Shown one piece after another: positions 1 to 64,000 of a DNA stretch of 64,000 bases. Position numbers and translations under genes: made by a program. The stretch comes from Candidatus Marinacidobacterales bacterium. GTDB taxonomy: Bacteria > Acidobacteriota > Vicinamibacteria > Marinacidobacterales > DATDRI01. The notes beneath the pieces were generated by a model. It had not been told where the DNA came from. It worked only from the letters and a program-made list of their open reading frames with translations, and searched no databases. Location of the stretch: positions 3,104,001-3,168,000 of the forward strand of contig OZ245365.1 in the NCBI GenBank assembly GCA_965226495.1, given 5' to 3'. Within the stretch, counting starts at the first letter, position 1, and every line of letters begins with the position of its first letter.

Positions 1-716
1 TGAGCCGCGCCGGTTTAAAAAAGGTCACCCTCGAACTCGGGAACAACTCCGGTACCATCATCGAAGATGATGCGGATATCGATCAGGCGGTGCCTCGGTG
101 CGTGGTTTCCTCTTTTGCCAACTCCGGACAAATCTGCATTAGTCTCCAGCGGCTCTACCTCCACGAGAAGATCGCCGAGGAGTTCACCGATAAATTTCTC
201 GCCGCCACCGAGAAACTGAAGGTGGGAAACCCTCTCGATCGAGACTGCGATGTGGGACCCATGATCACCGAGTCCGAGGCGGAGCGGGCCGAGGCTTGGA
301 TGCACGAGGCGTTGCCCAAGGGGCGAAGATCCTGATCGGCGACAGACGGGAAGGCCGGATGCTCTGGCCCACCGTCATGACCGACGTGAAGCCAAACATG
401 AAAGTGGTTTGCGATGAGACCTTCGCTCCTCAGGTGTCTTTGGTGACCTATCGATCGTTCGACGAGGCTCTCGACCTCTTGGCGGACTCGGCCTACGGCC
501 TACAAGCCGGCATCTACATCGAGCGACATCAAGAAAGCCTTCCAGGCCATCAAGCGAGTGGACGTAGGCGGAATGATGGTGAACGACACGTCGATCTTCC
601 GCGTCGATCAGATGCCCTACGGCGGGAACAAGATGAGTGGGATCGGCCGGGAAGGCGTTCGCTTCGCCATCGAGGAGATGACGAATATCCGGATGGTGTG
701 CTTCAACCTCGCCTAG
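1..716 (+). pseudogene. Aldehyde dehydrogenase family, 3' part, with two frameshifts (pseudogene or sequence error)
   Basis: Reads KVTLELGNNSG (catalytic Glu), ANSGQICISLQR (catalytic Cys), ETFAP, then MPYGGNKMSGIGREG...RMVCFNLA* ending at 716. The frame changes near 310 and near 519. Confidence 0.85.
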
Positions 717-803
717 CGAATCACCTTGCCTTTCGAACAAACGCGGTAAGCTAGGGGAGGCTGCATCGACCGGGTTCCGAAAACCCTGGAGGTCTCACCC
801 CCA

Positions 804-1097
804 TTGAGGCAGCACAGGCTCACTCACGACGAGCTGGCCATCAAGCTCGGCATCAACCAGACCGTCGTCTCGCAATACGAGCGCGGGAAGCTTCGCATGC
901 ACAGCACTCTCATCGCCGCCTTCGCCAACGCCTTGAAAATTTCCTCCGACGAGATCCTCGGCCTCCAGCGAATCCGAGGAAACGGTTTTATCCAAGACCG
1001 CCGTTTGCTCAGGCGCCTCGAGAAGATGGACTCGCTTTCGAGATCCCAGAAGCCGGCTCTGCTAGCGACTACCGACGCTTTCATCTCGGCCGCCTAG
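804..1097 (+). CDS. XRE-family helix-turn-helix regulator (5' end possibly eroded)
   Basis: LTHDELAIKLGINQTVVSQYERG HTH pattern followed by a C-terminal RRLLRRLEKMDSL...DAFI helix. TTG start. Confidence 0.75.
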   Translation: MRQHRLTHDELAIKLGINQTVVSQYERGKLRMHSTLIAAFANALKISSDEILGLQRIRGNGFIQDRRLLRRLEKMDSLSRSQKPALLATTDAFISAA

Positions 1098-1144
1098 CGG
1101 TACAGGGCCTCGTTTTCCGGCATCGCGCAGGCTACAATAAGGTC

Positions 1145-1369
1145 ATGAAGGTTGTTACGGGCATTGTCGTCGATGGAAAGATCGTGGTCGAGGGCGAACC
1201 TCTGACAGACGGTTCCAAGGTCACGGTCCTAGCTCCCGAAGGTGAGGGCGACACCTTCGAGCTGCCCCCAGAGCAAGAGGCACTTCTCCTCGAAGCCATT
1301 GGTGAGATCGAGCGCGGAGAGGGGATCGACGCCCGGAAGTTCATGAAACAGGTCGGCCAGCGAGATTGA
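1145..1369 (+). CDS. Putative type II antitoxin
   Basis: 74-aa acidic protein (N-terminal beta-rich part, C-terminal EAIGEIERGEGID) overlapping a downstream RelE/ParE-like ORF by 4 nt. Confidence 0.7.
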   Translation: MKVVTGIVVDGKIVVEGEPLTDGSKVTVLAPEGEGDTFELPPEQEALLLEAIGEIERGEGIDARKFMKQVGQRD

Positions 1370-1677
1370 GCGCCCCGCGCGCGATTATCCTCGCACCCAG
1401 AGCCGTGCGCGCCATCGAAAAAGCCTCTGCCTGGTGGGCGGAACACCGCCCCGCAGCTCCCCAAGCCTTTAATGAAGAGCTCGAGCGAGCCTTGGACCTC
1501 ATTTCCACTCACCCTTGGGCTGGCGTGAAAGCGACTAACGTTAAGCTTCTCGGTGTCCGAAGGATCCATCTAATCCTGATTCACTACTACCTCTACTACC
1601 GTTTGAGCCAAGACGGTAAGACCGTGGAAGTGCTCGCACTTTGGCACGCTAGCCGAGGTCCCGGTCCGTCTTTATAG
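1366..1677 (+). CDS. RelE/ParE-family toxin
   Basis: IILAPRAVRAI...WW...AFNEELERALDLISTHPWAG...YYLYYR...VEVLALWHASR, a ParE-like pattern. Confidence 0.8.
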   Translation: MSAPRAIILAPRAVRAIEKASAWWAEHRPAAPQAFNEELERALDLISTHPWAGVKATNVKLLGVRRIHLILIHYYLYYRLSQDGKTVEVLALWHASRGPGPSL

Positions 1678-2187
1678 TCCTGACCTCGGGCTCCGGCCGG
1701 CCGACGAGATGCGCCCAATGAGCACCGGCCGTCCTCCGCTCCCTGAGCGCAGAGCCCGTCTTCAAGAACGGGCCTCGGTCATGGTGCTTGCAGTTGAGTG
1801 GGAAAGCGCTGCGCAATCACCTTGCCCTTCGGCCTCCGTTGAGCGCTTCTTCTAACAGGAAGAGACTCCTCGGCCAGGAAGTACCGAGCTTCCCGTCCTC
1901 GGAGCCTCGACATCAAAGCCGTAATCGGCTGACTCAGTCACCCCCGCCCACCCGGGATGGCCGGCCACGCTCGCATGAGCTGCGGCTCTAGCTCATGAGT
2001 CGCGGCCGTGGATGGCTAAGCTGCGGTTCTAGCTCACAAGCTGCGGCAGATGACGCCCGCCCCGCCCCAAGCTCCGGAGGGAGTTGGCCTCGCTTCGCGA
2101 CCGGGCAAGGCTTACGCAGCGGAGCAAGGCCCGCGCCCTCCGCTGGAATGCAATCAACTAAGCTTCGGTCACGTCCCTTGCATCGTT

Positions 2188-2213
2188 GTCCGATAAGGGC
2201 GCCCTTATCGGAC
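2188..2213. repeat. Perfect 26-bp palindrome with ATAA-N8-TTAT core (Xer/dif/cer-like architecture)
   Basis: gtccgataagggc|gcccttatcggac, read directly. Confidence 0.8.
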
Positions 2214-2351
2214 CTTGCCCTGCCCAACTCCCTCCTACGGGTCGCCCTACCGGGCGACCTTTACGTAATCGAGGATTACGTACAAGCCCTCGCTGACGCT
2301 CGGGAATTTGGGGCGGGCGAGTGAGAAGATGCGTGCATGAGCCGGCGCCGC

Positions 2352-2379
2352 TCCCGTCTGCCCCCTCCAGGGGGCTCCC
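2352..2379. repeat. Left copy of a 28-bp inverted repeat (partner at 3764-3791)
   Basis: The reverse complement gggagccccctggagggggcagacggga matches gggagcccccttgagggggcggacggga at 26/28 positions. Confidence 0.85.
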
Positions 2380-2420
2380 ACTTGCTTGTCCGCACGTGAA
2401 AAACTTCGCATACTGGTGAC

Positions 2421-3688
2421 ATGAGTATTCACGACTGTCGCTTCTTGATCGAGGTGCAGGGCGACTACAAAAAGGTCTGCCGCATTGTCTTCGGAAAAAA
2501 AGACGCGAGCCTTTACCTCCTACCGTACGGACGTCAAAAACGTTACCTCTGGGGTGAAGGCACCATTCCTGAAGGCACCACAACAGCAACGTTCCCCCAT
2601 GCCAATCCCGCAGGCGAAGTGCACAGACCAAAGCTATCTATCCATGAGTCTGGCCAAGTGCACGTGAAACTGGGCGAGGCGTACAAGGCCGGTCCGCTCA
2701 TATCCGTCCCCGTCGGACAAGAACCTCTTTGGGAGTTTCGGGGCGAGCACCAGTTGCAGGGTTAACGATCGACAGCATCGAGTCCTTACCAAGCGCGCAG
2801 AGGTCGTTGGGTCAAGCCCAAACCAAAACCGAACCGTCGCCGGATCTAGTTCTTGGTGCTGCCGAGACATCCAACAGCTACGAACCCGACTCGAGAAAAA
2901 AGGTTTGCGAGCGGCACGTGTCTTCGAAGTCGCTGGTGAGCCTTGTTTCGGAGGAAAAAAAGCTCTCGCAACGCGAACGGAGGAAAGAGCCCAAAACAAA
3001 TGGCGGGACGTGAGGATCGGATACCTCTTCGCCGCTAGGCAAGTCGAAGAGCATCGCTACGAGAACTTGTCCCGAAGGGCGACTACAAAAAGGTCTGCCG
3101 CATTGTCTTCGGAAAAAAAGACGCGAGCCTTTACCTCCTACCGTACGGACGTCAAAAACGTTACCTCGCACCATTCCTGAAGGCACCACAACAGCAACGT
3201 TCCCCCATGCCAATCCCGCAGGCGAAGTGCACAGACCAAAGCTATCTATCCATGAGTCTGGCCAAGTGCACGTGAAACTGGGCGAGGCGTACAAGGCCGG
3301 TCCGCTACGGACAAAACCTCTTTGGGAGTTTCGGGGCGAGCACCTTGCAGGGTTAACGATCGACAGCATCGAGTCCTTACCAAGCGCAGGCAAGCCCAAA
3401 CCAAAACCGAAGTCGCCGGATCTAGTTCTTGGTGCTCGAGACATCCAACAAACCCGACGGTTTGCGATTTACGCCAACGGGGCAGAGCCTAGCTTCGATT
3501 CCCCAGTTAAAGCAAAGATCACAATGAACCGCGCAGGACTCCCTTCTCCATTGCACATCGGGATTACAACTTTTCAGCAGGCTTCCCTGACATCGGACGA
3601 AGAAGGTGGAGTGACAATCATCTGTGGATGGAATCCCGATGACGACGAACTTGCTGAACTACGGATCCTCTGGGTTCGCGCGATCTGA
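2421..3688 (+). pseudogene. Hypothetical protein (~220 aa if rejoined) split by an internal ~400-bp duplication
   Basis: 2458-2910 and 3076-3467 are near-identical apart from indels. ORFs 2421-2765 and 3227-3688 share HRPKLSIHESGQVHVKLGEAYKAGPL. Confidence 0.7.
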
Positions 3689-3763
3689 GCATCATCGGTT
3701 CCTGAAGTGTCACGGTAATAGAAAAGGGGCAACACGAATCAAGCTCGTCAGCTTTCTAGCGCA

Positions 3764-3791
3764 GGGAGCCCCCTTGAGGGGGCGGACGGGA
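3764..3791. repeat. Right copy of a 28-bp inverted repeat (partner at 2352-2379)
   Basis: 26/28 match to the reverse complement of 2352-2379. It contains an internal hairpin gccccct-tg-agggggc. Confidence 0.85.
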
Positions 3792-4080
3792 CCACTGGGG
3801 TGGATCTGCAAAGGGCGTGACCCGAAGGGCGACCCGGGGACCGTGGGTCGCGCGATCCTCCCCCAAGGCCACGACCGCGACGAGCGCAGCGAGGCATCCA
3901 TTACCGGGCGTGGCCGGGATGGGTGTCCCCCCTTGGGGATTCCTTGTTCTGGTGGGGGCGCCTCGGAAGGGGGGATCCAAGGGGGGAAACCAAGGCGGGG
4001 GAGGCGCGGCACGCCCTTTGCCCACCCCGCACCTAAGGGTGGGCGGGGGTGACTGATCCACCGATCACGGATCCAACGTT

Positions 4081-4131
4081 GAGGCGATGCGTGTGGGAAG
4101 TCCGGTACAGTCTTCCGAACCGCATCGCCTC
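4081..4131. repeat. Stem-loop with a perfect 11-bp outer stem
   Basis: gaggcgatgcg...cgcatcgcctc, with inner ggaag/cttcc pairing. Confidence 0.6.
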
Positions 4132-4379
4132 CTCCTTATTCGAAAGCAACAAGCCGAGAGGGCGCGCCGCTTGCCGCACCGAATCACGCCCTTGCAAGTG
4201 GCGTGACCGAAGGCTTCATCAAGAAACCAAGAATGACCGGCTCCGCGCGCAGGCTGCGAAGGACGGCTGGCGCTCATGAAGATCCACCGCGCCAGTCGGC
4301 CGGAGCCCGAGCACGGAGCCGATCCTTTAGAAACGACAGGATTTCAAAGTTCAACTCTCCAAGTAATCCTCCCCGCCTT

Positions 4380-4715
4380 CTATTCGACTCGGTCGCCATC
4401 AACAAAACGCTGCTCTTCTTCAATCTCCCCGTAATCGTTCCAGAAACGCCACAAGCCGTCTTTCTTGCCCTCTTTGTAGTGCCCCCCCGACGCGAGCTGA
4501 CCATTCTCGTGATAGTCTTTCCAAAGTTCCGTTTCTACGCCATGCTCGTAGAGACCCTCCGACGCCAACTGACCGTTGCGATGATGCGCCTGAAACAGCC
4601 CGTGGCGAATCCATCTGTCACCCTCAGGCGATAAATATCGACTGTATCGGAGATGCAATTCCCCAGTGTCGTAGGGAATCTCCGCTACTTCCAAAACTTT
4701 CTTCTGATCCTTCAT
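4380..4715 (-). CDS. Putative immunity protein, MORN-variant (YwqK-like) repeats
   Basis: Repeats HRNGQLASEGLYEHG / HENGQLASGGHYKEGKKDGLWRFW. It starts 18 nt after the Rhs toxin stop on the same strand. Confidence 0.8.
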   Translation of the reverse strand: MKDQKKVLEVAEIPYDTGELHLRYSRYLSPEGDRWIRHGLFQAHHRNGQLASEGLYEHGVETELWKDYHENGQLASGGHYKEGKKDGLWRFWNDYGEIEEEQRFVDGDRVE

Positions 4716-4733
4716 CTGCTATCTCAAGCCTTA

Positions 4734-7700
4734 CTATTTCTTCGGCAAGAAATCACTAGGCTTAAACAGATCTGTTCGTACCGGAAGTCTGGTTTTTGGA
4801 TCATACCGCGTAATTGCAATGGTATCAGGCAAAGCCCCCTCTCGAGCTTCGAAAGCCTTGATGAAGCGGATAATCTCTTGCCGATCTTTTGTGATGTTCC
4901 GGCCAAGCGGTTTGTCATCTATGATGAGACGCCTCCCAAAACTCACCGCGTCCGGTTGAACGGTTTGGGTGCCCTTGCTTGCTTTGGGTTCGCCTGACTT
5001 CAGATCCACCCGCTTGGGAACTCGGATGGGGTTACCCTCGGTGTCCCTGAGTCTCTGATTAACGACATCGAACTCCTTGGACGCACGGCGTTCTGCCGCT
5101 AGCTGGGCATGTACCGTTGTACCTCTTCGTGCAGACTCCGTGTTGCCGCTGTTCTTGGCCCCTTGAGACTGGGTGGCCGCTTTCGGCTGCGTGTTACCAT
5201 TTCTCCCCTCAGCCCGTACGTGTGGTTGAGACTCAGTGTCGCCAGCGTTGCTGGCTGCACTGGAGAGCAGTATTCCAGCAGGCAGTGAGGAACCGGGGCC
5301 TGTAATAGTGACTGAAACGCTGGGGACGCCACCAAGTCGAAGCGCCGCAGCTCCACCTGCGTTGACTACGGTAGCGGGTGCTGGAGTGGCGTTAAAGTTG
5401 ATCTTCGGGAGATTCTGTATGGCCTTGTACGCAAAGAATAACTGGCCGCCTAGCTCACCGGCTCCTGTCGCTGCGCCAAAAACATCACCACGCTCCAAGG
5501 CCTCATCAATATTCCGGATCGGCGCAAGCGCCACTTCCTTCGCAAACTCGCCCGGGTTTTCAAGCGCGAAGGCAGCAGTATTCAGCGCCTGCTCAACTGC
5601 CAATGCCTCCGGCCGAAAAATTGGTAAGCCGCCGGATGCCTTGAAAGCTAAGGCTCCTGTCAAGTTGAACGAGGCCTTAAAGGTTAGGACGAAGGGAGAA
5701 GCAAGTACCTTTCCAAACCCTACAACTGCTCCCCCAAAGGCAATTGCTTGCTGCCTGAGTAACTCTAATTGTGCGGACTCCTCCTGGGAGGATCGTTCGC
5801 ACGATAGGCAGATAGGTAATCGACCGCTTGGATCAACGAACCGGAATGGACTCTGCATTACATAGCTGTAGCGATGCAGGGTCGGTGGACGGTTCACATC
5901 CCCAAGCAAGTTATCCTGGGTCAGGAACCTGCCAATGTCCGGATCATAAAACCTCGCTCTAGCGTAGATAAGACCAGTCTCGTCATCCTTCTCAAGACCA
6001 GTAAAAGTGAACTTATTCGTTGAAGATCCGATGCGCTCACGCTCGTTGCCCCACGCGTCATAGAAGATCGACTCGCGCGCACTCCCAGACCCATCAGTCA
6101 AACTGACAGTCGAACCTAGGATGTCGAGGTGGAAGAAGCTCCGCCCTTCATTCCGGTTGTCCAAGCTTACGAGCTGGTCCAGGCCATAGTCGTACTTGGA
6201 GACCGTGATGCCGTCTTCGTCGGCCTCCGTGATGACGCTGAGCTGGTCGTAGGTGTAATGCCTCCGACCGTCCGCACCGATCTTGAGGATTCGGCGCCCA
6301 TCGAAGTCGTAGCCGTAACGGCCGAGAATGCTCGCTCCTTGCTGCACTTCCCCAAGCTGGTCGCGGATGCTGTACAGGAACCGCGTCTCGACTCCAGCCT
6401 TGGTTTTCGATAGCGTGTTACCGTTTGCATCGTATTCATAGAGGACGTTTTGGGTAGTATCGAGATTATCGGTGATGGTCTCGAGGCGGTTGATGGCGCC
6501 GTAATCGTAGGTGAGGTCCTTGAGAGTCGCGGTTGTGACGGGATCGGTGTCCGTCTCTGTTTTCCGATTACCGACTGGGTCATAGGTGTATGTGACCAGT
6601 CGTCCGTTGCGGAAAGTAGTATCGACAGGATAGTTAACCGTTTCGAGACGGTTGACGGGGTCATACGTGTAGGTCGTGGTCTCGTTGCGGCCGGCGTTGG
6701 TTTCGATCTGGGAGAGTCGGTTCCCGTTGGGTGTGTACTCGTAGGTGTACGCCGAGACGGTGCCACCGGGGCCCTCGTGGTCTATCGAGGTCAGCCGGTC
6801 GGCGGCGTCGTAGTCGAAGGTGGAGACCGTGGCATTCGGGTTGGTAACGGTTTCCTTGAGACCATCGGGGAAGTACGTGTAGACGGTCTGCCCGCCTTCC
6901 GTGGTCAACGTCTCGAGGCGGTTCAAAACGTCGTAAGTATAGACGGTTTCCTTGTTGTCGGGGTCTCTCAGGAGGGTGCGGTTACCCTGGTCGTCGTAAT
7001 CGTAAGTCAGCGTCTTGCCGAAAGTGTCGGTCTCGGTCTCTAGGCGGTCTAAATCGTCGTAGGTCTTGTTATGGATGAAGACCGTAGGCGGGTCGGTGCC
7101 CGAGCTGCGGAGCTCGTCAACTCGAATGAGGTTGTCGTTCGGATCGTACCCAAAATCGATCCGATGCGTTCTCGTGAACAACTCAAAATCCTCCGGAGTT
7201 AAGCTGTAGATCTTCGCCTCCATCCGGTTGAGCTCATCGTATTCGAAATCAATCACTTGCCCCTTGGGATCGGTGAGCTTCGTTTCGTTCCCGTTCGGGT
7301 CGTAGTCGTGGTCGGTGATGAGGTTGAATCCGCTGGGATCCTGAATCATCCGCTCCAGCCGGTTGAGATTGTCGTATCTGAATTCAACGCCGTTGTCCTC
7401 AGCGTCGACCTGGCGGATGCGGTTTCGGTTCTCGTCATAGTCGTACCGGAAGACCCCGGTGTCGGCCATACGGACTTCCATGAGCTCGTTGAGCTCCCCA
7501 TAGTCAAATTCTGTCCTCTGGCCTTCCGGCTCAATCTGCGCCTTACGGTTGCCTTCGCCGTCGTATTCGAACTCGGTGATATTGTTCTCCCCGTCTTCCA
7601 CGAAGCGCAGCCGGTTCAGCTCGTCGTAGGTGTTCTTGATGTCGAAGGGAGAGCCGGTGACGCGGCCGTCCTTCTCCGTGAAGAGGTTACCGACCCTGTC

Positions 7701-10700
7701 GTACGTGAAGCTCGTCGCGGTCTCGACTAGCGAACCCAGGCCGTCCGTCCGGTCAATCAGACGATTGGCTCCGTCGTAGCCGAACTGGGTCTGGTTGCCG
7801 TTGGCGTCGGTGCTGAGAGTACGGTTGTTGTTGCCGTCGTATTCATGCTGCTCGAGCGTGATACCCGCCCGAGTGACCGAGACTAGCCTTCCCAGAGCAT
7901 CAAGCTGGGTCGTATTCACGATCCCTCGCTTGTCGGTTTCAATGACCTGACGATCCGCGTCCTCGTAAACGGTGTTGAGCTCCCGATCCAAGGCATCCGT
8001 CACCTTGGTGAGTCGATTGAGGCCATCGTATTCAAACTTGGTGACGAACTTTCGCTTATCCGTCTCTTCCCGCTTGTTCACACCGTCGTAGACGAAAACC
8101 TGCTCGTTCCCATCCGGGTCCTCGATCCGCGTGACTCTCTCCTGGCCGTCCATCTCGAAGGTAGTCACAAAGCCACGGGCATCCCGCTCGAGTCTCTTTA
8201 CGTTGACGTCATCGTAGGTAATAACGGTCGTCGAGGGCACCCCGGTGAGGCTCGGCACCACCTCGCTCCCGGTGAGGCGGCCCAGGTTGTCGTAGGAGAA
8301 GTTCATCACCACGTCCCGGCGGTCTTTCTCGAACGTCTTGTTCCCTTCCCCGTCGTAGTCGAACTCCGTCACCAAACTGAGGGGATGCTCGATCCGCTTC
8401 AAGCGATTGAGGCCGTCGTAGACGAAATCCGTGACCCGGCCTTCCGCATCCCGGGTTTGTCTCAGGTTCCCGGTTCCGTCGTAAAAGTTTGTAGTGATGA
8501 GGTCTTCCGTTCCCGTCTCCCGAGTGACCTGGTGCACACGGTCGAATCCATCCATCCCCGTCGTGGTCTGGAATCCGCGCGGATCGGTCGCGGTTACCCT
8601 GTGAGCCGGGTCCTCGTACTCGAAGACGCTCACGTTGCTGAAATCATCTATGGCGGAGCCGACCGTACGTAGCGTCGGTCGATTGAGGAAGTCGTACTCC
8701 ATCTCCGTCTTGAGTCCACGCGTCAGATCCTCTTCGAGCGTCTGGTTGCCGCTTTCGTCATAGTCGAACTGGACTTGGTTGCCCTCGGGATCGGTAAGGA
8801 GCTTTAATCGATTCAGGTCATCGTACTCAAATACCCCCACTCTCTCGTTCGCATCGGACTCCGTCAGCTTATTCCCCACCCGGTCGTAGGTGAACGTCTC
8901 CTCATGCTCTGTGGAAAGACGCCTGGTTCTCAACCGGTAGAGCTCGTCATAGATGAACTCCGTCTCGTGACCATGCACGTCGGTCTCGAACCGCTTGTTC
9001 CCGACGTCGTCATAGGCGAACTCGGATACCACCTGAGGCGGACTGAAAGGACCTTCCACCTCGACCGTCTCCAGGCGATTGAGGTCATCGTAGGTGTTGA
9101 TGGTCCTGACCCCGCGGCGGTCTGTCATGCCAGTGAGATTGCCGTTCCCGTCGTAGAACATCTCGGTGACGAAGCCCAATGCATCTTCAGTACGTTCGAC
9201 ACGGTTCAGATCATCCAGGAAGAACTCGGTCGTGAGGTTGAGCCCATTGGTCTCGGTGCGAACTTGGCCACCGGGGTGGTAGGTCCGCTTAATAACCTCC
9301 TCGGCCGAAGACCCCTTGCCGTCCGTCCTTCGCATCGTCTCCACCCGGTCCAGCTCATCGAAATCCTGGGTCATGCTGCGACCGAAGGTGTCGGAGCTCG
9401 ATCGGAGGCGGCTTCGCTCGTCGTAGACGTTGGTGGTCACGTTGCTCAGCGGATCCGTGACCGTCTCCGGATTCCCAAAAGGATCGTAGACAAACTCAGT
9501 GACCATCCCGTCGCGAGGACCTTGCTGCAACTCGAGGTCGCCGGTATCGGGGACGTACTCGAACGTCGTGACGTTGAGCTCGGCGTCGGTGACCGTGAGC
9601 AAGTTGCCATTCGCAGGGTCAATCTCGAAAAGGGTTTCTCGGCCTTCGGCATCCACCTTGCGGGTCATCTTGTTGAAGATGGGGTCGTAGTTGAACTCGG
9701 TGATCACCTCCCCGAGCTCGGCGGTCTCGATAATCTCCTTGATGAGATTAGCATTGGTGTCGTACTCGAAGCGGGTGACGCGGCCGTTGGCATCGGTCTC
9801 CTTGAGCTTGGTGATGTCGTCGACGGCCCATTCCATCTTGGTAATAATGTCGCCCGGCTCATTAATCTCGAGCGGTGAACCGTTGCCGTTCAAGGTGTAT
9901 GTCGTCACGTTGCCGCGGGCGTCGGTGCCTCTGCTAATGAACTCCTGGTCGGTGACGACTCGGGTCCGGTCATAGACGAAGGACGTGGTGACGCCCTCTG
10001 GCTCGCGGACCTCTTTGACCCACTCGAACTTGTCTTGGACGAACAGCCCCTCCCCGCTCTCACCCGGAAAGACATCGTCATCCTCGAAATGGATGTAGAG
10101 AGTCCTGTTGCCGTTGGGATCGGTGGCCGCCGTCAGATTGTGGCGGTCCCGAACGTTTCCGATCGAGTACTCGTACTCCTCGACCCGCTCGTCTCGGGTG
10201 ACCTTGATGAGGTTGGCGAAGCTGTCGTATTCGTAAGTGACCTCGAGACCCAGGGGACCGGTGATCCGCCTCACTCGTGGCACACCGCGTACGTTTTCGT
10301 AGTCGAAGGTGAGCACGCGGCCCTCGCTGCCATCGGCAAACACCTCGCGAGCTTCCTCGAGGATGCGCTCGGAGTCATAGCTGAGCTGAATGCGGTTGCC
10401 ATTCGGGTCCTCGATAAAATCCAGAGTCGGCTTACCATCGAAGAGCGGATCGCCCTCGAAGAGCTCGATGTCCACGTAGTGGAAGCGGACACGGCCCTTG
10501 GTGAAGAAGTCGAAACTGCCGTCAGGATTTCGGCGGAGCTCGGTGTGGTAGCCCTTCTGCGGAATGAACTCATCGCCCACTTGGGTAAAGCGCTGACCGG
10601 AGCCGTCCCCTCCTCGGATGGTCCAAAAGCAATCCGTGATGACTAGGGTTGAAAAATAGTTGAGATTCCAACCGGCACCAAGGACGCCTTCGTCGGAGAC

Positions 10701-13700
10701 TCCAGAGCTCGAGTACGTGCGGACCACTTCGAGAGCGGGACCGCGCCCGGGGATGCGTACGTCGGTGGAAGAAGTCACAAGGTGACCGTCCAACAAGCCC
10801 ACGCCCTTCACGAAAGTCTGTCCGACAGGAAGCACATTGTCCGAGGATACTCGCACCGACAGTTTTCCCTGGACTTCCTCCGCTAATTCGGGCTCCGCGA
10901 CGGCCACAGCGGCGATTCGGAACTTGTGCGTGTCTGGCTTCGGTTCGAATACTCCGCTTTGATCGAAGCGGAACTCGAACCGCTCAAAGGGCACGGTTGC
11001 AGGGTCTTGTATTCCTCGGAACAGGACGTGCTCCACTTCGTCTATGGTGACCGTGATAAGAACGTCGGCCTCCTCGGTGAGGTGGTAGACGAGAAGCCCA
11101 GGCAGGAAGCAAGTCTGTTGGTTGATAGGGTCGACCTGGAACTCGAGATTACGTTGATGGACGACGTTGTACAGGAGCTTGCCGAAGGGATCTCGAAACG
11201 GCGTGGACCGCCTTTGGCCGGCGAGCCTCTCCACGACAAGCTCGGCCCGGTAGTCCTTGTTCAAGATGTCAGCTTCGAATCCGGTGTCGAGAACCGCCAG
11301 GCCTGCACCTTCCAAGCTGCTACCGTCGAGTCTGGCAACCTCTGTTTCGGCTTCCGTCTGTTTGTCGGTCTCGAAGAGGAGAATCTCAGCCTTTGTCCAG
11401 TCGATCTCGGTCGGTTGGATGAAGTACGCGAAGGCGGTGGGTCCGGACGTCGCGAATCGACCTTCTTGGACGGTTAGCAGGGGGGAAGGAGCTGGGATCG
11501 CACTATCAATGAACAGATTGAAGAGATTGAGGCGCTCTCTTTCCGAGCTCAGCTCGAACGAGGTGTCGGGGAGGAGCGCGATCTCGGCCTGATAGACCTT
11601 GCTGGGATCGAAGAAGATGTTGGGGCTGATCTCGACCGGCCCATCGGGAAGCTCGCTGAACACGTAGAGCGAGCCGTCCTGGAAGACACGGAGTTGCCGT
11701 CCTGGATTGAAAGAGCGGAGCATCGTGTCGACTTCGGTCGGAAGGATCTCGAAGGTGAGTTTGGGCTCGTCCTCCACGTGACCGTTGGCGTCGACGAATA
11801 TGGGATCGGGCTCTTGCGCCCGGAGCCTGACGGTGGCGCCCCAGACCGAGAATCCCGGCTCCTGAGGTGGGGAGGCACGGGTGAAGTCCACGAAACTAAC
11901 TTCTTCCGTGTCGGGGTCGACGACGGGGCGCGTGAGCTTCGCCGCTAGGACCCGGCTGCTGATCCTCCGCTCACCCGGCTCCGGCCCAAGAAAGAGCTTG
12001 GATTGGTAGGTCCCGTCCGGGCTGTCCGTGATCGCGCCCGGCTCAAAGTTCCCGGACCCATCGAGTAGCACGGGCTCGACGGTCGCTTCGGTGACCACGC
12101 GCTCCTTGAACCGACCCGTTCCGCGGAGCTCGGCCTTGCCTTGGGCGTTGGTGATGACCTCCCATTGTTCTTGGAAAGCTCGAAGTGTGTAAAAAATGTT
12201 GCTGGGAAGCTGAGAGCCGGCCTCGCCCATCCAAAGATGCTCGCCATTCGGCAGGTTCACACCGCGTTTCGCGAAGAAAACCTCAAGCCGTTCCCCAACC
12301 GGAAACGAAACGAGACCCGATCCGAAGTCTTTAGTATCCCGCACGAACTCCACTCGGGACTGGCCGAGCTTCGTGTCTTCGAGAAGCGCATTCGCGAAGT
12401 ATCGTGTAGCGTCGACATCGCCCACTTTGACGAACGTGAAAATGCCACCCGCTGCGGTCAGACCGCTCACCGCATCTGCGAATCCGTCGCCGAGCTGGAA
12501 CTGCGCGTTGGTGAACTCCGCGGGAAGCGGCCCGGCGCTGAAGCGCTCCGCGTCCCCCACGGTATAGGTGACTTCGATGTTCGATATCGGATTCCCAAAC
12601 TGATCCACCGCTTCTGCCCACAGTGGGACCGCAGAAACGGTGAGCGGTGGGCGCGGGGCGTCGCTCGTACCGGAGACCAGTCGCAGCCGCGCGTGACGGC
12701 CGTCGGCATCTTCTTCGGCATCGGGGAAAGCGAAAGCAACGAGGGGCTCTTCGAGCGCTACATCCCCGCTTTCGGCCGTCACCGAGTACAAACCGACCTG
12801 GGTCATAAAGGTGTCCGACGGCTTGCCCAGGACGAACCGTGGTCTCAGGCGCGTACTCGGGCCGAGGACGAACCGTGCTCGTGCGAAGCCTCCCTGCGTG
12901 GGAACGGTAATGAGTTGGCCCTGTTCGGTCGCATCGAGAGACGCCAGGACACTCCCCGGCTCGAGTGCCCGAAACGTGATGGACGCACCGTCCGCAACCG
13001 GGTTGCCATCGATGTCGGTGACAAAGACCTCGAGCGGGAACTCGAGCTCTTGTGCCACAATCCCTTCCTGAAAGTCCCCTTCGGAGACCTTGACGATGGC
13101 GGCGACCTTCTCGCTCGGGTCTTCCTGAGACTCTTCCGGATCGGTGAGCGCGTCGGCGGTGTCGGGCGGGAAGTCTTCCGGAGGCACCGCGGAGGAACCT
13201 CCTGCGATGACGCCCGAGAGAAGATAAGCACTTTCGCCGCTCACCGGATCCCGGGCCACGAAACCGCCTCCCGTCCACGCCAGCAGCGTGACATCGGTGG
13301 CGGGCGCGGTGACCAGCCGGCCGAGATGAACTTGGGTGCGAATGGCGTCTTCGAGAGCCGGTTCGAGCGTGATCTCGGCCAGCGCGTCGTCGACGTTGCT
13401 GGCGTCGATGTCTTTGACCTCGATGCCGGTGGCGTTCGCCAGACGAATGAGCTTCAAGGTTGAGATGGAAGTGACACCGAGATCGTCTTCGAGAACGCGA
13501 CTTTCGAGATCGGAGCCGACGAGCCCGGACAAGAGGAAGAAGTCGCGCGTCGCGTCATCGTCCTCCTCGGCCGCCACGGGAGCGCTCGGTCGCAGATCGG
13601 CGTCGACATCCACGCCCTTCCACTCGAAGGTGAGCGCAATCAGACTCTCATCGGTCGCGTAGTCGACCTCGATGTGGTTTTTCACCATGACATGGCTAGG

Positions 13701-15524
13701 AAGAGGACGCAGGTTGATGACTCGGGTGAGCCCGGCGAGATGGTCATCGGCTTCATTCCAGCGCTTCAGGTAGTTGAGCGCCCGTTGGCTCAGAATCTCG
13801 CCGGCGCGGGCTTCTGCGGCTTCTTGGAAGGTCGGGGCGCGGCCGGATAATGCGATGGCCGCGTAAGCGCCGGCGATCATCTCGTTTTCGAAATCGAGGC
13901 TCCCTGCTGGGGCCTGGAACTCCACGGTCAAGTCGAACGGCAGGCCCATGCCGATGGGATTGCCGGAAGCGACGACCAAGCCGGCCGAGCGGATGACGGG
14001 CCGTACTTCGATGAGATAAGGCGGCGTGAGGTAGATACTTCCGAAGGCGTTCGAGGTTTCACGATCCTCTGGGGTCGCCGCCACATACGAGAGTGTCAGG
14101 CGCCGACCAAGAAGCCGCGAGGCGGGGAAGCTGGCATCCAGGATGACGTCGCCTTGTCGGTTTCTCGCCAGAAACTGAATGCGATGCTCGAGATCAAACG
14201 GGGCTTCAAACGAGACACCGTTCACGGAGACGATGTCGTACGGGAGGCTGGCCGGGAGCAGGCCGTAAACCTCGGGTTGCGGGTCGACGCGTCTCAGAGC
14301 GTCCTCGAAGCCCGTGCCGGGAAGATTGGCATCGAGGTAGTCGCTCACTTGAGAGCCAAGAGCCTCGAGCGGATCCTCCAACGGATCGGCGACGAACGAC
14401 TCGTCGACAAACGCGCCGGCGTCGAAGCCCATCCCCTCGAGCACCCGGATCCCTTCGTCGATATCATGGAACTTGAAGCTGGCATCGAGCGGGATCCAAC
14501 GTTTTCCTTGATCGTCGAGTCCGGCTCCACGGTAGTTGGAGTAGGGCACGTAGGCTTCGGCCCAGATGTGCTCCATCTCGATGCCCGAGAGTACGCCGCC
14601 AGCCAGGACCGGCTCATAGGGAACCGCGGCGGCGGCGAGGGCTTGTTCCACCCTCTCCCGCTGTTCGACACCAAAGAGGTTCATGGCGGTGTCGATGGGA
14701 AGCTGGATGACGCCACGAACGAAACGAGCGGGGACACCTTCGGCCCGCAGGAGATCCACCAGGAACGCATTGATGTCGGCATCGTTGCCGCGGCCTTCGA
14801 GAAACGTCTGCTCGGAGCCTTTCATCGCGCCAAAGTAGAGCTCGTAACGCGTGTTGTTCTTGACGAACTCGTAGGCGGCGATGGGTCCGTCTAAAGATTC
14901 GGCAAGCTCTTGGATGCTATCGGGCACGCTCCCGATAAGCGAAGCCTCGGGTTTGTCGTCGGCGGCGATGGCGGCCGTCTCCGTCACGCCCGACTTGATC
15001 AGGGGCGGCGCTCTGAACTTGGGGGCACGGAGCGAAAGCTCTTGGGCGCTTAGGATGTCTTCGCGGGTAGCTCGCGCCAAGGGCTCGAGCATAGTCAAGC
15101 AGGCCTCGAGCTCGGCCTGGGTGGGTTGGCTTTGAAGCCGGTCGAGCCCTTCGAGAAGGGCTCCATGGCTGGCCTCGAAGGCGGCGCGGGCTCGCGCCAT
15201 CCTCTCGGAGGCGACACCGGTCAGACCGAGCCGAACGAGCCGTCGCTCAGTGTCGTCGAGGCGGGAGAGGAGGCGTCGGTAATGCCCATCGTACTGTGTG
15301 CGGAGACGTCCGAGCTCGGACCTGACGCGAGGCGACACGCCTTCGGCATCGAGCTGTTGGGAAATAGCCTCGAGACTCTCTTTCAAGCGATGAAGGTCCG
15401 GTCTTGTTTGGGCCCAGGCTTGGGTCCAGGCGGTGGAGCCTACGAGAAGCGTCGCCAGCATCACCGAGAGTACCGGCCCGCGCCTGACGTGCTTGCCCGG
15501 CTTGACCTGTTTCACAGGCATCAC
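4734..15524 (-). CDS. Giant secreted Rhs/YD-repeat polymorphic toxin: signal peptide, transglutaminase-like domain, Ig-like region, Rhs core, C-terminal PD-(D/E)xK-like nuclease
   Basis: Signal VLSVMLATLLVGSTAWTQAWA; GNDADINAFLVDLLRAEGVPARFV..HIWAEAY..WIPLD; DUF6531-like GPALEVVRTYSS..LGAGW; dozens of YD repeats; core FTGLEKDDETGLIYARARFYDPDIGRFLTQD; SPFRFVDPSG; tip GTTVH..QPDAV..IIDDKP. Confidence 0.92.
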   Translation of the reverse strand: MMPVKQVKPGKHVRRGPVLSVMLATLLVGSTAWTQAWAQTRPDLHRLKESLEAISQQLDAEGVSPRVRSELGRLRTQYDGHYRRLLSRLDDTERRLVRLGLTGVASERMARARAAFEASHGALLEGLDRLQSQPTQAELEACLTMLEPLARATREDILSAQELSLRAPKFRAPPLIKSGVTETAAIAADDKPEASLIGSVPDSIQELAESLDGPIAAYEFVKNNTRYELYFGAMKGSEQTFLEGRGNDADINAFLVDLLRAEGVPARFVRGVIQLPIDTAMNLFGVEQRERVEQALAAAAVPYEPVLAGGVLSGIEMEHIWAEAYVPYSNYRGAGLDDQGKRWIPLDASFKFHDIDEGIRVLEGMGFDAGAFVDESFVADPLEDPLEALGSQVSDYLDANLPGTGFEDALRRVDPQPEVYGLLPASLPYDIVSVNGVSFEAPFDLEHRIQFLARNRQGDVILDASFPASRLLGRRLTLSYVAATPEDRETSNAFGSIYLTPPYLIEVRPVIRSAGLVVASGNPIGMGLPFDLTVEFQAPAGSLDFENEMIAGAYAAIALSGRAPTFQEAAEARAGEILSQRALNYLKRWNEADDHLAGLTRVINLRPLPSHVMVKNHIEVDYATDESLIALTFEWKGVDVDADLRPSAPVAAEEDDDATRDFFLLSGLVGSDLESRVLEDDLGVTSISTLKLIRLANATGIEVKDIDASNVDDALAEITLEPALEDAIRTQVHLGRLVTAPATDVTLLAWTGGGFVARDPVSGESAYLLSGVIAGGSSAVPPEDFPPDTADALTDPEESQEDPSEKVAAIVKVSEGDFQEGIVAQELEFPLEVFVTDIDGNPVADGASITFRALEPGSVLASLDATEQGQLITVPTQGGFARARFVLGPSTRLRPRFVLGKPSDTFMTQVGLYSVTAESGDVALEEPLVAFAFPDAEEDADGRHARLRLVSGTSDAPRPPLTVSAVPLWAEAVDQFGNPISNIEVTYTVGDAERFSAGPLPAEFTNAQFQLGDGFADAVSGLTAAGGIFTFVKVGDVDATRYFANALLEDTKLGQSRVEFVRDTKDFGSGLVSFPVGERLEVFFAKRGVNLPNGEHLWMGEAGSQLPSNIFYTLRAFQEQWEVITNAQGKAELRGTGRFKERVVTEATVEPVLLDGSGNFEPGAITDSPDGTYQSKLFLGPEPGERRISSRVLAAKLTRPVVDPDTEEVSFVDFTRASPPQEPGFSVWGATVRLRAQEPDPIFVDANGHVEDEPKLTFEILPTEVDTMLRSFNPGRQLRVFQDGSLYVFSELPDGPVEISPNIFFDPSKVYQAEIALLPDTSFELSSERERLNLFNLFIDSAIPAPSPLLTVQEGRFATSGPTAFAYFIQPTEIDWTKAEILLFETDKQTEAETEVARLDGSSLEGAGLAVLDTGFEADILNKDYRAELVVERLAGQRRSTPFRDPFGKLLYNVVHQRNLEFQVDPINQQTCFLPGLLVYHLTEEADVLITVTIDEVEHVLFRGIQDPATVPFERFEFRFDQSGVFEPKPDTHKFRIAAVAVAEPELAEEVQGKLSVRVSSDNVLPVGQTFVKGVGLLDGHLVTSSTDVRIPGRGPALEVVRTYSSSGVSDEGVLGAGWNLNYFSTLVITDCFWTIRGGDGSGQRFTQVGDEFIPQKGYHTELRRNPDGSFDFFTKGRVRFHYVDIELFEGDPLFDGKPTLDFIEDPNGNRIQLSYDSERILEEAREVFADGSEGRVLTFDYENVRGVPRVRRITGPLGLEVTYEYDSFANLIKVTRDERVEEYEYSIGNVRDRHNLTAATDPNGNRTLYIHFEDDDVFPGESGEGLFVQDKFEWVKEVREPEGVTTSFVYDRTRVVTDQEFISRGTDARGNVTTYTLNGNGSPLEINEPGDIITKMEWAVDDITKLKETDANGRVTRFEYDTNANLIKEIIETAELGEVITEFNYDPIFNKMTRKVDAEGRETLFEIDPANGNLLTVTDAELNVTTFEYVPDTGDLELQQGPRDGMVTEFVYDPFGNPETVTDPLSNVTTNVYDERSRLRSSSDTFGRSMTQDFDELDRVETMRRTDGKGSSAEEVIKRTYHPGGQVRTETNGLNLTTEFFLDDLNRVERTEDALGFVTEMFYDGNGNLTGMTDRRGVRTINTYDDLNRLETVEVEGPFSPPQVVSEFAYDDVGNKRFETDVHGHETEFIYDELYRLRTRRLSTEHEETFTYDRVGNKLTESDANERVGVFEYDDLNRLKLLTDPEGNQVQFDYDESGNQTLEEDLTRGLKTEMEYDFLNRPTLRTVGSAIDDFSNVSVFEYEDPAHRVTATDPRGFQTTTGMDGFDRVHQVTRETGTEDLITTNFYDGTGNLRQTRDAEGRVTDFVYDGLNRLKRIEHPLSLVTEFDYDGEGNKTFEKDRRDVVMNFSYDNLGRLTGSEVVPSLTGVPSTTVITYDDVNVKRLERDARGFVTTFEMDGQERVTRIEDPDGNEQVFVYDGVNKREETDKRKFVTKFEYDGLNRLTKVTDALDRELNTVYEDADRQVIETDKRGIVNTTQLDALGRLVSVTRAGITLEQHEYDGNNNRTLSTDANGNQTQFGYDGANRLIDRTDGLGSLVETATSFTYDRVGNLFTEKDGRVTGSPFDIKNTYDELNRLRFVEDGENNITEFEYDGEGNRKAQIEPEGQRTEFDYGELNELMEVRMADTGVFRYDYDENRNRIRQVDAEDNGVEFRYDNLNRLERMIQDPSGFNLITDHDYDPNGNETKLTDPKGQVIDFEYDELNRMEAKIYSLTPEDFELFTRTHRIDFGYDPNDNLIRVDELRSSGTDPPTVFIHNKTYDDLDRLETETDTFGKTLTYDYDDQGNRTLLRDPDNKETVYTYDVLNRLETLTTEGGQTVYTYFPDGLKETVTNPNATVSTFDYDAADRLTSIDHEGPGGTVSAYTYEYTPNGNRLSQIETNAGRNETTTYTYDPVNRLETVNYPVDTTFRNGRLVTYTYDPVGNRKTETDTDPVTTATLKDLTYDYGAINRLETITDNLDTTQNVLYEYDANGNTLSKTKAGVETRFLYSIRDQLGEVQQGASILGRYGYDFDGRRILKIGADGRRHYTYDQLSVITEADEDGITVSKYDYGLDQLVSLDNRNEGRSFFHLDILGSTVSLTDGSGSARESIFYDAWGNERERIGSSTNKFTFTGLEKDDETGLIYARARFYDPDIGRFLTQDNLLGDVNRPPTLHRYSYVMQSPFRFVDPSGRLPICLSCERSSQEESAQLELLRQQAIAFGGAVVGFGKVLASPFVLTFKASFNLTGALAFKASGGLPIFRPEALAVEQALNTAAFALENPGEFAKEVALAPIRNIDEALERGDVFGAATGAGELGGQLFFAYKAIQNLPKINFNATPAPATVVNAGGAAALRLGGVPSVSVTITGPGSSLPAGILLSSAASNAGDTESQPHVRAEGRNGNTQPKAATQSQGAKNSGNTESARRGTTVHAQLAAERRASKEFDVVNQRLRDTEGNPIRVPKRVDLKSGEPKASKGTQTVQPDAVSFGRRLIIDDKPLGRNITKDRQEIIRFIKAFEAREGALPDTIAITRYDPKTRLPVRTDLFKPSDFLPKK

Positions 15525-18500
15525 TCACACACCTGCTGCAGTCGGAAACCCTCGACATGAACTTTCGGATTTCCAATGGAAACGATCCCGAAGCTCCTCA
15601 CTCCGGCATCCAAAACGACGCGCACCGGCACCGTCCACTCGAAAGGACCTTGCCCGTTGACTGGATCGGCAAAGTCGAACTCTTGTCCGTTCTCGAAAAC
15701 CACTCTCAGGTTGGGCTGATTGGAACCGTTCGTGCCGCGCTGGAGTAGGAGCTGGAATTCATACATGCCCGCTTCGAGGAAAGGTGTTTGAACCACCAAG
15801 ACGCCGTCATTTTTCTTCACCCAATAGGAGTGCTTGGCGCCGCACGCACCGGGCCCCGAATGACCCACGTGCCCGTGCCGGGCCACGATCCACTTACTGA
15901 GCCCGGTCTTCTTGTGGAAGCCATCGTCCAGACAGAACTGTGAGACATCGGGGCAGGTCTCTTCGACGTCGCAGACGCCGTCTCCGTTCTCATCCCCGGA
16001 GATGCCGCTGTCGTGTCCGGAGAGCTCACCGACATGGAAGTTGTCCCACGCGGCGCGCGAGTGGTCGACAAACGCACCGATGGTCCCCCCGACAAAAGGA
16101 TGGTGACTATCCACCGCGTCGAGCCACCACTCGTTGAGCACCGTGCGCTCGGCGTCCACGAGCCTCAGGTGAGCGCGGATCGACGTCTCGCCCGATTGAT
16201 GCACGGTTTCGATCTCGAACTCGAAGAACTGTCCGTCCATGTCAGGCATGTCAGGCATGTCGGGGCGTTCGACCGAGGTCGAGGTCAAGGTGCTAGCCTT
16301 GCCTTTCTTGAACTTGACCAGCCTTGCCCGAGGATTATTGCAACCGGTGATCTCGAACCGATATTCGGTCTGGGCTTCCGGATCGGCGTAGAACGCGACG
16401 CCCGCGCCGAAGCAGGACTTTTTCTTCTTGTCCGTCCCGCCAAGGTTGCCCAGGTGGGCGAGCGTCAGGTCACCGCCGAACGCGTAATTCTGCCACGTGA
16501 GAGCCTCGCCCGAACCGACAAACAGGAGCGCTCCTTCACCGGGACGCCGGCTCTGCAGCACCTGGGACTCTGCGCCGCGGTCGACGGCGAAAAGAACGCC
16601 TTCGCGTCGGTGCCCATTGTCACTAGAATCGTCGTCGCTGGAATCGGCGTCACTCGAGTCGTCATCGGAACTGCTGTCATCGGAACTGCTGTCGTCGGAA
16701 CTGCTGTCGTCGTCCTTGTCCTTGTCGATGCGAAGCCACCAATCCGCTGGAGTGCTCCCGAGCAAGAAGCCCTCGAAGTCCTCGCGCCACTCCGGCGGAC
16801 ACACGCCTCCGATGAGGACCACGGTGAACTGGAAGGTATCGCTCCAAGGTCCTGGTAGACCGAGCTCGTCGATCGCTCGGGCCCGCCAGTAGTACGTGAC
16901 GTCCGGCGTGAGCTCGACGGGGACATCCCAACCCGTGGTGTCGTCGCCTTCTGTGACGTTCTCGACGTTCTCATCTTGGGCGATCAGGTCTTGGAATGCC
17001 GGGTCGGTGGCGATTTGGAAATGATAGTGAAGCGCCAAAAGATCGGGGCTGGTTGCGTTCTCCACCTCGAGCCGCACGGCGGTGCTCGCCACTTCGCTCT
17101 CATTGGCTGGCGCGATCGGTCTGGGGGCGGTTGGCTCATCACGGACTGCGTTGATGCGGAAACGGAAGAGGTCGCTCGGGTCGCTCTGGAGGAGTCCGTC
17201 GGTAGCGATGGCGTGCCAGTAGAAGACCCCGTTCTCGTTGAGGTCCTCGGTAACTTGCCACGTGGTTCGCGGATCGCCCTCGTCGATTTCCGGACTCTCG
17301 ATGACCAAGCTATTCCGATCGACATCCGAGAAGATCTGGAAGATGTAGCGGAGCACGTCGCCATCGGGATCGCCCGCGTTCTCCACTTCGAGCACCGGCG
17401 CGGCGATGTTCACTTCGGCGCCGTCGGCCGGGCTGACGGAAGTGGGACTCGCAGGGTTTTCATTGATGGCCGAAACGCGGAAGCTCGCCGTCGGCGTGAA
17501 CGGCCCGTCGAAGACACCGTCATTGGCTCGAGCGCGCCAGTAGTAAACGACGTTCTCATCCAGCGGCACGGGAATCTGCCATGAGGTCTTGTCGGGCTCT
17601 TCCACAATCTCCGGCGAGGCGACCACCAGGTCGGCCAGAAGCTCGTCGCGGTAAAGCTCAAAGCGGTAGGTCAACGGGTCCCCGTTGGGATCGGTGGCAT
17701 TGACGACCGTCAGAATGGGCTGGGGATCCGCGACTCGGCCACCGTCGGGTGGCGAATCAATAGACGGGGCCGTCGGCGTCTCGTTCATCGTGTTGACGCG
17801 GAAGGGCTCGGCCAGCGACCAGTCGCTCGCCGTCTCGTCGTCGTTGGCGCGGCAGCGCCAGAAGTACGAACGGCCGTTTTCGAGCTGAGGTGAAACCGCC
17901 CACCGCGTCTGGTCTTCGCCCTCGCGGATCCGATCGACGACCGCCACTCGTTCGGTCAATGCCTCGTCGGAATAAACCTCGAAATCATAGGTGAGTGTGT
18001 CGTCTTCTGGATCGGTGCTGTTCATGGCGGCCAGCGGTGGCGTGACGGTCTCTACGATGACGCCATCGGTAGGACTCTGAGGCGTGGGGCTCGAGGGACC
18101 TTGGTTGGCCTCATCGACCCGGAAGCTCACGATGTCGGACCAATCACCCACCGCCAGCCCGTCGGTGGCCCGAGCTCGCCAGAAGTAAACCACGTTCTCT
18201 GCCAGCGCTTCGGGCACCGGCCACCGAACTTTGTCTAGGTCGGGGTCCACGTCGGGCCCGCTAGGCCCGCTAGGCCCGCTAGGGAAGACGCCTTCGGCTC
18301 TCCGAACCGCCGGCGAGTCGAAGCGATCGGTGGTGTCGATCTCGAACGTATAGGTGAGCGGGTCCCCTTCGGGATCGTTAGATGGGCCGATAACCAGATC
18401 CGGCGACACCGTGGGTGACGTGCCGATCGGCGAGAGCGGCGTCGGTGCGGTCGGGGCCTGGTTGCCGGTATTGATCCGGAAAGAGGCTCTGGTCATCCAT

Positions 18501-21500
18501 TCGCCGTCGAGCTCACCGTCATTCGCCCGGGAGCGCCAGAAGTAGGTCTGATCCTCGTCGAGCGGCTGAGGAACTTGAACAAAGGTTGTACCCGTGCCGG
18601 ACCCGCCAGAAGTTACAGAGTCGATCGAAGTGACGAGCTCGGTCAGATCGACGTCGGTATAGATCTCGAACGTATAGGTCAGGATATCGTCTTCGGGGTC
18701 GACCGCGTTCGTTATCTCGAGGTTCGGTTGAAGCTCACTGACTTCGGATCCTTCGGCCGGAGCGGATAGACCCGGGGCGCCCGGTGCCTCGTTCAGCGAG
18801 TCGATGAAGAAGCTGGCCGGACTCATGAAGTCGCTCATGGTGAAACGATCCTCGGCTCGGGCCCTCCAGTGATACGTCTGGTTCTCCGCCAGCGTGATCG
18901 GAACCGGCCACATCGTGGTGTTGGTTCCTTCGGGAATGCCGGAGGCGGCGGCGACGCGAACCTGGAGCGCCGGATCGAGGTAGATCTCGAAGGTATAGGT
19001 CAGCGCTTCTCCGTTGGGGTTCGAGGCGTTGTTGACCGAAAGCTCGAGCGGCTGGGGCGCACTCTCCCCTTCTCCCGGGGCATTGAGCGAAGGCGGCGAG
19101 GGAATGGCGAAGAGAGTCAATGAGTCGCTAGCGAGCGGCTCGAGAGAGCCGGGGAGACCTGCGGACAGTAGCACTTCGTGGGCGCCCAGCGGCAGCCCGA
19201 CGGTGGAAAGCGCGATCTCACCAGAAAGCTCATCCCCCGCCGCGATGTCCGCCGTCAGCTCGTCAGCCAGGGTCCGATCACCGGTGGCCGGATCGAGGAG
19301 CTCGAAGCGAATGACTCCGCCCAAGAGATCGACAGGACTCGAATTGTCGACCGCCCACCGGGCCAGAGATTCTGCACCCAGGGGCACCGCGGACTCGTCG
19401 AGCTCCAGGCTTCCGGTCAGGAGCGCGCCGTCGACAGCGACGATCTCCACCGTGGAGGTCGCCGCGCCGAGAAGCTCAGCCCCTTCGAAGACATCGAGCC
19501 CGATGGTGTAGACCCCCGGAGCCAACGTGGAGTCGGTCCACATGGTCGAGAGCGAGACCGGGACCTCCCGTGCCAGTTGCGGTAGTGTCTGCGATTCTTC
19601 GAACAGCACGGCGGAAGCGCCATCGAGCACCCGGAAACGGGCGGTCACGTTCTCGAACGCCACGTTGCTCACGGTGTTGGTCACCGTCCCCAGGAGATCG
19701 ACCGCCTCGCCCTCTCGATATGAGGGTCGACCTGTGGTCACACCGGTCTCGAGGAAGAAAGAACGGATGAGGGAGAAGTCCGTGGCGACAGTGGCGAGCA
19801 GCCGATCACCCTCCAAAGCGTTAACCCGGGCTCGATAGTCGCCGGCAAGTGTGGTTCCGGTATTCCAAAAGACGGAGTAGGACTCGGTGTCCGCGTACGA
19901 CAAGAACGTCGAACGCACATCGACGCCTGCCACCGGCTGACCGCCGGCGTCTTCGATGAGGGTCTCGAGCATCACATTCTGATCGGGACCGCCGTTGATG
20001 GCCTGGACCGTGACCTGGACGTCTTGACCCACGCCGTATGATGGGAGTCCGGTGGCGATCGTGAGCTCAACGCCGGCCGTTCCCACGACCGTGACCTCCG
20101 TGGCGACGGCGTTGTTCTGCTCATCGAGCTCTTCGATGGCTTGAAGCGGGTCGACCGCGATGGTGACCTCTTGAGAACCGAGTCGATCCGTCGTGTCCCA
20201 ACCGATATGGACCGCGACCGACTCGCCGGGCTCGATGGCAGGTGTAGTCGCATTGCCGATGAGGTAGACGTTTTCCGCTAGGTCGCGGCCGGTGGCCTGG
20301 ACGAGCGCCGATTCGACCTCGGTCGCGCCGTCATTCCTCACGTTCACCGAAAGGCTGGCGCTCTGACCGGTCGTTGGCACACCAGGCACAACCAGAATGT
20401 CGCCTTCAGGTGTCAGATCGGGCAGGCGGCTCCGATCGAACGTGACCAGGGCCGGCGCTGATTCGTCACTGAGATTCCCGAACGCATCACGAGCCGTGCC
20501 CGTGAACGCGTTCTCGCCGACGTTCAGCGAGACACCTAGCAGCTCGAACCGTCCCGGCGGTGTGTGGATGAACAAGACGTCGGGCGTTGCCGACCAACTC
20601 ACGACGAGCCGCAGATCGTTCGTCCAACGGCTTGTGGATAGGAAACCCCGGGACTCAACGAGACCGACGTCGTGAATGGCTCCATCGACGTCTCGCAGGA
20701 AGAGGGAGTAGTCGTCCCCTTCCGACGTCAGAAACGAAACCCGACCCTCAGGGGAGAGTGCCAACGCCGGGCGAGGCGTGCGTCCCAGATCAAAGAACGG
20801 CGCCCCCGTCTCCGATGTCGTATTGAATAGAAAGAGAGACTCATCATCGAAATAGACAACGTTGTTATCTGAAGTCCACGCATAGTCGATGACGAAATCC
20901 AAAGCTGTCGAGATCGTCACGGCATCACCGCCGGTAACAGGGACGTATCGTAACGTCCTAACCGACTCGGCAAACGCGAGCAGGGACGCGTCCGGAGAGA
21001 GCCGAAACACCGAAGGCAAAACAAACTGGGCCGGAGAGGTATAGAGGGTCGAGAGTGTGCCGGTCGTTCTGTCGACGACGCGAATTTCATTCCCGACCCG
21101 GACGGCGATCTCAGTACCCGAGATCCATATGGGACCAAAAGCATCACCGCCAGCGTCGACGACCTCGACCGCGCCCGTGGCGAGATCGATGACGCGTAGC
21201 TCGGTCTGAGAGCTCTCGGTGTTGAATTGTGTGAGGGCCAGCGACTCTCCATCGGGCGAGAAAGCCGGGGCAGACAAGCCGTTACCACCGGGCAGAGTCT
21301 GAACTTCACCCGAGCCTAGGTGGTGAAGCTCCAGCTTGTCGAACAGATCGATGGCCAGGAAAGGCTCGGTGGGAGAGAGCGTGAAGCCGTTGATGGCATC
21401 CATAGCGATAGTGCGTTGCTCGGTCGTTTCGAGCTCAGCGACAACGGAGCCCACGTCTTCTCCATCGTGCTTCACGGTCACCAGAGAGCCCGGCTCCGCC

Positions 21501-24500
21501 GCGCCGACGATATCTGCGAGCCCCGAGAACACGGTGGCGGGTCTCTCCGGTGTTGCCGGGTGTAGAAGGAGAGGCGGCGCAGGTGGCGCGACATCTTGCG
21601 GGATTCCGCTGGCCTCGTCGGGGTCCAAGGACTCGTTCCCAAAGTCATTGAAGGACCGCACCACGTAGAAGTACTCGGTGCCGTTTTGCAGACCTTCATC
21701 ATGGAACGCGGTCTCCGGCACGCGAGCGATCTCTTGGTAGGGGCCGCCCGATGTCAGCGCTCGGAGAACCACGTACCCGGCGACTGGACCGGTGGAGGCG
21801 TCCCAGGTGAGATCGAGCGCCTCGCCCTCGGGAACCGGTATGACCATCAGATTCTGAGGTACCGATGGAGGAGCCGTGCCCGCGACGACGAGCTCGATCG
21901 GCCCCGAGGGTATGCTCGCCCCACCGAAGATGTCGAGCGCGGAAACCGTGTAGTTATAGGTTCCTGGCCGCGGCAGCGTGTCGGTGAATGCGGTGTCGGA
22001 TATCGGCTCCAGTCCGGTCAGCTCGACTTCACCAATTACCGCGCGTCCAGCCTCGGACTGCAGCGCGGTGATCTCAATCCGAATCCGAGGAGTCTTGAAG
22101 GCTAAGGGGAAGCTATGCGTGCTCTCAAGTTGGGTGTTCGCCCTTGCGTCTGCCACGACAAGCATTTGCCCCGATATCTCGGCCAAGATCCGGTAGTCCC
22201 GGGGGCTTTGGGTCCAGTTAACCGCTATTTTGTTGAGATGGCGCTCAGGCACGAGTCCAATCTCCACCGCCGCTGAGACGAACGGGTTTTGGAAGGAGGA
22301 GAGCCAAAGGCTGAAGGGACTCCCGTCGATGATACGTCCGGCAATCGAAGCGTTCGAGTCCGCGGTGGCGGTGAGCGTGGTCGGTATGTCGCCATCCGGC
22401 CGAATCGACCCCGTAGGTGTTACCGGTTCTCCGTCGCGGTCGATGAGGTAACCCGAGATGTCCGTCTCGATGTTCGGAGTCCAGTTCAACGTCGCCGTCG
22501 TCTCCTGGGCTTCGCCACTCAGGGCGGCCGGCGGATCGGGCGGCCGGTGGTGAATGAGCTGGAAAGACTCGGAGGCGCGGCTCTCATTGCCTTCTGGATC
22601 CGTCGCCCGCACCTCGACTAGGTTCTCGCCCAACGGGAGCGACAAGCCGCCGAACGAGAATGCGCCCTCCCCGTCGGCCGTCGTTTCTGCAATCACGTCG
22701 GGAGAGCCCACCGAGTTGAGCCGTACCAGGGAGTCTGGTTCGGCGTTCTCGCCCGCCACGTCCACCGTGTCTATGAATATCGGGAAGGGTAAAATCGGTA
22801 ATGGCGCATAGACACGTGCCGTTTCCGAATCGCTCCGGTCGCTCTCGTTGCCGTCCGCATCCAGGGCCGTGACTTCGTAACCGTACAGCCCGTCACCGAG
22901 ATCGAGATCGTCCGCCGTCGTCAGAGACGCGTCGATCGCCGCGACGAGCGTGTCATCGCGATAGAGCTGATAAGCCTCTAGATTCGGATCAGACACGGGA
23001 TCCCAGGTGAGGGCCACATCATCCCCCGTCACGCGCGTAACCAAGTTCTCCGGCGCCGCAGGGGGCGTGGCGTCGCCCAGCGTCACACGAATCGTCGCCG
23101 GCGCGTCATCGCTCCTGGACCCGAAGTCCGTCGCCACGGCTCTCAGGAAATAACTGCCGAAATCTAGGCTCGTAATGTCCCAAAGAACTTCAAACGGTGC
23201 TTCGCTGTCCGTCTCGATGTTCATCCATTGATCCGTGGGTGGATCGTCATTGATCTGTAGTTGGTACTGGAAGAGAACGGTCGCCACGTCCTCATCTTCG
23301 GTAATTGCGCGGACTTGTCGCGGCTGGTCGAACCGGGCACCATCCTGCGGATCGAAGATCAGGGCGGAGGGTGGGCGATTATCGAGGACGATGCAGACCT
23401 CGTTGGAATCCGGACCCAGGTTGCCGGCTTCATCCATCGCCGCCACCCGATAGCAGAACTCGCCGTCTGGCATGTCGGGGTCCACGTAGCTCGTACCATC
23501 GATCAGAAACGCACCGAGATCGCCCGCCACCGAACCGGGAGCGTTTGCAATGGAGCCGTTTCTGAAAACCAAGTAGCCGGCCACGGGCTCAGCGAGCGCC
23601 TCCCAGACGACTTCGACGTCGTCCGGCGGCGCGAGGGCCTCGACACTCAACAGAGTCGGGGTTCCGGGGGTTTGGTTATCGATCGTGACGAGTACCTCAT
23701 CAGAAGCTAGATTCCCGACTTCGTCCTCCGCCTCGAGTCTCACAGTGAAGCTTCCATCGAGGAGAATCGTGTTCCACTGAAGCAGTGTCGCGAAGTTCAC
23801 AGGAACGGACGAGCTGGCCAGAAGCGTCGCGTCCAGAGGCGTCTCGGCCGGGGTCACCGTCAGCCGGTACTCCTCGAAGTCATCCGCCGAAAACGCTGTG
23901 CCCACGATGTCCACCAGCCCCCGAACACTAGACTCGTTTTCAGGTTGCTGGAGAACTACATGAGGCGGCGTGATATCGATGACCGCTTCGGCAGGATTCG
24001 ATGGATCGCTCTGGAGGCCTGCCCGATCGACGGCCCGTACCGTATAGACGAAAAAACCGTCGGGCAGATCGAGATCGCGGAGCTCGGTGGCCGAGATGGG
24101 CTCCGCGGTCAGGAGCTCCTCCTTACGGAAAACCAAGTAACCCTCGATATCGGGGTCCGGAGGGGCCTGCCAGTCAAGGCGAACGTCGTCTTGGTTCTCG
24201 ACCGTGGCAGTGAGATTGATGGGCGCGGCGGGCGGATCCGTGTCGACCTCGATCGTACGAAGTAGGGTGCTCTTGTTTCCAGCAATATCGGAAGCCAGCA
24301 ACCTGAGTGTATAGGTGCCGTCTTGAAGCGTGAACCCCTCGTGAAGCTGCGCACTCTCGACCGGTATTGTGGCGCGCGATAGCTCCGTGAACTGAAATGC
24401 TTGGGCCTCGCCCCCGGGTGCCACAGCAAGGGTCCAGATCTCCAAGTGGTCGTCGGTCGCCGTCCCGAGAACTGGCTGAATCTCGGAGACAAAGGTGCCC

Positions 24501-27500
24501 TCGGCCGGAACATCGATCGCGAGGACAGGAGGTGTCCCATCGAGCGTGACGACTCTGGACGTCTCGGATCGATTGCCCGCGAGGTCGATGGCCGAGAGCC
24601 GGAGGGTATAGAGACCATCGGGGAACTCGGACACTTCCCAGTCCGTCAAAAAGTCACGTTGTTCCAGCTCCGAGCCTCCAGCCAGTGGCACGAACACTTC
24701 AGGAGGCGCGCCCAAGCCGAACTCGAGTAAGAAGGTGTCCAGGTTCGTTTCGGCCACCGTGCTAGACACTGAGATTGAGTCTTCCTTTTTGAGGAACGCC
24801 CCCGCCTCCGGTGCATTGATGGACACCTGAGGCGACGTGCTATCCACGGTGAAGGTGAAAGAGACCTCCGTCGTGTTCCCGGCTCGATCGGAGGCCTTTA
24901 TCCTCAGACGGTGGAGGCCGTCGCTCGCCTCGTCGAATCGCGCCAGAACGATCGCAGGTGGCAATACGGCGTCCTCGATCACGGCCAGCTCGCCGGGTTC
25001 CGGGCCGAGCTCGACTCGATAGCCTTCGAAATGTTCCTCCAGGATCGTCCCGGTGAGGTTGTGGGGAACCGAGACAAAAGCGCCGGGGCTCGAACTGGTC
25101 AAGGTCACCACCGGATCGGTGACATCGACGACCACCGGAAGGGTGGCTTCTTCCGTCAACGTAGGGAACTGGGCATCCACGGCGATTAGAACCGCCACGT
25201 AGTCGCCATCCTCGGCGAGGCCGCCCGGTGTCTGACCGTCCCACTCAAAGACGTGATCGCCCGTCGGCCGCAACTCATCAACTATGAGCGTCGTCAGTAC
25301 GGTGCTATCGGTCTTGCGGATTTCGAGGGTGACGCGGGAGTCGGCTTTCAACGTGAAGCGGAACTCTGCGGTGTCTTTGACACCATCTGCGTCCGGCGAG
25401 AACAGCACCGGTGCGACGCTGAAACGCTCGATCAGGTCAGGCGTTTGCACATCTACGGTGACTTCGGTCGAAGCGACATTCCCGGCGCGATCCGCCGCCG
25501 TGAGGCGCACGGTGTGCTCGCCCACCAGCACCCCGGCCTCCCATAGACCGAGAGCGTCATCCTCGACCGGCTTCTCCGAAGGTTCCCCGATCGGAAAGAA
25601 CTCGGCCGGGGACGCGCCCTCTCCAAACTCGAGCACATACTGCACGAACCGCTCGTCAGCAGCCGTGCCGCGGATTTCCACCAGAGTGGTGACCGGTTGT
25701 CCGTCGGCGGGAGAGTCGATCCGGACGGTGGGCGGTGACGTGTCGACGTCGACATCCAACGTTCGCGTCGTCAGCGCACCACAGCCGCTTAGAGCGTCAA
25801 CGATGACGGTGTAACGACCGTCGGCCACCACCTCGGTCGCGTCATCCGTGCCGTCCCAAAGGAGCTCGAGAGTGCCGGGCGCCACATTGGCATCGGTCAG
25901 CAGCTGGCGGACTAACACCTGCGTTTCAGACGTCACGACGCGGGCATCGACTGCCACAGGCTCAAAGACCTCGGTCTGAATCCGCAGCTCATCGAGAACG
26001 GCGTCCGCGTTCGGCGAAAAAGCGGGTGGTAAGACCGATGACGGCGATGCCGGATCGGAAGCGAGCGGCCCTAAGGACTCGGTTCGCGATACCAGCACTC
26101 GACGAACCGCACATCCAAGGATCGAGCCGTTGTTGAGTCGGCTGGGCGAGTTGCGGACTGGTTTTTCGGCGACCTCCTCCTGCAGACGGGGGCTCTCTAC
26201 AACGAGCCGTAGCGTCAGCTCGCCCTCGAAGGCTATCGGGATCGGGACCAGCACCGTTTGCCGAGCCTCAGATACGGGAGCGCTGAACTCTACACGCTCG
26301 ACTCGCTGCCAATTGTCGGGATCGGCGCTGACGAGCCTCTCGACACTCAAGAACTCTACCTCTCGGTCCCGGCCCACCACTTCGATCTCGATGAACTCCT
26401 CGTCATCGATGACGCGGACGCAGGCATTCCCGCCTTCGGGAGGCGATTCGAAGATCGCCTCCGGCCGCGAGTTGTCCAGATAGAATTCCAGGGAGCTTCC
26501 CCGAAACGTGTCATTCACCACCGGTTCGACTGTGTATGAACCTTCGGCGAGGCCCGTGAGGTTCCAAGAAACCCCTATACTAAAAGCACCCTGAAGCCCT
26601 GGCAGAGATTGCCTGGCAACCTCTTGGCTCGGGAGCGTGTCACTTTGCGCCACGAGTGAGACGTTGGTGGCGGTGGACGGAAAGCTGAGAGCTCGAACGT
26701 CGATAAGCGCGTCGACGGGCAGGGCGCTATCGCACGAGACCTGTTGCTGAATCAAGCTGTCCAGCGCCCTGATGTCAACGCACGCCTCCAGCTTGTCGGA
26801 CGCCAGGGCGGCGTCGGGATAAGCTGTCGTCGTCGTTGACAGGTATTCTTTTCCACTCGCCCCGGTCGCGACGACAGAAGCGGAAGCGGTACCTCCGCAG
26901 GCCAGGTCGACCGGGACCAACTCCGTAACGTCGCCTGGGAAGGGTTCGTAGACCTTGAAAGGTCCTCCGATTCCGTTGACTCGCACGATGAGGGTGGCCT
27001 TCACCAGCTCCTCTTCGACGGTGGAGAAAGCCGAGACCACGAGGGTCGTCGGGTCTTGAAGGGTAGCGAAGACAAAGATGGCATCCGGTCCAACAACGAA
27101 GGAAACGTCTTCGGATTGGATGCCATCGGCCACGAAGTGACCCTCGTAGGGTTGTCCCAGCTCGAGCTCGTTCGCATCCAATGAAAAGTCGCCAGCCTCC
27201 GTCGCCCGCTCGGTGAAAGAGGGGTCACCTACTCTCCTGAAGCGGAAGAGGATGGAGCCCGCATCGAACGAAGCTTCCGCCCTCCAGAACACGTGATCGC
27301 CCGGAGGGATCACGAGCTGCCTAGGGGTATCGGGGGGCCCGGGCTTGAGCGGACCCACGACCTCGGCCTCCTGCTGAATAACCCTCACTTCGCGATCGGG
27401 ACCGGAGAGCGGTACGAACGTGACATTCCCTGCGAAGTCCGAGGCTTCGAGCTCCAGACCCTGTTGCGGCGCGAGCGCCTCGATAATGATGACGTCTCTT

Positions 27501-30500
27501 CCTTCCTCACGACCGACTTCCCGGAGGCTCGCTGCCATGACGTTACCCCCGACGTCCTGGAGCGACCATTCGTGGAGGTTCGGATCGAGAATGTGGCCTA
27601 CCAAGTCGACTGCCAGACCTTCTTTGCCCGTATAGAGGTTCGTGTACACGGCCTCCACATCCGGTGGAGTCGCGTCAATCACCACCCGGAACTCGGCCCC
27701 GCGGAGCTCGACCGTGTACATGCCATCCGGAAGGCGCGCTCCAGAGTCATCGGTTCCGTCAAAGGCGAAGGAGGCCGGGCCGATGCTCGCCTCGTCTCGC
27801 AAGATTGTGCGGACCAACACGCCCTGTTCGTTTCTCACCAAGAACTCGAGATTCACCGGCTCTAGCACCGTATAGTTGAAGACGGTTTCGTCCTGAATGC
27901 CGTCCCCGTTGGGCGAGATGTACTCCGGCGACCGGGTGAGGTCTGCGATCGGAAGCGTCTCCTCCCAGAAGATGCGCTCCAATCGTACCGTCTCGTTACC
28001 GGCGAGATCGCGCACGGTGAGCCGCACCAAGTAGTCGCCGGGCGCCGGGGGCAGCCAGGTCGTCAGGACGTCATCGGCTACTGGGAAAATCGACGGGGGT
28101 TGGATCGGAGTGAATGCGTCGGGAGCCGACAACGGCGCAAACTCGAGGGTGTAGTTGGCGAGATTCAGATCGGCTGCGCTACCCCTGACCCGTACTCCGA
28201 AACCCGACGGAAGCCGAGCTAAACGGAGACTGGCCGCACCGTTCAAGAGCGAGGAGATCGACCAGATGTCGCGCTCGTTGCACTCCGCCGGCGAGGTGCC
28301 TTCAAACGCCTCGAATGTGATCTGCGTGCTTCGAGGCGACCATCTCAGGTTAGAACCGGAGGCCAAGATCGGCCGAGCCTCTCTCCCGTCCAGCCGCCTC
28401 ACGAAGGACCGGCCATCAAAGGTCCAGTTGTATTCAGAGTCCCTCCGATCGCCGATGTCGGGGTTTCTCCGCAGCTCGCCCGTCACTAGATTGAACTCGA
28501 AGAAGACATCTCCGGTCCCGGCTTCGTCTGCATCCCAATCGACATAAATCCTTTGGGAATCACCCGAAAAGGAAAGAAAGTCGAGTTCGACATCAACACC
28601 GAAAGTGCCTGTTAGAAGCACGCGGTCGGTCTCGGGAAGCTCGCGATTGTTCGAGCCGTCCGCGTCCATAATGCGTACAAAGGTCTCGCCCTCGATGTTG
28701 TAGACAATGCGCCGGCCGTCGGGTGACCACTCGGCGAAAAAGACGGCTTCTTCGTCCGTCAACTGGACAACGAACTCTCCCTCAGGCGTGTAGAGAGACA
28801 GACCGTCGAAGCCTGCCCGGAGGATGCGTTGCCCGTCGGGAGACCACCTCGCATTGGCGGATCCCGTGCCGAGGGGAGTCAGCTCTCCGGTGGAGAGATC
28901 CACGACTTGAGCGGTTGATCCAACCGAGATCAGGGCTCGCCGTCCGGCGGGGGACACGGGTTGAACGAACCCGTCGGCTCGCCGCCCTTCGAACGACGCG
29001 AATCGAAACTCCGATCCAGTCTTCACCGCTTCAATCTCGGTACCGTCGGCGCTCACCCGATAGAGCCCCAGCGGAAATTCCGGAACCTGAGAATCTTCGG
29101 CGGCGACTATGAAATAAGCGGCGCTGTCGTCGGGAAGCCAGGCGGGTTCCGATAGCCTGTTCGAACCAGGCAATGGACAGGTCAGGTTCACAAAGGAAGC
29201 AAACGGTGTGCCGAGAGCCTCGACGATGCTGGAACGGTTGGTGTCGAGGACGACTCGTCGGCGGAGGATCTCGCCGCCCGCCGAGGACAAAACAAAGAAG
29301 TAGATCCCGTCTCTGGCGATGCGTCCCTCTGCATCCCGGCCGTCCCAGATGACGCTGTCACTCGCCGAGGCGTCGTCGCCCAAGCCTTGAACTACCGCAG
29401 ACTGGCTGTCCACCACCTCGACCGAGAACGGGCCTTGCCCCCCGACATCAACGACATCAATGACATCAAAGAAGAAGGCTGCTTCGTCCTGCACGCCGTC
29501 GCCATTGGGCGAGAAGTAGATGGGTGTGACAAAAACATCCGCGTCCTGGAGAGCTAGAGGAAAACGGATCACATTGTTGCCTTCACTCTGCTCCCGAACC
29601 AGGTCGGCCACGTCGAGCACCAGAAGAAGCTCATGCTCGCCCTCCACACCGGCCGTATCCCAATCGACAGAGAAGCTGAAGCTCTCGCCGGGGGCAAGCC
29701 CGGACACCGACTGAGACCCGAGAACCGGCCCCGCTTGCGCGTCGTCGAGCCGGATCTCCACCGTGAAGGCGTCTGCATCCTGCTCGCCGACATTGGTAAG
29801 CGATGCTTCGACCGCGATCACCTCTCCCGACCGTGCGAATGGAGGATCGAGTCGGATCTGGGCGCTGCTCGAGAAGAGATCGGGAAGCCCGATGACCTTG
29901 ATCGACTTGAAGGCGGCGTTGTCCCCCTCATCGAACTCACCGATGACCCCACCGACATCCGCCACGGCAAAGAGAAGCTGCTGGCCTCGAATCGTGACAT
30001 CGTCCCAATCGAAATCGACCGCGACTTCTTCGTCGGCGGCCAGAATGGGCACTTCCACCTGACCGATGGGAAGCCCGCCGTCTTCCGGATCTCCGGCGAA
30101 GAAACCAAACGTGAACGCGGAGGCATTCACCGTCCCCACGTTTCGGATGGTAGCCGTGAGGCTTGCTGGCTGCCCTTCCAGTAAGGGGTCTGGGGCGATC
30201 GCGATGTCGGTACTTTGGACGGTCAGGTTCGGCTGGTCGGATGTGACGACGTCGACCGTGGCCAGGGCTTCGTTGTTCGTCTCGTCGAGCTCAGCAAGGA
30301 CGTCAAAGGGATCGGCGCGTACGAGAAGCGGGATCGTTCCCACTCGATTGGCGGCCCAGGAAAGCTGGGCTCGCCTCGTTTCTCCGGCCGCGAGGGAGAG
30401 ACTGACGTTCGACGCCAGAACCAGATCCTCTGGGTTCTCATCCTCGAAGAAGAGGGCCACGGTCACGGCGGCCAGCGATCGGGTCCCGCGATTGGCCGCA

Positions 30501-33478
30501 TCGACTTCGACCAGGAGCGTGTCGCCCGCCGTGATCGAGTCCTGAGAAAGCGTCAGCGAGGAGGCGATGAGCTCAACCTCGATGGTGTCCTCCAGGTCGA
30601 CGAGCGTCACCGAGGCGACGTTGTTCGATTCATCTCGTTCCGCGACGGCCTCTTCGCCATCGACGAGCACGAAGAAAGTCTTTGTCCCCGAGCCGGTGAT
30701 GGAAAACCCGAAAGAGACTCCCGTTTCGGTATCACCCGAGAAACTCACTCGCGACTCATCGAGCTTCAACCCTCCGGAGGTGGGATTCCCCTGGAAGAGC
30801 TCGACCAGGACGTTGTCCACGGGCGTCGAGCCGGTGTTTCTTATGCGCGCGGAAAGCGTCACGTCCTGCGGCAGCCCTTCGAGTCTCGGAGGCACCAATG
30901 TCAGGTCGGCGGCGGTGAGCTCGAAGTCAGGTTCCACCGGCGGGGCGACGCGGACTTCGACCCGGCGCGACAAGCGGTTGTCCGTTTCGACCCGCTCCCG
31001 CACGTCGTCGAGTGCATCCACCACCACGAAGAGATCATGAACCCCTAAGGCTCCAGTCGTATCCCAACGTCCCTCGACGTCGGCCAAGCCACCCGGCGCG
31101 ATGTCCTCGGTCACCACGACCTCGTCGAGCACCAGACCGAGCTCGGGAGCTCCGTCATGGAACTTCACGATGAAGGCAGACGTCGCGACCTCGCTCCCCG
31201 CATTGGCGACGCGGGCGGTCAGCGTGACCTCGCTACCCTCAATGGGTCGATCGGGAGAAACGAGAAGCGATTCGGCCACCAGGTTGGGAAGGGGTGGAAG
31301 GACATCGACCACGCGACTCGCGACGTTGTCCGTTTTGGAGACCTCGACCAAGGCGCTGGCCAGATCCGCCACGGCGAATAGAGTATGCAGGCCATCGAGG
31401 CCGGAAGTGTCCCACGAGAACTGGGCCGTCGTAGACGCGCCTGCCAGAAGTCCTGAGACGTCGACCGGGTCGCCAATCGCTTGTCCGCCTGCTTCGGGAT
31501 CGCCGTCGAAGAGATGGATCGAGAAGGATCCGGCGGCGACACGAGAGCGGTTCCGGACAGTGACCTGCACCGTCACCAGCTCACCCACCTCGGGCGGATC
31601 CGGAGTCAGCGTGATATCGGATCCATCCACCGCAAGATTGGGGACACTTGCAGGGACAAGGGCCGCTAGGACCGACGCGGTTTGAAAGCTGCTTCCAGTC
31701 CAGCTTCCGTTGCTTTCTTGTGTCTGGCGCAAGTAGTCGAGCGCCAGATCGATGACCGGGATCGGGCCACCGCCATCTAACAGCGTCTCGACGGCTCGGG
31801 CAGTGGCGTACGGTGTCGAAGGTCCATCACCGAAACCGCCGTCGGGCTGCTGACGGCCGACCAGCCAAGAAAGCGTGAGCTGCACCGCGGCGATGATATC
31901 GAGATCGACGAACTCTCCCTTCACCGACTGGAGAGCCTCGATGACCTGGCAGGTCGTCACGAGATCGCCGTCTTGTCCCGCGATCGCACTCCAACTCCCC
32001 TCCGGCCGTTGTGACGATAGAAGAAACTCGGCGGCGATCAGTCGCTCGGGGGCTGGAGCGGCCGCGTTCGTCAATCTGGTCAGGGCGAGAAGCGCGAGAG
32101 CGGTGTCCAAGGGCTCACTCCGGTACGCGTTGGCGATTCCCCATCCGCCGTCCAGATTTTGTTGACTGAGGAGAAGCACTGGGTCATGAGCCACCCCGGC
32201 TAGAATCGTGCGGGACAAGAAATCCACGGTTATCGGTTGCCGCCCCGTGAGCCAACCTAGGCCGGCGGCGGACTCCTCGCCCCGCACACCTAAGAGGTCG
32301 AGCGCCCTGAGCACGACTGAAGTGTCTCGAATGTCGGTCAGCGGGTGATCCTCCCACCGACCGTCGGTCTCCTGTTCACCAAGAAGCCAATCGAGTGCGA
32401 GAAGCGTGTCGGGAGTGATCGAGGGCTCGGGCGGCGTTACATTGAGCAGGTCGGTGTCGACATAGCCCCGCCCTAAGGTCAGGCTGAAGAACGTCGTTAC
32501 GAAGGCGGAGCGGATGGCTTCGACTTGAGCGAGGTCTTCGGCGGACGGAATAATGTCCTCCTGAGTCAGAAAAACGAAGGCCAGGTTGAAGTTTTTCGGT
32601 GCTTGGGCGACATCGGGTGAACGCGCTCCTTCCGCCTCGATGACCTGCCCGATCTGAATCGTCTCGGTGCTCGCCTCGATACGGGCCCCGAGGTCGGGAA
32701 ACTGGGTCGGGTCGACTTCTGAATTGATAAGAAGCGTAAAGGGCGGCACCTCCTCGGGGTGAGCGAGACCCATCAAGTAGAGGTCGAGCGAGCTGTAGCG
32801 GGTTTGGACCTCGACCGAGGTGAACGTCCCGTCGCCGTTGTCCTGCCAGCGATTCCCATAAAGGAACGAGGCGTCACTATCCAGCAAGAAGCTCCAATGG
32901 TTGCCGTCGCGCCCCAGAAGGTCGGTTCGGACGGTCCCTGAGACGTCCTTGAAGCGCGGTCGGGCAAGCCAGCGATGTCCGATCTCATGAGCGACGATCC
33001 CTAGCGTCGAGCGGAATCGCGGGTCGGCGGGAGCGACGCTGAACGGCCCCTGCCGGTAGTGACTGATGGATCCCATATCGACGACGCCCTGCAGGCGGGA
33101 GGGGCTTCCAAACAGATCACCGGCATCGAAAATGGGAACGCCGATACCTTGGACGTCATTCCGGACTCCGGTATAGATGGCGTCGGCATCGCCTCGAGGA
33201 AAGTCGAAATTCGTAACAATAATAATGAAGTCGTAAAAATCACCGTGGGTGCGGATGAATTCGGAGGCGACGCGGGCGCGTGGACCAGGATTTGGCGTTC
33301 CGTCGTTGTTGATGGCGTCGTAAGGCGTGCCGTCGTGCTCGATGACGGCCAAGTGCCCTTCATCGCTATCGAAGCGGGGTCCGTCGGCAGCGAAGCAGAC
33401 GCCTGCCGTCGGCCCGAGTAGTTGGCCGAGCACCAGGCCGAGACAGCTGAACCTGCCGGATACAGACAATCGGTTCAC
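15521..33478 (-). CDS. 5985-aa secreted multidomain protein: HExxH metallopeptidase-like domain, QW/prenyltransferase-type repeats, CARDB, FlgD-Ig, TolB/PD40-like propellers, Ig/FN3 repeats, lectin-like C-terminus
   Basis: N-terminal signal; VAHEIGHRW; QETDGRW/QNLDGGWG/QRPEGSW/QQPDGGFG/QESNGSW; CARDB-type VD..V.E.DETNN; FSPNGDGVQD..WDG; WSPDG; seven ~100-aa repeats with Y.W.ARA.DG-like motifs. Confidence 0.9.
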   Translation of the reverse strand: MNRLSVSGRFSCLGLVLGQLLGPTAGVCFAADGPRFDSDEGHLAVIEHDGTPYDAINNDGTPNPGPRARVASEFIRTHGDFYDFIIIVTNFDFPRGDADAIYTGVRNDVQGIGVPIFDAGDLFGSPSRLQGVVDMGSISHYRQGPFSVAPADPRFRSTLGIVAHEIGHRWLARPRFKDVSGTVRTDLLGRDGNHWSFLLDSDASFLYGNRWQDNGDGTFTSVEVQTRYSSLDLYLMGLAHPEEVPPFTLLINSEVDPTQFPDLGARIEASTETIQIGQVIEAEGARSPDVAQAPKNFNLAFVFLTQEDIIPSAEDLAQVEAIRSAFVTTFFSLTLGRGYVDTDLLNVTPPEPSITPDTLLALDWLLGEQETDGRWEDHPLTDIRDTSVVLRALDLLGVRGEESAAGLGWLTGRQPITVDFLSRTILAGVAHDPVLLLSQQNLDGGWGIANAYRSEPLDTALALLALTRLTNAAAPAPERLIAAEFLLSSQRPEGSWSAIAGQDGDLVTTCQVIEALQSVKGEFVDLDIIAAVQLTLSWLVGRQQPDGGFGDGPSTPYATARAVETLLDGGGPIPVIDLALDYLRQTQESNGSWTGSSFQTASVLAALVPASVPNLAVDGSDITLTPDPPEVGELVTVQVTVRNRSRVAAGSFSIHLFDGDPEAGGQAIGDPVDVSGLLAGASTTAQFSWDTSGLDGLHTLFAVADLASALVEVSKTDNVASRVVDVLPPLPNLVAESLLVSPDRPIEGSEVTLTARVANAGSEVATSAFIVKFHDGAPELGLVLDEVVVTEDIAPGGLADVEGRWDTTGALGVHDLFVVVDALDDVRERVETDNRLSRRVEVRVAPPVEPDFELTAADLTLVPPRLEGLPQDVTLSARIRNTGSTPVDNVLVELFQGNPTSGGLKLDESRVSFSGDTETGVSFGFSITGSGTKTFFVLVDGEEAVAERDESNNVASVTLVDLEDTIEVELIASSLTLSQDSITAGDTLLVEVDAANRGTRSLAAVTVALFFEDENPEDLVLASNVSLSLAAGETRRAQLSWAANRVGTIPLLVRADPFDVLAELDETNNEALATVDVVTSDQPNLTVQSTDIAIAPDPLLEGQPASLTATIRNVGTVNASAFTFGFFAGDPEDGGLPIGQVEVPILAADEEVAVDFDWDDVTIRGQQLLFAVADVGGVIGEFDEGDNAAFKSIKVIGLPDLFSSSAQIRLDPPFARSGEVIAVEASLTNVGEQDADAFTVEIRLDDAQAGPVLGSQSVSGLAPGESFSFSVDWDTAGVEGEHELLLVLDVADLVREQSEGNNVIRFPLALQDADVFVTPIYFSPNGDGVQDEAAFFFDVIDVVDVGGQGPFSVEVVDSQSAVVQGLGDDASASDSVIWDGRDAEGRIARDGIYFFVLSSAGGEILRRRVVLDTNRSSIVEALGTPFASFVNLTCPLPGSNRLSEPAWLPDDSAAYFIVAAEDSQVPEFPLGLYRVSADGTEIEAVKTGSEFRFASFEGRRADGFVQPVSPAGRRALISVGSTAQVVDLSTGELTPLGTGSANARWSPDGQRILRAGFDGLSLYTPEGEFVVQLTDEEAVFFAEWSPDGRRIVYNIEGETFVRIMDADGSNNRELPETDRVLLTGTFGVDVELDFLSFSGDSQRIYVDWDADEAGTGDVFFEFNLVTGELRRNPDIGDRRDSEYNWTFDGRSFVRRLDGREARPILASGSNLRWSPRSTQITFEAFEGTSPAECNERDIWSISSLLNGAASLRLARLPSGFGVRVRGSAADLNLANYTLEFAPLSAPDAFTPIQPPSIFPVADDVLTTWLPPAPGDYLVRLTVRDLAGNETVRLERIFWEETLPIADLTRSPEYISPNGDGIQDETVFNYTVLEPVNLEFLVRNEQGVLVRTILRDEASIGPASFAFDGTDDSGARLPDGMYTVELRGAEFRVVIDATPPDVEAVYTNLYTGKEGLAVDLVGHILDPNLHEWSLQDVGGNVMAASLREVGREEGRDVIIIEALAPQQGLELEASDFAGNVTFVPLSGPDREVRVIQQEAEVVGPLKPGPPDTPRQLVIPPGDHVFWRAEASFDAGSILFRFRRVGDPSFTERATEAGDFSLDANELELGQPYEGHFVADGIQSEDVSFVVGPDAIFVFATLQDPTTLVVSAFSTVEEELVKATLIVRVNGIGGPFKVYEPFPGDVTELVPVDLACGGTASASVVATGASGKEYLSTTTTAYPDAALASDKLEACVDIRALDSLIQQQVSCDSALPVDALIDVRALSFPSTATNVSLVAQSDTLPSQEVARQSLPGLQGAFSIGVSWNLTGLAEGSYTVEPVVNDTFRGSSLEFYLDNSRPEAIFESPPEGGNACVRVIDDEEFIEIEVVGRDREVEFLSVERLVSADPDNWQRVERVEFSAPVSEARQTVLVPIPIAFEGELTLRLVVESPRLQEEVAEKPVRNSPSRLNNGSILGCAVRRVLVSRTESLGPLASDPASPSSVLPPAFSPNADAVLDELRIQTEVFEPVAVDARVVTSETQVLVRQLLTDANVAPGTLELLWDGTDDATEVVADGRYTVIVDALSGCGALTTRTLDVDVDTSPPTVRIDSPADGQPVTTLVEIRGTAADERFVQYVLEFGEGASPAEFFPIGEPSEKPVEDDALGLWEAGVLVGEHTVRLTAADRAGNVASTEVTVDVQTPDLIERFSVAPVLFSPDADGVKDTAEFRFTLKADSRVTLEIRKTDSTVLTTLIVDELRPTGDHVFEWDGQTPGGLAEDGDYVAVLIAVDAQFPTLTEEATLPVVVDVTDPVVTLTSSSPGAFVSVPHNLTGTILEEHFEGYRVELGPEPGELAVIEDAVLPPAIVLARFDEASDGLHRLRIKASDRAGNTTEVSFTFTVDSTSPQVSINAPEAGAFLKKEDSISVSSTVAETNLDTFLLEFGLGAPPEVFVPLAGGSELEQRDFLTDWEVSEFPDGLYTLRLSAIDLAGNRSETSRVVTLDGTPPVLAIDVPAEGTFVSEIQPVLGTATDDHLEIWTLAVAPGGEAQAFQFTELSRATIPVESAQLHEGFTLQDGTYTLRLLASDIAGNKSTLLRTIEVDTDPPAAPINLTATVENQDDVRLDWQAPPDPDIEGYLVFRKEELLTAEPISATELRDLDLPDGFFVYTVRAVDRAGLQSDPSNPAEAVIDITPPHVVLQQPENESSVRGLVDIVGTAFSADDFEEYRLTVTPAETPLDATLLASSSVPVNFATLLQWNTILLDGSFTVRLEAEDEVGNLASDEVLVTIDNQTPGTPTLLSVEALAPPDDVEVVWEALAEPVAGYLVFRNGSIANAPGSVAGDLGAFLIDGTSYVDPDMPDGEFCYRVAAMDEAGNLGPDSNEVCIVLDNRPPSALIFDPQDGARFDQPRQVRAITEDEDVATVLFQYQLQINDDPPTDQWMNIETDSEAPFEVLWDITSLDFGSYFLRAVATDFGSRSDDAPATIRVTLGDATPPAAPENLVTRVTGDDVALTWDPVSDPNLEAYQLYRDDTLVAAIDASLTTADDLDLGDGLYGYEVTALDADGNESDRSDSETARVYAPLPILPFPIFIDTVDVAGENAEPDSLVRLNSVGSPDVIAETTADGEGAFSFGGLSLPLGENLVEVRATDPEGNESRASESFQLIHHRPPDPPAALSGEAQETTATLNWTPNIETDISGYLIDRDGEPVTPTGSIRPDGDIPTTLTATADSNASIAGRIIDGSPFSLWLSSFQNPFVSAAVEIGLVPERHLNKIAVNWTQSPRDYRILAEISGQMLVVADARANTQLESTHSFPLAFKTPRIRIEITALQSEAGRAVIGEVELTGLEPISDTAFTDTLPRPGTYNYTVSALDIFGGASIPSGPIELVVAGTAPPSVPQNLMVIPVPEGEALDLTWDASTGPVAGYVVLRALTSGGPYQEIARVPETAFHDEGLQNGTEYFYVVRSFNDFGNESLDPDEASGIPQDVAPPAPPLLLHPATPERPATVFSGLADIVGAAEPGSLVTVKHDGEDVGSVVAELETTEQRTIAMDAINGFTLSPTEPFLAIDLFDKLELHHLGSGEVQTLPGGNGLSAPAFSPDGESLALTQFNTESSQTELRVIDLATGAVEVVDAGGDAFGPIWISGTEIAVRVGNEIRVVDRTTGTLSTLYTSPAQFVLPSVFRLSPDASLLAFAESVRTLRYVPVTGGDAVTISTALDFVIDYAWTSDNNVVYFDDESLFLFNTTSETGAPFFDLGRTPRPALALSPEGRVSFLTSEGDDYSLFLRDVDGAIHDVGLVESRGFLSTSRWTNDLRLVVSWSATPDVLFIHTPPGRFELLGVSLNVGENAFTGTARDAFGNLSDESAPALVTFDRSRLPDLTPEGDILVVPGVPTTGQSASLSVNVRNDGATEVESALVQATGRDLAENVYLIGNATTPAIEPGESVAVHIGWDTTDRLGSQEVTIAVDPLQAIEELDEQNNAVATEVTVVGTAGVELTIATGLPSYGVGQDVQVTVQAINGGPDQNVMLETLIEDAGGQPVAGVDVRSTFLSYADTESYSVFWNTGTTLAGDYRARVNALEGDRLLATVATDFSLIRSFFLETGVTTGRPSYREGEAVDLLGTVTNTVSNVAFENVTARFRVLDGASAVLFEESQTLPQLAREVPVSLSTMWTDSTLAPGVYTIGLDVFEGAELLGAATSTVEIVAVDGALLTGSLELDESAVPLGAESLARWAVDNSSPVDLLGGVIRFELLDPATGDRTLADELTADIAAGDELSGEIALSTVGLPLGAHEVLLSAGLPGSLEPLASDSLTLFAIPSPPSLNAPGEGESAPQPLELSVNNASNPNGEALTYTFEIYLDPALQVRVAAASGIPEGTNTTMWPVPITLAENQTYHWRARAEDRFTMSDFMSPASFFIDSLNEAPGAPGLSAPAEGSEVSELQPNLEITNAVDPEDDILTYTFEIYTDVDLTELVTSIDSVTSGGSGTGTTFVQVPQPLDEDQTYFWRSRANDGELDGEWMTRASFRINTGNQAPTAPTPLSPIGTSPTVSPDLVIGPSNDPEGDPLTYTFEIDTTDRFDSPAVRRAEGVFPSGPSGPSGPDVDPDLDKVRWPVPEALAENVVYFWRARATDGLAVGDWSDIVSFRVDEANQGPSSPTPQSPTDGVIVETVTPPLAAMNSTDPEDDTLTYDFEVYSDEALTERVAVVDRIREGEDQTRWAVSPQLENGRSYFWRCRANDDETASDWSLAEPFRVNTMNETPTAPSIDSPPDGGRVADPQPILTVVNATDPNGDPLTYRFELYRDELLADLVVASPEIVEEPDKTSWQIPVPLDENVVYYWRARANDGVFDGPFTPTASFRVSAINENPASPTSVSPADGAEVNIAAPVLEVENAGDPDGDVLRYIFQIFSDVDRNSLVIESPEIDEGDPRTTWQVTEDLNENGVFYWHAIATDGLLQSDPSDLFRFRINAVRDEPTAPRPIAPANESEVASTAVRLEVENATSPDLLALHYHFQIATDPAFQDLIAQDENVENVTEGDDTTGWDVPVELTPDVTYYWRARAIDELGLPGPWSDTFQFTVVLIGGVCPPEWREDFEGFLLGSTPADWWLRIDKDKDDDSSSDDSSSDDSSSDDDSSDADSSDDDSSDNGHRREGVLFAVDRGAESQVLQSRRPGEGALLFVGSGEALTWQNYAFGGDLTLAHLGNLGGTDKKKKSCFGAGVAFYADPEAQTEYRFEITGCNNPRARLVKFKKGKASTLTSTSVERPDMPDMPDMDGQFFEFEIETVHQSGETSIRAHLRLVDAERTVLNEWWLDAVDSHHPFVGGTIGAFVDHSRAAWDNFHVGELSGHDSGISGDENGDGVCDVEETCPDVSQFCLDDGFHKKTGLSKWIVARHGHVGHSGPGACGAKHSYWVKKNDGVLVVQTPFLEAGMYEFQLLLQRGTNGSNQPNLRVVFENGQEFDFADPVNGQGPFEWTVPVRVVLDAGVRSFGIVSIGNPKVHVEGFRLQQVCE
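16661..16705. repeat. In-frame 15-bp tandem repeat x3 encoding a Ser/Asp tract
   Basis: gtc(a/g)tcggaactgct x3, inside DDDSSSDDSSSDDSSSDDDSSDADSSDDDSS. Confidence 0.85.
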
Positions 33479-33494
33479 CCAATTCTGGGTGCGT

Positions 33495-33905
33495 CTAGTC
33501 GAATGATTCTGGAGGCGGAGTCTGGGGCTGGGGTGAATCAGAGACTCTAGAGTACTCTCTCACTTTTACTTCGCCTGAGGCTTTGAATCGGACCACAATC
33601 AAGCTTTCGTAGTCCTCTCCGGTCCCCCCGCGCGTAAGTACCAACGTGGAACGCGTTATCTTTTCTACGACCGCGTCTTCTTCCTCCACGCGATCCCCCT
33701 TGGACCACACCCGCGACTTGCCTTCCGGATCGAGGATGGTGATCTCAGCCGGTAACTCCCGAACGCCCAGAACACGGATACGCTCGAGAAATCGGGTGTC
33801 CTTTTTCTCTTCGCTTGCAGGGCTTGCAGGGCTTGGAGGAACGGTCGGGACGGACGCGCTTAGCAGCAGGGAGAGTAAAACCCCCAGGCTAGGAAGGAAT
33901 TGCAA
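33495..33905 (-). CDS. Small exported or membrane-anchored protein resembling the PilP / GspC-HR domain
   Basis: Hydrophobic N-terminus and Pro-rich linker, then IRVLGV..ITILDPEGKSRVWSKGDRV..AVVEKITRSTLVL. It is the first gene of the operon, 16 nt before the giant gene. Confidence 0.55.
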   Translation of the reverse strand: MQFLPSLGVLLSLLLSASVPTVPPSPASPASEEKKDTRFLERIRVLGVRELPAEITILDPEGKSRVWSKGDRVEEEDAVVEKITRSTLVLTRGGTGEDYESLIVVRFKASGEVKVREYSRVSDSPQPQTPPPESFD

Positions 33906-34011
33906 GAGAGCCCCCCAGTCCAGTTTCCCGGAGCATCATTAATACGCACCTAACTGTCCTTGAGTTTCTCGAGGTTGGGGGCTCGCTCAAGGACACCCAA
34001 AATAGACCGAC

Positions 34012-34041
34012 AAAATACCAGGGTTCGTACTTTATCGTCAA
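34012..34041 (-). promoter_or_regulatory. Possible sigma70-type promoter for the giant operon
   Basis: Minus strand TTGACG-N18-TATTTT with a TGn extension. Confidence 0.3.
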
Positions 34042-34260
34042 CTGTGGTCGGGTCGTGCCCGGTCTCGACGCCAGAAAGTGAACTAGGCCGCCCCCTCGCG
34101 ATGCTGACCGCGATAAAGGTCCCGGATCCTGTTGCCAAGCCCCTTTCGAGCCGACGACGTTGCGCTCGAGCATCTAAGACAGTAGGCTCCTACCAGCCGC
34201 ACTAGTTCAGAAATGAGTCTCCGCAGACACCGGCTGCCGCACAAACAATAGGAGGACGTC

Positions 34261-35451
34261 ATGCCGCTTACGCGTCGTGCCTTCATGAGCACGCTGGGGT
34301 TTAAGGAACATGGAGCGCTTTCGCTCCCCTTGATCACCGCTCGCGGTCGCGAGGCGCTGGCCGCCACGGAGCCCCGCTCGCCCGCTATTCCCCCGCCTCC
34401 CGATTTGGATGAGATTCGTATCAGCAGCAACGAGAACCCCTTGGGACCGGGGCCGTCGGCCCTCCGTTCTCTTCGTGGTGCGCTCGATCAGACCAGGCTT
34501 TATCCGAGGAATGCGCGGATATCCGACTCGGCCCTGAGGGAGCGCTTGGCCAGGAAATTCGGCATCAAGCCGGAGAACATCGTGCTTGCCGCGGGCTCGA
34601 GCGAGATTTTGCGAAACGCGGTCCGTGCTTTTACCGGGCCTAACGAGCCTCTGGTCACTGGGAGCTGCTCCTTCGAGAACCCGGTAAAGGCCGCGGAACG
34701 GTTTGGGCGTCCGGTGAAGGCTATTCCGCTCACTCCGGATCTTGCGCTGGATCTGGACAAGATGGCGGGAGCCGCCATCGGTGCAGGGCTGGTATTTCTC
34801 TGCAACCCGAACAATCCCACCGCTACCGTGCATTCGGCCAGCGCGGTGACGGACTTCGTGAAGTTTGTAACCAGGGAATCGCCTTACACGCATATTCTGA
34901 TCGACGAGGCGTATCACGATTATGTGACCGACCCATCCTACGAGACGTCCACCGAGCTGGCGACGAGGTACCGCAACGTGTTCGTGAGCCGCACGTTCTC
35001 GAAAGCGTACGGGATGGCGGGATTGCGGCTAGGTTACGCCGTTGGTGGCAAGGGAACGATCGACCAACTGCGAGCGCTCAAATTGACCGTGGACACCAAC
35101 ATTCTCGGCATGGCCGCCGCCATGGGAGGTCTCGACGACGACGCGCACATCGAAGAAGAAGTGGCCCGCAACACCGCGGCCCGCAAGTACACGCTCGATT
35201 TCTTCCGGCGTGCCGGATACCAGGCCACCGACAGCCAGACGAACTTCATCTTCGTGAACTTGGGGCGTCCGGCCAAAGAATTTCGAGAAGCGTGCGAGAA
35301 GTACAAGGTCAACGTGGGAAGGGACTTCCCTCCCTTCGAAAAAACTCACGCACGGATCTCCATCGGGACCATGGAGGAGATGCGTCGGGCCACCGAAGTC
35401 TTCCAGCAGGTTCTCGGTGCGTCCGCCACCGACTCTGCGGGACGAAGGTAA
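34261..35451 (+). CDS. HisC-like class I/II PLP aminotransferase with twin-arginine motif
   Basis: MPLTRRAF; SSNENPLG; CNPNNPT; IDEAY; SRTFSKAYGMAGLR (PLP lysine). Confidence 0.9.
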   Translation: MPLTRRAFMSTLGFKEHGALSLPLITARGREALAATEPRSPAIPPPPDLDEIRISSNENPLGPGPSALRSLRGALDQTRLYPRNARISDSALRERLARKFGIKPENIVLAAGSSEILRNAVRAFTGPNEPLVTGSCSFENPVKAAERFGRPVKAIPLTPDLALDLDKMAGAAIGAGLVFLCNPNNPTATVHSASAVTDFVKFVTRESPYTHILIDEAYHDYVTDPSYETSTELATRYRNVFVSRTFSKAYGMAGLRLGYAVGGKGTIDQLRALKLTVDTNILGMAAAMGGLDDDAHIEEEVARNTAARKYTLDFFRRAGYQATDSQTNFIFVNLGRPAKEFREACEKYKVNVGRDFPPFEKTHARISIGTMEEMRRATEVFQQVLGASATDSAGRR

Positions 35452-35469
35452 AGGGGTAAGGAGGTCGAC

Positions 35470-36648
35470 ATGCCGCTTACGAGACGGAGTTTGTTGAAAA
35501 ACCTGGGAGCGGGTGCTGCGGGAATGTACGCGAGCTCGCTCGTCAGCACACGTTGGCAGGAATCCATTGCCTTCGCCGCGGAGACCTCCCTGCCACTAGA
35601 GGCCGTCATCAACTTGCACAACAACGAGAATCCCCTGGGACCCGGCGAGGCCGTACTGGACGCGATCGAAGTTGGCCTCGGTCCCGATGGCGCCCAGGCG
35701 GGTCGCTACCCGTTGGCCTATTGGGACGCACTCCCCGAGGCGATCGCTGCGAAATTCGGGGTCAAGCCGGAGAACGTCCTGATCGGGGCCGGGTCGACGC
35801 AGATCCTGGTGGACGCCACTCACGTCTACACTTCGAAGGACAAGGCCCTGGTGGGATCTCTCCCCACCTATGAAGAGTGCTTCGGCTACGCACGCTTCAT
35901 GGGTCACCGCTCTAAGGCCGTCCCCCTGAACGCCGAGTTCCGCATGGATCTGGATCAAACGCTCCACGCCTGCAAGGGAGGGGGGCTTCTCTTCTACTGC
36001 AACCCCAACAACCCCGCGGCATCGCTCGTCGCTCCTAGCGAGACGAAGGAGTTCATTCCCCGCGTCTTAAAGGCGGCGCCCGATCTCCACATCCTCGCGG
36101 ATGAAGCGTATTTCGACTACGTGACGACACCTGGACACGAAACGCTCATCCCGATGGCGGTCCAAGAGCCTCGACTCATCGTGTCCCGTACCTTTTCCAA
36201 GGCGTACGGGATGGCCGGTCTCCGGGTCGGCTACGCCATCGCTCACGAGAAGACCATCGAAGAGCTCGAAAAATTCCACATGACGCTCGGCGTTAGCGGC
36301 TTGAGCTACGCCGCCGCCATCGGAGCGCTGGAGCGCGACCAAAAGGATCCTTCTTTCATTACTAATGAGCGTGCTCGGAATCAGAAAGCGCGAGACTACA
36401 CGCGCAACTGGTTCCACGAACGGGGGTACAAGGATACCGACTCGCAGGCCAACTTCATCTTCGTCGATGTCCAGATGCCGGTGGAGAATTTCCAGGCTAA
36501 ATGCCGCGAGCACGGCGTGCGGGTGGGACGTCCTTTCCCACCGCTGTGGACGCACTGCCGCATCTCGTTAGGAACCATGGAGCAGATGCAAAGAGCCACC
36601 AAGGTGTTCGAGAAGGTACTGGGCGCGAGGGCTAAGGCGGCCGCATAG
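35470..36648 (+). CDS. HisC-like class I/II PLP aminotransferase with Tat signal (tandem paralog)
   Basis: MPLTRRSLLK..AFA; NNENPLG; CNPNNP; DEAY; SRTFSKAYGMAGLR. Confidence 0.9.
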   Translation: MPLTRRSLLKNLGAGAAGMYASSLVSTRWQESIAFAAETSLPLEAVINLHNNENPLGPGEAVLDAIEVGLGPDGAQAGRYPLAYWDALPEAIAAKFGVKPENVLIGAGSTQILVDATHVYTSKDKALVGSLPTYEECFGYARFMGHRSKAVPLNAEFRMDLDQTLHACKGGGLLFYCNPNNPAASLVAPSETKEFIPRVLKAAPDLHILADEAYFDYVTTPGHETLIPMAVQEPRLIVSRTFSKAYGMAGLRVGYAIAHEKTIEELEKFHMTLGVSGLSYAAAIGALERDQKDPSFITNERARNQKARDYTRNWFHERGYKDTDSQANFIFVDVQMPVENFQAKCREHGVRVGRPFPPLWTHCRISLGTMEQMQRATKVFEKVLGARAKAAA

Positions 36649-36749
36649 CCTTCATTACGCGACAGGCCCTTCGCGAAAATCTCGCCCGGGCGAGGCTTTT
36701 CCGAGCGAGCTCGCTGCTCCCCCGACGAGTTAGACGGGTTAATTCGGCC

Positions 36750-37763
36750 CTACTCCCCGGGTCGCACCTTCACCGGATCCAAGAACGGAATCATCTCTCG
36801 GAGCTCCGCGCCGACACGCTCGAGGAGCTGTTCTTGCTCATTGGCGCGCGTCTTGTTGAACTCGGGCCGTCCCGCTTTGTTCTCGTCGATCCATCCGCGC
36901 GCGTAGGTCCCATCCTTGATTTCGCAGAGCATCTTTTCCATCTCTTTGATGGTCCCCTCGTTCACGATGCGTGGACCTCCGGTGTAGTCGCCATGCTCGG
37001 CGGTATCGCTGACCGAATAGCGCATGTAGTTCAAGCCGCCGCGGTACATCAAGTCGACGATGAGCTTCAACTCGTGAAGGCACTCGAAATAGGCCACCTC
37101 GGGCTGATAGCCAGCCTTGACCAACGTGTTGAAACCGGCCTTGACCAAAGCGGACACCCCGCCGCACAGCACGGCTTGCTCGCCGAAAAGGTCGGTCTCG
37201 GTCTCCTCCGCAAACGTCGTGACCAAGACGCCGGCCCGCGTGGCACCGAGGGCCTTGGCGTAGGAAAGCGCCTGCGCTTCCGCCTGTCCACTAACGTCTT
37301 GCTCCACCGCCAAGAGTGCCGGTGTCCCCTGCTCCGCCACGTACGTTTCTCGCACCCGGTGTCCCGGAGCCTTGGGAGCGATCATGCTGACGTCGATATT
37401 CTTCGGGGGCGTGATCGTCCCGTACCGAATGTTGAAGCCGTGGCTAAACATCAGGGTGTTGCCCAACTCCAAGTGAGGCTCAATCTCCTCTTCGTAAATT
37501 TTCGGCTGCTTGGTGTCGGGAGCAAGTATCATGACGACGTCGGCCCACTTGGAAGCTTCCGCGACGTCCGTGACTTCGACGCCCTGCTCTTTCGCGACGG
37601 CTCGACGCTTACTATCCGGCCGCAAGGCAACTCGAACCGATACTCCGCTGTCCTGCAGATTCAAGGCGTGAGCATGACCCTGCGACCCATAACCGATGAT
37701 GGCGACTTTTTTCTCTCGGATGAGCGAGAGATCTGCATCTTTATCGTAGAAAATCCTTGCCAT
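36750..37763 (-). CDS. ilvC: Ketol-acid reductoisomerase
   Basis: [15 protein letters not shown]; APKAPGH; [16 protein letters not shown]; SDTAEHG. Confidence 0.97.
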
Positions 37764-37786
37764 TAACTTGCTCCTTTTCGAATTCT

Positions 37787-38380
37787 TTAGTTGGTCGCAG
37801 GATGGACATCTTCTTGGGCCGACCCGTTCGGCAGACGCGCATGGACGAAACCGGGTTGGACGCTCGTAGCCTCGGATCCGCGCCGCATCGCAACCGTGCC
37901 GGTGCGCGCCATTTCGATGATACCGAATGGCCGCAGCACATCCAGAAGCCCCTCGATCTTGTCGTCGGTGCCGGTGATCTCCACCATCAGGGCCTCGGTC
38001 GTAACGTCCACGACGCGGGCCCGGAATACCTCGACGATCTGAAGAACCCGCGGACGCTCCTCCGCCGTGGCGTGCACCTTGATGAGCGCGAGGTCCCGCA
38101 TCACCGCCGGGCTGAGGCTCACATCCTCAACCCGCAAAACATTGACCAGCTTGTAGAGGTTCGCCTCGACCAGGCGGGCGGTTTTGGCATCGGCCTCCAT
38201 CACGATGGTCATTCTGGAAACGCCGGATTGATCCGAGTGACCGACGGCCAGCGAGTCGATGTTGAAATTCCGCCGGCGAAACAAAGACACGGCGCGATTG
38301 AGCACACCGGGCTTATCTTCGACATACACCACGAAGGTTCGGAGTGACTTCGGCTTGGCCTGATTCCCATTTGTTGGCAC
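37787..38380 (-). CDS. ilvN: Acetolactate synthase small subunit
   Basis: ACT domain [25 protein letters not shown]; EMARTG; lies between ilvB and ilvC. Confidence 0.95.
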
Positions 38381-38387
38381 GTTGTCC

Positions 38388-40097
38388 CTACTTTTCTTTT
38401 TCGGCTAGCGGTATTGGCCGGCGGATCATTTTGTGGAGATCGGCCCCCGCCGGAACCATGGGGAAGACAGTGTCTTCCTTCTCCACTTTGAAATCGATGA
38501 CCACCGAGCCAGGCTCCGCGCGGGCTTGCGCGACCACGTCCTTGATCTCCTCGCGTCGTTCCACTCGCAGCCCCGTCAAACCATGAGCTTCGGCGAGCTT
38601 GACGAAGTCAGGGTTTCGCATAGGTGTCGCGCTGTACCTTCCACCGTAGAAAAACTCTTGCCACTGCCGCACGAGACCAAGGTAGCCGTTGTTGATGATC
38701 GCCACGTTGACTTTGACTTCTTCTTGCGCGCAGGTTGAAAATTCCGCGGCGGTCATCTGTATCCCGCCGTCGCCTACGATCGCCCATACTTCCTCGTCGG
38801 GCATGGCCATCTTCGCGCCGATCGCGGCGGGGAGCGCGAAGCCCATCGTCCCGAGCCCACCCGATGTAATGAGCTTTTTCGGGTAATCGTGCTTGTAGTA
38901 TTGAGCTTCCCACATCTGATGCTGCCCGACGTCGGTGACGACGAGCGCCTTTCCTTCGGTATAAACCCAAAGGTCGTTGATGACGTGTGCGGCATAGAGG
39001 TGCCCGCTGTCGGCGAGATGGAGCACGTCGCGCACCGCCGCATCCCCTTTGAGCTCGCTGACCCGTTCGTGCCATTCCGTGCGATCGCGTGAATCTGCGC
39101 CTTCGAGAAAGACTTCGAGTGTCTCTCGTAGATCACCGACGATTCCCACGTCGACCTTGATGTTCTTGTGGATCTCGGACGCGTCGATCTCGACGTGGAT
39201 CTTCCGGGCGTTGACCGCATAAGTCTCGGGGTTGCCGATGACTCGGTCATCGAAACGCATACCGAACGCCAGCAGCAGATCCGCTTCCTGAATCGCGTTA
39301 TTGACCCAGGCTTCTCCGTGCATGCCCATCATGCCGAGACTCAGTGGATGGCTAGCTGGAAATCCGCCCAGGCCCAAGAGCGTCGAGGCAACCGGAATAC
39401 GTGTCTTCTCGACGAATTCCATGAGTACCTGGCCGGCACCGGACATGAGGACTCCGTGTCCTGCGAGAATGATGGGACGCTTCGCGTCATTGATGAGCTC
39501 GATCGATTGTTCGAAGTCTTCCGGGAGAGCACGGAGGTCGGGCCGATAACCCGGCAGTCGAATCGGCGAGTCGTCCCACTCGAAGTCGCAGCTACCCTGT
39601 TGGGCATCTTTGGAGATGTCGACCACCACCGGCCCGGGCCGTCCGGAGTTCGCGATGTACAGCGCCTCTCTCAGGGCACCCGCAATCTCCTCGGTACGTG
39701 TGATCAGGTAACTATGTTTTGTAATGGGAAGCGTGATGCCCGTGAAGTCCACCTCTTGAAAGGCGTCGGTGCCGATCGCTCCGCTCGGAACTTGTCCCGT
39801 GATGCAAAGGATGGGGGATGAATCAAGCCTCGCGGTAGCTATGCCGGTGACGAGGTTCGTGGCCCCCGGACCGGATGTCGCCATGGCCACACCCACCCGT
39901 CCAGAGGCGCGGGCATATCCGTCCGCCATATGAGCCGCGCCCTGCTCGTGTCGGACCAGAACGTGCCGGACGGAATCGGAATAGTCGACGAGGGCGTCAT
40001 AGGCGGGAAGGATGGCCCCCCCCGGATAGCCGAAGACGACCTCTATCCCCTCTCGTTTCAACACTTCCCAGATGATCTGTGCGCCGGTTCGTTGCAT
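38388..40097 (-). CDS. ilvB: Acetolactate synthase large subunit
   Basis: FGYPGGAILP; RHEQGA; TSGPGATN; GMRFDDR; DVGQHQMW; ThDP motif GDGG..NNGYLG. Confidence 0.97.
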   Translation of the reverse strand: MQRTGAQIIWEVLKREGIEVVFGYPGGAILPAYDALVDYSDSVRHVLVRHEQGAAHMADGYARASGRVGVAMATSGPGATNLVTGIATARLDSSPILCITGQVPSGAIGTDAFQEVDFTGITLPITKHSYLITRTEEIAGALREALYIANSGRPGPVVVDISKDAQQGSCDFEWDDSPIRLPGYRPDLRALPEDFEQSIELINDAKRPIILAGHGVLMSGAGQVLMEFVEKTRIPVASTLLGLGGFPASHPLSLGMMGMHGEAWVNNAIQEADLLLAFGMRFDDRVIGNPETYAVNARKIHVEIDASEIHKNIKVDVGIVGDLRETLEVFLEGADSRDRTEWHERVSELKGDAAVRDVLHLADSGHLYAAHVINDLWVYTEGKALVVTDVGQHQMWEAQYYKHDYPKKLITSGGLGTMGFALPAAIGAKMAMPDEEVWAIVGDGGIQMTAAEFSTCAQEEVKVNVAIINNGYLGLVRQWQEFFYGGRYSATPMRNPDFVKLAEAHGLTGLRVERREEIKDVVAQARAEPGSVVIDFKVEKEDTVFPMVPAGADLHKMIRRPIPLAEKEK

Positions 40098-40120
40098 TTT
40101 GGCCGCTGAGCCTTCCCTCA

Positions 40121-40150
40121 GAGATTACCGACCGACCGGTCGGTAATCTC
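40121..40150. promoter_or_regulatory. Perfect 13-bp inverted repeat just upstream of the ilvB RBS
   Basis: gagattaccgacc-gacc-ggtcggtaatctc. Confidence 0.6.
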
Positions 40151-40195
40151 CAATGTAGCGCGACTCGGCCCTGTGGTCAAGTTGGTAGGCGAAGC

Positions 40196-41686
40196 CTAGA
40201 CCAGCCCGAGAAGGGTCAGAATTGAGTAGACCGCATAGCCGGCGTAGAAAAAGCTGGTCAAGACCATCAGCGCTGTCATGATCCGTCCGGGCGTCGCGGC
40301 GGCGGGAAGGAAACGCCGGTTCATCACGACGGTCAATGGACAGTAGATCGCCATCGCGATCCCGCCGGAGAACCCGGTCAAGAACAGGAAGCTCTGAGCC
40401 CGGGTGCTGGTTTCCAATACATAAGTCAGAAAACAACCGAGGAGAATCCAAGTACTCGCGACCACCGCATACCAGAAACCGAGGGGTCGCTTTCGAGCCG
40501 CGGCGAAATTCGTATGGACGATGTCTGACAAGCTACGCGCGACCCCGTCCACCAGAGTAAGTTGAGTGGACAGAAGCGTCGCGACCGCGACGAGCAGGAA
40601 TACGGTGGTGAGGGGCGCAAACACATTTCCCAAGGCGACGGCCTCCAACGCGAGGAAACTGATCTGCTTGCCTTCATAGAAGGCCTGCATTCCTTCCCAC
40701 TCAACGGCGCCCGATTGTGTCAATGGGTAGACCACGGCCAGCGACGCAAAGATGAATAGCAGGAGGGTGAAGCTGTTCAGAAACCAGAAGAAGAGGATCT
40801 GCTCTCGCACCGCATGAAGCCACCAGCGTCGCCACCGACTGCGGTTCTGCGCATCGTCGGGAAAACGATAGCCGGTGAGGGACTCCCGCGGTTCGCGGTC
40901 GCGAAGAATGTTGGTCAAGACCGGGATGCGCGCCCCCATCCCCATGTTCTTGTCGCGTAGGTAGAAACAGAAAAAAAGATTCGCCGTCCCTCCGGCGCCC
41001 GCGAACACGATCCAGCTAAAGAACTGGGGGTAGCTCACGGCCGGTTCTTTGTGCCCCAAGTTGACGGCTCCCTTCGCGACGGCGAGCCAAAGGTCACTTC
41101 TACCGAGCAGCACCGCGAGGATCACCAACCCGACGACCGCAACGACGATCATTAACGCAGTCCATCGCTCTACCGATCGGTAGATCACCTTGGGCCCGAA
41201 CAGCATGAGCGCCACAACGAAGAAGGTGAGGGCCGTCCACACCCAATCCGGCCCCCCTTCCATCGGCGTAACCTGCGGGCCGAGCACCAGGGCACGAAGC
41301 GCTTCCCCACAACTTCGGGCCCAACCGGGTAAGAGCCATGACGTGACGTTGAGGAGCACGAACACCGATGCAAAGCCCCGCCACAGTCGAGCATAACCGG
41401 TGTAGGCGGTCTCGCCGGTGGCCAGCGCGTAACGCGCCACCTCGAGGTTGATGACCATTTGGAAGAGAATCCCGAGACCGGCCGCCCATATCATGCCGGT
41501 ACCGTAACGCCCGACCGCGGTCGGCCAAATGATCAGCTCGCCCGCACCGATAGATAGGCCCACCAAGACCGTGCCCGGCCCAACCAGTCGCCAGAAATTG
41601 CCTGGATAAGAAGGTAGTTCGGCGGACGCTAGGGCCGGAAGATGGGATCCATTGCATCGTCGTTGCTTAACACTGTCGTCCTGCAT
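40196..41686 (-). CDS. NRAMP-family (APC-fold) transporter, substrate unknown
   Basis: About 11 hydrophobic segments; GPGTVLVGLSIGAGELIIWP; RYALATGE. Confidence 0.8.
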   Translation of the reverse strand: MQDDSVKQRRCNGSHLPALASAELPSYPGNFWRLVGPGTVLVGLSIGAGELIIWPTAVGRYGTGMIWAAGLGILFQMVINLEVARYALATGETAYTGYARLWRGFASVFVLLNVTSWLLPGWARSCGEALRALVLGPQVTPMEGGPDWVWTALTFFVVALMLFGPKVIYRSVERWTALMIVVAVVGLVILAVLLGRSDLWLAVAKGAVNLGHKEPAVSYPQFFSWIVFAGAGGTANLFFCFYLRDKNMGMGARIPVLTNILRDREPRESLTGYRFPDDAQNRSRWRRWWLHAVREQILFFWFLNSFTLLLFIFASLAVVYPLTQSGAVEWEGMQAFYEGKQISFLALEAVALGNVFAPLTTVFLLVAVATLLSTQLTLVDGVARSLSDIVHTNFAAARKRPLGFWYAVVASTWILLGCFLTYVLETSTRAQSFLFLTGFSGGIAMAIYCPLTVVMNRRFLPAAATPGRIMTALMVLTSFFYAGYAVYSILTLLGLV

Positions 41687-41807
41687 GCTTCTCCGATTTG
41701 AAAACGCAGACTATCGGCTGGCTCGGACGTAATCAAACGTTCGGCAGCACGAACGCCCCTCCAACAACGACACCGTGATGTTATACTCCGACGAGAACGG
41801 AGACAAC

Positions 41808-43469
41808 ATGCGTAGCGATGCGATAAAGAAAGGACTTTCCCGTGCGCCTGCCCGGGCGATGCTCAAAGCCACCGGCCTCACCGACGAGGACTTGGCACGA
41901 CCGCTCGTCGCCGTCGCCAATACTTGGACCGAAGTAACACCTTGCAACTTTCATCTGCGTCGGCTCGCCGAAAAAGTGAAGGAGGGTGTTCGCTCCGCCG
42001 GGGGCACTCCGATCGAGTTCAATACCATCACCGTTTCGGATGGGATCGCGATGGGCACGGAAGGAATGAAGGCCTCTCTGGTTTCGAGAGAAGTTGTCGC
42101 CGACTCCATAGAGCTCGTGGTAAACGGACACCTCTTCGATGCGGTCGTCGCCATCTCTGGATGCGACAAAACCATCCCCGGGACGGTCATGGCCTTGGCT
42201 CGCTTGGACCTTCCCTCCCTAATGCTTTACGGGGGCTCCATCCTCCCGGGGAGTTTTCAAGGGAGAGACGTCACAATCCAAGATGTCTTCGAAGCCGTTG
42301 GAGCCTGTGCTGCTGGCCGAATGACAGAGGCCGATCTCCACGAGCTCGAGGACCATGCTTGTCCTGGCGCGGGCGCTTGTGGCGGTCAATTCACGGCCAA
42401 TACGATGTCCACCGCCATGACGATGCTCGGTATCTCGCCGATGGGGGTGAACGACATCGCGGCGGTGGCGAAGAAAAAAAACGTTGCCGCCTTCCGGTGC
42501 GGCGAGCTGGTCATGGCGCTTCTGGAAAAAGACGTCCGCCCCAGCCAAATCATCACCCGTCCCGCGATCGAGAACGCCATCGCGTCGGTTGCTGCCACCG
42601 GCGGCTCGACCAACGCAGTACTTCATCTTCTGGCAATCGCTCGGGAAGCAGGGGTGCCTCTCAACTTAGAGGACTTCGATACGATCGCGGCCAAGACACC
42701 GGTCATCGCAGACCTCAAACCCGGCGGACGATTTACCGCCCCCGATCTCGAGCGAGCCGGCGGCCTGCGACTTCTGGCGCAGCGCATGATGGATGGAGGC
42801 TTCTTGACCGATCAACCTACGGTCAGCGGCCGCACACTCTTCGTGGAAGCGAAGAGTGCAGAAGAAACGGCGGGGCAAACCGTCATAAGCTCGCTGGATA
42901 AACCACTGAAAGCGTCAGGCGGTTTCGCGATCTTACGCGGGTCGCTCGCCCCTGAAGGGTGCGTGGTCAAGCTCGCCGGGCACGAACGAGTGCAGCACGA
43001 AGGACCGGCACGTGTCTTCGAGCGCGAAGAAGACGCCTTTGAGGCCTTGCAGAGCGGTGGGATCCAGCCCGGTGATGTCATGGTGATTCGCTACGAAGGC
43101 CCCAAAGGCGGTCCGGGTATGCGAGAGATGCTTGCCGTGACCGCCGCACTGGTTGGACAAGGGCTAGGAGACTCGGTAGCACTCGTCACTGACGGCCGCT
43201 TCAGTGGCGCTACACACGGCCTCATGGTTGGGCACGTCGCGCCGGAAGCTGCAGTGGGTGGACCCATTGCCTTCGTGCAGGACGGCGATACGATCCGGTT
43301 CGATATCAAGGGACGCCGTCTCGACGTCGAGGCGAATTTGGAAGAGCGTCGTGCCGGGTGGAAACCACCTTCGGCGGAAAAGCAAAAAGGCGTGATGGCC
43401 AAATACGCACGACTCGTCTCGTCGGCTTCGGACGGTGCGGTCACGACCGCGTTCCCCATTGAGCGCTAA
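41808..43469 (+). CDS. ilvD: Dihydroxy-acid dehydratase
   Basis: TPCN; SDGI; GCDKTIPG; [12 protein letters not shown]; GGSTN; [12 protein letters not shown]; TDGRFSG. The ATG at 41808 follows a GGAG RBS. Confidence 0.97.
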
Positions 43470-43945
43470 CGGATCCGGCGGTTGAAGGCCACCTGATCGG
43501 CACCCAAAAGAACATCGTAGTTGGACATGACTTCTCTCCTCAATCCTTCGGCTCACTCGTGCTCTGGCAACAACAACTCCATCGGCGAGACGCGGGGACA
43601 CCAGGGATCCGGCGTAGACGATCAAGCTCCCCTAGTCTGCGACGAGCTTGTAGGCCGGTATAACCCATGCCCTCTCGGACCGAGACCGGTCGGAGATCCT
43701 GCTCGTTCGAACGCGGAGATAGGCGGCGCGTGCACCCGTACGATCAGGAACTTGCGCGTAATGTAGACGATGTTGCAAGAGCAATTTGTGACCTCGCTCA
43801 CCGTACCGATCGATTGTGAGTTTCGGTCGAAGACTCCACGATCCGCGAGAGGCTCTCGGAAAAAATCTCTACCTGAATAACCTGTTTCAGCCATCGAGAG
43901 ATGGCGAAAGTTACACTGGAGCCTGGGAGGTGGGTGCGGGTGCGA

Positions 43946-44899
43946 CTACCGGCCGAACCTCTTCATGATCTCGAGGAAAAGGATGCTCTGCTCGTCGCCC
44001 AGGGCCAGCGCCGTGTCCGCGTGATCGTGATCCTCGAGTATCAGAAAGTCTGCCTGCGAGCCCATCTCCTTCAGCCGTATCACGAATAGCTGAGGCGAAT
44101 CATGAAGTATCGCCTCCCCCGTTCCCGCGGAGAAGAATACGACCGGGGGCGCAGTGTCGATGTTCTGGAGGGGATCGGCTTCTTGACGAAGCGCGGGATC
44201 GGCAACGTAGGCGTTACCTTCCGCCTTTCTTATCGCGTAAACTCCGCCACCAAGAGCCGCCTCGGGGTCCCCGACGACGATGGACGTGCTGACGGGTGCG
44301 CAACCTTTGATGAGATCCGGAGGTAGCCCCTCTTCTTTGAGCCAACCTCCCCTCACGCAGACTTCCGCGGCCAATATTCCCCCCGCCGAATGCCCACCGA
44401 CATAGATCTGCTCCGGGTCGCCTCCATAGTTAGCAATGTTCCGATACAACCAGGACAATGCCGCCCGAATGTCTTCGGGTTGACTCGGATAATAGAAGCC
44501 CTGGGGAGTTAGTCGATAGCTGGTGACGGCGGTGACGAAGCCGCGCTTGGCGAACGGTCCAGCGACATAGCCGTAATGGCTGCGATCACCTTCTCGAAAA
44601 CCTCCCCCGTGAATGAACAAGAATACCGGCGCCTTAGTGGGTTTCTCTTCGGGGAAGTACAAGTCGAGCTTCTGTTTCTCGTGCTCTCCAAAGGCGATAT
44701 CGAGCTTGTGCGGCAGCTTCTTTTTCGCTTTCGCGGTCCAGTCGTCGAGGGTGTCATAGAAGGCGATCCAGTCGATCTCGAACGTGCCGGCGTTCTGGAC
44801 CGTGTAGTACTGCGTCTTGTCTTGCGCAACTCCGGGTAAAGAAGTCAGAAGCACGCCACAAAACGAGAGAATCTTCGCGAGCGGTTTCGGATTCAGCAT
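43946..44899 (-). CDS. Secreted alpha/beta hydrolase (HSL/arylformamidase-like)
   Basis: Signal peptide; FIHGGGF; GHSAGG nucleophile motif; HDH. Confidence 0.88.
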   Translation of the reverse strand: MLNPKPLAKILSFCGVLLTSLPGVAQDKTQYYTVQNAGTFEIDWIAFYDTLDDWTAKAKKKLPHKLDIAFGEHEKQKLDLYFPEEKPTKAPVFLFIHGGGFREGDRSHYGYVAGPFAKRGFVTAVTSYRLTPQGFYYPSQPEDIRAALSWLYRNIANYGGDPEQIYVGGHSAGGILAAEVCVRGGWLKEEGLPPDLIKGCAPVSTSIVVGDPEAALGGGVYAIRKAEGNAYVADPALRQEADPLQNIDTAPPVVFFSAGTGEAILHDSPQLFVIRLKEMGSQADFLILEDHDHADTALALGDEQSILFLEIMKRFGR

Positions 44900-44920
44900 T
44901 TTCGTTCCCTCCGGTGGAAC

Positions 44921-45667
44921 CTAGCGGATCACCTTGCCCTTGGAGCTCACACGGAAAGGCTCGGGCAACACCGCCTCGACCTTTTTCCGGAATCCCGTTA
45001 CTTCCCAGCCGAGTCGCTCCAAGGTCTCGGTGATGCGGGTCTGAACGCGAACAGAGTCGTCTTGGTCGCTCACCAGGGCATCCAATAGTGGCTCCCGCGC
45101 ACGTTCGTCGGCATGGACCTCGAGACACTCGACCGCAGCGAGCCGCACCGTGTCATCCGGACTCTTGAGGCACGGGATCACCCCTTCCACGACCCCCTCA
45201 ACAGGCATCGACTCGAGCGCCTTGATGATCTGGGTAGCTTTCTCTCCTCGAATGCGAACCGTATCGCCCTGAAAAAGGATCTCGAGGAGAAAAGGAAGGA
45301 CGTCTTCATCGGGACGGAGCGTGCTAAGAGCGTCAATCGCCCACGTCACTTGGTCGTGGCGACGAAGATAAAGTTTCAGTGGTTCGACCGCTTCTTGGCC
45401 GAAACCGACGAGCACATCGCGGACGTAACGCTTTTCGTCCTGATCGATGCCCAGGTTCTCAGTGGTCGCCGAGAAACGGCGCGCCAAAGAATAGATCGCC
45501 TCAGGGGTGCCGATGGATTTTAGCTTATCGACCGCTTCCAAACGCGCTTCATTTTGTGCGTACCGCTCGAGGAGCGTCTTGGTGCTGCGATTGATCCGTA
45601 GGTTGAGCCTTCCCTCCGCGCTTGTCAAATCTTTGAGCACGGAGAAGGCTGTTTCTAGTATGGACAT
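44921..45667 (-). CDS. HEAT-repeat protein
   Basis: RLEAVDKLKSIG; LKSPDDTVRLAAVECL; REPLLDAL..SVRVQ. Confidence 0.75.
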   Translation of the reverse strand: MSILETAFSVLKDLTSAEGRLNLRINRSTKTLLERYAQNEARLEAVDKLKSIGTPEAIYSLARRFSATTENLGIDQDEKRYVRDVLVGFGQEAVEPLKLYLRRHDQVTWAIDALSTLRPDEDVLPFLLEILFQGDTVRIRGEKATQIIKALESMPVEGVVEGVIPCLKSPDDTVRLAAVECLEVHADERAREPLLDALVSDQDDSVRVQTRITETLERLGWEVTGFRKKVEAVLPEPFRVSSKGKVIR

Positions 45668-45689
45668 GACTGTTTATAGCATTAATTAG

Positions 45690-46082
45690 TGGTCGTTCGT
45701 CTCTTCGACTCACTCCCGGGCCTCGCTCTTCGCTCGGCCCTAAAGCCACGGCCGGGTTCCCTTGCGTATCAGACTGACCTAGCAATTCCTCCCGGCCGAC
45801 CGGCCTCCGGCCCGGTGCTGGTCGTTCGTCTCTTCGACTCACTCCCGGGCCTCGCTCTTCAATAAATGGCGCGGGGCCCCACCCCCACGCCTCATGCTCC
45901 GTCGCTGGCGCGACTGCGCATGGGCTCAGGCTGCGCTCGGGCTCAACGCCACGGCCGCGTTCCCTTGCGTATCAGACTGACCTAGCAATTCCTCCCGGCC
46001 GACCGGCCTCCGGCCCGGTGCTGGTCGTTCGTCTCTTCGACTCGGGCTTCCATTAGTCGCCTGGGGCCCCACCCCCAGGCGA
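45690..46082. repeat. Modular REP/BIME-like intergenic repeat mosaic
   Basis: tggtcgttcgtctcttcgactc x3 (45690, 45819, 46022); ~74-bp unit x2 (45745, 45948); actcccgggcctcgctcttc x2; ggggccccaccccca x2. Confidence 0.85.
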
Positions 46083-46140
46083 GTCACTCCGGTGGCAAGC
46101 ACCTGCGTGACAGCTGAGAGCTGAGCCTCGCGCCTGATGG

Positions 46141-47385
46141 CTAGAGAGTCAAATCAGCCGGCGCGCCCCCCAAGGCCGCGTCGAAGAAGTCCAGGACTCG
46201 ATTCCAGAAGATGCCCGGGGGAGGGTAGTTGTCGAAACCATGTTCGCCGCCCGGCAACAACCATAGCTCGCTTGGAAGGCCGGCATCGCGGCGTAAAGCA
46301 TCGAGACGCTCGGAGTGATAGGGCGGAAACAGATCGTCGGCGTCGCCGTGGATGAACAACACCGGGGCACGAATCTCGGCTATGGCGTCGGCGGGGCGGA
46401 TGTTCATTAGATCGATGCCGGCGCGCCAACGAAGCGCCACGCTGAGCGGATAGCGAAGCCAGGTGCTCACCCCTCGCAAGCTCAACATCTCCCCGGCGGC
46501 AGCCCAAAGGTCCGAATAAGGCGCATCGAGTGCCAACGCGGCGAGCGCGGGATCCTGGGCCGCGGCAAAGATGGCAGATGCCGCACCGTTCGAGGTTCCA
46601 AAGACCACCACCGCATCTGGCCGGACCGATTCCTGCTGGCGGACCCACTTCGTCATGCTGGCGACATCGAGGCGCTCGTTCACGGTATAGGTCACGAAAT
46701 CACCTTCGCTCGCTCCTCGGCCGCTCAAATCCATGGCAAGAAGACCGTATCCGCGACGATACCAGTGCGTCGCACCTTCCAATCCTTGGAACCGAGATGA
46801 TTTCGCGCCATGCACGAAGACGCCGACTCGCCCATCGCTTCCTTCCGGTGGCGGGATGAACCAACCTTGGAGCTTGAAGCCGCTGGCCGAAGCAACCTCG
46901 ACATCCTCGTAGGGAAGCCCAAGGTCCCCCGGGTTTCGGAGAAACGGTTTGAGCACTAACTGAACGTCCCGGGAGGCCCCTCCCTCTCTTTCCACGATCA
47001 ACCTCACGGCATCGCCCGCCTCGTAGTCGGTGACGAACAAACTGTGAAGCTCCCTGCCGTCCAAGACACTAAGAGGTTTGCCATCGAGGCGAGTGATCAC
47101 ATCGCCGGAACGCAATCCGATCTCCCGTCCCGACTCCCAAGGTCGGAGGATCTGCAAGCCTTCGGGATTCTCCGAACGTTTAGTCCAACCCAAAAAAGCG
47201 GAGCCGGGCACCGGCCCCCCGTCCCGGACGGGATTGCCGAAGAAGTCCCGACCCGGAACACGGCGCTGCCCCGTGAGATACGAGAGCGCCATTCGATCTA
47301 CAGTGTAGACACCGAATCCAAGGAGACCCACCAGCAAAACGGTGAGCAATCTCCAGACCCAACGGCGTTTCCGGCTCAATAACAT
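46141..47385 (-). CDS. Membrane-anchored PDZ-domain alpha/beta hydrolase
   Basis: N-terminal TM; PDZ GLRSGDVITRLDG; FVHG; GTSNG nucleophile; IHGDAD; GGEH. Confidence 0.82.
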   Translation of the reverse strand: MLLSRKRRWVWRLLTVLLVGLLGFGVYTVDRMALSYLTGQRRVPGRDFFGNPVRDGGPVPGSAFLGWTKRSENPEGLQILRPWESGREIGLRSGDVITRLDGKPLSVLDGRELHSLFVTDYEAGDAVRLIVEREGGASRDVQLVLKPFLRNPGDLGLPYEDVEVASASGFKLQGWFIPPPEGSDGRVGVFVHGAKSSRFQGLEGATHWYRRGYGLLAMDLSGRGASEGDFVTYTVNERLDVASMTKWVRQQESVRPDAVVVFGTSNGAASAIFAAAQDPALAALALDAPYSDLWAAAGEMLSLRGVSTWLRYPLSVALRWRAGIDLMNIRPADAIAEIRAPVLFIHGDADDLFPPYHSERLDALRRDAGLPSELWLLPGGEHGFDNYPPPGIFWNRVLDFFDAALGGAPADLTL

Positions 47386-47480
47386 TCCTCTTTACAAACT
47401 GACCAGTTCACAGAGCATCATAGCCATCGGGCGACCACGGAGCAAAGTGGCAAGACTGTGCTACATTAGCCCTTCGCTCG

Positions 47481-47945
47481 ATGTCCACCACCTTTTCCCG
47501 CTCGATGCGCTCGCTCGAACGCGACGGGTTTCGTTTCAGTCTGACCGTCTTGCTCATCGCTGCATTGCTTCTTGTAGCGTGGGGCGTTTGGTTTTTCCTC
47601 GCGACGGTCCCCGTGTACACGGTTGTCCACACGTTCGATTTAGATGTGAACAGCGGGGCGACACATATTGTCGTGGAGCTCGAGGCCAGTGAAGCGGCGA
47701 ATGTCCGACCACAACAAAAAGCGTGGATTCGTTTGACGGGTGCGCGCGCACTACCCGCGACGGTAACTCGCGTCGTCAATGAGCCCGTACCGGGTGGGGA
47801 CGGCAAGACGCGCATCGAGCTCGCTGTTGAAGAAGACGCCGGCTCACTTCTATCAGAGCAGAACAACCTACAGGGAACAGTCGAGATCGAAGTAGAACGT
47901 TTAACCCCCTCGGCGCTCGCACTTCGTTCGATCAGGCGCGACTGA
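47481..47945 (+). CDS. Short HlyD-like membrane fusion protein (lacks the long coiled-coil hairpin)
   Basis: N-terminal TM (LLLVAWGVWFFLA); beta-barrel-like VRPQQKAWIRL..LPATVTRV..LQGTVEIEVERLTP; directly upstream of ABC exporters. Confidence 0.6.
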   Translation: MSTTFSRSMRSLERDGFRFSLTVLLIAALLLVAWGVWFFLATVPVYTVVHTFDLDVNSGATHIVVELEASEAANVRPQQKAWIRLTGARALPATVTRVVNEPVPGGDGKTRIELAVEEDAGSLLSEQNNLQGTVEIEVERLTPSALALRSIRRD

Positions 47946-47956
47946 GGCTCCGGACC

Positions 47957-50620
47957 TTGCGCGCCCGGCATCGTTTCTTCGCACCAGAGGTCGTCCAGTC
48001 GTCGGCAATGGACTGTGGACCGGCCGCGCTCAAGAGCTTGTTGGACGGCTTCGGGATTCCGGTGAGCTACGGCCGGCTACGAGAAGCCTGCCAAACCGAT
48101 GTCGACGGCACCTCCATTGACACATTGGAGGGCATTGCCGTCGAGCTCGGTCTCGAAGCCGAACAGATCTTGGTGCCAACCGATCACGTCCTCTTGCCGG
48201 CGGCGCATGCCCTCCCCGCCTTGGCGGTTGCCGAGCTGCCAAACGGTGCGGCCCATTTTGTCATCGTGTGGAGTCGACATGGTCGACTCGTGCAAGTCAT
48301 GGACCCCGCCTTCGGGCGAAGATGGATCTCCGAGACACGATTTTTGCAGGAGCTCTACCAGCACACCATGCTGATCCCGGCCGCCGCATGGCGTGAGTGG
48401 GCAGTCTCTGACGAGGCTCGCGGCGCCATAGAGTCGAGACTCGATGGCCTGAAGGTTCAAAAAAACACTTCACGCGATCTGATCGGGGAAGCGTCTACTC
48501 ATCCAGACTGGAGGGCTTTGGCAAGACTGGACGCCGCGCTCCGGGCAACCGACTCCGTCGTGCGAGCTGGCGGCATCGGTCTCGGTGATGACGCAACGCG
48601 GGTCCTGAAGGGCCTTATCGAAAGCGACGACATTCCGGAACACTTTTGGTCGGCTCGCCCCGCTGATGATGCTGATGAGGAGTCGGAGCGAGAGGAGCAC
48701 GTCTGGGCACGAGGAGCGGTGCTGGTTCGAGTGCGCGGACGTCGCCCATCGTCCAGGGACTCCTCTGAGCAATCGACGGAAGGACTATCGCCGGAGCTCG
48801 TCGCGGCTCGCGAGGAACCTACTGCCCGCCCCGGAAGGGAGCTATTTAAACTGCTGCGGGCCGATGGACTGTTGTCTCCGATTGCTTTGACACTCGCCTT
48901 GTTCGTGGCAGCCGGCGGGCTCGTGATCGAAGCACTACTCTTTCGTGGCCTGCTCGATTTGGTTCCCGCGCTCGGCTCGTTGACGCAACGAGTGGGCGCC
49001 TTCACCGCGCTCGCCGCTTTCGTTTTGTTTCTACTGATCCTCGAGCTCCCCATCGCGGGGGGCGTCCTTCGTCTCGGACGAAGGCTGGAAGGCCGGTTGC
49101 GCATAGCGTTCCTTGAAAAGATCCCTCGGCTCGGAGACCGTTACTTTCGAAGCCGACTGATCTCCGATATGGCGGAGCGAAACCATAGCGTCCATGGCCT
49201 GAGGAATCTCCCGAATCTGGGCGCGATCTTCATGGCTTCCTTCTTCGAGCTGGCGTTGACGGTGGCGGGAATCATCTGGCTCGCGCCCGCGAGTGCTCCG
49301 GTCGCTCTTCTGGCAGGAGCTCTCGCGCTCGGACTGCCGCTGGCTGGTCAACCCGTCTTGATGGAAAGGGACCTTCGCGTACGAAGTCACCTGGGCATCC
49401 TCAGCCGCTTCTATCTGGATTCGCTCCTAGGGCTCGTGGCGGTGCGCGCCCATGCCGCTGGGTCTTCCATCCGAAACGAGCACGAGGCGGAGTTGGTGCA
49501 GTGGACGAGAGCGCGTTTTTCGTTACAAGGGGCCGTGGTCGGTGTCGAGGGTATTCAGGCTTTGACCGGATTCGGAGCGGCCGCCTTCCTCCTGATCGGC
49601 CACCTGGATCGAGGAGGAGACCTGGGGAGCGTCCTGCTGCTGGTTTATTGGGCGCTCAATTTGCCATTTCTCGGTCTGACCATCGCGCAACTCGCTTGGC
49701 AATATCCAGCTCACCACAACGTAACGCTTCGATTGACCGAGCCGCTCGGTGCTCCCACTGACGAGTTTGACGAGCTCGGCGCTCGGTCACACGGCCCAAC
49801 AAAGAGCGAGCCTGAAAAGAAAACCGGAGTCGCGCTGCAGTTGCGGGAGCTGAGCGTGCGAGCCGGCGGGCACCTCATCCTCGATCGCATCGATCTCGAT
49901 ATCGATGCCGGAAGTCACGTGGCGGTCGTCGGCCATTCCGGCGCCGGCAAGTCGAGCCTGTTCGGGGTTCTCCTCGGCTGGCATCGGGCAAGTCATGGGG
50001 AGGTTCTGGTCGACGGCGTTCCCCTAGACAGAGGCGAGCTCGGGCGTCTCCGCTCGGCAACCGCTTGGATCGATCCGTCGGTTCAAGTCTGGAATCGCTC
50101 ACTGTCCGCCAATCTGCTGTACGGGAACGAGGTGCCTGCCATGCATCTCGAGATGGCCATCGATCAAGCCGATCTCCGCGAGGTCTTAGAATCGTTGCCG
50201 CAAGGCGAAGCGACGCTCCTAGGGGAGAACGGCGGATTGGTTTCGGGTGGTGAAGGCCAAAGAGTAAGGCTCGGCCGCGCGATGATGCGCTCGTCGGTGC
50301 GTTTGGTTCTCTTGGATGAGCCGTTTCGGGGCCTTGGCCATGAACAACGGGCAACACTACTCGCTCGCTGTCGGGAACTTTGGAAGCACGCGACGCTTCT
50401 GTGCGTCACTCACGGGATCGCTGAGACCGATTCGTTCGACCGCGTGCTCGTCATGGAAAGTGGAAAGCTCGTCGAGGACGGCACTCCGGAATCACTCGGT
50501 GCCCCGACAAGCTCTCGCTACCGCAGCCTGCGGGAGTCCGAAGAAGCGGTTCGCGCCGTGTGGACTGACGAGTCTTGGCGCCGGCTCGAGCTCGTCGATG
50601 GAAAGTTGGCCGAGAAATGA
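47957..50620 (+). CDS. Peptidase-containing ABC exporter (C39 + TMD + NBD)
   Basis: QSSAMDCGPAALK (Cys), AHFVIV (His), VMDPAFG (Asp); GHSGAGKS; VSGGEGQR; LLDE; CVTH. Confidence 0.93.
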   Translation: MRARHRFFAPEVVQSSAMDCGPAALKSLLDGFGIPVSYGRLREACQTDVDGTSIDTLEGIAVELGLEAEQILVPTDHVLLPAAHALPALAVAELPNGAAHFVIVWSRHGRLVQVMDPAFGRRWISETRFLQELYQHTMLIPAAAWREWAVSDEARGAIESRLDGLKVQKNTSRDLIGEASTHPDWRALARLDAALRATDSVVRAGGIGLGDDATRVLKGLIESDDIPEHFWSARPADDADEESEREEHVWARGAVLVRVRGRRPSSRDSSEQSTEGLSPELVAAREEPTARPGRELFKLLRADGLLSPIALTLALFVAAGGLVIEALLFRGLLDLVPALGSLTQRVGAFTALAAFVLFLLILELPIAGGVLRLGRRLEGRLRIAFLEKIPRLGDRYFRSRLISDMAERNHSVHGLRNLPNLGAIFMASFFELALTVAGIIWLAPASAPVALLAGALALGLPLAGQPVLMERDLRVRSHLGILSRFYLDSLLGLVAVRAHAAGSSIRNEHEAELVQWTRARFSLQGAVVGVEGIQALTGFGAAAFLLIGHLDRGGDLGSVLLLVYWALNLPFLGLTIAQLAWQYPAHHNVTLRLTEPLGAPTDEFDELGARSHGPTKSEPEKKTGVALQLRELSVRAGGHLILDRIDLDIDAGSHVAVVGHSGAGKSSLFGVLLGWHRASHGEVLVDGVPLDRGELGRLRSATAWIDPSVQVWNRSLSANLLYGNEVPAMHLEMAIDQADLREVLESLPQGEATLLGENGGLVSGGEGQRVRLGRAMMRSSVRLVLLDEPFRGLGHEQRATLLARCRELWKHATLLCVTHGIAETDSFDRVLVMESGKLVEDGTPESLGAPTSSRYRSLRESEEAVRAVWTDESWRRLELVDGKLAEK

Positions 50621-52760
50621 GACTGTCTACGGTAGATCGCCAGAGCATGCGCCATCTCTCGTGGCCGGTCGAGGAAATGGCGGAGGGGTTGTCGCTCTTG
50701 GCACGACGTGCGGGCCTCGGCCCTCGTAGCGCGCAGATACCTTCCCTCGGCAAGAGCGCACGAGACGACACGATCACTCATTGGATGGCATCCAGCGCCG
50801 CGTGGATGGGGCTCGAGGCTCAGCCCGTCGAGTCCACCTATCTGGAGCTTCCTGGGTTTCTCTTACGATCGGGCCCGGCGGTCGTTCGCCTGCCGGATCC
50901 TGACGCGAACCGTTTCCTGCTGGTCTTGAAAGGCACGGGGAAAGACGTTTCGATCCTCGGAAACGACCGAACCATTCACTCAATACCTCTCGCACGACTG
51001 GAAGCAGCCTTGGCACCGCACGACGCAGACCGAGTTGGCGATGCGGTCGACGAGCTTCTCGATAGTGTCGGGCTCGCCGGACTCGATGGAGCCCGTCGCC
51101 AGCGCGCCCGAGACGTAATGGTGCGCGAGCGGTTAGGCCAAACTGTGGTGGGCACTTCCTGGATATTGCGTTTGCCCGCTAGCGCCAGGACCAAATCGTT
51201 GGTGCGGCATACGCGCCTCCCCCAATACGTCCTTGCCTTCTGTGGAGCGCACACCGTTCAGTATCTCCTGTGGATCGCTTCGTGGTGGGTGATCGGACGC
51301 GGCGCCATTGAAGGCCGCGTGGATTCGGGATGGTTGGCCGCTTGGGTACTTCTACTGCTTACTATGATCCCATTCCGACTACTCGCTACGTGGTTCGAGG
51401 AACTGTTCAGCATTCGGGCCGGAGCACTCCTCAAACAGAGACTTCTCCAGGGGGCGCTTCGACTCAACCCGGACGAGGTTCGCCACGAGGGGGCCGGTCA
51501 TCATTTGGGTCGCGTACTCGAATCAGAGGCTGTCGAAGATCTCGCTCTGACGGGAGGCTTCTTGGCGTTGGTCGCTGGGATCGAGCTGGTCATCGCGACG
51601 GGTGTTCTCGCGACAGGTGCGGGGAGCGGGTACCACGTCGTGCTTCTGGTCGCCTGGCTCGGGGTGGCGTCAGTGGCGGGTCACGATTTCTTCCGAAGGC
51701 GTCGTCGTTGGACGCAACTTCGGTTGAGCATGAGTCACGAGCTCGTCGAAAAAATGGTGGGACACCGGACACGACTCGCGCAGCAAAATCCGCAACAGTG
51801 GCACGACGGCGAAGACGAGGAGCTTGCCCGCTATCTCGGCGTCTCGCGAGCCATGGATCGAGCCACCGTCAGACTCTCGGCTTTACCGAGGGGGTGGCTG
51901 TTCGTCGGCGTTGTCGGTCTGGCACCCTCTGTCATCGGTAGCCAAGCAAGTGCAGGCCTCTTAGCGGTGGGGTTGGGCGGCATGCTTCTCGCCTATCGAG
52001 CCCTCGACAAGCTGGTCGATGGCTTCTCCGATCTTGCCGACGCCGTCATCGCTTGGGAACAAGTGTCTCCCCTTTTCTATAGCGCTCGGCGGAGAGAAGC
52101 TCCCGGCGACCCGGCCCTCGCAATTCCACCGGATACCGAGCACTCGTCGACGCTTCTCGAGGCTGAAGCGATCGACTTTCGCTATCCGGATCGAGCGTCC
52201 CCGACCATCAGGGAGACGAGCCTCAGAATCTCGGTGGGCGATCGAGCGGTCGTTGCCTCACCATCGGGAGGGGGCAAGTCCACGCTCGTCTCTCTACTGA
52301 ATGGGCTTAGGACAGCAGATTCAGGGTCACTGCTCCTTTACGGGCTCGACCCGCAACAACTCGGCGCCGAGCGTTGGACTCGAAGAGTCGCCGCAGCCCC
52401 ACAGTTCAATGAGAATCACGTGTTCACCGAGACGTTGGCCTTCAATCTCCTGATGGGGCGAGGCTGGCCGCCGCACCCCGGCGATCTAGAAGCGGCGCAG
52501 GAGTTATGTCAGGAGCTCGGCTTGGGTGAGCTCATCGAGAGAATGCCGGGGGGGCTCTTCCAGATGGTCGGCGAAATGGGCTGGCAGCTCTCCCATGGTG
52601 AAAAGAGCCGACTCTACATCGCCCGGGCGCTGCTCCAGGGGGCCGATGTCGTCATCTTGGACGAAAGCTTCGCCGCCCTCGATCCCGAAAATTCTCGCCG
52701 TTCCCTCGCCTGCGCCCTCGACCACGCCCCTCTAGCCTCCTTGTAACCGCGCATTCCTGA
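50617..52760 (+). CDS. Second ABC exporter subunit with degenerate C39-like N-terminus; terminal frameshift
   Basis: ATGA overlap with the upstream stop; SPSGGGKST; LSHGEK; VILDE. The frame stops at 52746, but the H-loop SLLVTAHS* continues in another frame to 52760. Confidence 0.88.
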
Positions 52761-52807
52761 CATTGTAGGCGCGTACCCACGCCGGAGTCTGCCCCCGGGG
52801 TGTGGGC

Positions 52808-52836
52808 TTGACACCACGACGACTTTCTTGTATATA
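52808..52836 (+). promoter_or_regulatory. Near-consensus sigma70 promoter for the small peptide gene
   Basis: TTGACA-N17-TATATA. Confidence 0.7.
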
Positions 52837-52927
52837 GGTCCTACAGCTGTCTGGCTCGGCCAGCGGGGGGATGTTCCCACTGTTGTCTAGGCCAGGTTCT
52901 AAACCCGTTAAGGGGGGCGAAAGCCAC

Positions 52928-52987
52928 ATGAAGGTCAAAACCAAATTGAAGGCAGGGTGGAGCATAAGAAGAGGGCGAGGAAAGTAA
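52928..52987 (+). CDS. 19-aa precursor peptide MKVKTKLKAGWSIRRGRGK, putative substrate of the C39 exporter
   Basis: ATG..TAA, preceded by a purine-rich aagggggg RBS and its own promoter. The leader ends in AG (double-glycine-like). Too short for the ORF track. Confidence 0.75.
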   Translation: MKVKTKLKAGWSIRRGRGK

Positions 52988-53002
52988 GTAAGCCCTTTTT
53001 TT
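52968..53002 (+). terminator. Weak intrinsic terminator candidate overlapping the peptide 3' end
   Basis: agggc...gccct followed by a T run; the loop is long. Confidence 0.3.
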
Positions 53003-53051
53003 CCACAGATTACGGGTTTCTAGAAAGCGGGCGGCAGGGAACTGTTGCCCG

Positions 53052-56000
53052 TTATTTTTTTAACCTCAGGAGGCTAGCTGGCACGCCTACCTCGCCCGCC
53101 GCCCTGGCAGTCGCCGCACGACTGGCGGTCTGTTCCAGCAAAGTTCTCACCTGCCTTAGCCCTAGGAAGGAGCTCGAATGCTCGGGCAGTAAGCTGCTTA
53201 GAATCCATTCGATCGTCTCGGCCGCCTTCGAAAAAGCGCTCCTTGCCTCCTCAGGCCGATCGAGCTGATAGGCCTCCCCAAGCGTCCCGTACAATTCGAA
53301 GAGTAGTGGTCTTCCGGAAAACGACGCCGCGAGTCGGATCGCCTCCTGAGCTTCCATTTCCGCGCGGACGGCGTCCCCTTGGGCTAAGTACACTCGGGCG
53401 AGCGCCGCAGCGGCTTCTGCCTCGATGACCCGAAGCCGTGATTCCGCTGCGTCTTCCTTTCCCTGGCGCAAAATGCGCTGCGCCTTGACGAGACTCCCGT
53501 CCGCCAATTGAATTCGTCCAAGCTCGACGGCCAACATGAACTCGGTTCTTTTTTCACCGATGCGGGAGCAGGCTTCCTGGGCCGACTGGCTCATCGCGAG
53601 AGCCTCGTCTTCACGGCCCTGAAACCGGTGCAGCCTCGATTGGCTGAGTAGAATGAACGGCAAGTGATTGTCGGCCGGGGCTTCGCGGGCTAGTTGCGCG
53701 GCCTCACTCAACTCCTTTTCCGCCGCATCAAACTGGCCCAGTGTTGTCAAGAGGTGGCCCAGACGCGCCTTCGCGTCCGCCATGTCGGAGTCCATATCGC
53801 GCTCTTTGTAGATACGTAGACCTTGTTGGATAGCATTGTAAGCATCTCCGTAACGACCTTGCTCTGCGTAAGCCTCCGCGAGGTGGAGTTGGACCATCGC
53901 GACGCCGATGATCTGTTCGATTTCCTGAAAGATCGGGAGTGCGGCCAACAGAGAGTCGATTGCCATGCGGTGTTGCCCCTGGGCTTTCCGAACGACGCCG
54001 ATCTCTGTCAAGTTTGCGGCTTTTTCTTGCTTGTCGCCGGAGCGGTCGAGGTAGGTCTTGGCTTGCTCTAAATAGACCATTGCGTCGTCGTACTGCCCGC
54101 GCCGCCTGTAGATCTCGGCAATGTAATCCAAGCAAATGGCGAGATTGGTAGCATCCTGATGCTCCATCTCGATGCGCATGGATTTCCGCAAAGCGTCCAA
54201 CGCTTCGTCCAGTTTTCCCGCCTCCTTGTAGGTCAGACCGATATTCAGGAGCGCCATCGACTCGGTCGCTTGGTCGCCGATCTCGCGGGAAATGGCTAGC
54301 GCCTGGTTTTCCGCTACCAGGGCCTCATCGATGTCACCACGGAATTCGTACACGGCCGCGACATTCAACAGCGCGATGGCCTCTCCTCCCCGGTCCCCCG
54401 CCTGTCTGCGCAGGCTCAAGGAAGTGATGAAATAGTCCATCGCAGTGTCCAGGTCGCCCGTGTCCCGATACGCCGTACCGAGAATGGCGTGGATCCTTCC
54501 CAGCGACTCCATGTCATCATCGAATTGACCCGTCTCGAGCGCTTGCTTCAGCGACCCGATGGCCTCACCGGCGAAACCGCTCGCCACCCGTGCTCGACCG
54601 AGTCCAAGAATGGCGGCTCCGTAATCGGGAGCCAGCGTGACGACACGTTGATAGGATTTCATCGCTTCGGGGTATTCTCCGAGCTCCTCTAGCGCACCGG
54701 CCAAGCTCAGCTCGATGTCGGGATCTTCCGGATAGAGCTTGGCGAGCTCTCGGTAGCTCTCGGTCGCGGTCTCGAAATCGTTGTTCGCGAGCGCTTTGAT
54801 CGCGTGTATCTGGTAGCGTTCGGAGAGTGGAAGTGACGCACTCTCGGAAAGCTCGTCGGCGCGGGCGATCACCTCCTGCGCGTCCTCATACCTACCGCCA
54901 CCAATGTAGGCTTCCGCGAGCTTCGCATACGCCATGGCAAAGTTCGGATCGGCTTCGGTGGCCTCGGTGAAAAACGGTATCGCTTCTTGATTGGCCCCGG
55001 CGCGCGTCTTCTCTAACCCACTTTGATAGATCCGAAGCGCATCGAGCGAAACGGTGGAGACTTCGACGATGGGCCGGTCGATGTCTCCCTTGAGCTGCTC
55101 GGGGCTCAAATCGAGCTGCTCCTTCACTCTTTCAGAGATTTCGTCCACCATCGCAAAGATCTGCGATGTCTGCCCTTCGACTTTGATGGGCGTCGGTACA
55201 CCGGAATCACCTTGTCTCAATGTCAGATCCATGCGGAATTGCTCACCCGATGTGACAAATTGCCCGTATAGCACCGCCTGCGCCGGTGCCATGTCGGTGA
55301 CCGAGCTCAGCGTGGATTCGTCGAAACGAGTTTGCCCTTCGACGCCGAGCTCCCGTAGAACCTTGAACACACGCTCCCCCGGAACCGGCCGCACGTATCG
55401 AGACTGAGAAAGGTCGGTAATCACCATTTCCGGAAGCCCGTTCCGCATCCACTCGAGCTCGCCGGAACCGGTGGCGTTGGTGAAAGGCAAAACAACAAGG
55501 GTCGTCACCGGCCCGTCTTCTCCAACGACCGGTTCGGTAGCTCGCGTGCCCCTCGACAGGTAAGTAGTACCTCCGACGACGAGGGTCAATGCCGCCGCGG
55601 CAGCAAACCCCGCTCTACGACGGACCAGCCCTCTCCAGGCCTTCAACGTTAACGAGTTATCGACCTGCTCCCGGTCGAGATCTTCGAGCACTTCCGCCGC
55701 GTTCTTGTAACGCAGCTCGCGGTCTGTATCCAAGCATTTGAGGACGACCTTTTCCAAATATTTAGGGATGGTGGGATTCAACTCACGAGGTGGGCGCGGC
55801 TTCTGCGTGAGCCGCATCATGACCTTGGCAACCGCAGTATCCGCCTCGTAGGGGACCGCACCGGTCAGCATCTCGTAGAGAATGACGCCGAACGAAAAGA
55901 GATCGGATTGCGCGTCGGTCGACTCGCCACTCACCTGCTCCGGAGACATGTAATCCGGCGTACCCAAGATCGAACCGGTCGTGGTCATGGTGGAGGTGTC

Positions 56001-56711
56001 GGAAGCGCGGGCGATACCGAAGTCCATGATGTGCGGCATGCCGTCACGACTGACCATGATGTTCTGGGGCTTCAGATCGCGGTGAATCACCTCCTGCTCA
56101 TGTGCCTCTGCGAGAGCACTGAGCATCGGTGGAAGCATTTCCCGCACCGTCTCCACTGGGATACTCCCCTCTTTGCGGATCACGTCCTTGAGGCTTTCTC
56201 CGTCGATGAGCTCCATAGTGAAGAACTTGATCCCGCGCGCCTCACCCAGGTCGTAGATTCGAACGACGTTCTTGTGGGTGATGCGACGGGCCAGCAGGAG
56301 CTCCTGCTTGAATCGCTTCAAGACGCTCGGATCGCCGCTACTTTCACCCCGGATGATCTTGAGGGCGATCTCTCGATCGAGCTCGAGGTCGCGCGCTTTG
56401 TAGACGCGCCCCATTCCCCCTTCGCCGATGAGCTCGATGATCTCGTACCGATTGCCGAAGCGAGTCAGACGGGGGAGCACCCTCGTCATTCCGGACAGGG
56501 TCGCCGACTCGAGAATGTCTTCTAGGGATGCCGGGGAATCTGTAGCCACCCCGAGTGAAGGGGTCTCGTCGGGCAGTGGCTCGGAGTCGGGCGGGGCACC
56601 GCTTCCACCTCCACTTCCACTACCAAAGATATCGACGAGCAGCTCGCCACAGCCCTGGCACTCGACCAGGTCCTGAGCGTTAGTTTCGCCACAGGCGGAG
56701 CAATCCTTCAT
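53052..56711 (-). CDS. Receptor-type Hanks Ser/Thr kinase: Zn ribbon, kinase, TM, TolB-N-like domain, many TPRs
   Basis: CSAC..CQGC; GEGGMGRVY; HRDLKPQN; DFG; GTPDYMSPEQ; TM AGFAAAAALTLVVGG; LVVLPFTN; TPR repeats. Confidence 0.93.
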   Translation of the reverse strand: MKDCSACGETNAQDLVECQGCGELLVDIFGSGSGGGSGAPPDSEPLPDETPSLGVATDSPASLEDILESATLSGMTRVLPRLTRFGNRYEIIELIGEGGMGRVYKARDLELDREIALKIIRGESSGDPSVLKRFKQELLLARRITHKNVVRIYDLGEARGIKFFTMELIDGESLKDVIRKEGSIPVETVREMLPPMLSALAEAHEQEVIHRDLKPQNIMVSRDGMPHIMDFGIARASDTSTMTTTGSILGTPDYMSPEQVSGESTDAQSDLFSFGVILYEMLTGAVPYEADTAVAKVMMRLTQKPRPPRELNPTIPKYLEKVVLKCLDTDRELRYKNAAEVLEDLDREQVDNSLTLKAWRGLVRRRAGFAAAAALTLVVGGTTYLSRGTRATEPVVGEDGPVTTLVVLPFTNATGSGELEWMRNGLPEMVITDLSQSRYVRPVPGERVFKVLRELGVEGQTRFDESTLSSVTDMAPAQAVLYGQFVTSGEQFRMDLTLRQGDSGVPTPIKVEGQTSQIFAMVDEISERVKEQLDLSPEQLKGDIDRPIVEVSTVSLDALRIYQSGLEKTRAGANQEAIPFFTEATEADPNFAMAYAKLAEAYIGGGRYEDAQEVIARADELSESASLPLSERYQIHAIKALANNDFETATESYRELAKLYPEDPDIELSLAGALEELGEYPEAMKSYQRVVTLAPDYGAAILGLGRARVASGFAGEAIGSLKQALETGQFDDDMESLGRIHAILGTAYRDTGDLDTAMDYFITSLSLRRQAGDRGGEAIALLNVAAVYEFRGDIDEALVAENQALAISREIGDQATESMALLNIGLTYKEAGKLDEALDALRKSMRIEMEHQDATNLAICLDYIAEIYRRRGQYDDAMVYLEQAKTYLDRSGDKQEKAANLTEIGVVRKAQGQHRMAIDSLLAALPIFQEIEQIIGVAMVQLHLAEAYAEQGRYGDAYNAIQQGLRIYKERDMDSDMADAKARLGHLLTTLGQFDAAEKELSEAAQLAREAPADNHLPFILLSQSRLHRFQGREDEALAMSQSAQEACSRIGEKRTEFMLAVELGRIQLADGSLVKAQRILRQGKEDAAESRLRVIEAEAAAALARVYLAQGDAVRAEMEAQEAIRLAASFSGRPLLFELYGTLGEAYQLDRPEEARSAFSKAAETIEWILSSLLPEHSSSFLGLRQVRTLLEQTASRAATARAAGEVGVPASLLRLKK

Positions 56712-56727
56712 CAGAGGTATGAGCCGC

Positions 56728-57651
56728 TCACACCCGCGGCGTCAGCACAGGTTCTTCGTGACCAAGTGCAGTGAGCTCCTTGAATAGCTCGTCCATAGAC
56801 GCGGGCCGGCGATTGCGATCCTTTTCCAGCATCCGCAACACGAGATCTTCGAGTGCCGGCGAGATCTCGACCGCGGGGTTCGCTTGCTCGAAGGGAATGG
56901 GCATCGCCTTGAGATGCTTCGCAATGTAACCCTGAGGCGACTTGGCCTTGAACGGTCTCGAGCCAGTAAGAATTTCGTACAGTGTCACACCGAGCGAATA
57001 CACGTCCGAACGCCCATCGATCTCTTGATCGGCGGTGGGCATCTGAATCTGATCCGGCGAGCAGTACTCCGCTTTTCCCACGAATTTCATGGTGTCGGTG
57101 AGCTTGGTCGAGTCGGTCGCGATGATGTTCTTGGCGATACCGAAGTCGATGATCTTGACGATCTCATCATGTCCGTCAGGGTCCTCCGGAACTAGCACGA
57201 TGTTGTCGGGCGAGACGTCACGGTGAACGACTCCCTGTTTATGAGCCGCGGAGAGTCCGAGTGCTGTCTGTTTGGCGATCTCGATGCACTGCGGTATGGG
57301 AAGCCAACCCTTTTGGCGTAGCCTGCTCCGGAGACTAACCCCCTCGAGGTACTCCATCACCATGAAGAGGATGTCCTTTCCGAGAATGCCGAACTCGTGA
57401 ACGGTGACGAGGTGGCGATGCTTCAGGCGAACCAGGATCTGTGCTTCGCGCTGGAATCGCGCCTTAAACTCTTTGGCGGTGTCCGGGCTATCGGGATTGA
57501 GTAGTTTGATGGCTCGGAGCTCGTCGAGAAGAACGTGCTGGGCCTTGTAGACCCTAGCCATGCCGCCCTTGCCGATCAGTTGAAGGATTGAGTATTCGCG
57601 TAACTTTTTCCCGACGAGCTCATCTGGCATACGCCAATCCCTATCTTCCAT
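56728..57651 (-). CDS. Stand-alone cytoplasmic Hanks Ser/Thr kinase
   Basis: GKGGMARVY; AIK; HRDVSPDN; DFG; GKAEYCSPDQ; DVYSLG; no TM. Confidence 0.92.
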   Translation of the reverse strand: MEDRDWRMPDELVGKKLREYSILQLIGKGGMARVYKAQHVLLDELRAIKLLNPDSPDTAKEFKARFQREAQILVRLKHRHLVTVHEFGILGKDILFMVMEYLEGVSLRSRLRQKGWLPIPQCIEIAKQTALGLSAAHKQGVVHRDVSPDNIVLVPEDPDGHDEIVKIIDFGIAKNIIATDSTKLTDTMKFVGKAEYCSPDQIQMPTADQEIDGRSDVYSLGVTLYEILTGSRPFKAKSPQGYIAKHLKAMPIPFEQANPAVEISPALEDLVLRMLEKDRNRRPASMDELFKELTALGHEEPVLTPRV

Positions 57652-57985
57652 TAGTAGATCAGCAAGAGACGTGCCGCGCGCACTGTTTTCGGTCGGTTTC
57701 CTGTAAGTGTCTGAATCAAAGAGGATCCGATGGAAACGAGCCTAGGAAACGGCGACCGGCATCCGGACGAAACGGGGGATCCTCCCCCCACCGGAGCCTG
57801 GAAAGTGTTCCATCTCGAGAAAAATCAGTCACCCGCGAGGCGCGATCTCGCCCGGGCCTTTTGTCCGCAGCGACTTAGCACTATGGCCCGTGAGCCAGGC
57901 TTCGGGGTGGATCCACCCCAACTCCCCTCCTCCCTTTTCAAAACGGCGAATCGGAGCTGTTTCATGCGAGAAAAGGCGCCCGTTC

Positions 57986-58012
57986 TGTAATGTCTCGGTT
58001 CACTCGATCGTA
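57986..58012 (+). promoter_or_regulatory. Possible ECF-type autoregulatory promoter
   Basis: TGTAAT-N17-CGTA just upstream of the ECF sigma gene, resembling SigW/SigX-type motifs. Confidence 0.35.
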
Positions 58013-58026
58013 TATAAGATTGAGGA

Positions 58027-58596
58027 ATGATGAGCCAGGCAGACCTCACCCGAAATGTGGGACGGGTCCGGGCCGGCGAATCCGATGCGTGGGGTCAGCT
58101 TTATGAGGAACTTGCTCCATCGGTCTTTCGTCTGTGCCGACGGGTCCTGCCGACTCGCCAGGACGCTGAGGATGCGACCACGGAGATTTTCTTGAAGGTG
58201 CGGCTGAGGCTCGATCAATACGATTCCGGGCGGCCGTTTCGACCGTGGCTCTATAAGCTAGCGTCGAATCATTGCTGGGACGAGTTGCGCAAGCGCCGGA
58301 CCCGGCGCGAAACCGAAGCAGGCGACCTGGACGCGCTGCACGTCGAGAGCTCCGAAGACAAACAGCCGGGTCCACTCGCGTCCCTCCTCGCCGAGCAGAA
58401 CAAGAAGGATATTCGCGGGGCGGTTGCCAAGCTCGGTGAGCGAGATCGTCTGGCGATCGCAATGCGCTACTTCGCGGAACTCAGCTATCAAGAGATCGCC
58501 GATGTGCTCGGAATCAATTCCTCGGCTGTCGGCGTTCTTCTCCTGAGGGCGCGGCGTCGACTTCGCCAAACGTTAGTGGAAGGGAGCAAGGAATGA
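58027..58596 (+). CDS. ECF sigma factor
   Basis: DAEDATTEIF; FRPWLYKLASN; LSYQEIADVLGI..LLLRARRRLR. Confidence 0.93.
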   Translation: MMSQADLTRNVGRVRAGESDAWGQLYEELAPSVFRLCRRVLPTRQDAEDATTEIFLKVRLRLDQYDSGRPFRPWLYKLASNHCWDELRKRRTRRETEAGDLDALHVESSEDKQPGPLASLLAEQNKKDIRGAVAKLGERDRLAIAMRYFAELSYQEIADVLGINSSAVGVLLLRARRRLRQTLVEGSKE

Positions 58597-60188
58597 CTCA
58601 CATCGACGAGCTCTCCTATCTGCGCTACCTGGACGGACAGCTTGCCTCGACCCGTGCCCGAGAGGTGGAAGAGCACACTCGGGCCTGCTTCGAGTGCAGC
58701 AAGAAATTCGATGCTTTGAAACACGAAACGGCCTTGCTCCGTAGTTCCTTAGTAGAGGCGGATGAAACACTACCGAAACAATTCGAGGCATCTCCCAGCG
58801 AGGAGCTCTCATGGGCATGGCTCAGCGTCCTTGGCCTCGCCGGCTTTGGGCTCTACATGCTGTGGGAATGGTTACTGATACCTTGGTGGCAGGGTCTGCA
58901 ATCCGTTGGAGTGGGACAGCAGACGATCCTTTCGATCCTGCTGTTCCGTGGGCTTCTGTGGGAAGGATGGTCGACGATGGCGGAAAAGGCGGTACAAGGT
59001 TTGATTCTAATCATCCTGACGGCCTTGCTGGCAACCATGGTGCATTGGGGCTCTCGTTTGCGTAGGAACTGGACGCGGATGATGGTCGCCCTGGTGTTGG
59101 TGCTCTTGTTCCCTCTCTCCACTCTGGCCGCGGAAATCGAAGCCGACCGAGACCACTACGTCCTTGCTGAAGGCGAGGTGATCGCTAACGATCTCATCGT
59201 CGTGGCAGAAACGGTCCGCATCGAAGGGACCATCGAGGGAGATCTGATCGCGGTCGCCCAATCGGTCACGGTGACCGGCCGAGTCGCCGGCGACGTACTC
59301 GCCGCAGTCCAGAAACTAATCATCGACGGCCGCGTCGACGGGAGCGTGCGCGCCGTGGCACAGTTCATCGATCTGAAGGGCTTCGTCGCAAGAAACGTCA
59401 CCGCTGCCGGCGAAAGCATCGAGCTCCACGCCGACGCCGTAGTAGACGGAAGCTTCACCTCTGCATCCGAGAAAGGCAGCGTCGATGGACAAGTGGGACG
59501 CGACCTCATCGTTTTCTCGGGAAAGAGCCGCGTCAACGGCCGCATCGGTGGAACAGTTCGGTTGGCGGGAGGAGCTATCACCATCGGTCCCGACTCCGAG
59601 ATTGGAGGCGACGTCCGCATCTTTACTAGTAAGGAGCCAGAGATTTCCCCGGAAGCGAGTCTTGCGAGCGAGCCGGAGATCGAGATCATCAAGGAGACGC
59701 CGGAGTATGCGAGTGCAGGAACTTATCTGTGGCCGGTCGTTTTCTGGGCGGCGGCCTTTGTGTACGGCTTGGTGATACTGCTAGTGCTGCCAAGATTCTT
59801 TGCTGGCGTGCTCGGCCGGATACCGAGGTACGGCCTTTCGATCGGCATTGGAGCCGCCGCTCTCGTAGCCGTTCCGGTGCTGGCCACAATGATCTCCATG
59901 ACGCTGGTCGGGCTCCCGGTTGGAATCCTCGCTTTCGTAGCCTATGTCGTAGCTCTCTACTCGGCACAGGTCTTCGTTGGGGCGTGGCTGGGACGAGAGC
60001 TGTTGGGGCCACCGCTAGGGCAAGGCGACGCTATCGGAAAGCTCGCCCTCGGGCTGGCCTTGATCCACATCGTGAAGCTCGTTCCGTTCGTTGGGTCGCT
60101 GGCGGATCTCGCGGTATGCTTGTGGGGCTTGGGCGCGCTCACCCTGTACTTCGTGCAGCCCCACGTGACGGAGACCGTAGCAGCCTAA
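58593..60188 (+). CDS. Zinc-finger (HxxxCxxC) anti-sigma fused to bactofilin-like beta-helix repeats and a C-terminal membrane domain
   Basis: EEHTRACFEC; TM helices; repeats G.I/V.GDL/GSV; about five C-terminal TMs; overlaps the sigma gene stop (ATGA). Confidence 0.8.
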   Translation: MTHIDELSYLRYLDGQLASTRAREVEEHTRACFECSKKFDALKHETALLRSSLVEADETLPKQFEASPSEELSWAWLSVLGLAGFGLYMLWEWLLIPWWQGLQSVGVGQQTILSILLFRGLLWEGWSTMAEKAVQGLILIILTALLATMVHWGSRLRRNWTRMMVALVLVLLFPLSTLAAEIEADRDHYVLAEGEVIANDLIVVAETVRIEGTIEGDLIAVAQSVTVTGRVAGDVLAAVQKLIIDGRVDGSVRAVAQFIDLKGFVARNVTAAGESIELHADAVVDGSFTSASEKGSVDGQVGRDLIVFSGKSRVNGRIGGTVRLAGGAITIGPDSEIGGDVRIFTSKEPEISPEASLASEPEIEIIKETPEYASAGTYLWPVVFWAAAFVYGLVILLVLPRFFAGVLGRIPRYGLSIGIGAAALVAVPVLATMISMTLVGLPVGILAFVAYVVALYSAQVFVGAWLGRELLGPPLGQGDAIGKLALGLALIHIVKLVPFVGSLADLAVCLWGLGALTLYFVQPHVTETVAA

Positions 60189-60236
60189 GGCGTTTTGTTC
60201 GGTTTCAAAGCCACGGCTCCGATAAGATGGTAGAAA

Positions 60237-60758
60237 ATGGTACTTAGGGCGATACAGCAGTTTTTCGATACCAGAATTCAGCCCGCTCCGAGTGGTCGGC
60301 AAACTGGTTCGGCAGGCCAGACCGCATCGGAGCACTCCCTGCAACTTGCAACCGCAGCGTTGCTGGTCGAGATGACGCGCGCCGATTTCAAGGTCGAAGA
60401 AAGCGAGCGACGCATGGTGGGAGAAGCGATCCGGCGCACTTTTGACCTATCGCCTGAGGAAACCGCGGAGCTCATTCGTCTCGCCGATGAGGAGTCGCGG
60501 CAATCGGTTTCGATTTACGACTTCACGCGGCTCATCGATCGCGGCTTTGCCGTGGAGCAAAAAAAGCACATCGTGGAGCTACTTTGGCGCGTGGCACTCA
60601 GCGACGACGAGCTCGAAAAGCACGAGGAGCATCTCATCCGAAAGATCTCCAAGCTCATTCACGTCCCCCACCCGGATTTCATCGACGCCAAGCTCAGGGC
60701 GCAGGCGTCCCTGAAGCGTGAAGCGGCTGAGGATAAACCGCCGCCAGAAGCCCCGTAA
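60237..60758 (+). CDS. TerB-family protein
   Basis: LATAALLVEMTRAD..ELLWRVALSDDELEKHEEHLIRKI. Confidence 0.85.
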   Translation: MVLRAIQQFFDTRIQPAPSGRQTGSAGQTASEHSLQLATAALLVEMTRADFKVEESERRMVGEAIRRTFDLSPEETAELIRLADEESRQSVSIYDFTRLIDRGFAVEQKKHIVELLWRVALSDDELEKHEEHLIRKISKLIHVPHPDFIDAKLRAQASLKREAAEDKPPPEAP

Positions 60759-60792
60759 AGGTTCGTTTCTTCAGAGTCCTTGGAATTTGGGG

Positions 60793-61863
60793 CTATTCCC
60801 TGGAGACGGCATCGGCGATGAAGCGACCGACTTCCTTCGTGGACTTGGCCTTATCCGAGCCCACTAGGTCCGCGGTCAAGAAGCCCTTTTCCATGGCGAC
60901 CTCGATCGCCCGGTCGATTGCGGCGGCCTCCTCGTTCAAATCAAAAGAGTAGCGGAGCATCATGGCCATCGAACCGATGGCACCGATAGGGTTCGCAATT
61001 CCTCTTCCGGCGATGTCGGGAGCGGAGCCGTGGACCGGTTCGTAGATCCCGACCTTCCCCCCGATGCTGGCCGAGGGCAGAAGTCCCAAAGAGCCGGCTA
61101 ACACCGACGCTTCATCGCTCAAAATGTCGCCGAAGAGGTTGCTCGTCACCATGACATCGAACTGCCGGGGGTTTGAGATGAGCTCCATCGCCGCCCGATC
61201 GACGTACATGTGATCGAGTCGAATGTCGGAGTATTCTTTACCGATCGACTCGACCACCTCGCGCCACATCTTAGACGTCTCGAGGACGTTGGATTTGTCC
61301 ACTGAAGTGACGTGCCCCTTCCTACCTTTCGCGGCTTCGAAGGCGACCCGTGCTATTCTTTCGACCTCTCCCGCCGTGTAAACAAGGGTATTCCAAGCGC
61401 GGGCCCCCGCTCCCTGCCCTTCCCTTCCGCGCGGCTCGCCGAAATACAGGCCGCCGATGAGCTCTCTGACAATAAGAACGTCCAAGCCCTTTAGAGCTTC
61501 ATCGCGGAACGGCGACCCCTCGGGATTGAATTGAGACACGATGGGACGAAGGTTCGCGAAATTGCCGAGGAGGAGACGCAGTCCCAGCAGCGCCGCCTCC
61601 GGGCGTTCACTGGGTGGGAATTTGTCATAGGCCGGATCGCCCACCGCGCCCAGGAACACCGCCTGGCTTTCGAGACAAGCCTTTCGCGTGTCGTCGGGGA
61701 AGGCCTTGCCAGACTGAGCGTAGGCGCGGGTTCCAAATGGGTGCTCCCGCGCCTCGAGGTCATGGCCGAAACGACCCGTCACGGCCTCGAGCACACGGAT
61801 GGCCTCTGCCGTAACTTCGGGACCGATGCCGTCTCCTGGAAGTGTTGTTATTTCGAGCTTCAT
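60793..61863 (-). CDS. leuB: 3-isopropylmalate dehydrogenase
   Basis: LPGDGIGPEV; RELIGGLYFG; VDKSNVL; NLFGDILSDEAS; YEPVHGSAPDIAG. Confidence 0.96.
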   Translation of the reverse strand: MKLEITTLPGDGIGPEVTAEAIRVLEAVTGRFGHDLEAREHPFGTRAYAQSGKAFPDDTRKACLESQAVFLGAVGDPAYDKFPPSERPEAALLGLRLLLGNFANLRPIVSQFNPEGSPFRDEALKGLDVLIVRELIGGLYFGEPRGREGQGAGARAWNTLVYTAGEVERIARVAFEAAKGRKGHVTSVDKSNVLETSKMWREVVESIGKEYSDIRLDHMYVDRAAMELISNPRQFDVMVTSNLFGDILSDEASVLAGSLGLLPSASIGGKVGIYEPVHGSAPDIAGRGIANPIGAIGSMAMMLRYSFDLNEEAAAIDRAIEVAMEKGFLTADLVGSDKAKSTKEVGRFIADAVSRE

Positions 61864-61902
61864 GGTCTCCTTTTATAGCGGGTGAATGCGGTTTTCCAAT
61901 CC

Positions 61903-61932
61903 AAAAAAAAGGGGGCGCCGAAGCGCCCCCCC
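61903..61932 (-). terminator. Intrinsic terminator in the leuB 5' leader (attenuator)
   Basis: Minus strand gggggcgc-ttcg-gcgccccc followed by T8, 39 nt before the leuB start. Confidence 0.85.
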
Positions 61933-61956
61933 GTACCCCTGTCGAGAACCGAAGGA

Positions 61957-62109
61957 CTAAGTGGAGTTGTTAAGGACGTGGATAAAGATGTAGCGGGCGT
62001 AAATAGCGGCTTGGATCGTTGGATGGGATTGGCACCGCATAATAAATTTTACGGGCCTCAAGAGGACCCTCGGTCGAATTAACCCTTCAGAGGAACGATA
62101 CGAATGCAT
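61957..62109 (-). CDS. Putative attenuation leader peptide (50 aa; 13 Ile/Leu/Val codons)
   Basis: MHSYRSSEGLIRPRVLLRPVKFIMRCQSHPTIQAAIYARYIFIHVLNNST*, between the promoter and the terminator. Confidence 0.55.
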   Translation of the reverse strand: MHSYRSSEGLIRPRVLLRPVKFIMRCQSHPTIQAAIYARYIFIHVLNNST

Positions 62110-62137
62110 ATTAATTTAAGCTAGATTGGGTAGAGAC

Positions 62138-62166
62138 ATCATATGGACCCGGCGGCGATCTGTCAA
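62138..62166 (-). promoter_or_regulatory. sigma70 promoter for leader-leuB
   Basis: Minus strand TTGACA-N17-TATGAT. Confidence 0.75.
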
Positions 62167-62413
62167 GCGGGAAGTCTTCATTCGGTGATCTTTCGCGCCG
62201 CTCCTCGTCAGAAAACACCGCCTTGGCTCATGCTCAGGGGTAAGTGATTTCCACAAGCCCTTTAATTACAACACTTGCCGCAGAACCCACGGGTAGATCT
62301 CCACACCGAGACTCCTATGGCGGCCGAGGTCGTGGACACGCTCTGCTCGAAAGTCGAGGATATTCTTCGCGCCCCTCAGCATTCGGATAGAATATGGGCA
62401 ACTGACCACTCCT

Positions 62414-64000
62414 ATGGCCTCTATCGAAGAGCTCGAACAAGAGTTAGCCGCACTCCCCGAGGACGAGTCGTCTGTCGAGGAGCGTATCGATCTGCTCAAC
62501 CGACTGGGGTGGGAGATCGGGTATCAAAACGTGGACCGAGCGGCCAAACTGACGGCGGAAGCCAAGACTCTGGCAACCGAGCGCTCCTATCAGAAGGGCA
62601 TCGCCTTCAGCCGGTTGAACGAGGCCTTCGGAGATTACTACTACGCGAAACACCAAAGGTCGCTCGTTGTTGCTCGCGAGGCTCTCGATTTGTTCCGCGA
62701 GATCGGCGAGCGCCACGGGGAGGCCGACTCTCTCTTTGGGCTTGGCATGATTCACTGGGCCTTGGGCGACTACGAAAAGGCGCTCCAACACATGCACGAC
62801 GGCCTGGCCATACTCCGCGAGGTCGAAAACCCGAGGCGCGAGGCGTGGATGGTCACGTCGATCGGTGGCGTCTACGAAAATCTGGGCGACCTCGACCAGG
62901 CGCTCGAGTTTCACAACCGAAGCCTCGAGCTCTTCCGTTCCGTCGGAGATCGAAACGGTGAAGGACGGTCCCTGACCGGTATCGGTACGGTCTACCAACG
63001 ACAGAACAAATACACGCGCGCCCTCGAGTACCATAGTAAGGCGCTCGAGCTTTTCAATGAAGTCGACAACAAGATGGGTATCTCGCGCGCTTTGAACGAT
63101 ATCGGTACCCTCCATCAAGCGCAGAACAGACTCGACCAAGCTCTTCAATTCCACACCGAAGCGCTCGAGATCCGGCAACAGCTCGGCACGAAGCACGCCG
63201 AGACAACGAGCCTCCTCAACCTAGGAAGGCTCTACAACCAAAAGAAAGAGCCTGAGACGGCACTTGGGTTCCTGGACCAAGCCCTGGCGTTCTCGACTGA
63301 GCTTGGTGCCAAACCAAAGATGTACCAGACTCACGAAGCGCTCTCCGAAACCCATGCCGCGCTGGGCGACTATGCCATAGCGCTCGAGCATGAACGCGCC
63401 TTCCACCGCATCAGGGAGGCCATCTTCAGCGACGAGTCCACCACCCGATTGAAGAATCTCCAAGTTAGCTTCGAGGTCGAAAAATCAGAAAAGGAAGCGG
63501 AGATCCACAGGCTACGGAACATAGAGCTCGCCGATGCGCTTCAAAGGCTAAAGGAAGCCCAGGCGCAGCTCATCCAGTCAGAGAAGATGGCGGCGGTGGG
63601 GCAACTGGTTGCCGGAGTCGCCCACGAGGTGAACACGCCGATCGGCGCCATCCAGAGCAATACCAACGTCTCACAGCGCGCCGTCGAAAAGATCGCGCGC
63701 GCTCTCGAATCGAGTAATTCGATCGACGAGCTCAAAGGCAATCGAGACCTTCAGCGAACGCTAGACACACTGAAGGCGAACAACGAAACCACCGAGACGG
63801 CGGGACGAAGAATCTCCGAACTCGTGAACCGTCTGAAAAACTTCGCCCGATTGGACGAAGCGGAGTTCAAGCTAGTCGACGTCCATGAGGGCTTGGAAAG
63901 TACTCTTAGTCTCATAATGCCCCAGCTGAAGGGCCGCATCCGGGTCGTAAAAGAGTTCGGGGTGCTACCGAAGATCGAATGCTACCCCAACGAACTGAAC
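62414..64000 (+). CDS. TPR-sensor histidine kinase (3' end outside the window)
   Basis: Open frame from ATG 62414 (MASIEELEQEL..) with TPRs (LGDYEKAL, LGDLDQALEFH), then LIQSEKMAAVGQLVAGVAHEVNTP H-box. Missing from the ORF track because no stop falls in the window. Confidence 0.9.
   Translation, partial: MASIEELEQELAALPEDESSVEERIDLLNRLGWEIGYQNVDRAAKLTAEAKTLATERSYQKGIAFSRLNEAFGDYYYAKHQRSLVVAREALDLFREIGERHGEADSLFGLGMIHWALGDYEKALQHMHDGLAILREVENPRREAWMVTSIGGVYENLGDLDQALEFHNRSLELFRSVGDRNGEGRSLTGIGTVYQRQNKYTRALEYHSKALELFNEVDNKMGISRALNDIGTLHQAQNRLDQALQFHTEALEIRQQLGTKHAETTSLLNLGRLYNQKKEPETALGFLDQALAFSTELGAKPKMYQTHEALSETHAALGDYAIALEHERAFHRIREAIFSDESTTRLKNLQVSFEVEKSEKEAEIHRLRNIELADALQRLKEAQAQLIQSEKMAAVGQLVAGVAHEVNTPIGAIQSNTNVSQRAVEKIARALESSNSIDELKGNRDLQRTLDTLKANNETTETAGRRISELVNRLKNFARLDEAEFKLVDVHEGLESTLSLIMPQLKGRIRVVKEFGVLPKIECYPNELN

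Follow-up and report, generated by a model that had tools for sequence, protein, structure and literature searches.

Within a 64,000-nucleotide stretch of acidobacterial DNA, four genes appear to encode a Sec-dependent, T6SS-independent polymorphic toxin system of the inactive-transglutaminase (iTG) class, in the largest format known and with the mechanism proposed below, a reading to which we assign a probability of about 60%. Together, the four genes suggest an uncharacterised route of toxin delivery without T6SS. Most of what is understood about polymorphic toxins, those with Rhs included, concerns the T6SS, T5SS (CDI), T7SS and Tc carriers; many such toxins bear signal peptides. Taken with 77 related loci, this locus links the large iTG class with a conserved partner protein of its own, and in one bacterial order the class is also tied to a gene resembling secretin adaptors.

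The operon is a run of four co-directional ORFs of 136, 5985, 3596 and 111 aa on the minus strand, on which all features given below lie (positions are those of the window, that is, the whole stretch of DNA analysed). Genes 1 and 2 are separated by 16 nt, genes 2 and 3 overlap by 4 nt, and genes 3 and 4 are separated by 18 nt; the four-gene set, the sizes and the tight coupling described in the initial annotation were thus reproduced from the ORF list. Gene 1 starts with TTG, genes 2 and 3 with GTG, and gene 4 with ATG. The open frames of genes 2 and 3 extend over 18 kb and 10.8 kb and give strong Pfam matches (CARDB, E 2e-70; RHS_repeat, E 2.4e-93), indicating that these two ORFs did not arise by chance. 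Upstream of gene 1, one match to a sigma-70-like promoter was found against 0.3 expected, located ~107 nt before the gene 1 start (34012..34041) and constituting a match to the consensus only. Besides the giant, the neighbours of gene 1 are aminotransferase and ilv genes.

In the translations of both gene 2 and gene 3, the N-terminus runs from basic residues through a hydrophobic core to an AxA-type site, in agreement with the N-terminal signal peptides previously noted on both giants. Pfam searches of the four proteins at E<=0.01 detected no PAAR, VgrG, Hcp, TcA, SpvB/TcdB, autotransporter or TPS domain, as had been claimed for T6SS, TcA/TcB and autotransporter parts, and a scan that also covered 24 flanking ORFs gave no TPS domain, FHA repeat or CdiB barrel. 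The source genome, a single contig of 6.34 Mb that is 94.8% complete, contained no match to TssC, PAAR or VgrG (PF05943, PF05488 and PF05954), which supports the independence of the cluster from T6SS. It does contain four secretins (a T2SS-like cluster, PilQ, Tad and an orphan secretin), in clusters at 0.19, 3.53, 3.60 and 5.27 Mb, the T2SS-like cluster being the one at 0.19 Mb.

Gene 3 (P0003, 3596 aa; 4734..15524) encodes an Rhs polymorphic toxin of the iTG class, composed of a signal peptide, a Cys-less transglutaminase module, an Ig domain, a DUF6531 plug, an Rhs shell and core and a predicted REase-fold toxin. The iTG module of ~600 aa (residues 150-760; 13245..15077) matches Transglut_core at residues 211-348 (E 7e-11), and its core reads GNDAD and retains His319 and Asp347. 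In the alignment of 56 homologues, the nucleophile column, which we take to be in register with the GxC motif of canonical transglutaminases, held Asp in 34, Ala in 18, Ser in 4 and Cys in none, showing that the 'GNDxD' transglutaminase variant pointed out earlier is real. An AF2 model of the module (pLDDT 87.5, pTM 0.87) matched known folds only over residues ~45-295 (TGase-like cysteine proteases, Z 8-11). Since this conserved 600-aa module lacks an enzymatic nucleophile, a binding role is the simplest reading. The module was represented by 3904 cluster representatives at E<=1e-30, and we regard it as a 'handle' common to thousands of polymorphic toxins.

Downstream of the module, a Big_1 domain (residues 964-992) precedes the DUF6531 plug of the Rhs shell (residues 1575-1645; 10590..10802; Pfam E 1.4e-9) and the Rhs/YD-repeat shell itself (residues ~1650-3234; 5823..10577), which also matches YD_repeat_2x (E 1.9e-60). 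The shell ends in the Rhs-associated core (TIGR03696, Rhs_assc_core; residues 3155-3234, E 1.3e-19), a putative autoproteolytic boundary before the toxin. The variable C-terminal cargo (residues 3235-3596; 4737..5822) consists of a Gly/Ala-rich hydrophobic stretch followed by a toxin of ~170 aa, and gave no Pfam match and no PDB sequence match. The toxin is predicted to be a PD-(D/E)xK (restriction-endonuclease-fold) nuclease, based on a PD...IIDDK motif and on the language-model look-alikes Tox-REase-9 (0.93) and Tox-REase-7 (0.88). Full-length P0003 homologues (3536-3680 aa) end in different toxin families. P0006, P0007 and P0012 share the P0003-like N-terminus and shell and carry C-termini of the Ntox15/PF15604, PF14428 and PT-HINT/Hint_2 (PF07591/PF13403) types, none of which was detected on P0003. 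Gene 4 (P0004, 111 aa; 4380..4715), located 18 nt past the toxin gene, encodes a MORN-repeat variant (MORN_2, E 1.7e-9) and is the predicted immunity candidate.

Gene 2 (P0002, 5985 aa; 15521..33478) encodes a giant secreted scaffold protein, in which a signal peptide is followed by an HExxH domain, a QW alpha-toroid, arrays of CARDB, FlgD_ig, Big and fn3 domains, beta-propellers, an MG2-type core, fn3-like repeats, an acidic Ser/Asp linker and a Cys-containing C-terminal domain. Homologous giants were found in six other genomes (G010, G014, G004, G008, G036 and G038). The HExxH domain (residues ~35-350; 32429..33376), whose motif reads VAHEIGHRW in the translation, is a putative zinc metallopeptidase outside known families; it had no Pfam match and no PDB sequence match, and it recurs, at 52-66% identity, among the order's giants and also in a paralogue in the same genome (MAHEVMHQW).

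Two cores of P0002 are kept in partner proteins of other phyla. The first is the QW-repeat alpha/alpha toroid (TED/squalene-cyclase-like; residues ~381-640; 31559..32338; SQHop_cyclase_C, E 7.6e-10, and Prenyltrans), with motifs conserved across 37 partner ORFs; TED_complement matches were found at two loci (L070 and L053). The second is a segment of three MG2-type beta-sandwich domains (residues 4460-4850; 18929..20101), delimited by BLAST coverage and by alignment A4. Pfam MG2 matched 18 of the 21 aligned partner segments (best E 8e-12) and did not match the segment of P0002 itself at E<=0.01. CARDB domains are present in the giant, as initially annotated, but a toroid plus MG2 (alpha-2-macroglobulin-like) scaffold describes it better than a CARDB adhesin alone.

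The pairing of an iTG gene with a toroid/MG partner recurs in several phyla. A partner on the same strand and within three genes was found at 54 of 76 iTG loci, and at 31 of the 35 loci with at least 4 kb on both sides, which supports a true functional partnership of the giant with the transglutaminase gene and makes the partner family an almost obligate neighbour of iTG toxins across phyla. The partner was the only other widely shared gene cluster (51 of 77 loci, the next cluster reaching 5), and adjacency is kept in both gene orders. Paired loci with a QW toroid and an MG2 array occur in Bacillota, Pseudomonadota, Nitrospirae and Acidobacteriota; they are frequent in Bacillota, monoderms in which the pair works with no outer membrane and no secretin is required, and culturable carriers include Paenibacillus, Cellvibrio, Comamonas and Delftia. 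Most iTG carriers contain no RHS repeats. In 10 of 11 pairs of related iTG proteins, identity stays at 70-100% and then drops to 0-30% over the last 100-300 columns, and Pfam recognises toxin or pretoxin domains in 10 of 52 iTG C-termini (EC869-like, AHH, Tse2 ADPRT, deaminase, CdiA_C, NucA/NucB, Amidase_2 and PT-HINT). Orphan C-terminal fragments and small ORFs trail the iTG genes. Among the genomes with homologous giants, G014 has, besides its giant, an iTG gene that is only ~1126 aa long and has no Rhs part, and in G010 the genes are split into many frames (assembly errors or decay).

The same genome encodes a second giant, a paralogue at C1:4435517-4447612. Its alignment with P0002 covers residues 12-3462 of the latter, after which it ends in PT-HINT and a D..EVK domain of ~150 aa, followed by an overlapping ORF of 222 aa. 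In G008, an Rhs shell lacking the iTG module comes after the giant or is fused to it, and this Rhs protein gave a TEN_YD-shell match. A toxin-bearing paralogue is consistent with a stalk that presents a toxin, and the presence of toxin-fused and toxin-separate giants within one genome constitutes a natural experiment on toxin attachment. The MG2-type core is absent from the toxin-fused paralogue, which makes this core a candidate docking site for the transglutaminase module.

Gene 1 (P0001, 136 aa; 33495..33905) encodes a GspC-HR/PilP-like beta-sandwich (residues ~38-120) behind a hydrophobic N-terminal leader. Its AlphaFold (AF2) model has a core pLDDT >90 and best matched GspC (3oss_C; Z 7.4, rmsd 2.1, 62/65 residues), followed by PilP (3jc8_Pa, Z 7.0) and PulC (6hcg_e, Z 6.4), although Z values of 5-7.4 fall in the range in which, as the tool itself warns, common arrangements can score. 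Eight of the ten top rows among the 48,161 chains searched were GspC/PulC/LspC, PilP or GspB, and Foldseek returned the same families (probability 0.99 for 3jc8_Pa, 7oio and 3oss_C). The PilP/GspC-like label given at the outset therefore corresponds to the fold of the secretin-binding HR domain. At the profile level, the PDB matches were 3oss_C (E 0.07) and PilP 2ivw (E 0.36); Pfam gave no match at E<=0.01, and none to the T2SSC or PilP models at E<=1. In one source, a homologue with 70% identity bears the name 'PulC'.

The position of gene 1 is also conserved. In 55 genomes of the order, all seven matches to P0001 lay directly upstream of a P0002-like giant. The paralogous giant is itself preceded, at a distance of 4 nt, by a weak P0001 paralogue (E 5e-4 with A3, the gene 1 profile), which reaches E 3.5e-4 and 20.9 bits against Pfam T2SSC, below the cut-off of 27. 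P0001 residues ~38-110 share the fold of GspC HR and PilP, but the stand-alone 136-aa protein lacks the transmembrane segment and the PDZ or coiled-coil part of GspC, and its leader has no Cys for the lipobox of PilP. GspC and PilP are encoded in T2SS and T4P operons, whereas gene 1 lies beside the giant, far from all four secretins. We predict the gene 1 product to be an adaptor for secretin N0 that goes with giants of the P0002 family. Across the fetched loci and the 55 genomes, it was found only in this acidobacterial order; among the 8070 ORFs of the fetched loci, the A3 profile matched only two acidobacterial loci. Since the gene was not found beside the pairs outside the order, a link to a secretin cannot be general. 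Exit through a T2SS/T4P secretin, as proposed in the initial annotation, fits the HR fold of gene 1 and the secretins of this genome; it is inferred only, and the monoderm pairs would need no such exit.

Partner conservation, the gene 1 fold and the toxin-fused paralogue point to the giant as a toxin-presenting scaffold; docking of the toxin on the giant and export of the cluster proteins are inferred. The mechanism that we propose is as follows. Sec would carry all products except the immunity protein over the inner membrane. The HR-like gene 1 product would couple the giant to a secretin encoded elsewhere in the genome, through which the string of small domains could be threaded to the surface, where the giant would form a long stalk. 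The iTG module would dock the Rhs toxin on the MG2/toroid part of its partner. Upon contact with a competitor, the Rhs cage might open or be taken up, and the nuclease would kill cells that lack the MORN immunity protein.

The strongest alternative, which we nevertheless consider unlikely, is that P0003 is a 'default' toxin dependent on Sec only, exported to the periplasm and freed by lysis, vesicles or the general T2SS, the giant being a co-regulated adhesin that draws cells together and makes no contact with the toxin. Zhang et al. (2012), in the parts dealing with this class, file iTG toxins under default Sec/T2SS export without a signature neighbour, and the T2SS-like cluster of this genome would provide an exit. 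Against this reading are the adjacency of the partner across phyla and in both gene orders, the conserved iTG module without a nucleophile, for which binding is the simplest role, and the toxins fused straight onto giants of the same family.

Somewhat less likely still is that the partner acts as an alpha-2-macroglobulin-like guard, not as a stalk, and would cage, mature or protect the toxin, or protect the producer envelope, by holding the papain-fold iTG module in the way that alpha-2-macroglobulin traps proteases. Like bacterial alpha-2-macroglobulins, the partners combine MG2-type domains and a TED-like toroid, their conserved cores, in one secreted protein; the iTG module has the papain/transglutaminase fold, and the N-terminal HExxH domain of the giant could process the toxin. 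However, the thioester motif C[GAS]EQ, CGEQ in alpha-2-macroglobulins, was found in none of the 63 partner ORFs (P0002 reads LGEQ), and no bait region was recognised. The domain order also differs, the toroid lying N-terminal to the MG domains, and the giant carries more than 4000 extra residues of Ig, fn3 and propeller domains that are typical of extended surface fibres. Unlike alpha-2-macroglobulins, the partner family is tied to a toxin gene, and its paralogues bear toxins at their own tips. It is very improbable that the toxin targets eukaryotes (grazers or a host) in the style of Tc toxins or teneurin-like YD proteins: Rhs/YD shells are common to TcB-TcC and teneurins and the giant has many adhesin-type domains, but the toxin gene is closely followed by a small gene of the immunity type, the family carries classic interbacterial toxin domains, downstream small ORFs and orphan cassettes, and no TcA, SpvB or TcdB domain was found in the four proteins.

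Returning to the toxin-presenting scaffold, we advance a broader reading tentatively, as a possibility with the odds against it: iTG toxins and toroid/MG2 partners may form an unrecognised cross-phyla two-partner delivery system that counts thousands of families among monoderms and diderms. Its scaffold, resembling alpha-2-macroglobulin, would grip the toxin by an inactivated handle of papain fold; in Acidobacteriota, this scaffold would have grown to 4000-6000 residues and would have a GspC-like adaptor of its own, which borrows a secretin to thread it across the outer membrane. If true, this two-partner reading would mean that cells can antagonise one another on contact by a new route, and that T2SS/T4P secretins have a substrate of a new kind. 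The iTG/partner pair provides testable components of a T6SS-independent route, and its culturable carriers make it accessible to ordinary genetics.

The closest precedent is the class of inactive-transglutaminase toxins catalogued in silico by comparative genomics in 2012 (PMC3482391). The pattern given in the sections of that paper on this class comprises a signal peptide, a transglutaminase without catalytic residues, sometimes bacterial Ig, RHS repeats and a variable toxin, the proposal made there being that the transglutaminase domain tethers the toxin to the cell surface. P0003 shows this domain order, with the inactive transglutaminase after the signal peptide. Relative to the class as set out there, the present data differ in the module of ~600 residues, in carriers that mostly lack RHS and in the conserved partner. 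Table 1 of PMC3482391 gives '-' as the signature neighbour gene, and the part of its text examined here mentions none of macroglobulin, prenyltransferase, CARDB, toroid, GspC, PulC, PilP or secretin. The separate delivery class put forward initially is partly supported: the partner gene is conserved, but the architecture of the Rhs protein had been described in 2012 and is not a new class. We did not find in print the iTG/partner pairing, the HR-fold gene 1 before giants or the toxin-fused paralogous giant.

T6SS Rhs effectors resemble P0003 in their DUF6531 plug, Rhs shell, Rhs-associated core and variable toxin, and an immunity gene lies next to theirs as the predicted one does here. They possess a PAAR, prePAAR or VgrG-binding part, for which P0003 gave no Pfam match; P0003 carries a Sec signal peptide. 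WapA of Bacillus subtilis, a monoderm, is a wall-associated Rhs/YD toxin with a signal peptide that is exported without T6SS and mediates contact-dependent inhibition; unlike WapA, the system described here has a diderm acidobacterial producer, an iTG N-terminus and a dedicated giant partner. Tc toxins (TcA plus TcB-TcC) likewise combine an Rhs cage containing a toxin with a huge separate carrier encoded side by side, whereas P0002 and P0003 have no TcA, SpvB or TcdB-mid domains (Pfam, E<=0.01) and are accompanied by signal peptides and a predicted immunity gene. CdiA/CdiB (T5SS) comprises a very long surface filament, a polymorphic C-terminal toxin, PT-type pretoxin modules and cognate immunity. 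Here its hallmarks, TPS, FHA and the CdiB barrel, were not found, Ig, MG and toroid domains make up the giant filament, and a separate polypeptide may hold the toxin; CdiA_C and EC869-like toxins do occur on iTG proteins. By analogy, the iTG/giant system probably works like CdiA/CdiB.

The initial annotation had described four tightly coupled open reading frames, and these were recovered exactly as described, on the minus strand: the small first gene P0001 (33495-33905; 136 aa), the gene for the giant protein P0002 (15521-33478; 5985 aa), the gene for the Rhs protein P0003 (4734-15524; 3596 aa) and a MORN-protein gene (4380-4715; 111 aa). The P0001 and P0002 genes are separated by 16 nt, those of P0002 and P0003 overlap by 4 nt, and the MORN-protein gene follows after another 18 nt. 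One sigma-70-like site, a match to the consensus only, lies ~107 nt 5' of the P0001 gene. The window spans 3.10-3.17 Mb of a single-contig, 6.34-Mb genome. Its upstream flank is of housekeeping character, with two class I/II aminotransferase genes, ilvC, ilvN, ilvB and ilvD, and a 496-aa ORF without a Pfam match (40196-41686, minus strand) lies between ilvB and ilvD. Also present are two neighbouring ABC-transporter genes (47957-52746, plus strand), the first of which, with a C39 peptidase domain at the N terminus of its product, is of the bacteriocin-exporter type and has no recognised cargo gene, and a pair of adjoining Ser/Thr protein kinase genes (53052-57651, minus strand), one of which encodes a 1219-aa protein containing a long array of TPRs. 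The downstream flank is gene-poor. A search for orphan Rhs or toxin cassettes 3' of the operon (700-4400) found none, only an XRE-type HTH gene just downstream of the Rhs locus (804-1097, plus strand), a ParE-type toxin-antitoxin pair (1145-1369 and 1366-1677, plus strand; ParE_toxin E 4e-12) and a duplicated segment. The duplication is direct (2458-2796 versus 3076-3387), comprising three blocks, 92, 139 and 43 nt long and 100% identical, ~610 nt apart, and the ORFs at 2421-2765 and 3227-3688 in this stretch had no Pfam match.

Pfam and NCBIfam searches of P0003 detected a Transglut_core domain (residues 211-348), Big_1 (~964-992), DUF6531 (1575-1645), many RHS/YD repeats and an Rhs-associated core (3155-3234), and the translation begins with an apparent Sec signal peptide and a helical stretch. 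The last ~360 residues matched neither Pfam (E ≤ 1) nor PDB sequences. A protein language model found the final 176 residues to be most like Tox-REase-9 (0.93) and Tox-REase-7 (0.88), which serves as a lead only, and within them the translation contains a PD...IIDDK motif, of the kind typical of PD-(D/E)xK nucleases. The 111-aa protein encoded downstream was identified by Pfam as a MORN_2 repeat protein, with the type of repeat found in YwqK-type antitoxins. Public data contained eight full-length P0003 homologues (3536-3680 aa), 30-52% identical over the N-terminal 1300 residues, three of which have C termini that precomputed annotation assigns to differing families of toxins or pretoxins (Ntox15, PF14428 and PT-HINT/Hint_2). 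Such differing C termini on similar proteins are a polymorphic-toxin signature. PAAR, VgrG, Hcp, SpvB/TcdB, TPS and autotransporter domains were absent from all four proteins of the operon (Pfam, E ≤ 0.01), and TssC, PAAR and VgrG/gpD gave zero matches in the genome (one contig, 94.8% complete by markers), which bears out the absence of T6SS parts noticed earlier. We estimate at about 0.85 the probability that P0003 and the 111-aa gene constitute a T6SS-independent toxin-immunity pair of the Rhs class that carries an inactive (Cys-less) transglutaminase module (iTG). The same genome contains a second Rhs-repeat ORF, a 1663-aa frame at G000:C1:~4993300-4993660 (loci L006 and L105).

The class itself was catalogued by Zhang et al. 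in 2012 (PMC3482391). In the parts of that catalogue covered here, RHS repeats come after inactive transglutaminase domains, occasionally with adjacent bacterial Ig domains, and Table 1 places inactive-transglutaminase toxins under 'T2SS/Sec-dependent' and gives no signature neighbour gene. P0003 adds a new representative of very large size to this class. Alignment of 56 homologues defined a conserved unit of ~600 residues, corresponding to P0003 150-760, in which the nucleophile position is never Cys (0/56; D in 34, A in 18 and S in 4), N247 and D250 are invariant, and His319 and Asp347 are kept in 52 and 51 of the 56 sequences, respectively. The predicted structure of the module (pLDDT 87.5, pTM 0.87) resembled known structures at residues ~45-295 only, namely TGase-like cysteine proteases (Z 8-11), and Foldseek returned nothing at E ≤ 0.001, listing animal transglutaminases only, with rmsd >20 Å. 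Since the wide structure search matched the TGase core alone, no fold is assigned to the module's other ~300 residues.

A contig scan with a single N-terminal protein as the query detected no relatives; relatives were found by a scan seeded with the alignment and limited to one genome per species, which yielded 77 loci. These are distributed over Acidobacteriota, Bacillota (Paenibacillus, Lachnospiraceae, Clostridia), Nitrospirae, Omnitrophota, Gamma- and Betaproteobacteria (Marinicella, Cellvibrio, Comamonas, Delftia, Pseudomonas) and others. When the iTG profile was run against 1.84 billion cluster representatives, 3904 reached E ≤ 1e-30 and 7580 reached E ≤ 1e-10, typically proteins with 1000-1400 aa. 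RHS repeats were present in only 6 of 76 scored loci (Acidobacteriota, Marinicella, Smithella and Omnitrophota), and the conserved iTG module is larger and more widespread than its Rhs form. Of 11 pairs of related iTG proteins, 10 showed 70-100% identity that fell to 0-30% over the final 100-300 columns of the alignment, L043/L046 being the exception. Fifty-four C termini were listed and 52 scanned, with two acidobacterial loci, broken or Rhs-less (L027 and L028), left out. Known toxin or pretoxin domains were found on 10 of the 52 (EC869-like nuclease, PT-HINT+AHH, PT-HINT+Tse2 ADPRT, deaminase, CdiA_C, NucA/NucB, Amidase_2, and PT-HINT alone in three), CBM9 on one and none on 41. Small ORFs and orphan C-terminal fragments lie downstream of many iTG genes. 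The iTG proteins behave as polymorphic toxins. On a contig of a Gallionellaceae MAG (L063/L064), at least five iTG genes of 723-997 aa each are arranged in tandem downstream of one partner gene.

All-against-all clustering of the ORFs from the 77 loci produced only two widely shared clusters, that of iTG (76 loci) and that of a partner protein (51 loci); the next cluster comprised 5 loci. By a slightly wider criterion than the clustering, 54 of 76 loci had a partner gene at most three genes away in the same orientation; of the 35 loci flanked on each side by 4 kb or more, 31 did. The exceptions were L046, L064, L084 and L090; in L090 the partner is present further downstream, in L084 an unclustered 1532-aa gene lies upstream, and L064 overlaps L063, which begins with the partner gene, on the same contig. 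The partner gene is mostly upstream of the iTG gene and sometimes downstream, and is split in two in several Gammaproteobacteria, as in trios of a toroid gene, an MG gene and an iTG gene. A compact pair, of 1017 and 1043 aa, occurs in Clostridia (L039). This survey of the 77 loci established that the linkage of the iTG module to the toroid/MG2 partner is kept across phyla.

Two cores of the partner are conserved relative to P0002. The first is a QW-repeat alpha/alpha toroid (~345-600) with SQHop_cyclase/Prenyltrans matches, and the second consists of three beta-sandwich domains (~4472-4840), for which Pfam MG2 was matched by 18 of 21 aligned homologues, P0002's own segment being unmatched. From these toroid and MG2 cores, the partner is therefore built of alpha-2-macroglobulin-type parts. 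TED_complement matched the toroid of two partners, and a covalent thioester mechanism for the toroid was rejected because the motif was present in 0 of 63 partners. Partners further contain VWA domains in Bacillota and CarboxypepD_reg arrays in Proteobacteria, and P0002 has an N-terminal HExxH domain of no known family, seven CARDB domains, FlgD_ig, Big_13, fn3 and propeller domains, a Ser/Asp linker of acidic character and, at the C terminus, a conserved domain. For the HExxH and C-terminal domains, Pfam gave nothing at E ≤ 1 and PDB sequence searches were empty or at chance level. Complex prediction with the iTG module (residues 30-611 of its alignment) and the MG2-type core scored 0.00 in two runs, below the mark, and is weighed neither for nor against docking. 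We regard P0002 as probably the functional partner of the iTG-class Rhs toxin.

P0001 had no Pfam match. In phmmer and profile searches of the PDB, GspC (3oss_C, E 0.03 and 0.07) and PilP (2ivw, E 0.36; 4av2_M, E 1.0) were at or near the top; a language-model search returned HofP clusters at 0.88, a homologue 70% identical to P0001 is named 'PulC' by one source, and a paralogue matched Pfam T2SSC at E 3.5e-4 with 20.9 bits, under the cut-off of 27. The AF2 model (core pLDDT >90) superimposed on the GspC HR domain with Z 7.4 and rmsd 2.1 over 62/65 residues, on PilP with Z 7.0 and on the PulC HR domain with Z 6.4. Comparison of the model with 48,161 chains placed GspC/PulC/LspC, PilP or GspB in eight of the top ten rows, the other two being a Dot/Icm component and a Tudor domain, and Foldseek concurred. 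These fold scores are moderate, and Z <8 can be a common arrangement; the call carries weight because the family is consistent and the HR domain is covered nearly completely. Several independent weak lines thus agree that P0001 appears GspC-HR-like. In the T2SS and type IV pili, the HR domain binds the N0 domain of the secretin. Of 55 genomes of the order, seven contained a match to the P0001 profile, each time directly upstream of a P0002-like giant, which established the linkage of the two genes in the order; a profile search found no P0001-type gene beside the partner/toxin pairs of other phyla.

The P0001 profile also gave a weak second match in the genome (E 5e-4), 4 nt upstream of a 4031-aa ORF. 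This paralogous locus outside the window (L104; G000:C1:4435517-4448044) comprises a 143-aa T2SSC-like gene, the 4031-aa giant and a 222-aa ORF. The 4031-aa paralogue aligns to P0002 residues 12-3462 (HExxH domain, toroid, CARDB, FlgD_ig and Big_13) and has PT-HINT at its C-terminal end, then ~150 residues that contain a D...EVK motif. The 222-aa ORF overlaps the 3' end of the giant gene and may be its immunity gene. Judged by its sequence, the paralogue is a complete polymorphic toxin with the giant itself as the carrier. A Ser/Thr kinase with PD40 repeats is encoded downstream. Missing from the paralogue are the last 2500 residues of P0002, the MG2-type core included, and the locus has no iTG gene; from this one comparison, we propose the MG2 core of P0002 as a candidate docking site of the iTG module.

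The small gene, giant and iTG gene recur together in two other genomes of the order. In one (G010) they are fragmented into many reading frames, and in the other (G014:C3; L021/L022, the same as L028) the small gene and giant are kept and the iTG gene encodes ~1126 aa without the Rhs shell. In a third genome (G008:C2:3303713-3323712; L114), the gene of a P0002-like giant (>4600 aa) precedes an ORF of 1286 aa that encodes an Rhs shell without iTG. The two frames overlap by 224 nt, and the pair represents a giant-Rhs fusion interrupted by a frameshift or else a stand-alone Rhs gene without the transglutaminase module. In a fourth (G005:C23; L025/L026), a 4914-aa Rhs protein is preceded by one of 3933 aa that contains 15 CarboxypepD_reg domains; the shell of the Rhs protein is 58% identical to that of P0003, and its N terminus is cadherin-like/Big_9, not transglutaminase. 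It appears that the Rhs shell, with the toxin part, is swapped among different N-terminal modules.

The initial annotation had interpreted the operon as a separate delivery class, with the giant as a stalk or adhesin that presents the Rhs cage and leaves through a secretin. Its observation was confirmed, and the interpretation was supported in part. The products of genes 1-3 would be exported by Sec, and the HR-like protein would recruit a secretin for passage of the giant across the outer membrane. The genome encodes four secretins, all far from the window: at 0.19 Mb in a T2SS-like cluster (GspE/F-type genes, pseudopilins), at 3.53 Mb (PilQ, with PilM/N), at 3.60 Mb (an orphan adjoining LolA) and at 5.27 Mb in a Tad/Flp cluster. 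Export by a secretin via gene 1 is a tentative suggestion, somewhat on the doubtful side. At the surface the giant would form a stalk-like structure, the iTG handle would dock on its partner, the Rhs cage would deliver the nuclease in a contact-dependent manner, and the MORN protein would protect the producer.

In the literature searched, mainly open-access articles, the 2012 catalogue (PMC3482391) was the sole relevant match for the partner or secretin link, and an earlier description elsewhere is possible. The iTG-Rhs class has been known since 2012; within the sources covered, no prior description was found of the conserved partner, the GspC-HR-like gene or the fused and unfused forms of the giant. 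The operon differs from T6SS Rhs effectors, Tc toxins and CDI in that Pfam (E ≤ 0.01) detected none of the PAAR/VgrG/Hcp, SpvB/TcdB and TPS domains of those systems in its four proteins.

Follow-up and report, generated by a model that had tools for sequence, protein, structure and literature searches.

A conserved 19-codon gene beside a C39-ABC exporter in Acidobacteriota: smallest member of a large peptide family that has escaped annotation

Peptide pheromones exported by C39-type ABC transporters are textbook knowledge in Gram-positive bacteria, where ComD is the receptor in the ComC/ComAB pheromone circuit; to our knowledge, they are poorly documented outside Gram-positive bacteria. In heterocyst-forming cyanobacteria, PatS is encoded by a micro-gene of 13-17 codons whose active part is a basic, Gly-rich C-terminal pentapeptide, and HetC, an ABC exporter with a peptidase domain, is implicated in PatS processing. 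The Acidobacteriota are abundant in soil and sponges and are hard to culture. As given in the portion of the source available here, double-glycine leaders comprise 15 or more residues, end in GG, GA or GS, and present hydrophobic residues at positions -4, -7 and -12 on an amphipathic helix, while the Gram-positive pheromone circuit joins the ComC peptide to the ComA exporter (PMC10885120). The NHLP/Nif11 cassette, in the excerpted text of its description, is built from an HlyD-like protein (TIGR03794), an ABC protein with a peptidase (TIGR03796) and an ABC protein without one (TIGR03797), and a large Ser/Thr kinase lies beside some NHLP/Nif11 precursor clusters (PMC2887384).

Here we describe a locus that resembles each of these systems in part. 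The window, that is, the whole stretch of 64,000 nucleotides that was analysed, comes from a Candidatus Marinacidobacterales bacterium of the Acidobacteriota, and the features discussed below are as follows:

47481..47945, + strand: remnant of an HlyD-type membrane-fusion gene, 154 aa, middle missing
47957..50620, + strand: C39-ABC exporter subunit, 887 aa, matching Pfam PF03412 at 1.8e-21 plus ABC_tran
50575..52746, + strand: second ABC exporter subunit, 723 aa, with an N-terminal C39-like domain and no conserved Cys
52804..52818, + strand: -35 block GGGCTTGACACCACG, with TTGACA at 52808-52813
52831..52836, + strand: -10-like hexamer TATATA, 17-nt spacer from the -35
52910..52917, + strand: Shine-Dalgarno-like, G-rich AAGGGGGG, with the ATG 10 nt further on
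52928..52987, + strand: micro-ORF of 19 codons plus stop (52985-52987), encoding MKVKTKLKAGWSIRRGRGK
53026..53063, + strand: intrinsic terminator with a 12-bp stem, a GGAA loop and a T-run
53052..56711, - strand: Ser/Thr kinase, 1219 aa, with a kinase domain, one hydrophobic segment and a long TPR region

A first-pass annotation of this DNA had described a TTGACA-N17-TATATA promoter, a G-rich ribosome-binding site, a 19-codon ORF and a T-tract after its stop. The promoter elements are present at 52808-52836, and in a DNA alignment of 12 loci the core of the -35 block (GGGnTTGACACCACG) is unchanged in 11; the exception is G034, where the ORF is flanked by transposase genes. At equal spacing from this block the alignment contains a TAnnnT/A hexamer, and the block itself occurs a single time in the 6.3-Mb genome. 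A simple sigma-70 scan of 51500-54500 called 0 promoters, because the scan needs T as the last base of the -10 and TATATA ends in A, so the promoter claim has to rest on conservation. The ribosome-binding site is likewise where it had been placed, and GGAGG-type sites stand at the matching position before the ATG in other loci of the alignment. The T-tract is present but is not the terminator: seven T follow the stop at 52996-53002, no hairpin precedes them, and the terminator is the one just beyond the stop of the convergent kinase gene, where a terminator search found a stem at 53026-53053 with 12 pairs, 7 of them G-C, followed by ATTTTTTTAA. A GC-rich hairpin beyond the stop recurs in 8 of the 11 other aligned loci, with a T-run in view in four. 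The remaining spacer between these signals is not alignable between families. Taken together, and judged from these sequence features, the micro-gene is genuine, with its own conserved putative promoter, ribosome-binding site and terminator.

We rejected a 38-aa in-frame ORF that begins with the ATG at 52871, since its 5' part recurs in the same-genus genome G002 and in none of the loci outside the genus; the start is therefore placed at 52928. NCBIfam and Pfam gave no match to the micro-peptide region at E up to 10.

The peptide is conserved well beyond this genome. We searched 55 genomes of the order at the protein level with the 723-aa second ABC, and 19 carry an orthologue: the window's own genome, 5 of 7 genomes in family f1, 13 of 19 in f2 and 0 of 28 in f3. 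In 14 of these 19 (one of the 14, G007, is an unpublished genome and is included in the tallies), the orthologous exporter has a homologous ORF of 15-20 codons next to it, as the first-pass annotation had expected of a real gene. In the other five (G024, G020, G030, G006 and G054) the contig stops 0 to ~1.8 kb beyond the ABC gene, and the micro-ORF was not found in the sequence remaining there. Besides that of the window, the peptides include:

G002: MKVKTSIKAGPSIRRGR
G005: MKVKTRVKAGPSSDRGTGF
G004: MKVKTKVKAGPGTGGGHD
G026: MKVKTRIQAGWKGKKF
G034: MKVKTRIQSGSGGNQFNHYP
G010: MKVRSRIQAGPGDGKQY
G008: MKVKTRIRSGGHGGCGKQF
G022: MQVKTRIRSGWSGQHGKQF
G028: MTVKTRIRAGDGGKKF
G032: MTVKTRIRAGEGGKKF
G038: MKVKTRIKAGTGRKF
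G053: MRVKTRIKAGARRKRRKRF

Across the 14 peptides, the conserved part is residues 1-10, with the consensus M-K-V-K-T-x-I-K-A-G, followed by variable tails of 5-10 residues that in family f2 mostly end in G-K/R-K/Q-F/Y. The residue pair before the tail is AG in ten peptides and SG in four; position -4 is L, I or V and position -7 is K or R in all 14. Pro directly follows Gly10 in 5 of the 14, which is unusual for a scissile bond. The claim of a core with an N-terminal Trp does not generalise, Trp being the first residue after Gly10 in only 3 of 14. The proposal of a 10-aa leader unlike double-glycine leaders, forming a distinct minimal class, fared better: the N-terminus is conserved and distinct, and the class is real, while the idea that it is removed as a leader is one that we infer.

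Variation within the gene follows the reading frame. Mean entropy of the alignment columns, calculated for codons 2-10 in the 14 genes, is 0.45 bits at the first codon position, 0.41 at the second and 1.50 at the third, and Val3 and Gly10 are each written with all four of their codons, which indicates selection on the translated peptide and not on the RNA. In a DNA search of 41 genomes (40 relatives and the window's own), the stretch was found besides its own genome in G002 alone, at 80% identity; between the two ORFs eight codons differ synonymously and three by replacement, and SIRRGR is unchanged despite five synonymous codon changes. Another genome of the same genus, G001, matched neither the stretch in the DNA search nor the second ABC in the protein search. 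The window's genome (G000) and G002 share highly conserved blocks in the 5' leader; in the 12-locus alignment, the peptide stays conserved beyond the genus and the leader RNA does not. A scan of the window's own genome for ORFs with the peptide motif, as had been suggested, returned one occurrence, the micro-gene.

Gene order is shared as well. In the 14 genomes the C39-ABC gene, the second ABC gene, the micro-ORF and a convergent kinase-TPR gene follow one another, the last being whole or fragmented in 13 and present as a 3' remnant in G002. In G034, G028 and G038 the micro-ORF has kept its place at the end of the kinase gene, although transposase or integrase genes have been inserted there after the ABC gene. 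A further kinase gene, encoding 307 aa, lies beyond that of the 1219-aa kinase in the window.

The 887-aa exporter subunit contains the sole C39 domain of the 6.3-Mb genome. The motifs expected for an active C39 enzyme are present in it, and the columns of Gln18, Cys24, His104 and Asp120 are invariant in 11 of 11 aligned domains. In the first 230 residues of the 723-aa ABC protein, Pfam found nothing meaningful. A predicted structure of this N-terminus (mean pLDDT 74.9) aligned to C39 and C39-like domains with Z of 9.4-10.6 over 116-128 residues at an rmsd of ~3.2 A, the Foldseek E-values for those targets being weak (3e-3 to 2e-2). No invariant Cys column appears in a six-sequence alignment of the domain, and from the model and the alignment we read it as a putative, catalytically dead C39-like domain.

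Two observations argue against a working exporter in the window's own genome. The HlyD remnant, in which Pfam found nothing meaningful, aligns in one open frame to two parts of the 398-aa HlyD of G005, residues 1-59 and residues 281-377; since the match skips the residues between 59 and 281, the membrane-fusion gene has lost its middle in this genome. An HlyD-type gene does lie upstream of the exporter in G005, G004 and G024. In addition, 2 extra bases at 52730 end the second ABC early, and the residues lost include a stretch that reads SLLVTTHT in G002. Neither G002 nor DNA run X2, which comes from another sample, has these bases, and they may therefore be strain-specific or an assembly error. 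From the remnant and the 2 bases together, the exporter may be impaired, or the assembly may be wrong at 52730. The exporter genes of G002 are interrupted. An ORF of 187 aa on the - strand (47408..47971) was set aside as spurious, as the + strand there matches HlyD and the ORF has no family match.

The kinase is the candidate for the receiving end. In each of six orthologues, the hydrophobic maximum over 19 residues (Kyte-Doolittle mean 1.5-3.0) adjoins the end of the kinase domain and is preceded by an Arg/Lys cluster. This pattern would fit a protein that crosses the membrane once and has its kinase inside and a TPR part of ~800 residues outside. Pfam found nothing meaningful in the region after the membrane segment. 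The kinase-TPR protein matches TIGR04510 (5.6e-37), TIGR03903 (1.3e-44) and NF041717 (6.5e-25), which are peptide-modification-system and RiPP TPR families, all with scores under the curated cut-offs. The TPR protein of L042, one of the multi-unit clusters described below, has no hydrophobic segment by the test applied to the kinase orthologues, so that the TPR part may instead act in the cytoplasm.

Public sequencing runs allowed us to look for the transcript. Of the 24 runs listed, 20 hold the whole or part of the 2-kb stretch 52000-54000, and three of these 20 are metatranscriptomes; two belong to a single study and the third to a different one, with the label sponge metagenome. Each of the three contributes one RNA contig on the stretch (52878-53172, 52866-53130 and 52876-53032), and all three cover the micro-gene, so that within these 2 kb RNA assembly is limited to the micro-gene with its terminator; a DNA run, by comparison, covers the entire 2 kb. 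Two of the RNA contigs extend 78 and 120 nt beyond the stop codon of the kinase gene into its coding region. The contigs support transcription and are no proof of a transcript start, as they carry no strand, ends or level and RNA libraries may contain DNA carry-over. The micro-gene is present in RNA libraries, and neither of the two checks that the first-pass annotation had named as able to refute it did so, as RNA contigs cover it and similar ORFs accompany orthologous exporters. With the conservation of the peptide and its linkage to exporter and kinase, we take the micro-ORF to be a real, separately transcribed gene. In the available portion of a sponge metatranscriptome study, precursor-peptide genes are often by far the top-transcribed genes of their clusters; the 'srp' precursors described there are 252-bp genes of the NHLP type and do not belong to the micro-peptide family (10.1101/2023.06.09.544420).

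Outside the order, the relatives of this system belong to Acidobacteriota and show a different layout. Exporter orthologues with 42-57% identity lie next to longer precursors, in which the micro-peptide motif stands at the start of the protein and is repeated internally. After each copy of the motif come a short variable segment and a second conserved motif, N-H-N-E/Q-T-L-V, in that order. When one 60-aa precursor served as the query of a database search, 74 proteins of 33-105 aa matched, all of them without a name or called 'hypothetical protein' and none with a Pfam domain. A scan of metagenomes added 429 stretches that encode multi-unit precursors. Most of 152 distinct precursors have 2 or 3 units, and 124 of the 152 begin, as in the window, with Met and two residues before the K-T of the motif. 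Of 298 variable segments, 170 are 4 residues long and 137 have Gly as their first residue. Because the motif is repeated, it would act as a recognition sequence that flanks units, in addition to any part it plays as a leader at the N-terminus. This large unannotated peptide family has its smallest member in the window's gene.

The neighbours of the multi-unit genes recall those of the micro-gene. Among 18 metagenome loci of 5 kb or more in which neighbourhoods were assessed, 8 contain HlyD and/or two exporter ABC genes (the window's C39 subunit being matched at 50-56% identity), and 11 contain a gene for HlyD, the exporter or a TPR protein; 8 have a kinase-domain match, and 3 have none of HlyD, ABC, TPR and kinase. 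In one multi-unit cluster the TPR protein shows a weak alignment to the TPR part of the window's kinase (25-26% identity), the E of 3e-10 coming from a two-sequence comparison of repeat proteins. A predicted complex of the L049 C39 domain with its 60-aa precursor scored 0.08 (mark 0.32), a value that speaks neither for nor against such a complex. NCBIfam and Pfam gave no match at E up to 10 for three multi-unit relatives, and in full-text literature no paper contained any of five motif strings of the family; a literature search for a module of peptide, exporter and kinase likewise found nothing relevant.

How does this locus compare with the systems already described? With double-glycine peptides and their PCAT exporters (ComC-ComA, LahA-LahT and class II bacteriocins), the micro-peptide shares ribosomal synthesis, a conserved N-terminus with a variable C-terminus, a place beside an ABC transporter whose N-terminal C39 domain has its catalytic residues, a small-residue pair at the end of the conserved part and a hydrophobic -4. 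Set against the leaders in the accessible text on that class, however, the conserved part has 10 residues and not 15 or more, ends in AG or SG and not in GG, GA or GS, carries Lys or Arg at -7, and is too short for a position -12 to exist. Moreover, the alternation in L/M-K-V-K-T-x-V-K-A-G looks strand-like, as far as can be judged from the letters, and not like an amphipathic helix, and in the relatives of the micro-gene the motif is repeated inside the precursor. The micro-peptide would thus work like a double-glycine peptide with a PCAT exporter, but it fails two tested sequence features of that class. The NHLP/Nif11 cassette has the same three parts as G005, G004, G024 and the multi-unit clusters, whereas the HlyD gene of the window is a remnant and the second ABC here has a degenerate C39-like domain. 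The scores also differ widely from that cassette: TIGR03796 gives 155.9 bits against a cut-off of 853.3, and TIGR03797 gives 126.2 bits (887-aa subunit) and 90.7 bits (723-aa subunit) against 709.4. Unlike NHLP/Nif11 precursors, the 19-aa cargo has neither an NHLP (nitrile hydratase alpha subunit) nor a Nif11 leader. The proposed likeness to ComC-ComAB-ComD is that of a peptide cut and exported by a C39 ABC protein and sensed by a membrane kinase encoded nearby; in contrast to the ComD circuit, the role of receptor would fall to a Ser/Thr kinase of the Hanks type that has a TPR region and not to a histidine kinase, and the host phylum, Acidobacteriota, is of the Gram-negative type. From PatS and HetC, the micro-gene differs in its neighbourhood and in its conserved N-terminal motif.

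We therefore favour, as a probable though far from settled explanation of the whole, a peptide that would serve as the dedicated substrate of the adjacent two-subunit ABC exporter. The first ten residues would be the recognition sequence for the C39 domain, the single active C39 domain would probably cut after Gly10, and the variable tail, here WSIRRGRGK, would be released outside the cell. The exported peptide would most likely be a pheromone-type signal, and the kinase would read it through a TPR region that faces outwards. What the data show is the anatomy of the gene, its coding-type conservation, its linkage to exporter and kinase and its presence in RNA libraries; the steps of cleavage, export and sensing we infer, and four observations argue against a simple cleavage: the AG or SG pair, the basic -7, the lack of a -12 and the Pro after Gly in 5 of 14 peptides. 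It is also tempting to speculate on a broader scale, although this is distinctly more tentative. Acidobacteriota and other bacteria of soil and sponge metagenomes may possess an undescribed module in which a precursor of 15-20 residues with a strand-like leader of 10 residues is cut and secreted by a dedicated exporter that pairs an active with a dead C39 domain, and a receptor kinase with an external TPR part reads the released peptide of 5-10 residues; the window's gene would then be the minimal form of a large hidden family.

Other readings of the same data have to be weighed. The peptide could be translated and neither cut nor exported, and act inside the cell as a small basic regulator whose binding target would be the exporter, the dead C39-like domain or a TPR partner. 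Such a role would agree with the Pro after Gly, with a conserved part that is the N-terminus itself, with the L042 TPR protein that lacks a hydrophobic segment, and with the retention of the gene in G000 and G002 despite the HlyD remnant and the interrupted exporter genes of G002. We nevertheless hold it to be unlikely: the gene is linked in 14 of 14 genomes to an exporter with an intact catalytic C39 domain, a conserved N-terminus with a variable tail is the pattern of a leader plus its cargo, and a membrane-anchor-like segment lies ahead of the TPR part in the kinase orthologues. The peptide could also be a RiPP precursor whose modifying enzyme is encoded elsewhere, with the kinase or TPR protein taking part in maturation and not in sensing. 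We find this improbable, as the neighbours scanned (in the window, L026, L029, L042 and L049) include no known maturase family and those conserved across loci are the exporter, the TPR protein and the kinase only; on the other hand, the multi-unit layout, with its 4-residue segments and two conserved motifs, resembles multi-core precursors, and the motif contains a conserved Thr. The matches of the kinase-TPR protein to TIGR04510, TIGR03903 and NF041717 point the same way, but all remain under their curated cut-offs.

The two remaining readings deny the micro-gene a present role as a peptide. One takes it for the decaying leftover of a once complete system, functionless in its own genome. Here HlyD is down to 154 aa and the C-terminal frame of the second ABC is altered, while within the genus G002 has interrupted ABC genes and a truncated kinase and G001 has no match at all; yet eight synonymous changes against three replacements separate the gene from that of G002, within the 2 kb the three RNA libraries contain the micro-gene alone, and the 2-base difference is absent from another DNA run and may be specific to a strain or an error of assembly, which makes decay of the gene itself, in our view, quite improbable. 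The other reading, to which we assign very little probability, is a non-coding or antisense RNA that would act on the 3' end of the convergent kinase gene, the ORF being incidental. The two RNA contigs that run 78 and 120 nt past the kinase stop speak for it, and so do the 5' leader blocks shared by G000 and G002; against it are the three-base periodicity of the variation with the four codons in use for Val3 and Gly10, the lack of any Rfam 15 covariance-model match at E up to 1 in 50000-56000, and a leader RNA that, unlike the peptide, lacks conservation outside the genus.

If the favoured explanation of an exported, kinase-sensed peptide is true, the conserved module of peptide, exporter and receptor kinase would be a testable case of signalling in Acidobacteriota, and a C39 recognition sequence of 10 residues, if confirmed, would be a compact tag for peptide processing. 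The search of the protein collection returned nothing under 30 residues, so that micro-genes of this kind are invisible to routine annotation; a search for shorter proteins with the 60-aa relative, which covered proteins of 30-32 aa, found none. For the multi-unit family, with its 74 proteins and 429 metagenome stretches, NCBIfam and Pfam hold no family model.

A degenerate DNA pattern of the motif was also run over 400 other genomes of the phylum and hit 3 of them, against 1 hit for the reversed control. Among these three, G268 is the only one with a family member beside exporters; the matches in G219 and G264 have no exporter match within 1.5 kb and may be due to chance. Finally, in the multi-unit precursors the last unit often has a short tail in place of the second motif (73 cases), and several of these tails are basic, as in the window's peptide.

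Several relatives carry rearrangements close to the micro-ORF, the 19-codon gene that lies between the exporter and the convergent kinase-TPR gene. In G002, a genome of the same genus, both ABC genes of the exporter are interrupted and the micro-ORF is nevertheless retained. At the same locus (L031 10434-12143), a deletion of about 5 kb, a stretch that is still present in the window, has left only 219 C-terminal residues of the kinase-TPR gene, now fused to the middle part of the bactofilin-domain gene. In other genomes, inserted genes surround the micro-ORF or separate it from the ABC gene: Mutator-family and DDE transposase genes in G034, and an integrase together with unknown genes in G028 and G038.

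L027 11098-14174, L032 10656-12773, L037 10281-13100: insertions in G034, G028 and G038

The 3' end of the second exporter gene, encoding the 723-aa ABC protein, also shows a difference in the window itself. Position 52730 has two additional bases relative to both G002 and X2, a DNA run of another sample, and the resulting frameshift gives a C-terminus ending in ...HAPLASL in place of a tail like ...SLLVTTHT. The latter tail contains the conserved His. The two extra bases reflect either variation between strains or a mistake in the assembly. X2 departs from the window at two more positions, with a T inserted at 52415 and TTC at 53264. In addition, position 53031, in the 5' arm of the terminator stem, is G in the window and C in the RNA contigs of the metatranscriptome runs X18 and X19.

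On the other side of the exporter, the following gene is not part of the conserved module, because only the window and G002 share it.

46141..47385, minus strand: S9/S15-type serine peptidase that carries a hydrophobic segment at its N-terminus, divergent from the exporter

A 187-aa ORF next to it (47408..47971, minus strand) looks spurious, as the opposite strand carries an HlyD-type gene (47481..47945, plus strand), in which residues of about 60-280 are missing.

Upstream of the -35 block of the micro-gene (52804..52818), the alignment of the micro-gene loci revealed a possible operator. It lies some 10-30 nt before the block and takes the form of a perfect palindrome, GTTAC-N5-GTAAC, in G005; at the corresponding position, the loci of family f2 show GTTAC and then TAC(A/T)C. 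The window and G002 have there, instead, a GC-rich inverted repeat, CCCAC...GTGGG.

Outside the order, the motif of the micro-ORF is repeated within longer peptides, whose genes occur in tandem copies (three in L042).

L042 1259-1951; L049 9668-9850; L053-L131: multi-unit precursors

In these precursors, variable segments, mostly of 4 residues, are flanked by KVKTNVKAG-like and NHNETLV-like motifs, a layout that may be that of a hairpin whose tip varies, or of a multi-core precursor. In L042, an ECF sigma gene adjoins the precursor genes. The window likewise has a sigma factor gene of the ECF type, whose stop overlaps the start of the next gene, for a 531-aa bactofilin-domain protein (both within 58027..60188); the two may form a sigma/anti-sigma pair.
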